Of a DNA stretch of 37,169 nucleotides, positions 1-37,169 are shown in pieces (positions within the stretch are counted from its first letter, which is position 1; every line of letters begins with the position of its first letter). Position numbers and translations under genes: made by a program. The DNA comes from Chiloscyllium plagiosum. Taxonomy: Eukaryota. The notes under the pieces were generated by a model. That model was not told where the DNA came from. It was given only the letters and a program-made list of their open reading frames with translations, and made no database searches. The stretch spans positions 45,108,539 to 45,145,707 of the forward strand of contig NC_057719.1 in assembly GCF_004010195.1 (NCBI RefSeq). Direction: 5' to 3'.

Positions 1-455
1 TGCCAGGGTTGGAGGATTTGAGCTATGGGGAGAGGCTGAACAGGCTGGGGCTGTCTTCCCTGGAGCGTCGGAGGCTGAGGGGTGACCTTATAGAGGTTTA
101 CAAAATTATGAGAGATAGGATAAATAGACAAAGTCTTTTCCCTGGGGTCGGGGAGTCCAGAACTAGAGGGCATAGGTTTAGGGTGAGAGGGGAAAGATAT
201 AAAAGAGACCTAAGGGGCAACATTTTCATGCTGAGGGTGGTACGTTATGGAATGAGCTGCCAGAAGATGTGGTGGAGGTTGGTCCAATTGCAACATTTTA
301 AGAGGCATTTGGATGGGTATATGAATAGGAAGGGTTTGGAGGGATATGGGCCAGGTGCTGGCAGGTGGGATTAGATTGGGTTGGGATATCTAGTCGGCAT
401 GGACGGGTTGGACCGAAGGGTCTGTTTCCATGTTGTACATTTCTATGACTCTATA
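1..455 (+). mobile_element. CR1-type LINE, 3' end (ORF2 C-terminus and 3'UTR)
   Basis: ORF 9-374 LSYGERLNRLGLSSLERRRLRGDLIEVYKIM...RTRGH is the typical CR1 ORF2 C-terminus; ends in a TCTATGACTCTA tail at about 442-453. Confidence 0.9.
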
Positions 456-456
456 A

Positions 457-935
457 CAGTGGACCCAAAAATAGATCCTTGTAGCACCCCATTAGTAATT
501 GAACTCCAGGTTGAATGTTTCCAGTCAACCACCACCCTCTGTCTTCTTTCAGCTAGCCAATTTCTGTCCCATGCCTCCGTATTGTCTGCAATAGTTTATG
601 GTGGGGAACCTTATCAAACCCCTTACTGAAATCCCTATACACCACATCAACTGCTTTACTCTCATCCACCTGTTTGATCACCTTCTCAAAAAACTCAATA
701 AGGTTTGTGAGGCATGACCTACCCTTCAAAAAACCGTGTTGGCTATCCGTAATCAACTTATTTTTTTCTAGATAATGATAAATCCTATCTCTTATAACCC
801 TTTCCAACACTTTCCACACAATCAAAGTAAGGCTTACAGGTTGATAATTACCAAGGTTATTTCTACTCCCCTTCTTGAACAGGAGAACAACATTTGCTAT
901 CCTCCAGTCTTGTGGCACCATTCTTATAGACAGTG
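457..935 (-). mobile_element. CR1-type LINE reverse transcriptase fragment
   Basis: ORF 553-921 VPQDWRIANVVLLFKKG...SQHGFLKGRSCLTNLIEFFE...DFSKGFDKVPH shows CR1 RT motifs; truncated on both sides. Confidence 0.9.
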
Positions 936-1011
936 ACTCCCAGGGGTGAAGGGAGTCTCACTGTAGTTAGCCATGTTGACCTGGAAAACTTGACTGGTTA
1001 TCCTTTTCGTG

Positions 1012-1448
1012 CTCATTCATGGGATCTGGGTGTCACTGGTAATGCCAGCATTATTGCCCATTCCTAATCACTTGATGAAGGAGCGTCACTCCGAAAGCTA
1101 GTGTGCTTCCAATTAAACCTGTTGGACTATAACCTGGTGTTGTGATTTTTAACTTAGCTCAAATTGAATAGCTTTCTGGGCCATTTCATATGGTAGTTAA
1201 GAGTGAACCACATGCTATGGAGTCACATGTAGACAAGACTAGGTAAGGACATTAGTGAACCAGATGTGTTTTTAATGACGATTGACAGTGGTTATCTGGT
1301 TATCATAGGCTAGCCTTTAATTACAGATTTTTACTGAATTCAAATTTCACCACCTGCCATAGTAGGATTTGATCCTACGTGCCTGGAGTGTTTATCTGAG
1401 GCTCGGGGTTGCTAGTCCAGTGATATTACTATGACTGCATCACCACCC
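1012..1448 (-). mobile_element. Decayed SINE with LINE-derived tail, interrupted by a PLE fragment at 1073-1155
   Basis: 1012-1070 is the reverse complement of the GGGCAATAA(A)TGCTGGC...ATCCCATGAATGA tail also seen at about 15075-15130 and 20262-20318; the body resembles the + strand copy at 10858-11008 (GTGGTT(G/C)ACTCTTA). Confidence 0.6.
1073..1155 (+). mobile_element. Penelope-like pseudo-LTR fragment with 5'-clipped hammerhead motif
   Basis: TGATGA-A-GGAG-cgtca-CTCC-GAAA-GC...GCTT (1073-1108); the C before TGATGA is missing. The distal TGGACTATAACCTGGTGTTGTGATTTTTAA recurs inverted at about 27013-27044. Confidence 0.7.
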
Positions 1449-2089
1449 AGCTTTGCACTGGATCCTAGAGGGCCCAGGCCTGCTGAGAGTGGCCTGCCCA
1501 GCTACAAACTTACCCTCCTTGGCATGGACATTTCTAGGCTGTAGTGTCGTAGGCTTCGCATCTCCGAAGTTTCCTGAAAGGAATTCCTCTGGGAATCTCA
1601 TCTGTGGTTCCTTTTCGAACTGGATGCCTATTGGCACCATCATTTCATACCTGAGGAGAAGGAACACCTGAAGTGAGTTTGAGGTCCTCGTCTCCTTTTG
1701 CATTACCATTGATGATGAGCACCAATGGCTACAGTAATGGAGTGAAGGTCTGTGCCTATGTTGGACAGTCATTGACAATGCTAGATGTGGCCAAAGTAGA
1801 AGGCAGCCTATCCATGAAGATGCAAGATGCACAAATGTCAGAGTCTGTACCTTACTGATAATATTGGTGAAATCCTCCATCCTTCTATGCAACTTACCAA
1901 GTGTCTCTGAGAAACCTGTCTGATGTTTCTGAGTCTCTGTGCACTTTGAAGCTATTAATGGCTGAGGGCTTTTGGTCTTTTGCCTGGGACTGAGTGGATG
2001 CTTGGTATCCAGTAATCCTCAGTGTCAGAGACCTGCGGCTTCCTTCTTTATCCAAATGCGCTCATGTCAGTGATGATGCTCATCAGGTT

Positions 2090-2403
2090 GAGAGAGTCAT
2101 CGAGATGTACTGCATGGAAACAGAACCTTCGGTCCAACTCGTCTGTGCCAACCAGATATCTAACTTAATTGGTCCCATTTGCCAGCATTTGGCCCATATC
2201 ACCCAATTGCGTTTTAAATATTGTAATTGTACCAGCCTCCACCACTTCCTCTGGCAACTCATTCCATACACACATCACCGTCTGTGTGAAAAGGTTGCCC
2301 TTGATTCCTTTTAAAATCTTTCCCATCTCACCTTAACCTTTTAGTTTCGGACTCCCTCACCCCAGAGGAAAGACTTTGTCTATTCACCTTATCCAAGCTC
2401 CTC
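2090..2403 (-). mobile_element. CR1-type LINE 3' end
   Basis: Reverse complement of the same 3' region as 1-455 (ORF 2083-2271 YGMSCQRKWWRLVQLQ matches ORF 9-374). Confidence 0.85.
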
Positions 2404-3040
2404 GTAAGACCCTAAGACATAGGAACTGAAATTAGCCCATTTGGCTCATTGAGTCTTCTCTGCCATTCAATCAGGGCTGATCGGTTTCTCCATTTCATTC
2501 TGCAGCCTTCTCCCTGAAACCTTTGACCCTCTTAACAAACAAGAACCTATCTGTCTCTCTCTTCAATATACTGAATGACCCCATACACTTCTGTGACAAT
2601 CAGTTCCATAGATTCATCATTCTCTGGCTGAAGAAGTTTCTCATCTCTATTTTAAAGGATCTTCCCTTTACTCCAAGGGATTGTACCCTTAGGCCCTGGT
2701 CTCTCTTGCTATTGGAAACATCTTCCCAACATCCATCTTACCAGGCCTTTCAGTGCTCTGTAAATTTCAGTTAGATCTCTCCTCCTCCTCCTAAACTCCA
2801 TCAAGTATAGGTCCAAAATCTTTGAATGTTCTTCATGTATTTAGACTTTCATTCCTGGGATTATTCTCGTGAACCTCTTTGTGAACTTGCTCCAGGGCCA
2901 ATCCATCCTTCCTGAGATATGGGACCCAAAATTGCTCACAATATTCTAAATGTGATCTGACCAGAGCCTTTTAAAGTCTCAGAAGTTCATCCCTGCTTTT
3001 ATTTTCTAGTCCTCTTGAAATAAATGCCAACATTGCACTT
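2404..3040 (-). mobile_element. CR1-type LINE 3' part, second subfamily
   Basis: Reverse complement resembles the + strand copy at about 26190-26865; begins with a TAAGACCCTAAGACATAGG tail. Confidence 0.8.
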
Positions 3041-3496
3041 CCAGAAGAGTGAAGATCAGGCAAAGCAAAACATTACTTTTTTTGACATCAGTGCTGCCAT
3101 TTTGGGGTCAATATTTCAACTGCCATCCTCTATTAAGGTTACCTCGTTGAACATGCTAGCTTGTTACAGATTAGTTACTGGTTCATTTCCTGCAGCAGAA
3201 CCTGAGACTGTACAAGTGTTAATTGCGCTTTCTAGTGTTCTTTGAAGTTGCAAAGGTTTACAGGATGTGGTGTGGTAAGTGCTGAAGAACTTCAAAGTTT
3301 CTGCCAAAAAACAGTTGCTGTTAAGAAGACTGTGTAGATTGACCTTCCTCATGGAATAGCATGTGAATGGGTAAATGATCAGTGATTCATTTTATAAAAA
3401 AAAGAAGAATGGGTAATGGAAGAGAGACCGAACAAAAATGGAAAGGAGGCAGCACTGAACAGTTTGAGTCAGATACCCATCAGCATTGTCCTAATC

Positions 3497-3655
3497 AAAG
3501 AGGAAGTGAGGATTGCAGATGCTGGAGATCAGAGTCAAAAAGTGCGGTGCTGGAAAGAGCTTTACCCCTGATGAAGAGCTTATTCGAAATGTCGATTCTC
3601 CCGCTCCTCGGATGCTGCCTGCCTCGGTTGTGCTTTTCCAGCGCCACGTTCTTTG
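3497..3655. mobile_element. Fold-back Penelope-like pseudo-LTR insertion with 14-bp TSD
   Basis: Flanks GCATTGTCCTAATC (3483-3496) and GCATAGTCCTAATC (3656-3669); inverted arms GGTGCTGGAAAGAGC (about 3546-3560) and GCTTTTCCAGCGCC (3632-3645). Confidence 0.8.
3568..3593 (+). ncRNA. Minimal hammerhead ribozyme motif (partly decayed)
   Basis: CTGATGA-A-GAG-ctta-TTC-GAAA-T-GTC: both core boxes and the GUC triplet are present; helix II is shortened and the helix III C is changed to T. Confidence 0.5.
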
Positions 3656-3810
3656 GCATAGTCCTAATCTGCCATTTACTGATACTGCTTTTTCATCCCT
3701 TTTACTGACCACTACATTGTTGTCTTTGCGACATACAAAATAAAAAAAAAACACGATGTTCCAAATGAAATTTGCAAATGAATTCTTGTTGCATATAAAG
3801 GTAAACTAAT

Positions 3811-4326
3811 CACCTCTTATATGAAGGGTGTTGTAAAACTTGAAAGGGTTCAGAAAAGATTTACAAGGATATTGCCAGGGTTGGAGGGTTTGACCTAATA
3901 GGGAGAGGCTGAATAGGCTGTGGCTGTTTTCCGTGCAGCATCGGAGGCTGAGGGGTGACCTTATTGAGATTTATAAAATCATGAGGGGCATGGAGATGGT
4001 AAATAGACAAATTATTTTCCCTGACAGGGGGGAGTCCAGAACTAGAGGGCATAGGTTTAGGGTGAGAGGGGAAAGATTTAAAAGGCACTGAAGTGACAAC
4101 CTTTTCACAAAGAGAGTGGTGCGTGTATGGAATGAGCTGCCAGAGGAAGTGGTGGAGGTTGGTACAGATACAACACTTAAAAATCATCTGGATGGATATG
4201 TGAATAGGAAGGGTTTAGAGGGATATGGATCAAGTGCTGGCAAATGGGACTTTTACGATATCTGGTCAGCATGAACGAGTTGAACTGAAGAGTCTGTGTT
4301 TCCTTGCTGTACATCTCTGACTCTAT
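3811..4326 (+). mobile_element. CR1-type LINE 3' end
   Basis: Near-collinear with 1-455 (GGAGAGGCTGAATAGGCTG...TCCAGAACTAGAGGGCATAGG...TCTCTGACTCTA). Confidence 0.9.
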
Positions 4327-4586
4327 TCCCATCATGCTTATCTTCTGTGTGCTTTTGTATACCCCTAGTGCCCTTAAGCAGTGTAACATGAATGGTTGCA
4401 ACAAGACTGCTAAATAATAGTAGTGGACCTTTTGTCATGTGGTTTTGATGCCACATCACGAGTCAAGACAGATTGGTCAAGGAGAAGGCAACAGCAGCAA
4501 TGTCTTCAGGTTTCAACTTCACCTAACACTACTACTTAATGTATATTAATAATAAATACTACATTATATGGTTAACACAGATATAT

Positions 4587-4821
4587 TGTTATGGTCTTTA
4601 TAGTTATTAATCTATTTTCTGTGTTCATGTCCATGTGCTCTTAAAGCTTTCTAAAGTACCAGTCTAGTGTCATCGTGTCTCATCTCATCTCATCTCATGT
4701 AATGTGGGTAATCTGGTCTCGTCTATTTTAACTTTGCCTCCACAATACTATTTATACTCTGGTGTTCCGTTCCATGACATCATCACACGACTGCGCTCAG
4801 ACCTTGAGCCCTTACGTAACA
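4587..4821 (-). mobile_element. LTR (3' LTR of a minus-strand Gypsy-like element)
   Basis: Termini TGTTATG...CGTAACA are a 6/7 inverted repeat; minus-strand GTATAAATA (4749-4757) is TATA-like; a purine tract GGGGAACGG on the minus strand (4822-4830) abuts the TG start like a PPT. Confidence 0.6.
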
Positions 4822-5830
4822 CCGTTCCCCAAGCTTTAGCATCTCATTATAAACATTGATTAACATTTATTTACATTGTAAAATTTGTTACTCAGATTAT
4901 TTATCCGATAACATTTATTGAATATTTTCTTGCCTTACCTGTCCTATCCTTCCCCAAGTCTTTGACTTGATTAATCAGTTTTGATAGGAAAGTCTGTGAC
5001 CATGAGCAGAAACACTTGAGGTCAAGCTGATGATCTTGCGTTTTCTCTGCTGGCTTCTGATTTCAGAGATTCAATACTCTAAAGGACTTGCACTTTTGTA
5101 ACAGAAGGGGTTTATGAAAATTACAAGGTGTTAAGTATTTAACACTATTATTAATGTTGGACATTGCGGTTAGTTCCTCTTGGAAGAAATTAAATAATCC
5201 ATCTTTACATTGCTTTTCATGAAATGAAGCTTCTTGCCTTGTGAAATTGATGTGCTCTTCAAGGTTCTGATCCAAGGCATAAATAGGTTGGGAACAATTT
5301 GATCTATTGCTTGGTATGTTCTTCAGACTGTAGCATGTCATCAGTGACTCAATTTCTACAGTACATTATTGATGGAAGTCTGAACAGTTTTGACTTTGCT
5401 GATGTGGGGTTTTGGAATTCCACCTGTAACAAGATAGTGTAGTATTCAATTCTTTAGGAATTCATGCTGTTGTTGTCACGTTGTGTACTGTTTAGATGAG
5501 AAGCCTGTCTCCTCTGATCAAGTGGTTTATTGTGGTTAAGTAGTCACATGTTCTTCGTTCAATGGAACCTTTGCTGTATGATACCTCTGAAATAGTTTTC
5601 TAGGTTCTATATTCACAGGTATTGGACTAATTATAGATTGAACTCTTTGGATTGAAGAAATTCATTGATCTAAGAGACCAGTGACATTTTTGTTGCAAAT
5701 GAACACGTTGTTTTCTGTAGATGTTTTGTTCAAATGGTACATATAGGTCATTAATGAAATTATCTACAGTCTCTCCTGGAAGCTGATATCTGCTACTGAA
5801 GGGTGATGTCAAAATGGTTTATTTGTTCTT
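4822..5830 (-). mobile_element. Heavily decayed Gypsy-like internal region (gag/pol remnants)
   Basis: ORF 5627-5812 RYQLPGETVDNFINDLY resembles the Gypsy gag RxQxxGESVxxFIxDL motif; same orientation as the adjacent PPT and LTR. Many stops; the extent is uncertain. Confidence 0.45.
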
Positions 5831-7729
5831 GAAATTCTATATTGCCAAAATCTGTTATGAGGAATGAGTATTCATTTCTTATTGATCTGTTCTTTATGTA
5901 ATGCACAATTAGATGTTGTTCCCCTGCAGTAGAGACTTGTGCTAACAACATGTTCTGCATTTCATTTGATATCTGGTCAAAAAGCTGTTCAAAATCTTAG
6001 GAATTGTGCTTTCAATGTCTACCAACTTGCTGATCTATAAATAGATTTGAAAGCTTACATTTATCTCTGAATTTTTTGTATTGCTCAATAATTGATAGTA
6101 TGTGACGTTTTTGATTATTTTCTAGATTAGAAAAATTTTGTTAGGATTTGATCCTGTACTACACTCATTCCTTTGCCTCGTGGTATTTTTAGTTCATTAG
6201 AGTTATTGTGCAATATTTCTTTTTGTAAAGACTGTCGTTAGAATACAAAAATTGAAAGTTGATAAAGTTTATGATGTTTTAAGTGTTTTTCTAAAGTAAA
6301 CTTCAAATATCCCATGACAATATGGTGTCTTCAAAGAGATGAATCTAGATATTCCTTTTGCAAGGTGGTTGCGAAACTTCAGCAGTGTAGCAACTTTGGA
6401 TCTTATTGAATGAAATCATTTTCACAATGAGTTTTTAAAAAATTGTTTTGATGTCTGCCATGATGTAATTTAGGCTGATGTGCTACGTCTGAGAAATTCT
6501 CATCAAATTCGACATCACATATTCAAATTCATCTTCTCCTCCTTTAACTGATTATTCATATGTTAATGAATAAAATCAATAAAAAATCTCTTGGGTGCTA
6601 AGTAAAACTTCGTATTTGTTGTTCAAACCATCAAAATAATAAAGATTTCACTAACTTCGCTGTCGGAGCTTTGATACTTTGAATTGCTGTAACCACTTTT
6701 ATTTCTGCCCTTTTCTTGTCTTTTCAATTCATTTTTCTTAAAGCCTGAACGTGAAGAATATTTTGTTAATTTTGTCATCAAATAATTTGTCTTAACTGTG
6801 CTCCACTGTTTAGTTTTTTTTCAGTCCAAACAAAACCTTTTGACCTGCCCTTAAGGGATTACATTTGCTTTGAGTACCTGGTAATTTGCTTCTTTCCATG
6901 GGTACTCGATTCACATTTATTCCCTTAACTGTTAAGGGGCTTTCATTGCTGTCCCTGCTTCCTTTAAGGGCTTGATTCCCTATTACTAATTGTAAAAGGC
7001 TTTTTGAGACTTGGATTGATTGCTCTGATGGTTTCTCAGGTTTTCTGTTGGGCAATTCTTGCTTCAAAGTGGCGATTCAGCTTTGTGGCTTTTCTGGCTG
7101 CTAGCTTTTCTATCTAGTAATTTCTTGAAAAAAAATTGAATTGTTTTCTCTCAACAATCTTGGGTCAGTTTCTTGACCTTCACTCCTGCCACAATTCTCT
7201 TGGCAGTGTATTCTGCCACTGGCATCATCTTTTCTCATATGGTTTGATGCAACATTTGGGTTTGGACTAGCTTAAGCCGCGAATTGTCTTCAGGCTTAAA
7301 CTTCAATGAAATGCTATTTATTATACACTAATTACTACTATAGATTTTAATCACAGATATTTGGCTCTGATCTTATAACATTGGGTAATGTCTAATTATC
7401 ATCATCATTGTTTGTTCAAGTCTACATGCTCTCAAGACACTCAAGTTCTAGCCTAATCTAGTGTTGACTGATCTAGTTCTGCCCACACTGCTATTTACTC
7501 TCAGAAATGTGTAACACTGTGACCTTATTCACAAGGTTGATCTCGGGTCCTTAAGCCTTTGCACAATAGTGGGCATAGTAGTCTTGGGGGGGAAACAGAG
7601 CAGCTCTGAACCCGGGCTTCAGACTGTGCAACGATATGGGTAGCAGCAGTCTGGACTGCCTGACCGGCAACAACAAGGACAGTGATAGATTCATCCTGAG
7701 AGAGGAAAACTGACTCATGTTTCACATTA

Positions 7730-7850
7730 AAACCTGCAGATGCTGGAAATCTGAACGAAAATAGAAATTACTGGAAAATCTCAGCAGGTCTGGCAGCATC
7801 TGTGGAGAGAAATCAGTTAGCATTTCAGGTCCAGTGACCCTTCCTCAGAA
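7730..7850 (-). mobile_element. Penelope-like pseudo-LTR fragment with decayed hammerhead
   Basis: Minus strand CTGAGGA-A-GGGTC-actg-GACCT-GAAA-TGCT (7819-7848); the cleavage triplet is lost; same family as 30613-31613. Confidence 0.75.
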
Positions 7851-8002
7851 TAATTAAACAGTACATACTGTGGTGTAATACTAGGTGGGAAAAAAAATCT
7901 TTAAAACAGATTCTTTATATTTAAAGACATTTATATTTGAAACAAATTGCAAAAATGCTGAAACGTGCAGCCATTGTGCAATACTATAATTGCAACTCAG
8001 TT

Positions 8003-8330
8003 GGCAACACCTTGAATTTGTTCTTGAAGCGCAATGTTGACATTAATGACTGGGAGGTGCTTGCTACCAATTGCTCAAAATGGCAACAACATGTCTATCA
8101 AACTGCATCATGACTTGAGACCAAATTACGTAATGATGAGGCAAAGCAATCGTGGAGAAAGAAAAGAAAGCTAATCCTGCACTTCAGATCCCACTACCTC
8201 GAGACATCCTGTTCCACGTACTCAAAGATCTGTTGGACAAGAATTGGCCAGTTCAGTCCCATGATGACCCATGGCAGAAACCAGCAACCCTGTGTACATA
8301 TCATCCTCCAATCGAGAGATAGCTGATGAC
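8003..8330 (+). mobile_element. RTE-clade LINE 3' end, decayed
   Basis: Translates to NVDINDWEVLATNCSKWQQHV, then a degenerate C-terminal zinc-finger-like CSTYSKICWTRIGQFSPMMTH, then a short ATCATCCTCCAATCGAGAG...GATGA tail. Confidence 0.65.
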
Positions 8331-8826
8331 TGGATTTCTATTGTAAGTTAGTCAAATTTGAGACATCAGCTAAAACTAATACAATTATGTGTCCTCAACA
8401 GTTGTATGTTCTTTTTAAAAATTCAATAGATATTTTTCTATTACAACCTTTAATTATTAGCACTTTTCAGGGTGAAAGCAAAAGTCTATTTACAAAAGTT
8501 AACAAGAAACTTCTAAATTGCGTTGTGATTGAAATTCTGTGGCAGAGGCCAGTCATGCCATTTTTCCAGGGTTTATGCCAGGGTTGGGGTAGACATTTGG
8601 CAGAAATTCCAGGTGACTACAAACAAAGAAATGCTTTATATGCGATGTGATGTCTGTATTCTAGCTTTGAATATTTGCCTGACAGTCATAGAAGCTTACC
8701 AGCAAAGAAAGAGATCATTCAGCCTATCTTGTCTGAGCTGCCTGTTTGAAAGAATTATGCAATTTGAGCACCCACCCCACCCCCGCCGATCACTTGCTCA
8801 TTTTCATTACAAGCTGCATTTTCATG

Positions 8827-9046
8827 TACAAACAGTTCTTCTATAATGCGATGGTTGTGTTCTTGTGTGACCCTGCGCTACATAAACATTGCATAATGAA
8901 AGCAGCACTTAAAGTTTTGGCAATGCAATCGTGTTATAGCCAACACATTTTCAAAGTTCGCACTTTAGAAACAGCGTCCCCTGTTCATCAATCATATTAT
9001 AGACAATGCGTGTTGACAAAACGTGCATTATAACAGAACGACGTAC
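8827..9046. mobile_element. Tc1/mariner (Tigger-like) MITE
   Basis: TA-flanked imperfect terminal inverted repeats: left TACAAACAGTTCTTCTATAATGC, right reverse complement TACGTCGTTCTGTTATAATGC; no coding capacity. Confidence 0.6.
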
Positions 9047-10857
9047 AAATGGCCAATTTCTTTTTACAGGCTATTAGTGAAGTTTGTTGTCACCACCCTT
9101 TCAGGCTGTACATTGCAGATAATGTGCTTGCTGTGTGTAAATAAAACCTCCTTGGGCAGAAATTCACAGGGATAGATTGTTACCTATGCTAACTTGGTGT
9201 CAAATGGGATTTCCGACCCTGGGTGTCAGTTTCAATGGCACCCGACCTCCATAGAATGCACTGCTGTGACTTCAGGCAGGCCCATTGATGACACCTGATA
9301 GAAATCTAGATCTAGGTAAGTCAGGGAGCTTTTGCTTTTGGATTTTGGGATGGGTATGAGTGGGCTTTGAAATATAAGTGGGTAGGAAAGAATCCTATCC
9401 ACCATTTTAAAAAAAAATCTTAAGTCTCTTTTCTAAAAAAATGATGTATTTACTCATGGTGAGTGGGCTGCCAATATCAGTCCCTCACAACCAACCCCCC
9501 CAACTCTGTTATGGGGTAAATGGGTGAAGTTGCTGGATTACTGCCTGGTATTTTCTGTGGCCTCCTGCCAAAATCATACCCAGCCGAGTCATGTAATCTC
9601 TAGCCATTCATCTCACCACTGATTATTTTACCTATTTTACTGCGTCCACTTCTGACCATCCTTCCTGTGTCAGGTTTCCATAACATCCACGTACCAACTG
9701 GTTGTCATCAACTGGAAAATAACCAAAAGCAAACCAGGAACCAAGATCATTTATTCAGGGGGTTAAAGTTTTCTTTGGAGAAAATTGAAATTATAGAATA
9801 TTCTCCACCCTGTTCAATTTAATATCAAAACTAATTAAATAATTATTGCTGATTTTTGGAGAGGAACAGGCAAATATTTATGCTTTTTATTTTTTTTTCA
9901 CTCCAGTGGACCAGCAGTGTACTGCTCAGTTTGGAAGCTGGTACTTTCTGAGGTGGATTGATTCATTGATAGGCCAATTTGGAAAGATGTCATTGTCCTA
10001 CGTAGAGAGGAATGTTTGCCAAACACCATTCAATAATGGGCATACTCTTTTGAGCATTCACTATGTTAAAATAATTGATTGTGCAATTTCTATAATTTTG
10101 ACATTGTTTGACTATTTTGCTTCTAAGTCTCAAAATTAGTAATCTGAAGAGCTAACATGCTTTGTCACAACAGTTAGTTTATCGATTGTACTAATATTCT
10201 GCAAACAACTCTAACAAAACAGGTATGTAGTTCTAATGCAAACCTTTCAAAACGTTGGAGATTTTCCACTAGGTGTAGGCCCATGTTTCTGTGTTTTCTA
10301 TATTTATGTGAACAACATCCTTTAGTAGGTGTATGTTTTTCAAATGAGTAAACATTTGGTACATTATTAAACTTTTGTGCTTTATTGTAATCTCCTATTT
10401 TAGAGTATCTGTCCCTTTCACAGTTGGAAAAGAGCTGGTCTGTTTCTTAAAGTATCATGCTGAATAATTTTACAAATTTTGTTTTAACATTTTGTTAGGA
10501 ATCTTTGAAATGTTTCTACGGACCACAGCTGGCATTTGACCCAAATGCCTGAGGTGGTGGTTCTGACTCAAACTAACCCAAGCACATTTTTTATACAAAG
10601 GACAGGCTATACTGTAGCTATATTGTACTTGATAATGCTGACATTCATTGTTGCTCAATTTTATAAAATAAAATATGTCTCTTTAACCCCTGCCAGCCAA
10701 GAAATCTATGAAGCATGTGAACTCGGGAGCATAGGAGTGGCATTGAACGATGTCTTTAGGTGACTTGAACTAAGAAATGCTGGATAGATTTCAGAGAACC
10801 CAATTCCTAATTTTTACATGCCAGTCTATTCGATTTCAGCATAATTAGTGGTGTAAT

Positions 10858-11008
10858 GGGACCTGTGGATCCAGAGCAATGTGGTTGACTCTTACTTACC
10901 CTGTGAAATAGCTCAACAAGTGTGATGGTATATGGCAATTGGGCAATGGCAGCAGATGCTGGTCTTGCCAGTGATATCACAGCCTATAAAAGAATTGAAG
11001 AAAAAAAT
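10858..11008 (+). mobile_element. SINE 3' fragment with LINE-derived tail
   Basis: GCAATGTGGTTGACTCTTA...ATGCTGGTCTTGCCAGTGA followed by an A-rich end; related to 1012-1448. Confidence 0.55.
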
Positions 11009-11143
11009 GCAAATTCTGATCTTGTACTTTTTGGTTTTTTTTCTAAATGTTGCTAAGGAGTCTATTAAATTCAGCAACTCTTACAGGCCAGATGCTTTAT
11101 TAATCTTCTTGAAAAACCAAGTGAATTGCTGCTGTGCTGTCAT

Positions 11144-11493
11144 GGGGCAGCGCAGTGCAGCAGTGGTTAGCACTGCTGCCTCACACAGCACTAGGGACCC
11201 GCACTCGATTCCAGCCTCAGGTGACTATCTGTATGGAGTTTGCACATTCTCCCCGTGTCTCTGTGAGTTTCCTCCAGATGCTCCGGTTTCCTCCAACCAT
11301 CCAAAGATTTTCAGGTTAGGTGAGTTGGTCATGCTAAATTGACCATAGTGTTCAGGCATGTGCAGCCTAGGTGGATTAGCCATGGGGAATGCAGGGTTAC
11401 AGGGATAGGATAGGGGGTGGGATACTCTTCAGAGGGTTAGTGCCGACTTAATGGGCTAAATGGTCTGCTTCCATACTGTAAGGATTCTATGAT
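11144..11493 (+). mobile_element. HE1-like tRNA-derived V-SINE, full length
   Basis: tRNA-like head (CAGTGGTTAGCACTGCTGCCTCAC...TCGATTCC), V-domain GGAGTTTGCACATTCTCCCCGTGTCT...CCGGTTTCCTCC, and a CR1-like tail ending GATTCTATGAT. Confidence 0.9.
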
Positions 11494-11567
11494 AGGGCCA
11501 AGGCTACAATGGCTTTAATGTTCCAATTAGATGCCCACGACTATCATTTTGGAACATCTGATTACAT

Positions 11568-11690
11568 GGAGAAAGTGAGGTCTGCAGATGCTGGAGATCA
11601 GAGCTGAAAATGTGTTGCTGCAAAAACGCAGCAGGTCAGGCAGCATCCAAGGAGCAGGAGAATCGACGTTTCGGGCATGAGCCCTTCTTC
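11568..11690 (-). mobile_element. Penelope-like pseudo-LTR insertion with perfect 14-bp TSD
   Basis: ACATCTGATTACAT at 11554-11567 and 11691-11704; minus strand (T)GAAGA-A-GGGC-tcat-GCCC-GAAACGTC hammerhead is clipped at the core. Confidence 0.85.
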
Positions 11691-11807
11691 ACATCTGATT
11701 ACATATTAACTACTGTAGAATTCTTTAAATTGCACTATGTAACTTGTAAAATTGGCTCATTTAAGGCTTCCTGTAAATAATGCTTTTTAAAAATATATAT
11801 TCTAACC

Positions 11808-12183
11808 CAGGAGGGCTTGAGCTATAGGGAGAGGCTGAATAGGCTGAGGCTATTTTTCCTGGAGGCTGACGGGTGACCTTATAAAATCATGCAGGGCATG
11901 GATAGAGTAAATAGATAAGATCTTTTCCCTAGGTTGGGGGAATCCAGAACAAGTGTATAGGTTAGGGTTAGAGAGCAAAGATTTAAAAGGGAGCTAAGGG
12001 GCAAATATTTCATGCAAACAATGGTGTGTGTGAGTGGAATGAGCTGACTGAGAAAGTGGTTGAGGCTGGTACAATTATAGCATTTTTAGGCATTTGAATG
12101 GGTGTATGAATATGAAGAGTTTAGAGGGCTATGGGCCAAGTGCTGGCAAATGGGACTAGATTAATTTAGGATATCTGGTTGGC
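11808..12183 (+). mobile_element. CR1-type LINE 3' end
   Basis: Collinear with 1-400 (GGAGGGCTTGAGCTATAGGGAGAGGCTG...GGATATCTGG). Confidence 0.85.
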
Positions 12184-12499
12184 TTTCATTCCAACCAGAG
12201 GCCATTTGGCCCATTAAGTCTGCATTTACCTTCCAAAGACTGGCTCACACAGACAAACCCCCCCCCCCCCCCCAGTTTCCCTGCATTTTGGTATTTTGGA
12301 TGTGCCAAGTTTCATCTAGCCTGATTTTGAAGAGATCGGGCATCAGCTGTTTTAATCATGAACCAATGTCATTTTGAACTAATTTTGCAAATATTTATTG
12401 AATAAATACAACAGTGGACCCTCAGCTGAAATGGGGGAGAAAATGTGTTATTCTGGCTATTTATATATAACTCCTATTAGACAATTAATAAACAATAGT

Positions 12500-12798
12500 C
12501 ACCCTCAGGCAATTGTCTGTGTGGAGTTTGCACATTCTCCCCATGTCTGTGTGGGTTTCCTCCAGGGGCCCCGGTTTCCTCCCACAGTGTAAAGATATGC
12601 AGGTTAGGTGGCTTGACCATTTTAACTTGCCCATAACATCTAGGGATGTGCAGGCCAGGTGGCTTAGCCATGGAAATGCAGGGTTACAGGGAGAGGGTAG
12701 GGGGGTGGGTATAAGTGGGATGCTCTTTGGAGGGTCAGTGTGGACTTTCTGGGCCTAATGGCCTGCTTCCACACTGTAGGGATTCTGTGATTCTATGA
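12500..12798 (+). mobile_element. HE1-like V-SINE, 5' truncated
   Basis: V-domain TGTGGAGTTTGCACATTCTCCCC...; tail GATTCTGTGATTCTATGA. Confidence 0.85.
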
Positions 12799-12979
12799 AT
12801 TAAGGAACAATACTGGGTGCAGCAGAGGAAGCGCAAACCTGAAACAGAGACTAAAAGATTTGAAAATTATTGCCAAATCTAAGGCTGTTTTGTACTTTTT
12901 GTTTCCTGCTTGCAAATGAGCTTTATTTTCATACTGCTTAAATTCCATGCAATAACTGGCCTCTATTGATCTGCTTTAG

Positions 12980-13078
12980 GTTGTATTGAACTAGTTGTCA
13001 GAAGAAGAGGAAACTAAAAACGGATCATAAAGAAACCCAAGCCCTCAGAGAGAACATAATACCACATTGAGTATTTAG
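12980..13078 (+). other. Candidate non-coding (5'UTR) exon of the G-gamma gene
   Basis: Acceptor CTGCTTTAG| (12971-12979), purine-rich 99-nt body with stops in all frames, donor AG|GTACAT (GT at 13079); lies in a stretch with no recognisable repeats. No transcript evidence. Confidence 0.3.
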
Positions 13079-14898
13079 GTACATTTTATTTTCTTCTGAG
13101 TATGGAAAATGTTATAGATATTTAGTTCTGTGGAAAGAATAAGCTTTGGTTGAGTGTGTTATCAAACAAACAGTTGAAATGATCCACACTTACAGAAATG
13201 ATTGCTTTAACAGAGTGGTATGCTTAACTTTCTGATCTATAGAAATTGTACATCTGTATCAGAGATATTAACCAGAAATCATCTGATTTTAGTAGATGAA
13301 GTTTCTTAAATTGTGCTTGGATTTTTTCTTTCTTTTTCTCGTTTGAGCTTTGAATGAGAATTACTGCCCAGTTTAAGTGTGAGGCTGTATTGGTAAAAGA
13401 AGTTTCAGTAATGAATGAAAGTGTGCTGTGATCCCTTAGTTCACTTCAGATACAGGCAAATATGTTGCAAATCCAATTTGGATTCAGCTGATTAAATTTA
13501 CACTTCAAGCAGATTTCAGCTGACTACCCCCTTCTTGAATTTCATTTCAAATTTAGGGCTGATTTTATTCTGAAGTGCATTTGATTACCATTGCTGAATA
13601 TATTGAATAATTTTTAATATTTTTAAATGTCATTTAATGGTAGGAGTATTGTTCGTAATGCAATGTTTTAGATGTAGCTGAGCTAAGAAGGTCATAAACA
13701 ACTTTGACTCGGGGATAATGAATTGAGTAAAACACAAGCATAACAGTACTGGAAAGAGCTGACACAGAGCTTTCAATATTGCAAAAGTCAGCAGGAAATC
13801 TTTTTGCTTTGCACGTTAGAACAAAATACAGGAGACTTACTAAACAAATTAATGAGGCCAAACCAAAGTGATTAAAACTTTTCAGTTAAATAACTATATT
13901 TATATTTACCATTCTGAGTAGTTCCTTAGATAATAACCATTGCCAGGAATAGCTAGTACTTCTCTTCATAGCACGTGGCTTGAAGAAATACTTAGGAAAT
14001 TGCTAGAGTTTCAGAAAGGCTTTTGAAGTCCTCCTTTTGGATGGTCAATGGTAAGGGTTTGTCTTCTCTTTAAAATCAGGCAAAGATGTTGGCAATAACA
14101 GAGTCCTCTGCTAGTAATTTGTCTACACTTTGCTCCTTTTAATATATTAAAATCAGGCAGTTTCAGTTAACAGTATAAATTTCTGTCACACCATGCAGAG
14201 CTTAGGTATGACGATAGAAACAGGGTTAAATGTTAACCATAGAGTTAAGCCGGCAGGGATGGAACTGTTGGATAATTTGCAAATCTTTCCCTTCTCTGAT
14301 ACACTTTATAGATGTAACTGTCTTCATTTTTTGGAGGTCTGGTATCACCACGAATGTTAATGATTATATGGGTGCTGTAAATGACTGATTTTTGTACTAT
14401 GCTGTTCATGCATAAAGCTTAGAATCATTTAATGTAAAAGGATCTGTAACTCTTTTTTTCTTTTTGTTGCAACCTGAACTATTTTCATTAGTGCTGTGGA
14501 GAAAACATCCTAACACACAAAAAAGAAGTAATTGGCAATTGACATTGAGTAAACTGAAATATTTAACATACGTCCAAAAAGAAGGGTTCTAATTTAAGAT
14601 TTCCGATGAAGTGGTTAATTTCTAAAGTCAAAATCCCTGAAAACATGTTTTTGTTAGGGCGCCCATTCCCTCCTTGATAGTCTCCTCCTTAATCGGTATC
14701 TGGTCGGATCCTTCTGGAGAGATGTCCCCACAAGCTCCCACTTGTTGGAGGTAGTATATTTACCTGGATAGAGAATTAGCTCATGTCCAGGAATCAGGGA
14801 ATGAGGATGAGAGGATGAGTGGGTCTTTTTCAAATTGGGCACCTGTAACATATAGTTTTTGAAGGAACTGATTTGCACTATTTCTGTGTGCAACACAA

Positions 14899-15130
14899 AG
14901 GTGGACAGGCAAGTTCCCCTCTAAGCTTGGAAATATATCTCCATTCCTTCACTGTTGCTGAATCAAAGTTCAGGATTTCCCTCCCTAATGGCATTGTGGG
15001 TTAATCCACAGCAGGTAGACTGCAACAGTGCAAGAAGGCAGCTCACCACCACTTTCTCAAGGGTAAGTAGGGATGGGCAATAACTGCTGGCTCATCCAAC
15101 GACACTGGTGTCCCACAAATGAATTAAAAA
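14899..15130 (+). mobile_element. Zenon-like (CR1 superfamily) LINE 3' tail
   Basis: Matches the 3' part of 19715-20318 (TTCCCTCCCTAATGGCATTGTG...AAGAAGGCAGCTCACCACC...A-rich end). Confidence 0.75.
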
Positions 15131-15463
15131 CTACTCAAGATATTGTTCACAAATCACAGAAAGCTAGGTAATCAGGAAGGCTAATAGAATTTTGACCTTT
15201 TCTTTCAAGGGGATTGGAGTATAAGAATAGCAAATTCTTACTGCAACTGTATAAAGTGCTGGGGAGACCACATCTGGAGTCCTGTGAACACTTTTGGTCT
15301 CCTTATTTAAGAAAGGATATTATTGCACTGGAGGCAGTTCAGTAAGGATTAATTTGGATGATCCCTGTTGAGGAGGGATTGTCTTACGAGCAAGGGTTAA
15401 ATAGGTTGTATTGTATACTTTAGAGTTTAGAAAAATGAAAGATGGCGAGATTGAAACATACAG

Positions 15464-15625
15464 AATTGTGGATGTAGGTTTGCTCGCTGAGCTGGAAGGT
15501 TCATTTTCAGATGTTTTGTCAACATACTAGTAACATCTTCAGTGAGCCTCCAGATGAAGCACTGCTGATTATTCCTGCTTTCTATTTATATGTTTGGGTT
15601 TTTTTGGGTTGGTGATGTCCTTTCC
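15464..15625 (-). mobile_element. Penelope-like pseudo-LTR fragment (distinct family) with decayed hammerhead
   Basis: Minus strand CTGAAGA-T-GTTA...TGAC-AAAACATC (15510-15542); AAAACATC is GAAACGTC after two G-to-A (CpG-type) changes. Confidence 0.6.
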
Positions 15626-15765
15626 ATTTCGATTCAGCAACAGTGAAGGAATGGAGATATATTTCCAAGCTTGGAGGAGAACTTGCCTTTCCACCTAACA
15701 ATCATTAACATTAACATTCCATAGTGCTAAGAGGATATTTGCCCTCATAGGAGAGCCAGAGGGCA

Positions 15766-16872
15766 TAAGAACGTACAAACTAGGAGCAGGAATAAGCCTG
15801 CTTCACCATTCAATAAGATCATGGCTGATCTTTTTGTGGACTCTGCTCCACTTACCCGCATTTTCACCATATCCCTTAATTTCTTTATTGTTCAAAAAAT
15901 ATCTAGCTTAGCTTTAAAAACATTTACTGAAGTAGCATCAACTACTTCACTGGGCAGGGAATTCCATAGATTCACAACCCTCTGGGTGAAGATGTTCCTC
16001 CTCAATTCAGTCCTAAATCTGCTCCCCCTAATTTTGAGACTATGCCCTCTTGTCCTAGTTTCACCTGCTAGTGGAAACATCCTCTCCACATCTATCTTCT
16101 CTATTCCCTTCATAATTTCTTATGGTTTCTATCAGATCCCTCATCATCCTTTTAAATTCCAATGAATATAATCTCAGTCTACTGATTCTGTTCTCATTAG
16201 CCAACTCTCTCAACTCCAGAATCAACCAAGTGAACCTCCTCTGCACCCCCTCTAGTGCCAGTACATCCTTTTTCAAGTAAGGAGACCAAAACTGCACACA
16301 GTACATCAGGTGTGACCTCACCAGCACCCTGTGTAGCTGCAACATAACCTCCCTGCTTTTAAACTCAATCCCTTTAGCAATGAAGGACAAAATTCCATTT
16401 CCTTCCTAATTACCTGTTGCACCTGCAAACCAACCCGCCGTGATCCATGCACAAGGACACCCAGGTCTCTCTGTACAGCAGTGTGCTGAATTTCTTACCA
16501 TTCAAGTAATCATCCTTTTTACTGTTATTTCTACCAAAATGGACGACATCACATTTATTAACATTGCATTCCACCTGCCAGACCTTTGCCCACTCACTTA
16601 AACTATGTTCCTCAGTTTCACAGTCCTCTGCACACTTTGCTCCACCACTCATCTTAGTGTCATCTGCAAACTTTGACGCACTACACATGGTCCCCAACTT
16701 CAAATCATTTATGTAAATTGTGAGTAATTGCAGTCCCAACACTGATCCCTAAGGCACACCACTAATTTCTGATTTCCATCTCGAATAGCACTCATTTATC
16801 TCCACTCTTTGCATCCTGCTAGTCAACCAATCCTCTATTCATACTAATACTTCACCTGTAACACCGTGCATC
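15766..16872 (-). mobile_element. CR1-type LINE RT domain plus 3' end
   Basis: ORFs 16410-16742 (IYINDL...SKFADDTKM), 16061-16390 (LVRSHLMYCVQFWSPY) and 15892-16113 (ETRTRGHSLK...TQRVVNLWNSLP) are consecutive frameshifted pieces of ORF2. Confidence 0.92.
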
Positions 16873-18484
16873 GTCTCAGAATAAATGGGCACCAATTTAG
16901 GACTGAGATGAAGAGGAATTTCTTCACTATAAGGATTGAGAGTCTTGGAATTCCTTGCCACAGCAAGCTGTGGGAGTACAGCCTTTGTGTAATATTTAAG
17001 GTTGAGACAGATTCTTGATCAGTAAATGAATCGAGGGTTACAGGGAAATGCAGGAAAGTGGATGTGAGGAAAGTGAATAGGATCCATCATCCTATTTAAT
17101 GGTGGATCAGGCTTGAAGACTGAATGGTGTACTTCTGTTCTTCTGGTTTTACCATCTTTATCTTCTCCTCCCAATACCTTCTAATTCTCTCTCCACTCCT
17201 AAGTACAGTATACTGAAATAATCTTCTAGTTTTATCAAGATATGATTCTTTACCATAATTTCTGTTCAAACATGGTAGATTACACAGATCTGTCTCTTAG
17301 TGGTATGATAATACACTGTGTGAGAAACACAATACTGCTCCTTCCTTAGAAAATAACACTTAGTACAATTTATGATTGGCAATAAACTGGAGGTTTAGTA
17401 AGATTACTTGGGCATCCTGGATGAGAAAGTAGCTGTGGAGAAAAATGAGAGGCTTTTTGCAAAACCGAGAATGGGTGAAAACATTTGATATAGCTCTTAA
17501 TATGTTAATATTAACAACTTAAATAGGGAAATGCTATTTCCTGTGATCAGGGAGGTGGTACTTGTAGGACTCAAAATTAACGCAATCATTAATAAAGAGG
17601 AAAGATCAGAAGAAACATTTATGAGCAGAGCATTTTAGGGTGTGGAACACCCTGTAAAGGTAAAGGCTGAATACATAATATGTTTTTAGAATGGAAGAAA
17701 ATAAATATTTGCAAATGAAAAAAAATCAAAGGATGCAGGGAAGGAGCAGAGAAATGAGGCGAAATAGCTAATATACATTTTCACAAAAAGCTAGAAGAGA
17801 TAAGAGAACTGAAGTGTTTTATTGAGTGCTGTACCTTAAACAATTCTGTTCCTATGTCAGCTTTTTTATGACCCAAGTTAGTGTTGGGCCTGTAATATTC
17901 TTTTTCTACTTGCTGAGGGTTTGAATGTTTCACTAAGAAACTATTAGGTTTTTTTTCAGCACCTGTAAAATCAACAAGAAAACCTCAACATCCTGTTCAT
18001 GCAAATGTGCACATTAGTTTAACAGTGCAACAGTTTTATAGTAATGGGTGTCAGTTTCAATTTAAATAGTTATATCATAGAGATTAAACAATGAAACAAA
18101 GAAAATACACAGGACTTGGCTCACATCTGTTCTTCCCTGTCCTTGAGCACCACTGCAATATAACTATTTGTGCCTTTTAATCTGTTGGCACCCTGACCAA
18201 TGATTTAAATTGTTGAGGAAGCTGATCTGATCCATCTTCTAAACTGCTTCTAAATGCTGCAGTAATTACATAAAGTGAATGTTTTCTGTTCTGATTTGGT
18301 TACAAAAGTCTTGTGCAACAAGGTGTGGAAGCTAACAAATGAAATATTTGCATGCACTTCTTCATTAGATTTTGCAATGGATTAGGAATGGAAAAAAGAT
18401 TTCCTCTGCTCCTCAGTCGAATCAGTCTACTTCAATTTTACTGCAAGAAGCTTGCCCAAATGGTTACCTAGAGAGGATGGTGCC

Positions 18485-19710
18485 AACAATAACTTGCATT
18501 GAAATAGTACCTTTAATACAGCAAAACATCTCCATGCATTTCATAGGGATGTTTCCAAATAAAATTGTCACTGAGCTACATAAGATATTAAGGCAGGTAA
18601 CCAAAAACTTGGTCAAGAGTTTGGTGTCAGGGAATGTCATAAAGGGGGACAGAAAGGCAGCAAACTTTAGGGAGGGAATTCCAGATGTAGGACCTTGGAA
18701 TAGTTACTAATGATGAAGCATTTAATATTGGAATGCTCAAGAGGCCAGACTGAAGTGTGTAAATATCTCAGAATTGTGGGAATGGAAGTATTTAAACTGA
18801 TACGAAGGGACAAGGTCACGAAAGCCATGAAAATATAGATAAGAACTTTAAAATTATGTTGTTGCTTAACTAGGAGCCAACCTAGTGTCAGCAAGTACAG
18901 AAGTGATGGATGAACAGGACTTGGTGTGAGTTAAGAAATGGCCAACAGAGATTTGGATGACCTCAAGTTTACAGAGGATGGAATGTGCAAAGTTGACTTG
19001 GATTGCATTGGGACAGTCAAAGCGAGAGATAACAAAGGCATGGATGAGTGCTTCAGCCAAAGTTGAGCTAGGTGGCTACAGAGTCAGATACTATGTAGCT
19101 AGAAATAGGCGGCCTTGATTTATGGCACAAATATGTGGTTGGAAGCATCTGTCAGGGTCAAATGCATCACCCAGATTGTGAACTGTAAGGTTCTGCCTCA
19201 GAAAGTGCCAGGGAAAAAAAATCAATTCAGCTAAGGAATAGAGTTTGAAGTGGAAACTGAAGACAATAGCTTCAACCTTTGAGGAAATTTCTGTTCACTT
19301 AGTACTCGATGTTAGACAAGCAGTGCCAAATTAAATGCAGTCAGTGGAGGAGTTGAGAGAAGTGGTGGTGTGGCAGAGCAGGGCTGTCATCATTATACTT
19401 CTGGAAACTGATATTGTGTTTTTGGATGATGTTGCCAGTTGGCCGAATGCAGGTGAGAAATGGGAGGAAGCCAGGGATAAATCCTTTGGGACCATCAGAC
19501 ATAACAGAACGTGAATGGGAATTGAAGTCCCTGTGGGTGCTTCTGAGTTCGGTACAGGAGGTATGAATGGAACAAAGAGTGGTTAGTTCCATGCAGCTGT
19601 GTGATGGAGAAGAGACACTGGAGCAAGCCAAAGTGGTCAACCATGCCAATGGCTGCAGCCAGGGCAGCGAGGAGGAGGAGGAAGAAGAATAGTTTATTGT
19701 TGCACAGTAT
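18485..19710 (-). mobile_element. L2-clade LINE, 3' part
   Basis: ORF 18866-19060 AEALIHAFVISRFDCPNA...KLEVIQ...SITSVLAD is L2 ORF2-like; ISFQKYNDD is a decayed YADD; L2-type tail ATTAAAGGTACTAT...TGCAAGTTATTGTT on the minus strand at about 18485-18517. Confidence 0.85.
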
Positions 19711-19714
19711 TTCT

Positions 19715-20318
19715 TGGAGTCACCATATAAATACAATCGCTACAAGAGCAGATCAGAGGCTAGGAATACTGTGGCAAGTAACTCACGTCCCGATTCCTCA
19801 AAGCCTGTCCACCGTCTACGAGGCACAAGTCAGGAGTGTGATTGAATACTCCCCACTTGGCTGGATGAGTGCAGCTCCAACAACAATCAAAAAGCTTGAC
19901 ACCATCCAATACAAAAAATATATGATTGGCATCACACCCACAAGCATCCACTCCCTCCACCACCGACGTTCAGTAGCAGCAGTGTGTACTATCTACAAGA
20001 TGCACTGCAGAAATTCACCAAAGATCCTCAGACAGCACCTTGCAAACCCATGACCACTTCCATCCAGAAAGGCAAGGGCAGCAGATACATAGAATAGCAC
20101 CACCTTCAAGTTTCCTCTAAGCCATGAACCATCCTGACCTGTCACTGGGTCAAAATCCTGGAATTCCCTCCCTAATGGCATTGTGAGTCAACCCACAGTA
20201 GGTGGACTGCAGTAGTTCAAGAAGGCAGCTCACCACCATCTTCTCAAGGGCAACTAGGGATTGCCAATAAATGCTGGCCCCGCCAGTGACACACACATCC
20301 CATAAATGAAAAAAAAAT
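19715..20318 (+). mobile_element. Zenon-like (CR1 superfamily) LINE, 3' part
   Basis: WSHHINTIATRADQRLGIL...STVYEAQVRSVIEYSPLGW...KLDTIQ...SLHHRRSVAAV non-LTR thumb region; ends in an A-tract at about 20309-20317. The clade assignment is tentative. Confidence 0.8.
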
Positions 20319-20668
20319 GTTGGTCAATTAGAAAAGAATTATTTACATAAATATCCTACACAGTGATACAGCAGCAATTCATCAGGGGCTAGGGAGGAAA
20401 CAGCTGCACATGGTGGAATAAGAGGTCAATTGTTTCTTAAAGTTCCAAAAAAAAACAGGAACCAAGTAACTCTATGGATGTTGGGAATAATAAAACAAAC
20501 AGAGCTTATGACCAAACATGGATAAATGAGCAATTCCTTGTATGATGTTCCTGCCCAATTCCCCTTCCACAATCTTCCTGTGTCCGTCTCTGGGAAAATC
20601 CATCCCCAGAATCCTAACTATCTCGCTTTTAATCATAACTTATTCAACCACACCCTTACCTCCATGTT

Positions 20669-22192
20669 TAGAGTCATAGAGCTGTACAGCACGGATACAG
20701 ACCCTTCGGTCCAACTTGTCTGTGCCAACCACATGTCCCAATTGCCAGCATTTGGCCCATATCCCTCCAAACCCTTCTTATTCATATACCCATGCAGATG
20801 CCTTCTAAATATTGTAATCGTACCAGCCTTCACCACTTCCCCCGGCAGCTCATTCCATACACTCGCTACTCTCCACATGGAAAAAGTTGCCCTTAGGTAC
20901 TTTTTAAATCTTTTCCCCCTCACCCTAAACCTAGTTCTGGACTCTCCCAACCCATGGAAACAACCTTGTCTATTTACTCTATCTGTGCCCCTCATGATTT
21001 TATAAACCTCTATAAGGTTACCCCTCAGCCTCCGATGCTCCAGGGAAAACAGCCCCAGCCTATTCAGCTGCTCTGTATAGCTCAAACACTCCAATCCTCA
21101 CAGCATCCTTGTAAATCTTTCTGAACCTTTTCAAGTTTCACAACATCCTTCTGATAGGAAGGAGACCAGAATTGCACACAATATTCCAGAAGTGGCCTAA
21201 CTAATGTCCTGTACAGCCGCAACATGACCTCCCGACTTGTATACTCAATGCTCTGAACCATAAAGGAAAGCATATCAAACACCTTTTTCATTATCCTATC
21301 TACTTGAGACTCCACTTTCAAGGAACTATGAACCTGCACTCCAAGGTCTCTTTGTTCAACAACACTCCCCAGAGTCTTAACATTAATTGTATAAGTCCTG
21401 CTCTGATTTTCCTTTTTGAAATACAGCACCTCACATTTATCTAAATTAAGTTTCATCTGGCACTCCTTGTACCCATTAACCGATCTGTTCAAGGTCCCGT
21501 TGTACTCTGAGGTAACCTCCTTCACTGTCCACTACACGTCCAATTTTGGTGTCATCTACAAACTTACTAACTACACTTCCGATGTTCACATCCAAATCGT
21601 TTTATATTAATGACAAAAAGCAGGACCCAACACCAATCCTTGTGGCACTCCACTGGTCACAGGCCTCCAGTCTGAAAGACACCCTCCACCATTGCCCTCT
21701 GTCTTCTACCTTTTGAGCCAATTCTGTATCCAAATGTGATCTAATCTTACTAACCAGTCTACCATGAGGAATCATGTTGAATAGCTTACTTAAGTCCATA
21801 TGGATCACATGCACCACTCTGTCCTGATTAATCTTCTCATTACTACTTCAAAAAACTGAATCATGTTTGTGAGACATGATTTCCCACACACAAAGCCTTG
21901 TTGACCATCCCTAATCAGTCCTTGCCTTTCCAAATACATGTAAACCCTATCCCTCAGGATTCCCTCCAACAACTTGCTCACCACTGATATCGGGCACACC
22001 AGTCTATATTTCCCTGGCTTTTCCTTACCACCCTTCTTAAATAGTGGCACCATGTTAGCAAATCTCCAGTCTTCTGGCACTTCACCTGTGACTATCGATC
22101 ACATAAATATCTCAGCAAGGGGACCAGCAATCACTTTCTTAGATTCCCAGAGTTCTCGAGTACACCTAATCAGGTTCTGGGGATTTATCCTA
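20669..22192 (-). mobile_element. CR1-type LINE, about 1.5 kb RT-to-3' end pseudo-ORF
   Basis: ORFs 21805-22080, 21602-21817, 21082-21525 and 20633-21094 are successive frameshifted CR1 ORF2 segments; TCTATGACTCTA tail at about 20669-20680 on the minus strand. Confidence 0.93.
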
Positions 22193-22559
22193 CCAATCCC
22201 TAAGGAAATTGATATTAACTTTCACCCTGGCAATTCATTCTGCTCTGGTTATCCTTTCTGTTCACTTAATTCCACAAGGGAAGTAGATAGCTTGATTAGC
22301 CCATCTACTGCCAGATTTGTTCGGGCCACATAAAAGATAGCAGGATCTGGCTTTTGACTACAGAACTTTTCACCATTCCAGAATTGTCCCTGGAATGCAA
22401 AGGCCACCACGGCTTTTTTCTGTGCTGTGAGCTTTCATTTTAAAAGCCTGTCCCCTGTCCTTTCCGACCTCCCCTCCAACAAATGTGAGGAGTTGATGGA
22501 TTTCTTTATTCCTGAGATTGTCACCATCTGTTTCACTTCCTCTGCACTTCCCTCCTTTG

Positions 22560-23085
22560 CACTCGTCCAATGAGTCAAATTTCCTCTTGGGCTGTCATCT
22601 GCTTTCAACCTAAACTCTCAACTTTTCTAATTTCTCTGCAGTTTCTCCTTGCTGTGCTCTCATTACTGCTATGAGCTCATTTTATTTCACTTCCTACTTC
22701 CTCAAGCCTACTCCTGCTAAATTGCTGTCCATTCAACTTACCCTCTTGATCCCCATATTCACTGATATTTTTAATGGTTCTCTCTGTTGGGTGTTTTTCC
22801 TTTTAAGTCTGCTGTCATCAAGCCCCCTCCACAAAAAACACCCCTTAACCCACTGACTTTGCAAACTACCATTCTATCTACAACTCTTTTTCCTTGCAAA
22901 CGTCCTTGAATTGTGTTTTTGTCTTTACAATCTGTGCCCATTTTCCCCAGAACTTTATATTTTTATCTCTCTAATGGTTTCTACCTCAGCTACTGAAACA
23001 GTTATTAGAGTCAAAAATGGTCTCTTGGATTTCTTGACAAAGATAGGTTTTCTTTGCTCATCATTTTCAAACTAACCTGGCTTTA
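22560..23085 (+). mobile_element. L2-clade LINE RT fragment, decayed
   Basis: PTPAKLLSIQLTLLIPIFTDIFNGSL, then in shifted frames FKSAVIKPLHKK...DFANYHSIYN, resembles L2 PIPxKLL...IINxSL...KxAxIxPLLKK...NYRPIS. Confidence 0.65.
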
Positions 23086-23129
23086 GTCTTTGGACCAAAC
23101 GTTCTCCTTCGATGCTTCTAGTCTGATGG

Positions 23130-23390
23130 CTTCCTTTATTGACATAGGTGAAATTAAACATGGACTGGGTGTTCACTTTGTGGGACACCTCTGCTCTGTT
23201 TGTAAGAATGACCTGAACTTTCCAATTGTTACCACTTCAATAAAGCATCTTGCTCCCATGCTTACATTTCCTTCCTTGTAAGCTACTCTGTTCCATTGAA
23301 ACTCAAGCCAGCTGGAGGGTTTATACCTTATTTTCTGCTTTGGCATGTTACAGCCTCCAGAACTTATCATTGAGTTCAACCTCTTCTGAG
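23130..23390 (+). mobile_element. Penelope-like element GIY-YIG endonuclease remnant
   Basis: IGEIKHGLGVHFVGHL (YIGET..RL..RF..H-like) and SQLEGLYLIFCFGMLQPPELIIEFN, which is homologous to the C-terminus at 31002-31100. Confidence 0.7.
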
Positions 23391-25822
23391 TATGATCTCT
23401 GTTACAACTCTCCTCCCTCACCACAAGCATTGGTGCACACAAGAGCATGTTAGCAAATACTTCCAGTTCACGTTGAGATGGAATCAAATCAGTATGAGAT
23501 CTTTTATTACCTTTGGTTTGTGGCCTGCAGGTGTCATTTTTAAAGTTGCTTGTGACTACTTCTGCTTCATAGAGATCAATCTGCAATGATGCACAATGTG
23601 CTTGTGCACATTGGAAACTGCATGTATATCATGGGGACAATAATATGATTTTAACTTGTACTGTGATTGCACCTGTGCCATCTTAGGGTCCTGTGGTACA
23701 GTGGCAGTCATTGGCACATGTGCATTCTCTAATGTCAACAGAAACTTCTTTGGTGGTTCTTTTGTTGTATAAAACCCACCACCAATCGGACCTTCCTCTA
23801 GATTTAGTTGGACAGGAAACCAATTTAAGGGCTTAACTTAGTCAGTTTCCCACTGGGGGCACATTTTATACACCAAAACATCCCGGATTGTTGCTTCCCA
23901 TCTCCAAGAGGCAAATCCAGCCCAATTTTCTAATTTAGGTCAAATTATGCATTTCTCAGTACTATTCAGTTATTACTAACTATTATTAAACACTCCATTA
24001 ATTGGTGAATTGTTCTGGCATTTATACCAGCGAAATGGCTTCTTATCTGTTTAGGAATCATGGTCAACATTCTGGCTCAAGGTACTTTTAATTGTAACTG
24101 GTCAAATATTTGTCAGAGTATTTGCTTGAATAGCCTTCCAGGGGAAGTATTACTACCCTTTATGTGAAGTAGGTTTGTTTAAGCTACTCATTTATTCCTA
24201 AATGTCAAAAAACTATTCCAAAAGTGTGTCTTACAGCAGAAATGTTATCACAGAGCTCGGTACTTGAAAGTTTTATGGCCCAGAATTTGTTGGAGATTAA
24301 CTGGTCTGTTTGGCCTGATCTGGCCTGTTTGACTTGTTTATGCTCTCTTCAGCTCGGAAATGGTTTTCCCTATGGTGATTCGGAATTCAAGGGATATGAG
24401 ATGACTTGCATTAAGAACATAGTACAACTTCCAGATTTTCTCAGTTGGAGCACAGTTGGAGATGTCTTTTTGTTTGAAAACATTGATTAATGCTTAACGT
24501 TTTAAATGACCCAGAAGACTCAACAGATCCCAAAACAATTTTCCAAAACTCTTATCACTGCACTAAATTTATGTTTCAGGTCAAGTCAGCTGCACAAAAT
24601 AGTTTCTCTGAGGGATTCTTAGAGTATTGCATGTTAGAATCAAATCAAGAAGTAAAATTACACTCAAGCAAAAATTTATCAATATAAATGAAATGCAATG
24701 TATTTAATTTTACATTGCATCACCTATTCCAAAACAATAAAAGGCTTTAATTTATTACTTTTGAAGATGAGTTTGTGATGAACAGCCTTAGATGAAGAAT
24801 ATACCTTAGACAGTACTGTAAGCCATAATGCAAGGACATAAAAAAAAATGAAGAGTACTCACCATTAGCTTTGTTTCAGGTTTTCTTAGCTTTAGTGGTC
24901 TTGCCAGCACAAAATATTTGTTAAGAAGTTACTCTTCCCTATTAATCAAGGCCGTCCAGTCACAGTCAAAGCACATTCAGCACTGAACCAGAGGACTGGA
25001 AAATTGCTGATCTAAACCCCCCCGCCTCCCCATTTAAGAAAGGAGTAAGGCAAAAGACGGGAAATTATTGGCCAATTAGCCTGACCTCAGTTGTTGGTTA
25101 AATTTTGGAGTCCATTGTGAAGGATGAGATTTCTGAATGCTTGGAAGCGCATGGTTAAAACAGGGCAAAGTCAGCATGGTTTCCCCCAGGGGGAGGTCAT
25201 GCCTGACAAATCTGTTAGAATTGTTTGAGCAGGTTAGACCAACGAGAGCCAATGGATGACATCTTTCTGGATTCCAGAAAGCCTTTAACAAGGTGCCGCA
25301 CAGGAGGCTGTAAAGTAAGATGGAGACCTATAGTATTAGAGACAAGGTACTAGCATGGATAGAAGCTTGGCATCTGGCAGAAAGCAGAGAGTGGGAATAA
25401 TAGGGTCCTTCTCAGGATGGAAGCCGGTAGCTAGTGGTGTTCCGGAAAGCTCAGTGTTGGGACCACAACTTTTCACTTTATGCATTAATGATCTAGATGA
25501 TGGAACTGAGGGCTAAGTTTGCAGATGATACAAAGCTTCGGTAGCGAAGCAGATAATATTGAGGAGGTGGGCAGGCTGCAGAAAGATTTAGACAGGTTAA
25601 AAGAGTGGGCAAAGAAGTATCAGATGGACTACCATGTGGGAAAGTGAGAGTTTGTGCACTTTTGTAGGGAGAATAGAGGCATTGACTATTTTCTAATTGG
25701 GGAGAAAATTCAGAAATCTGAAGTGCAAAGGGACTTGGGAGTCCTAATTCAGGATTCTTTTAAGGCAAACTTGTAGGTTGAGTCAGTAGTTAGGAAGGCA
25801 AATACAATGTTGTCATTCATCC

Positions 25823-26171
25823 TAGAATCCCTACGCTGTGGAAAAAGGCCCTTTGGCCCAACAAGTCTACACCGACCCTCCAAAGAGTAACCCACCCAGA
25901 CCCATTCCCCTACTACTCTACATTTACCCCTAACTAATGCACCTAACCGATACATCCCTGAACACTATGAAGATTGGCAATTTAACATGGCTAATTTACC
26001 TAACCTGCACATCTTTGGATTGTGGGAGGAAACTGGAGCACCTAGAGGAAACTCACACGGACATGTGGAGAATGTGCAAACTCCACACAGACAGTCATCT
26101 GAGGCTGAAATCAAATCTGGATCCTTGGCGCTGTGAGGTGGCAGTGCTAACCACTGAGCCACCGTGCCGTC
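25823..26171 (-). mobile_element. HE1-like V-SINE, full length, nested in CR1
   Basis: Minus strand GGCACGGTGGCTCAGTGGTTAGCACTG head, V-domain, and tail ending TAGGGATTCT. Confidence 0.9.
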
Positions 26172-26319
26172 CTTGAGGGGACTAGAATATAAAAGCAAGC
26201 ATGTACTTCTGAGGCTTCATAAGGCTCTGGCCAGACCACATTTTTGGAATATTGTGAGCAATTTTGGGCCCCATTTCTCAGGAAAGATGTATTAGCCATG
26301 GAATGGTCCAGACAAGAAT

Positions 26320-26438
26320 GAGGAGACAGTGAGGTCTGCAGATGCTGGGGATTAGAGTTGAGTGTGTGTTGCTGGAAAAGCACAGCAGGTTAGGCAGCAT
26401 CCGAGGAGCAGGAAAATCGACATTTTAGGTTGGAACCC
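26320..26438 (-). mobile_element. Penelope-like pseudo-LTR fragment nested in CR1
   Basis: Same family as 11568-11690 (GTGAGGTCTGCAGATGCTGG...GGAGCAGGAAAATCGAC); the hammerhead is truncated and mutated. Confidence 0.75.
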
Positions 26439-27012
26439 AAGGAATGTTTGAGCACTCTGGGACAATACTTGATGGAGTTTATAAGGATGAGGGGAGGGGG
26501 ATCTGATTGAAAATTACAGGACACTGAACAGCCTGGACAGAGTGAATGTTGGGAAGATGTTTCCATTGGTAGGAGACAAGGACTCAAGATCATAGCCTAA
26601 GAGTACAGGGAAGACCCTTTAGAATGGAGATAAGGAGAAACTTATTTAGCCAGAGAGTGATGAATCCGTGGAATTCATTGCCATGGAAGGCTGTGCAGAT
26701 CAGGTCATTGAGTATATTTAAAACAAAGATAAGTTCTTGATTGCCAAGGGGATCAAAGGGGCAAAAGCGGGAGAATGGGGTTGAAAAATCAGCCATGATT
26801 GAATGACAGAACATAAGCAATGGTCCGAATGGCCTAATTTTGTTCATATGTCTCTCAGTCTTATGGAGTACGGTGAAATGTGTGCAATGACACCACATAT
26901 GGTGTCATCTTTGACATAAAGTACATGGTTATAAATCTTAGGTATTAAAATAGGTTCAATACAAAAATAGAGAACACTAAAAGTTCTATGTCACAGTTCT
27001 TCATAGTATAAA

Positions 27013-27107
27013 TTAAAAATCACACAACACCAGATTATAGTCCAGGTAGCCACTGGGTCAGGATCATAGGACACAGAACTTACTATGATTTCTGTCCTAT
27101 GATCCTG
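27013..27107. mobile_element. Collapsed fold-back PLE pseudo-LTR remnant
   Basis: 27013-27044 is the inverted end of the 1073-1155 family; perfect 15-bp inverted repeat CAGGATCATAGGACA (27059-27073) / TGTCCTATGATCCTG (27093-27107). Confidence 0.6.
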
Positions 27108-27442
27108 TGGCACAGTGGCTCAGTGGTTAGGACTGCTGCCTCACAGCACCAGGGACCTGGGTTCAATTCCAGCCTCAGGCGACTGCCTGTGTGGATTTTG
27201 CACATTCTCCCTGCGTATGGGTTTCCTCTGGCTGCTCCGGTTTCCTCCCACAATCAAACCATGTGTCGGTTAAGTGAATTGGTCATGCTAAGTTGCCCAT
27301 CGTGTCCAGGGATGTTTCAGTTAGGTGCATTAGTCAGGCTAAATGTAGGGTAACAGGATAGGGGAATGATTCTGGGTGGGTCACACTTTTGGAGGGTTGG
27401 TGTGAACTTGTTGAGCCAAATGGCCTGTTTTCACGCAGTAGT
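27106..27442 (+). mobile_element. HE1-like V-SINE with well-preserved Pol III boxes
   Basis: A box TGGCTCAGTGG (27116-27126), B box GGTTCAATTCC (27160-27170), V-domain and CR1-like tail. Confidence 0.88.
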
Positions 27443-27598
27443 GTGGAAAAAAATAAATTTAAAGTAAGCAGTTATGGAAATATTTGAACTGTTACAGCAC
27501 AGTACAGTCCAGTTCCAAGTTCATAGAGAAAGGACAAATATGAAATTTGTTATTTTCTAAAGTTGATATCATCTAGGAAATAACTTTGCCATCCTATA

Positions 27599-27754
27599 AT
27601 AAACAAAGAAGTGCGGATGATGGAGATCTGAAACAAAAACAGAAAATGAAGGGATACATAAAAACATCAGATGAGGAGTCACTGGACTCAAAACATTAAC
27701 TCTCAGATGCTTCCAGAATTGCTGAGTTTCTTCAGCAATTTCTGTTTTTGGTTT
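27599..27754. mobile_element. Fold-back PLE pseudo-LTR remnant with dead hammerhead
   Basis: Inverted arms GAAACAAAAACAGAAA / TTTCTGTTTTTGGTTTC; CAGATGA-G-GAGTC-actg-GACTC-AAAACATT (27668-27697); possible TSD CATCCTATA / CATCTTATA. Confidence 0.65.
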
Positions 27755-28123
27755 CATCTTATATCGGTGTCATCCCCTCTGTTAAAGCCAACCCAGTACT
27801 TTGCCATTTAATTCAGCTGTTTGATTTGTAAAAACACTGAATTGTTTAGTGATTGATACATTGAATATTTGACCCATTCATCTCATGCACCTTAATTAAG
27901 AAAATAGCAAAGAGAGAAAGGTTGAGTATGTGCCTTGAATTAAACAAAGATTTGGAATTAATATGAAAAATGTCTCCTAACATTGAAGAACTGAGGCCTC
28001 AGAACTGACTTTTGTGGTTCTACATTTGTAACTCCTTTCTACTTTAAAAGTCTCCACTTAATAATTGTTGTGTGTTACTTACCAACGTGTATATTGTTTA
28101 ACAATGTTCTTATTCTGTAACTA

Positions 28124-28300
<177 letters not shown>

Positions 28301-29119
28301 TAATTCAATTGTCTTTATATTATTCTTTTGTTTGGTCTGCACTCTTTCTTCATGCCATAGAGAAGTTATTTTCTTGTGTTAAATCTCATGTATGTGAGTT
28401 GTAAGTGTAACAAACTTTTAGCTCCTGTCACTGCTTTTTGGAATTCGTAGCATTTGACTTGCCAAGATTAAAGGAATTTAGCACTTTTATTATAGACAAT
28501 ATATTTCTGAGTCTCTGCACTCCATTTTTATCTGTACTACTTAAAATTTATAGCCTGGGCATTTTTTTCCCTGGAACTAGAAATCATTGTATTCTATGAG
28601 TCAGTGATTGAATTACACACAGTAAGTAGATGAATACAGTAAAGCAATCCTTTAAAGTGTTAATAGATTTCTTTTTATCAGTCTAGTCGACAGCGTAGAT
28701 GGTGCTTGTAGACAATGGCAGTCACTTGTATTGGATCATCAAATTGCATTTCAATATTAAATCACATGCGTTTATCTCTGCAAATTGTTTGAATTATTTT
28801 TGTAATCCCAATGCCTACAGCAGCTGTACTGAAATGATAATATCCCCATGAGAGACAAAAAAAGTCATTTGCACAGATTTACGCAGGCAGTATTTGAAGA
28901 GAAAAAAAATGTAAGTCTGAGAACTAATTACCACCAATGAAACAACACCCAGAAATAAGAAATTGGACCTTGTCTTTACATTTAGCAGTTTCTTCTTTCT
29001 TCTTTCCCATTAATATTTCAAAAGTATCAAGCTGCTACATTATTATTCGAGGCCTTCTGTCTGAATTGAATTTGTACAAAATGCAATGTTCAAAACAACC
29101 AAGATTATTTTTTGTATTG

Positions 29120-29416
29120 AATCCCGACAGTGTGGAAACAGGCCCTTTGGCCCAATATGGCCACACTGACCCTCTGAAGAGTAACCCACGCAGACCCGTT
29201 CCCCTCCCTTATTAACCTACATTTACCCCTGACTAATGCACCTAACCTATATATCCCTGAACACTATGGGCAATTTAACATGGCCAATTCACCTAACCTG
29301 CACATCTTTGGATTATGGGAGGAAACCGGAGCACCTGGTGGAAACCCACGCAGACATGGGGAGACTGTGCAAACACCACACAGTCACTCAAGGCTGGAAT
29401 CAAACCCGGATACCAG
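29120..29416 (-). mobile_element. HE1-like V-SINE, 5' truncated
   Basis: Collinear with 25823-26171; a B-box-like GGTTTGATTCC on the minus strand near 29396-29406. Confidence 0.85.
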
Positions 29417-30057
29417 ATCAAAGAACAAAGGAGATAACCAGTGTTCACAACATATTCAGGCCAAAATTTGCCATTTCAGCAGGAATGTGTTGGAATAGTC
29501 ACAGCATATGCTGGAAACTAAATAGTCCATTGAGTGCTGACCTTGCCAAAGAGTTTGCTTCAGCTCAGAACTTTCATGAAGCTACTGATGTTGAATGATG
29601 TTAGGGCAGCAGTGACAATGATGGCTAGTATTGGCCAAAGATAAATGTTGCAACATTTAGGAATGACATTCGTAGGGTTCATGTTGGTGTCCGCATCTGG
29701 TGAAGAAGTCAGAGTTTAAGGTGATCTACCTGCTGAGGAAGCTGAGACAAAGCCAGAAGTTTCAGGGGAAGGGAGATGACTACTTTAAACACTTCAGTCA
29801 GATTATCATCAATGCATTCATACTACGAGGCTTTCTACACATTTTTGATGGCAGCTGCAGAAGTTGAGACCTTCAGTAGTCACATCTAATGTTATTATAA
29901 TTGTGTTTCATTATATGGCTCTGATTGATGTCAAAAGCATAGGAGATTCATTCTAAGACATAGAATGAATGCACTGCAATACATTGACTGAATGCATTAC
30001 AAAGGGTGAAATGACTGTCAGGAATAACTACTATACAAGGTCCAACATCAATATTCT

Positions 30058-30236
30058 ATGATAAAATAAAGACAAAGTGCTATAGAAACTCAGTCTGGCA
30101 AACAACAGGTAATGTTTTGAGTCCAATGTGACTTCACAATGCTCCTTCTCCTCCAAGTGTTGATGAACCTCCTGAGGTTTTTTGAGTACTTTCTGTTTTA
30201 ATTTCTGATATCCGGCATTAGCAGTATTTTGCTTTC
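30058..30236. mobile_element. Old fold-back PLE pseudo-LTR remnant with 13-bp direct flanking repeat
   Basis: ACATCAATATTCT at 30045-30057 and 30237-30249; degenerate inverted arms (AAAGTGCTATAGAAACTCAG / CTGAGGTTTTTTGAGTACTTT). Confidence 0.6.
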
Positions 30237-30612
30237 ACATCAATATTCTGTTGTTGTTCACATGACAAATGTGGCATTGATAGGGAAATAGTTTGAAATG
30301 TCGTGCAGAAGCACCACTAGATCTAAGGACAAATGAGAGAGATTATTCCAATCAAAAAGTAATGGGAGTATTACAGGTTGCATGTCTAAAGTTCAATGAA
30401 TCACAGTTTCACTTTTAAAATTATGGCTAAGGACAGAAACCACTCAGCTGCAGAAGGGGAACTCCAGCACTACTTCATGATCTGTTAGAAGCCATCTTTG
30501 GACATGTGTGAACTTCTTTTAATAATGATGTCTGAGTCATATGATTAATGTAAAACAACTGTGAAATGTCTTCTGACATAAGGTAATTGACAAACTCTTC
30601 TAAAATCATCTT

Positions 30613-31613
30613 AAAAACCGAAAAAACTGTGGATGCTGTGAATCGGGGACAAAAACATTGCTGGAAAAGCCCAGCAGGTCTGGCAGCATCTGTGAAGAGA
30701 AATCGGAGTTAACGTTTCTGAGCTGGTGAACCTTCCTCAAAACTGATGATAGTTAGAAAAATGTCAGTTTATGTGCAGAAGATAGGATGGGGCAGGGGGT
30801 TGGAGTAAACAAAATAGGTGCAGATAGAGTCCAAAGAGAGAGAAGGACAGTGGGACAGACAGAGGAATAGATAATGATCTGGCTGAGAGGGTGAATAGCT
30901 ACTAATGGAGACTGTTAGTGTCTAACAATAGGTACTGTGTAATGGCAGACTGTGAATAACAAGGTGTGGTGTGTGGGGTAGGGGCTAGGACATAGGGGAG
31001 TTCAAGCCCTAAAGTTATTGAATTTGATATCGAGGCCAGAGGGCTGCAGGGTCCCGAAGTGGAAAATGAAGTTTTGTCCTTCCAGCTTGCACTGAGCTTC
31101 ACTTGAGCACTGCAACAAGCCTGAGACAGAATGTTGGCCAGGGAACAGGGCGGTGTGTTAAAGGGGCAGGCAACTGGAAGCTGAGGTGTCTTTTTATTTT
31201 GCGGTCAGATGTTGTGCGAAGTGGTTGTCCAGTCTATGCTTCATTTCCCCAGTGTAGAGGAGACCACATTGTGAGTAGTGAGTGCAGTGACTAGATTGTG
31301 GGAAGTGCAAGTAAAGTGCATTTCTAAGTGAACATCTGAATTCTGCCCTCGCCAGTTTCCACTAACAGCTATTCACACTTCTAGCCAACTCATTTGTCTG
31401 TCGATCTGTTTTTTTTTCAGGGCTCTATCCTTACCCATCGCTTACTCCTTACTCCGTGTTCTTCCCCCACCCCCAATTACCTTCTGCATATAACTAACAT
31501 ATTTCTAACCACAATCAGTTCTGAGGAAGGATCACCAGACCTGAAACGTTAACTGTGATTACTCTTCACAGGTGCTGCCAGACCTGAGCTTTTCCAGCAC
31601 TTTTTATTTTTGT
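30613..31613 (-). mobile_element. Penelope-like element: GIY-YIG endonuclease remnant between inverted pseudo-LTRs, 15-bp TSD
   Basis: TSD TTCTAAAATCATCTT at 30598-30612 and 31614-31628; minus strand 31319-31002 gives HFTCTSHNLV/CTHYSQCGLLYTGEMKHRLDNHFAQHL...EAQCKLEGQNFIFHFGTLQPSGLDIKFNNFRA*; arms at about 30640-30914 and 31353-31613 are inverted copies. Confidence 0.9.
31516..31555 (+). ncRNA. Minimal type I hammerhead ribozyme, intact-looking core
   Basis: CAGTT-CTGAGGA-AGGATC-acca-GACCT-GAAA-C-GTT-AACTG: perfect 5-bp helix I (CAGTT/AACTG), helix II with one bulge, palindromic AACGTT helix III, and a GUU triplet with predicted cleavage after 31550. Confidence 0.75.
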
Positions 31614-31962
31614 TTCTAAAATCATCTTCCTAGGCTTTAGCTTCAAACGTTGCATAAACAGCCTCAAATCAGAGCAAGCAGGCCTGAAAGAGCATTGCCA
31701 TGCAAACCACTTCTGGGAGATGGCTAGAAAACCTATGCATGGCTGATATCTATGCCTCTCTGAGGAAGCAGTTTGCATGTTCCCTCAATTACATGATCAA
31801 CACCAGTTACTGCCACTAAAGGAAACTGCAAGTAAAAATTCTCCATCCTAACAGTCTGTGGCACAAACCCTAAACCAAATTAACAAGTTCTTGCGTGAAA
31901 CAACTTCAATTGATTATATTTCAGAAGCAAAACAAAGTTGGTAACAATAGTTTCCAAAGAAA

Positions 31963-32085
31963 AATTCTGAGATCTTGGGAAGCCTGAAATTAAAATATTT
32001 TGGGGATTGCTCAGCAGGTCAGACAGCATCTGTGGAGAGGAACAGTTAACACTTGAGATTGATAACCTTTTATCAGAACTGAAGA
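31963..32085 (-). mobile_element. Decayed PLE pseudo-LTR fragment
   Basis: CTCAGCAGGTCAGACAGCATCTGTGGAGAG...; minus strand CAGTTCTGATAAAAGG...GTTAACTG keeps helix I but the core is destroyed. Confidence 0.6.
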
Positions 32086-33065
32086 AAGATTGTGAGCTGA
32101 ATCTCACTATCTTCTCAAAACTTGCCTCCTTAACAATCTACCACACCCCTCAGGCACCTCTAGTCCAATTCTAGCTCCATTTTACCACATGCTGTTCCTA
32201 GAACAACTCCCATTCACTTGTTATTTTGGAATTGACCACAATCCCTGGTGATGCACTAATTTTTAAAGTCTATTATGCACCTGGACAAGCACTGTCTGAT
32301 AGAATTGTCCTGCATGCTTCCTGAAATTTGCCCCTTATTATAGCAGGCAAGGAGAAATTGGAGGCCGTTTTGCAGGCAGAAGCCCGGAGATCCTGGTCAA
32401 GGGGGTAGTTCAGATACTGGACTTCCTCACCCCATGGGACTGGCACAAGTGCTCATGAGACCACACAATGTCAACTTGGTGTGAGATTGCCATCTAGGGT
32501 TAGCACAGTGTTTGTTATGGACTCCTCCAAAATGCTATGTAGGAGGAAGGTCAGTGACCTTCCCCACTTCATCTGTGTAAGTGCCACAATCATATCGGTT
32601 ATATCTCACACACTTTTTATCTCTGCTATGTACACTCCTCCCAGCAAGGCTCGTGCTCTGCCAATCTCACTGTTGCCTGCGACACCTTTGCTACTTGCTC
32701 TTACCCACTCCAAGCCCCGACAGCATTAACCCTGCATGCCCTCAGCACTGCTTATTCCCTCACTCGGGCCATCTTCCCACCGGTGCCAAAATAATCACTG
32801 TGCCACGTGCTTTCATCTCCCTTTAGAGCTCTCCTTTTTTTTTGCTTTCCTAGGGAAGCAGCCCACAATAAGGCAGAAAGATTCAAAACAGGTGGTGGGC
32901 TGCTTGACGTTCGTCTCCTCCCCAATTATGTGGGCAGCATCCTGATTCTGACCACCCTGAGTGACAGGCTGGCTGATTGTGGCCAAGATCCTAACTGGTA
33001 TCAGATAGCTAAAATTCTCGACATCTGGTGAAATTGACAGCTGAATATTAATTATGAGAGTTGTG

Positions 33066-34167
33066 GCATTAATAAGACATTTAAGACATGAGATAACTTT
33101 GGCAAATGGAATTAAGGAGGAATCCAAAGAATTTTTACAAATACATTAAGGTCAAAAGGGTAACTAGGGGGAGAATAGGGCCCCTCAAAGATCAGCAAGG
33201 CGGCCTTTGTGTGGAGGTGCAGAAAATGGGGGAGATACTAAACGAGTATTTTGCACCAGTGGTGGATAAATCCCCAGGATCTGATCAGGTGTACCCTAGA
33301 ACTCTGTGGGAAGCTAGAGAAGTGATTGCTGGGCCTCTTGCTGAGATATTTGTATCATCAATAGTCACAGGTGAGGTGCCGGAAGACTGGAGGTTGGCTA
33401 ACGTGGTACCGCTGTTTAAAAAGGGTGGTAAGGACAAGCCAGAGAAGTATAGAGCAGTGAGCCTGACCTCGGTGGTGGGCAAGTTGTTGGAGGGAATCCT
33501 GTATTTGGAAAGGCAAAGACTGATTAGGGATAGTCAACGTGGCTTTGTGCGTGGGAAATCATGTCTCACAAACTTGATGGAGTTTTTTGAGGAAGTAACA
33601 AAGGGGATTGATGAGGGCAGAGCAGTAGATGTGATCTATATGGACTTCAGAAAGGCGTTTGACAAGGTTCCCCATGGGAGACTGATTAGCAAGGTTAGAT
33701 CTCGAGGAATACAAGGAGAACTAGACAATTGGATACAGAACTGGCTCAAAGGTAGAAGACAGAGGGTAGTAGTGGAGGGTTGTTTTTCAGACTGGAGGCC
33801 TGTGACCAGTGGAGTACCACAAGGATTGGTGCTGGGTCATCTACTTTTTGTCATTTATATAAATGATTTGGATGCGAGCATAAGAGGTACAGTCAGTAAG
33901 TTTGCAGATGACACCAAAATTGGAGGTGTAGTGACAGCAAAGAAGGTTACCTCAGATTACAACAGGATCTAGACCGATGGGCCAATGGGCTGAGAAGTGG
34001 TACAATTGCAACATTTTAAGAAACATTTGGATGGGTATATGAATAGGAACAGTTTGGAGGGATATGGGCTGGGTGCTGGCATGTGAGACTAGATTTGGTT
34101 GGGATATCTGGTCAGCATGGACGGATTGGACCGAAGGGTCTGTTTCCATGCTGTATGTCTCTATGAT
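33066..34167 (+). mobile_element. CR1-type LINE RT fragment (288-aa open frame) joined directly to its 3' end
   Basis: ORF 33106-33972 has VPEDWRLANVVPLFKKG, SCLTNLMEFFE, DFRKAFDKVPH, SGVPQG and FADD motifs; at about 33998 it jumps to TGGTACAATTGCAACATTT and the 3' tail ending TCTCTATGA. Confidence 0.93.
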
Positions 34168-36271
34168 AACAAAATAATCCAGTTTAATTGGTAGCTATGT
34201 GTCTAGCAAAAAAAAACTTGCCTCCCATTTGACAGATACATAAAAGAGGCAGTGAGTTGCTCCCAATTTGGAGATAATCATCACGATACTAACCCTTCTC
34301 CACACATCTCATCATAGCCCACTCATAGAGTGATACAGTACATACAGCACTGTGCCTAAAGCCTTAAGTGCTAAGATAGAGTTTATAATCTAACATTGTT
34401 GAACTTAATTTTTTGCAGAAATCTGTTGAATTCTGAGATTGAAAGATGAGATGCAGTCCATTCAGCTTGTGGTGTGTCTTTATTGTAACACTGTAGCAGG
34501 CCATTGAGAATAATCTCAGAATGGAAGCAAGGTGGAAGATTTAGTGTTCCAATGATTAATAATCCGATAATCCATTTCCTGTTATTACTCTGTCATTTTC
34601 TTTGATATTTATCCCTGCTGGTAAAACAATAGGCAGACAGTTGCTAGGCATTTACTGCACAACAATAATTCAAGGTCTTTAATTTCTTGACTGAATCTGA
34701 CGTGAGAAATCTTGAAGAAAACAAGGGGTGAGAATGGCACATAATTTTGCAGCAAAACAAAAATAAAAGCTAAAGCTATTTCTGATATTGAGGTATTTCT
34801 GAAGTGTTAAACAATATTATCATCAGATTAGTAAATGTTTTCAGACTTCCTGTCCTGAAAGTACCAACTCCTGTTGACCAGTTCCAGCGGTACTGGTAGT
34901 GAGTGTTGGTAAATGAGACCTTAGAGGATAATGAGTCATGTTGATCCTGTTTCCACCCAATATTCACACAAATATTTTGTCAAACATAGATGGCTATTAG
35001 CAGAAACCTTGGTTGATTTTTGTTCCTCTTTAGACAGAGACAACTGATAAAATTGTAGTGCACAATTCATGACTTTTGAGGTCAGCTAACCTAGCAATTT
35101 GGGAATTGTTGATGGACCCTTCTATCTGTGTGATTTACTGATGTGTTGGATTGTACTTTTACCCATAAGGCCAAGAGCTGAACCTATTCTTCCTCTTAAT
35201 GTGTAGAGCTGAACAAAGTAGACGACTGTATTCATTCACTTCAGCATTTGGTTACACTGCAACATTCCCTGACATTTCTAAAGTTGCTAATTTCTGTCCG
35301 TTCCAGATTCAGGTTTGTGCAGTTACATCTTGGTAGAGACACCACAAAGAAGTACGCTTTATTTTACAAGAAACTAGAGATCAGTTTATAGATTAAAATG
35401 CAATGTCTAAGTCTTTGTGCATCAGAGATCTTGATATACACATTTAGCACAGGCCTTTCATTTCCTTAAGCCTCCTCCACTATTCAGAAATATCATGGTT
35501 GATCGACTTACTACACCATTCTCACACATTCTCGTCTCAAAGTTACTCTTTATTTATATGTGGAAAGTCCATGACAGTGGTTTAGCTTCCTCAGAGCCAG
35601 CCCTCAGAATATCAAGGTGTCTGACACTCCTGCTTATATGTCAGCCAGAGTTCCCTGATTGGGGCTGTTTATCTGGCTCAATCAGGGATCTCGTATATTC
35701 TACCTGGCTGACCTTGTTACAATCACTACACTTATATCTTTCAATCAAGTGCTCTCTTTTCTAAAATCTGTTGAATACAATCTTAACTTGTCCAACCTTT
35801 CAACATAAGGCAACCCACCAACTCCAGATATTCATCTAGTAAACCACCACCTCCACAGTTGTCAACAATATAATTGATTTATGGGCCTTGAAATCCCTGA
35901 CTCATTATAAATTTCCAACATATGTATTATCTACAAACTAGACTTTTGACTTGCATTCACCACAAGCCAATCATTTGACCTTCGTTACAAGAGCAAAACA
36001 CAATGCATGCAGAAACTCTGAGATGAAAGCTGGAAGACCTCAATACATGTGGCAGCATCTTAATGATGGAATTTAATGGTCATGCTAGTGGGTCTGTTCA
36101 CAGGCTGGAAATTGGTAGCTAGCTCCATTGTGGCCATTTTGAACCCCAACCCAATTTATCATCCTTTAGATATTTGGCTATGAGCTCCTAAACATCCAAG
36201 AACATATAGCCCCATACATATTAGTATGGAATAGTGCTACCTTGTTCGAAGTTAGGTTCAGTGGGTAATCT

Positions 36272-36634
36272 GGATTAGTGGTGCTGGAAGAGCACAGCAG
36301 TTCAGGCAGTATCCGAGGAGCAGTAAAATCGACGTCTTGGGCAAAAGCCCTTCATCAGGAATAAAGGCAGAGAGCCTGAAGCGTGGAGAGATGAGCTGGA
36401 GGAGGGTGGGGGTTGTATTCTATGCCACTCTCTCCCCACCCCCACCCTCCTATAGCTTATCTCTGCACACTTCACGCTCTCTGCCTTTATTCACCCCCAC
36501 CCTTCTCTAGCTTATCTCTCCACACTTCACTCTTTCTGCCTTTATTCCTGATGAAGGGCTTTTGCCCGAAACGTCGATTTTGCCTGTCCTCGGATGCTGC
36601 CTGAATTGCTGTGCACTTCCACCACCACTGATCC
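36272..36634. mobile_element. Fold-back PLE pseudo-LTR pair with internal tandem duplication
   Basis: Arm 36272-36412 is the reverse complement of 36494-36634; about 55 bp is duplicated in tandem (about 36438-36492 and 36493-36547). Confidence 0.88.
36548..36575 (+). ncRNA. Minimal hammerhead ribozyme, intact-looking core
   Basis: CTGATGA-A-GGGC-tttt-GCCC-GAAA-C-GTC: perfect helix II, palindromic ACGT helix III and a GUC triplet; helix I is weak (TC/GA). Confidence 0.7.
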
Positions 36635-36636
36635 TT

Positions 36637-37169
36637 AATGGTTAGTGTACAGTGGGAGGTATGTCGCGGCCGTGATGGTTACTGTACAGTGGGAGGTATG
36701 TCGGGCCGTGATGGTTACTGTACAGTGGGAAGTATGTCTGGCCATGATGGTTACTGTACAGTGGGGGGTATGTCGGTCCGTGATTGATACTGTACAGTGG
36801 GAGGTATGTCCGGCCATGGAGGTTGTTGTACAGTGCCTGGTATGTCAGTCGGTGATGGCTACTGTACAGTGGGAGGTATGTCGGGCCGTGATGGTTACTG
36901 TACAGTGGGAGGTACGTCGGGCCGTGACAGTTACTGGACATTTCGAGGTATGTCGGGCCGTGATGGCTACTGTACAGTGTGAGTTATCTCAGACTCTGAT
37001 GGTTACTGTACGGTGGGAGGTATGTCGGGCCGTGATGGGTACTGTCCAGTGGGAGGCATGTCGTTGTGTGACGGGTAATGTACAGTGGAAGGTATGTGAG
37101 GCAGTGATGGTTACTGTACATTGGGAGGTATGACCGGCCGTGATGGTTACTGTACACTGGGAGGTATGT
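36637..37169. repeat. 36-bp minisatellite, about 15 copies, runs off the window end
   Basis: Unit GTGATGGTTACTGTACAGTGGGAGGTATGTCGGGCC repeated head-to-tail without spacers; the ORF track shows 12-aa periodicity. Confidence 0.95.

Follow-up and report, generated by a model that had tools for sequence, protein, structure and literature searches.

The hammerhead-bearing loci in this 37,169-nt stretch of Chiloscyllium plagiosum DNA (the window) were probably left long ago by the integration of autonomous, endonuclease-positive (EN+) Penelope-like elements (PLEs) and are now mostly dead; on this reading they are not copies of an independent small element. The 12 hammerhead (HHR) motifs represent 10 insertions, because those at 30740 and 31521, and those at 36358 and 36548, are the two arms of single insertions. 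Together with four further PLE pieces that have no full HHR, they make 14 loci, one per 2.65 kb, covering 8% of the window. The first-pass annotation had given about one unit per 3 kb and had described most copies as short and non-coding; the majority are indeed short and ORF-less.

Hammerhead-derived ends in the window

The mapped features are listed below, with insertion events numbered E1 to E13 and signed positions counted from C3, the first core base of the HHR.

1067..1155 (+): E1, family C PLE end; box 1 at 1072 (C3>T), helix II of 4 bp, AGCT palindrome, stem I of 3 bp; 5′ end at about −4, inferred from the end of the neighbouring repeat; no target-site duplication (TSD) found
3483..3669 (both): E2, head-to-head family A insertion (3497-3655); TSD 3483-3496/3656-3669 (13/14)
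about 3497-3559 (−): E2 left arm; tail present, HHR absent
3560-3655 (+): E2 right arm, starting at −8; intact core at 3568, no tail
7728..7850 (−): E3, family B single arm from −2; box 1 at 7848, U16.1>C; tail; no TSD above background
11554..11704 (−): E4, a single arm of family A (11568-11690) starting at +2/+3, with tail; perfect 14-bp TSD 11554-11567/11691-11704
15468..15628 (−): E5, in a family of its own; core change G12>A, box 1 at 15542; upstream sequence of some 86 nt, its extent judged by eye
23015..23470 (+): degenerate remnant of PLE endonuclease-coding sequence (tblastn E 2e-9 to 5e-7); no HHR found downstream
26322..26438 (−): E6, family A single arm within a presumed CR1-type LINE; starts at +9, box 1 missing; tail
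27009..27046 (−): E13, only the tail of a family C end, beginning near +50; HHR absent
27598..27755 (both): E7, head-to-head insertion; flanking repeat of 8/9, not above background
about 27598-27648 (−): E7 left arm, tail only
from about 27660-27667 (+): E7 right arm; HHR at 27668 (U4>A, G12>A), no tail
28163..28249 (+): first coding exon of a host gene for G-protein gamma-2 (GNG2-like; E 1.9e-11), preceded by AG and followed by GT at 28250, as read from the sequence
30045..30249 (both): E11, head-to-head insertion (30058-30236) absent from the first-pass annotation; perfect 13-bp TSD 30045-30057/30237-30249; left arm (−) starting at about +5, right arm (+) with tail
30598..31628 (both): E8, 1.0-kb head-to-head family B insertion (30613-31613); perfect 15-bp TSD
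about 30613-31340 (−): E8 left arm; GIY-YIG remnant 31340-31005, 3′ UTR, HHR at 30740 (C3>T), tail
about 31345-31613 (+): E8 right arm; about 175 nt of UTR, HHR at 31521 with intact core, no tail
31957..32096 (−): E9, family B single arm (31972-32081) from −5; core decayed (three changes); TSD 31957-31971/32082-32096 (13/15)
35995..36060 (−): E12, decayed end module from downstream of the HHR; no core remaining
36272..36634 (both): E10, head-to-head family A insertion; no TSD found
36272-36413 (−) and 36493-36634 (+): E10 arms, alike at 124/142 positions, both spanning −55 to +87; the HHR at 36358 carries G12>A and A14>G, and that at 36548 has an intact core
36437-36492: extra 55-nt upstream copy in E10, ending at −1

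All 12 coordinates noted earlier fall on HHR-shaped or HHR-derived sequence; on the minus strand those coordinates marked the GAAA/cut end and not box 1. Box 1 starts at 1072, 3568, 27668, 31521 and 36548 on the plus strand and at 7848, 11692, 15542, 30740, 32076 and 36358 on the minus strand, while the copy noted at 26418 (−) lacks box 1 and begins at 26438, inside helix II. A strict scan (CTGANGA, a stem of at least 3 bp, GAAA) returned 4 matches, compared with a mean of 0.3 and a maximum of 1 across 20 dinucleotide-shuffled sequences. When a single mismatch was tolerated, 15 matches stood against 8.1 (maximum 13) in the shuffles, so the motif by itself gives the decayed copies no significance; judged by sequence homology of the 80 nt downstream, they are real. 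An Rfam search at E up to 10 gave 12 matches, all under the gathering score and none to a hammerhead family. Most of these sub-gathering matches sit on the E10 palindrome.

Families were defined from the 80 nt starting at C3, over which random pairs share 47% identity on average and 57% at most. Family A (3568, 11692, 26438, 36358 and 36548) has pairwise identities of 68-88% and family B (7848, 30740, 31521 and 32076) of 68-84%; the copy at 27668 is B-like at 56-65%, and those at 1072 and 15542 each stand alone. This gives four to five families where at least four had been proposed. The lone E5 has no second copy within the window.

The invariant core (C3 U4 G5 A6 G8 A9 / G12 A13 A14 A15.1 / U16.1 H17) is complete in only three of the 12 copies, at 3568, 31521 and 36548, and changed in the other nine. 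A loop-free ACGT or AGCT palindrome forms helix III in 6/12, and most of the others are compatible with CpG decay. These features bear out the earlier assignment to minimal type I HHRs of PLE pseudo-LTR (pLTR) ends. The annotation had also staked its reading on core boxes persisting in consensus sequences, and the loose-end consensus of other genomic copies has an intact box 1, which the majority of them keep (778 + 1069 contigs, run X1; agreement about 0.6).

Minimum-energy co-folds of four copies, computed with energy models that do not score the catalytic core, contained no double hammerhead. RNAalifold recovered only helix II from five B-type copies, with a two-sided change in one of five pairs and an unfavourable covariation term (+0.36), and thus gave no covariation support in this set. 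In predicted folds, the intact HHRs of E8 and E10 pair with their own antisense arms and are masked. Given this masking and the core changes in 9/12 copies, the surviving motifs would be unlikely to cut host pre-mRNA.

Insertion anatomy and the endonuclease link

TSDs of 13-15 bp flank five of the 13 events (13/14 in E2, 14/14 in E4, 15/15 in E8, 13/15 in E9 and 13/13 in E11), against a background in which scores of at least 9 arose at 1/60 and 2/200 random sites. The duplicated sequences are 57-80% AT. For the remaining eight events (E1, E3, E5, E6, E7, E10, E12 and E13), a search out to 1.5 kb found no TSD above background. Five of the 13 events are head-to-head inverted pairs, and four of these five carry a tail on a single arm only; head-to-head pairs with a one-sided tail are given in passages of two papers (PMC3846280, PMC8557442) as a signature of autonomous PLE integration. 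In those four pairs, one arm ends at +81..+97 and the other at +124..+128; the 3′ ends as a whole fall into two classes, at about +85-95 and +120-128 from C3. E8, E9 and E11 are present in two other species (organisms B and C), and these shared insertions are therefore old. No empty-site joint was present among the 15 listed of 1060 joints. We also considered that 8-bp stem I complementarity anneals two cDNAs to form the inverted junction, but do not put this forward; the predicted joint, from about 30704 to 31517, was not among the listed joints.

The E8 insertion joins an HHR end module to an endonuclease-coding remnant within one TSD-bounded unit. Its left arm gave 43 protein matches at E up to 0.001 (phmmer; best 3.8e-11), and GIY-YIG (PF01541) was detected in six of the nine matches scanned, in every case under the Pfam cut-off. 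A word-based search among longer proteins yielded 134 candidates, none at E up to 0.001, and Pfam returned no family for two frames of the remnant itself. Among its relatives, P0019 is an RT protein with a C-terminal endonuclease and a CX2-5CxxC linker; the linker precedes the endonuclease also in P0004 and P0009, and the E8 remnant ends before it. A PLE-type RT was seen in P0019 only, no copy in the window being long enough, and the window's own RT fragments resemble those of CR1, a label that we assume for them as for the LINE hosting E6. For family B alone, these matches point to a C-terminal, PLE-type GIY-YIG endonuclease encoded ahead of the pLTR; the family's source would then be a PLE of the C-terminal GIY-YIG type, with relatives carrying a Neptune/Nematis linker.

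Five-prime ends and their possible origin

Arm ends were placed by hand from alignments, with HHR-less arms searched for and included. Eight of 18 arms start within −8..+9 of C3, five reach upstream of the HHR and five begin downstream. In simulations, finding 8/18 ends in any 18-nt window had P 0.007-0.03 under fitted mean lengths and 0.06-0.38 under short means; for at least 8/18 in −9..+9, a window chosen after seeing the data, P was at most 0.0003 under every mean tested. Summed contig depth over the E8 HHR and downstream sequence (30666-30739) was 30-32 times that of the highest upstream bin in 3/3 DNA runs, a quantity that is no copy number, pools several families sharing the downstream motif and may be inflated by overlapping short contigs. 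The same comparison in raw RNA reads gave an approximately 50-fold difference. Upstream of the HHR, depth levels off across 600 nt after the drop, and six of the seven listed arm-to-arm joints of other copies land at −6..−4. A polyA single-cell RNA run, sampled at about 2%, yielded 879 reads with similar numbers in the two directions (122 and 132) and no pile-up of molecule starts or ends, in a library that cannot show 5′ ends, small RNAs or circles.

Autonomous EN+ PLEs could generate this pattern as follows. The endonuclease would nick the two strands of an AT-rich target at points 13-15 nt from each other, the spacing of the TSDs observed here; two-strand cutting and AT preference are described in vitro for the anole element in passages of PMC11167929. 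One or both free ends would then prime reverse transcription inside the RNA at one of two sites, about +85-95 and +120-128 from C3, the same passages describing two internal start sites in vitro, and priming at both ends would produce head-to-head pairs with a one-sided tail. Most cDNAs appear to stop a few bases from the upstream edge of the HHR, as seen in the window and supported by the reads. If the element RNA begins at this edge, the enzyme would run off its template after 90-130 nt, while a minority of events might use a downstream repeat or a template jump to continue into the UTR and ORF. HHR cleavage itself would not set the ends; the anole work reports, in the parts dealing with cleavage, that it is dispensable in vitro and that no RNA ends were found at the cut site (PMC11167929). 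Against an RNA start at the HHR edge stands the case of D. virilis, where transcription begins 46 nt upstream of an intron of 75 nt; the 3′ end of this intron falls in helix I, placing the start well upstream of the HHR. Among the copies and reads covered here, neither a complete element nor the start of a transcript or 5′ end of an RNA was seen.

The pile-up of ends could instead be an artefact of selecting HHR-bearing copies and of failed UTR alignment, with the arms arising by random 5′ truncation of full PLEs, which we consider improbable. Arms from 38 to 708 nt, the 6-38% of simulations with short assumed means that reproduce the 8/18 clustering, and the poorly matched upstream part of the E8 right arm (depth 70-420), where far-upstream joints are not placeable, are all in keeping with truncation, whose frequency is the norm in published passages on PLEs. 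Yet the post hoc window gives its low P under all means tested, the ends of E4 and E9 are fixed by TSDs independently of alignment, depth drops and then plateaus with no steady decay, and HHR-less arms were sought and counted. The first-pass annotation had asked whether short copies have fixed ends and TSDs: TSDs flank 5/13 events, and the 5′ ends are non-random, with both the pile-up and the depth step; the eight clustered ends are scattered across about 17 nt and do not share one base, and the other 10 of 18 lie elsewhere.

That annotation went on to suggest that the ribozyme-bearing ends move as SINE- or retrozyme-like units, and neither form of movement is supported here. For a SINE-like unit, ORF-less source copies would be transcribed into an RNA of some 95-135 nt, bounded by the HHR edge and the priming sites, and PLE protein would mobilise this RNA in trans. 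Two short copies flanked by TSDs, E4 (123 bp) and E9 (110 bp), the 5′-end clustering and a depth step of about 30-fold or more are consistent with such a unit, as are passages reporting that pLTR sequences alone are enough for mobilisation in trans in a rotifer (PMC3846280) and that putatively non-autonomous PLE derivatives such as MRC1 exist (PMC8557442). We nevertheless regard it as unlikely: the 5′ ends spread over 17 nt across four to five families, with longer and shorter arms alongside; junctions vary from copy to copy; E8 joins the same end module to endonuclease-coding DNA; and no Pol III A-B box pair lies at the head of any of the 10 insertions, the sole match being inside E6, in a weak test whose pattern recovers only one of three control SINEs. 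Non-autonomous source copies that make a short RNA would leave traces almost identical to the run-off products of autonomous elements, which counts against our preferred reading. Movement as a non-LTR retrozyme, in which HHR cleavage frees a unit RNA that is circularised and retrotransposed as monomers or tandem arrays, seems highly improbable. Type I HHR motifs are present, and passages of 10.64898/2026.07.22.740005 report such units as PLE pLTR derivatives, including in the sole chondrichthyan sampled. On the other side, neither of the two tandem arrays in the window contains an HHR, no arm among the 18 has a clear start at the cut site (+28 to +33; the E11 right arm is ambiguous, at +18 to +55), the pairs are inverted and not head-to-tail, and the motifs are minimal and not canonical (PMC7229834), 9/12 being broken.

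Returning to autonomous PLEs, a bolder reading, which we hold less likely than not, is that PLE RNA starts at the upstream edge of the HHR and that its default product is a fixed-length run-off cDNA, inserted alone or head-to-head; shark stumps would outnumber longer copies by about 30-fold, and some may be self-propagating, PLE-dependent SINEs. If so, the product would resemble retroviral strong-stop DNA, only a jump between templates or a tandem source would yield full-length copies and pseudo-LTRs, and the stumps would constitute a genome-wide fossil map of the PLE RNA 5′ end and a handle on pseudo-LTR regeneration. PMC2377424 describes that regeneration as an open question. The run-off model could be tested on the assembly, where shark copies bounded by TSDs would number in the tens of thousands.

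Relation to known elements

As annotation these loci are unremarkable: earlier publications already describe PLE ends with hammerheads, copies that are solo or inverted, tails and TSDs, and the importance of the window rests only on the stop at the HHR edge. PLE stumps should not be counted as active ribozymes or retrozymes. A canonical EN+ PLE insertion, in passages of PMC3846280 and PMC8557442, comprises a pLTR, an adjacent inverted 5′-truncated copy, an optional tail of 30-40 bp and a TSD. The window shares with it the head-to-head arms, one-sided tail, long TSDs and frequent 5′ truncation, as well as, in E8, a C-terminal GIY-YIG remnant followed by UTR and pLTR. It differs in having TSDs of 13-15 bp, where the rotifer examples given there have 8-10 bp, and in that nearly all its units are stumps of 100-360 bp with 5′ ends at the HHR edge, a concentration of which we found no description in the main-text passages of the PLE literature searched.

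Non-LTR retrozymes, in the passages of PMC7229834 and 10.64898/2026.07.22.740005 describing them, are likewise short, non-coding, equipped with a type I HHR and related to PLE pLTRs; the window units are inverted, have no tandem units or cut-site ends, and carry minimal, decayed HHRs. The metazoan PLE minimal HHRs described in passages of Cervera and De la Pena (2014, PMC4209133) match those of the window in having no loop 3, a palindromic 15.2-16.2 and an unpaired base before helix II, in occurring as several families per genome, mostly as solo motifs ascribed to truncated PLEs, and in forming pairs 100-700 bp apart on opposite strands. Sharks are not mentioned in these passages. At 12 motifs in 37 kb, the apparent density here well exceeds the 4,000-9,000 per genome reported there for coelacanth and Xenopus, but those counts require an intact descriptor match, which only 3-4 of the 12 would provide. 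Finally, while the Neptune/Nematis-type linker of the family B endonuclease relatives departs from the layout of Poseidon PAc of Anolis carolinensis, passages on that element (Frangieh et al. 2024, PMC11167929) likewise describe two 3′-end classes downstream of the HHR, an AT-rich target and ends in which HHR cleavage is not reflected.

Hammerhead motifs and their genomic setting

The first-pass annotation had reported 12 hammerhead (HHR) sites in at least four sequence families, and homology bears this out: all 12 are HHR-derived and group into 4-5 families. A strict HHR descriptor returned 4 motifs in the window vs 0.3 in shuffles, and 15 vs 8.1 with one mismatch allowed; an Rfam search of the window at E up to 10 gave no matching HHR model. 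All invariant core bases are kept in only 3 of the 12 copies (3568, 31521 and 36548), the copy at 26418 is without box 1, and the palindromic helix III ascribed to these motifs is kept in six of the 12. The annotation had also named a sign against itself, core boxes unconserved in family consensus sequences, yet the consensus of family B (insertions E3, E8 and E9) has box 1 intact. The 12 motifs represent 10 insertions of Penelope-like elements (PLEs), E1-E10, to which BLAST, a profile scan and tblastn added E11, E12, E13 and, at 23015-23470, the remnant of an endonuclease gene region. In all there are 14 loci, one per 2.65 kb, occupying 8% of the window.

Dimeric HHR cleavage is described in PMC4209133 and the review PMC6765202. 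Judged from sequence, cutting within the host transcript is unlikely, because 9 of 12 cores are altered, stem I of E2 is 1 bp, and in E8 and E10 the HHR whose core is intact is predicted to fold onto its own antisense arm (an arm being one copy side).

The window is rich in repeats, among them several LINE reverse-transcriptase remnants; it is animal DNA, probably from a shark judging by these repeats, and holds one host exon.

28163-28249, + strand: host exon, G-protein gamma-2 match (E 1.9e-11)
33097-33972, + strand: open reverse-transcriptase fragment, 291 aa (PF00078, E 4.8e-24)

On its sequence match, the exon (flanks 28156-28250, +) is the first coding exon of the G-protein gamma-2 gene. 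The window downstream of it is an intron of that gene, and an AG acceptor before it suggests a 5' UTR intron on the upstream side. Many further LINE remnants are presumably CR1-type, with E6 inserted in one, and we take repeats at ~11145-11490, 12500-12790, 25825-26170, 27105-27440 and 29116-29400 to be tRNA-type SINE-like. A 69-nt inverted pair (14899-14967 and 15628-15696; 94% complementary, 660 nt apart) adjoins the upstream end of E5 with its second member. A minisatellite at 36638-37169 (36-bp unit, 14.8 copies) begins 4 bases past the right end of E10, and 15-16 nt of similar sequence lie left of E10 at 36251-36265.

Insertion anatomy and the endonuclease link

Long direct repeats flank both ends of 5 of the 13 events, and a similar score came up at random sites in 1/60 and 2/200 trials; the same search found none in the other eight. 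Matches within these target-site duplications (TSDs) are as follows.

E2: 13/14
E4: 14/14
E8: 15/15
E9: 13/15
E11: 13/13

Five of the 13 events (E2, E7, E8, E10 and E11) are head-to-head pairs whose element 3' ends face the flanks. In four of these pairs one arm runs to +81..+97 and its partner to +124..+128, counted from HHR core base C3 as +1. An optional tail on one end only is described in PMC3846280 and PMC8557442, and the longer end corresponds to it. Contigs of two other species carry E8, E9 and E11 at the same sites, and the E8 arms differ by ~20%, so these insertions are old.

Inside its single perfect 15-bp TSD, the left arm of E8 carries a frameshifted endonuclease remnant, ~260 nt of UTR, the HHR and the tail, which ties the end module to a coding element. 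The remnant has 43 protein matches (best E 3.8e-11); a GIY-YIG match appeared in 6 of the 9 of these proteins scanned, all below the Pfam cut-off, and the CX2-5CxxC linker of Neptune/Nematis elements in 3 of 5 relatives inspected. Some matches are chimeric gene models ending in a PLE endonuclease fragment (P0009 and P0013; DUF4518 and a 7-TM receptor), and these fusions are probably annotation artefacts. A second remnant was found, with no HHR detected downstream of it.

23015-23470, + strand: PLE endonuclease remnant, more decayed (tblastn)

5' ends at the hammerhead edge

Among 18 arm starts, assigned manually from alignments (the E1 end from its flank; the E11 right arm uncertain), eight fall at -8..+9, five upstream (-55 to -580) and five downstream. 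The eight come from eight different events and at least three families, and none of the 18 clearly starts at the HHR cut site. Under exponential truncation, the probability of 8/18 starts in any 18-nt window is 0.007 with the mean fitted to all arms, 0.03 without the long E8 arm, and 0.06-0.38 for means of 20-60 nt; for the fixed window -9..+9, picked post hoc, it is 0.0003 or less under every mean. The random ends that the annotation had considered as a counter-case are not what we see: starts pile up at the HHR edge.

Both E10 arms begin at -55, and a 55-nt upstream segment of E10 is duplicated (36437-36547), the first copy stopping precisely at -1, just short of box 1. This one case possibly reflects a jump between templates at the HHR edge, or else a defined end in the source RNA.

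The genome-wide view comes from public-run reads and contigs placed on 30000-32200 (three species, with 40,953, 36,005 and 36,503 contigs). In DNA run X1, summed depth, which is not copy number and at the peak pools families and may be inflated by short overlapping contigs, is 7-11 in unique flanks, 1,015,916 over the HHR and downstream (30666-30739), 3,771 one bin further upstream, 11,877-17,349 in the UTR and 4,960-31,893 in the coding part. The peak exceeds the highest upstream bin by 32, 31 and 30 times in three DNA runs, and raw RNA reads give 254 vs 5 (~50x). Constant-rate truncation would not be expected to give a drop that then levels off. The consensus of loose ends in X1 (~1,850 contigs) covers both an intact box 1 and the 5' strand of stem I. 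Among the arm-to-arm joints listed from other head-to-head copies, 6/7 lie at -6..-4, and in a second set 10/11 of those listed lie at -6..+3, although other copies match the E8 right-arm UTR poorly, biasing joints towards the HHR edge. RNA run X21 has 135 reads sharing one identical loose end at 30614, which mark a single copy expressed from another place in the genome. A further 129 have an A-run end at 30655, probably because oligo-dT primed within the A-rich antisense tail.

According to PMC11167929, the PLE protein of the anole nicks AT-rich DNA on both strands and extends each of them, reverse transcription begins at two internal sites, setting the tail, HHR mutants insert unimpaired in vitro, and no RNA ends at the HHR cut site were found. 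The window presents 13-15 bp TSDs, two 3'-end classes, head-to-head pairs and the 5' pile-up. Priming from both nicks would build the pairs, and the pile-up would be run-off at the RNA 5' end. For the pairs, PMC3846280 proposes self-priming on an antisense template instead. Run-off has a point against it in D. virilis Penelope, where the transcription start lies 46 nt upstream of a 75-nt intron (PMC2377424) and the 3' end of that intron meets helix I (PMC4209133). A splice boundary could also underlie the 5' step: by eye, both E8 arms of family B have AG at -4/-3 past a pyrimidine-rich stretch.

30742-30780, - strand, and 31485-31519, + strand: branch-point-like CTGAC/CTAAC, pyrimidine-rich run and CAG to -3 (by eye)

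This candidate 3' splice site before helix I resembles, by eye, the D. virilis arrangement. The one feature that merits a genome-wide test is that 5' ends stop non-randomly at the HHR edge.

Comparison with known elements

Retrozyme-like movement, as suggested by the first-pass annotation and defined in PMC7229834 and 10.64898/2026.07.22.740005, is rejected: neither of the two tandem arrays in the window contains an HHR, and no arm clearly starts at the cut site. Its SINE-like alternative is unproven and, as a non-autonomous unit, improbable; a weak test showed no Pol III head on the window insertions. Our literature search, whose coverage excluded most subscription papers and Repbase, turned up no account of hammerheads in shark PLEs, nor of 5' ends that cluster at the HHR edge. 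According to PMC4209133, solo min-HHRs "probably related to truncated PLEs" number in the thousands, and min-HHRs also occur as pairs, 100-700 bp apart on opposite strands. The pattern in the window is real, dense and largely explained. In how they work, and in the features that could be tested, these loci are canonical endonuclease-positive PLE insertion units with min-HHRs.
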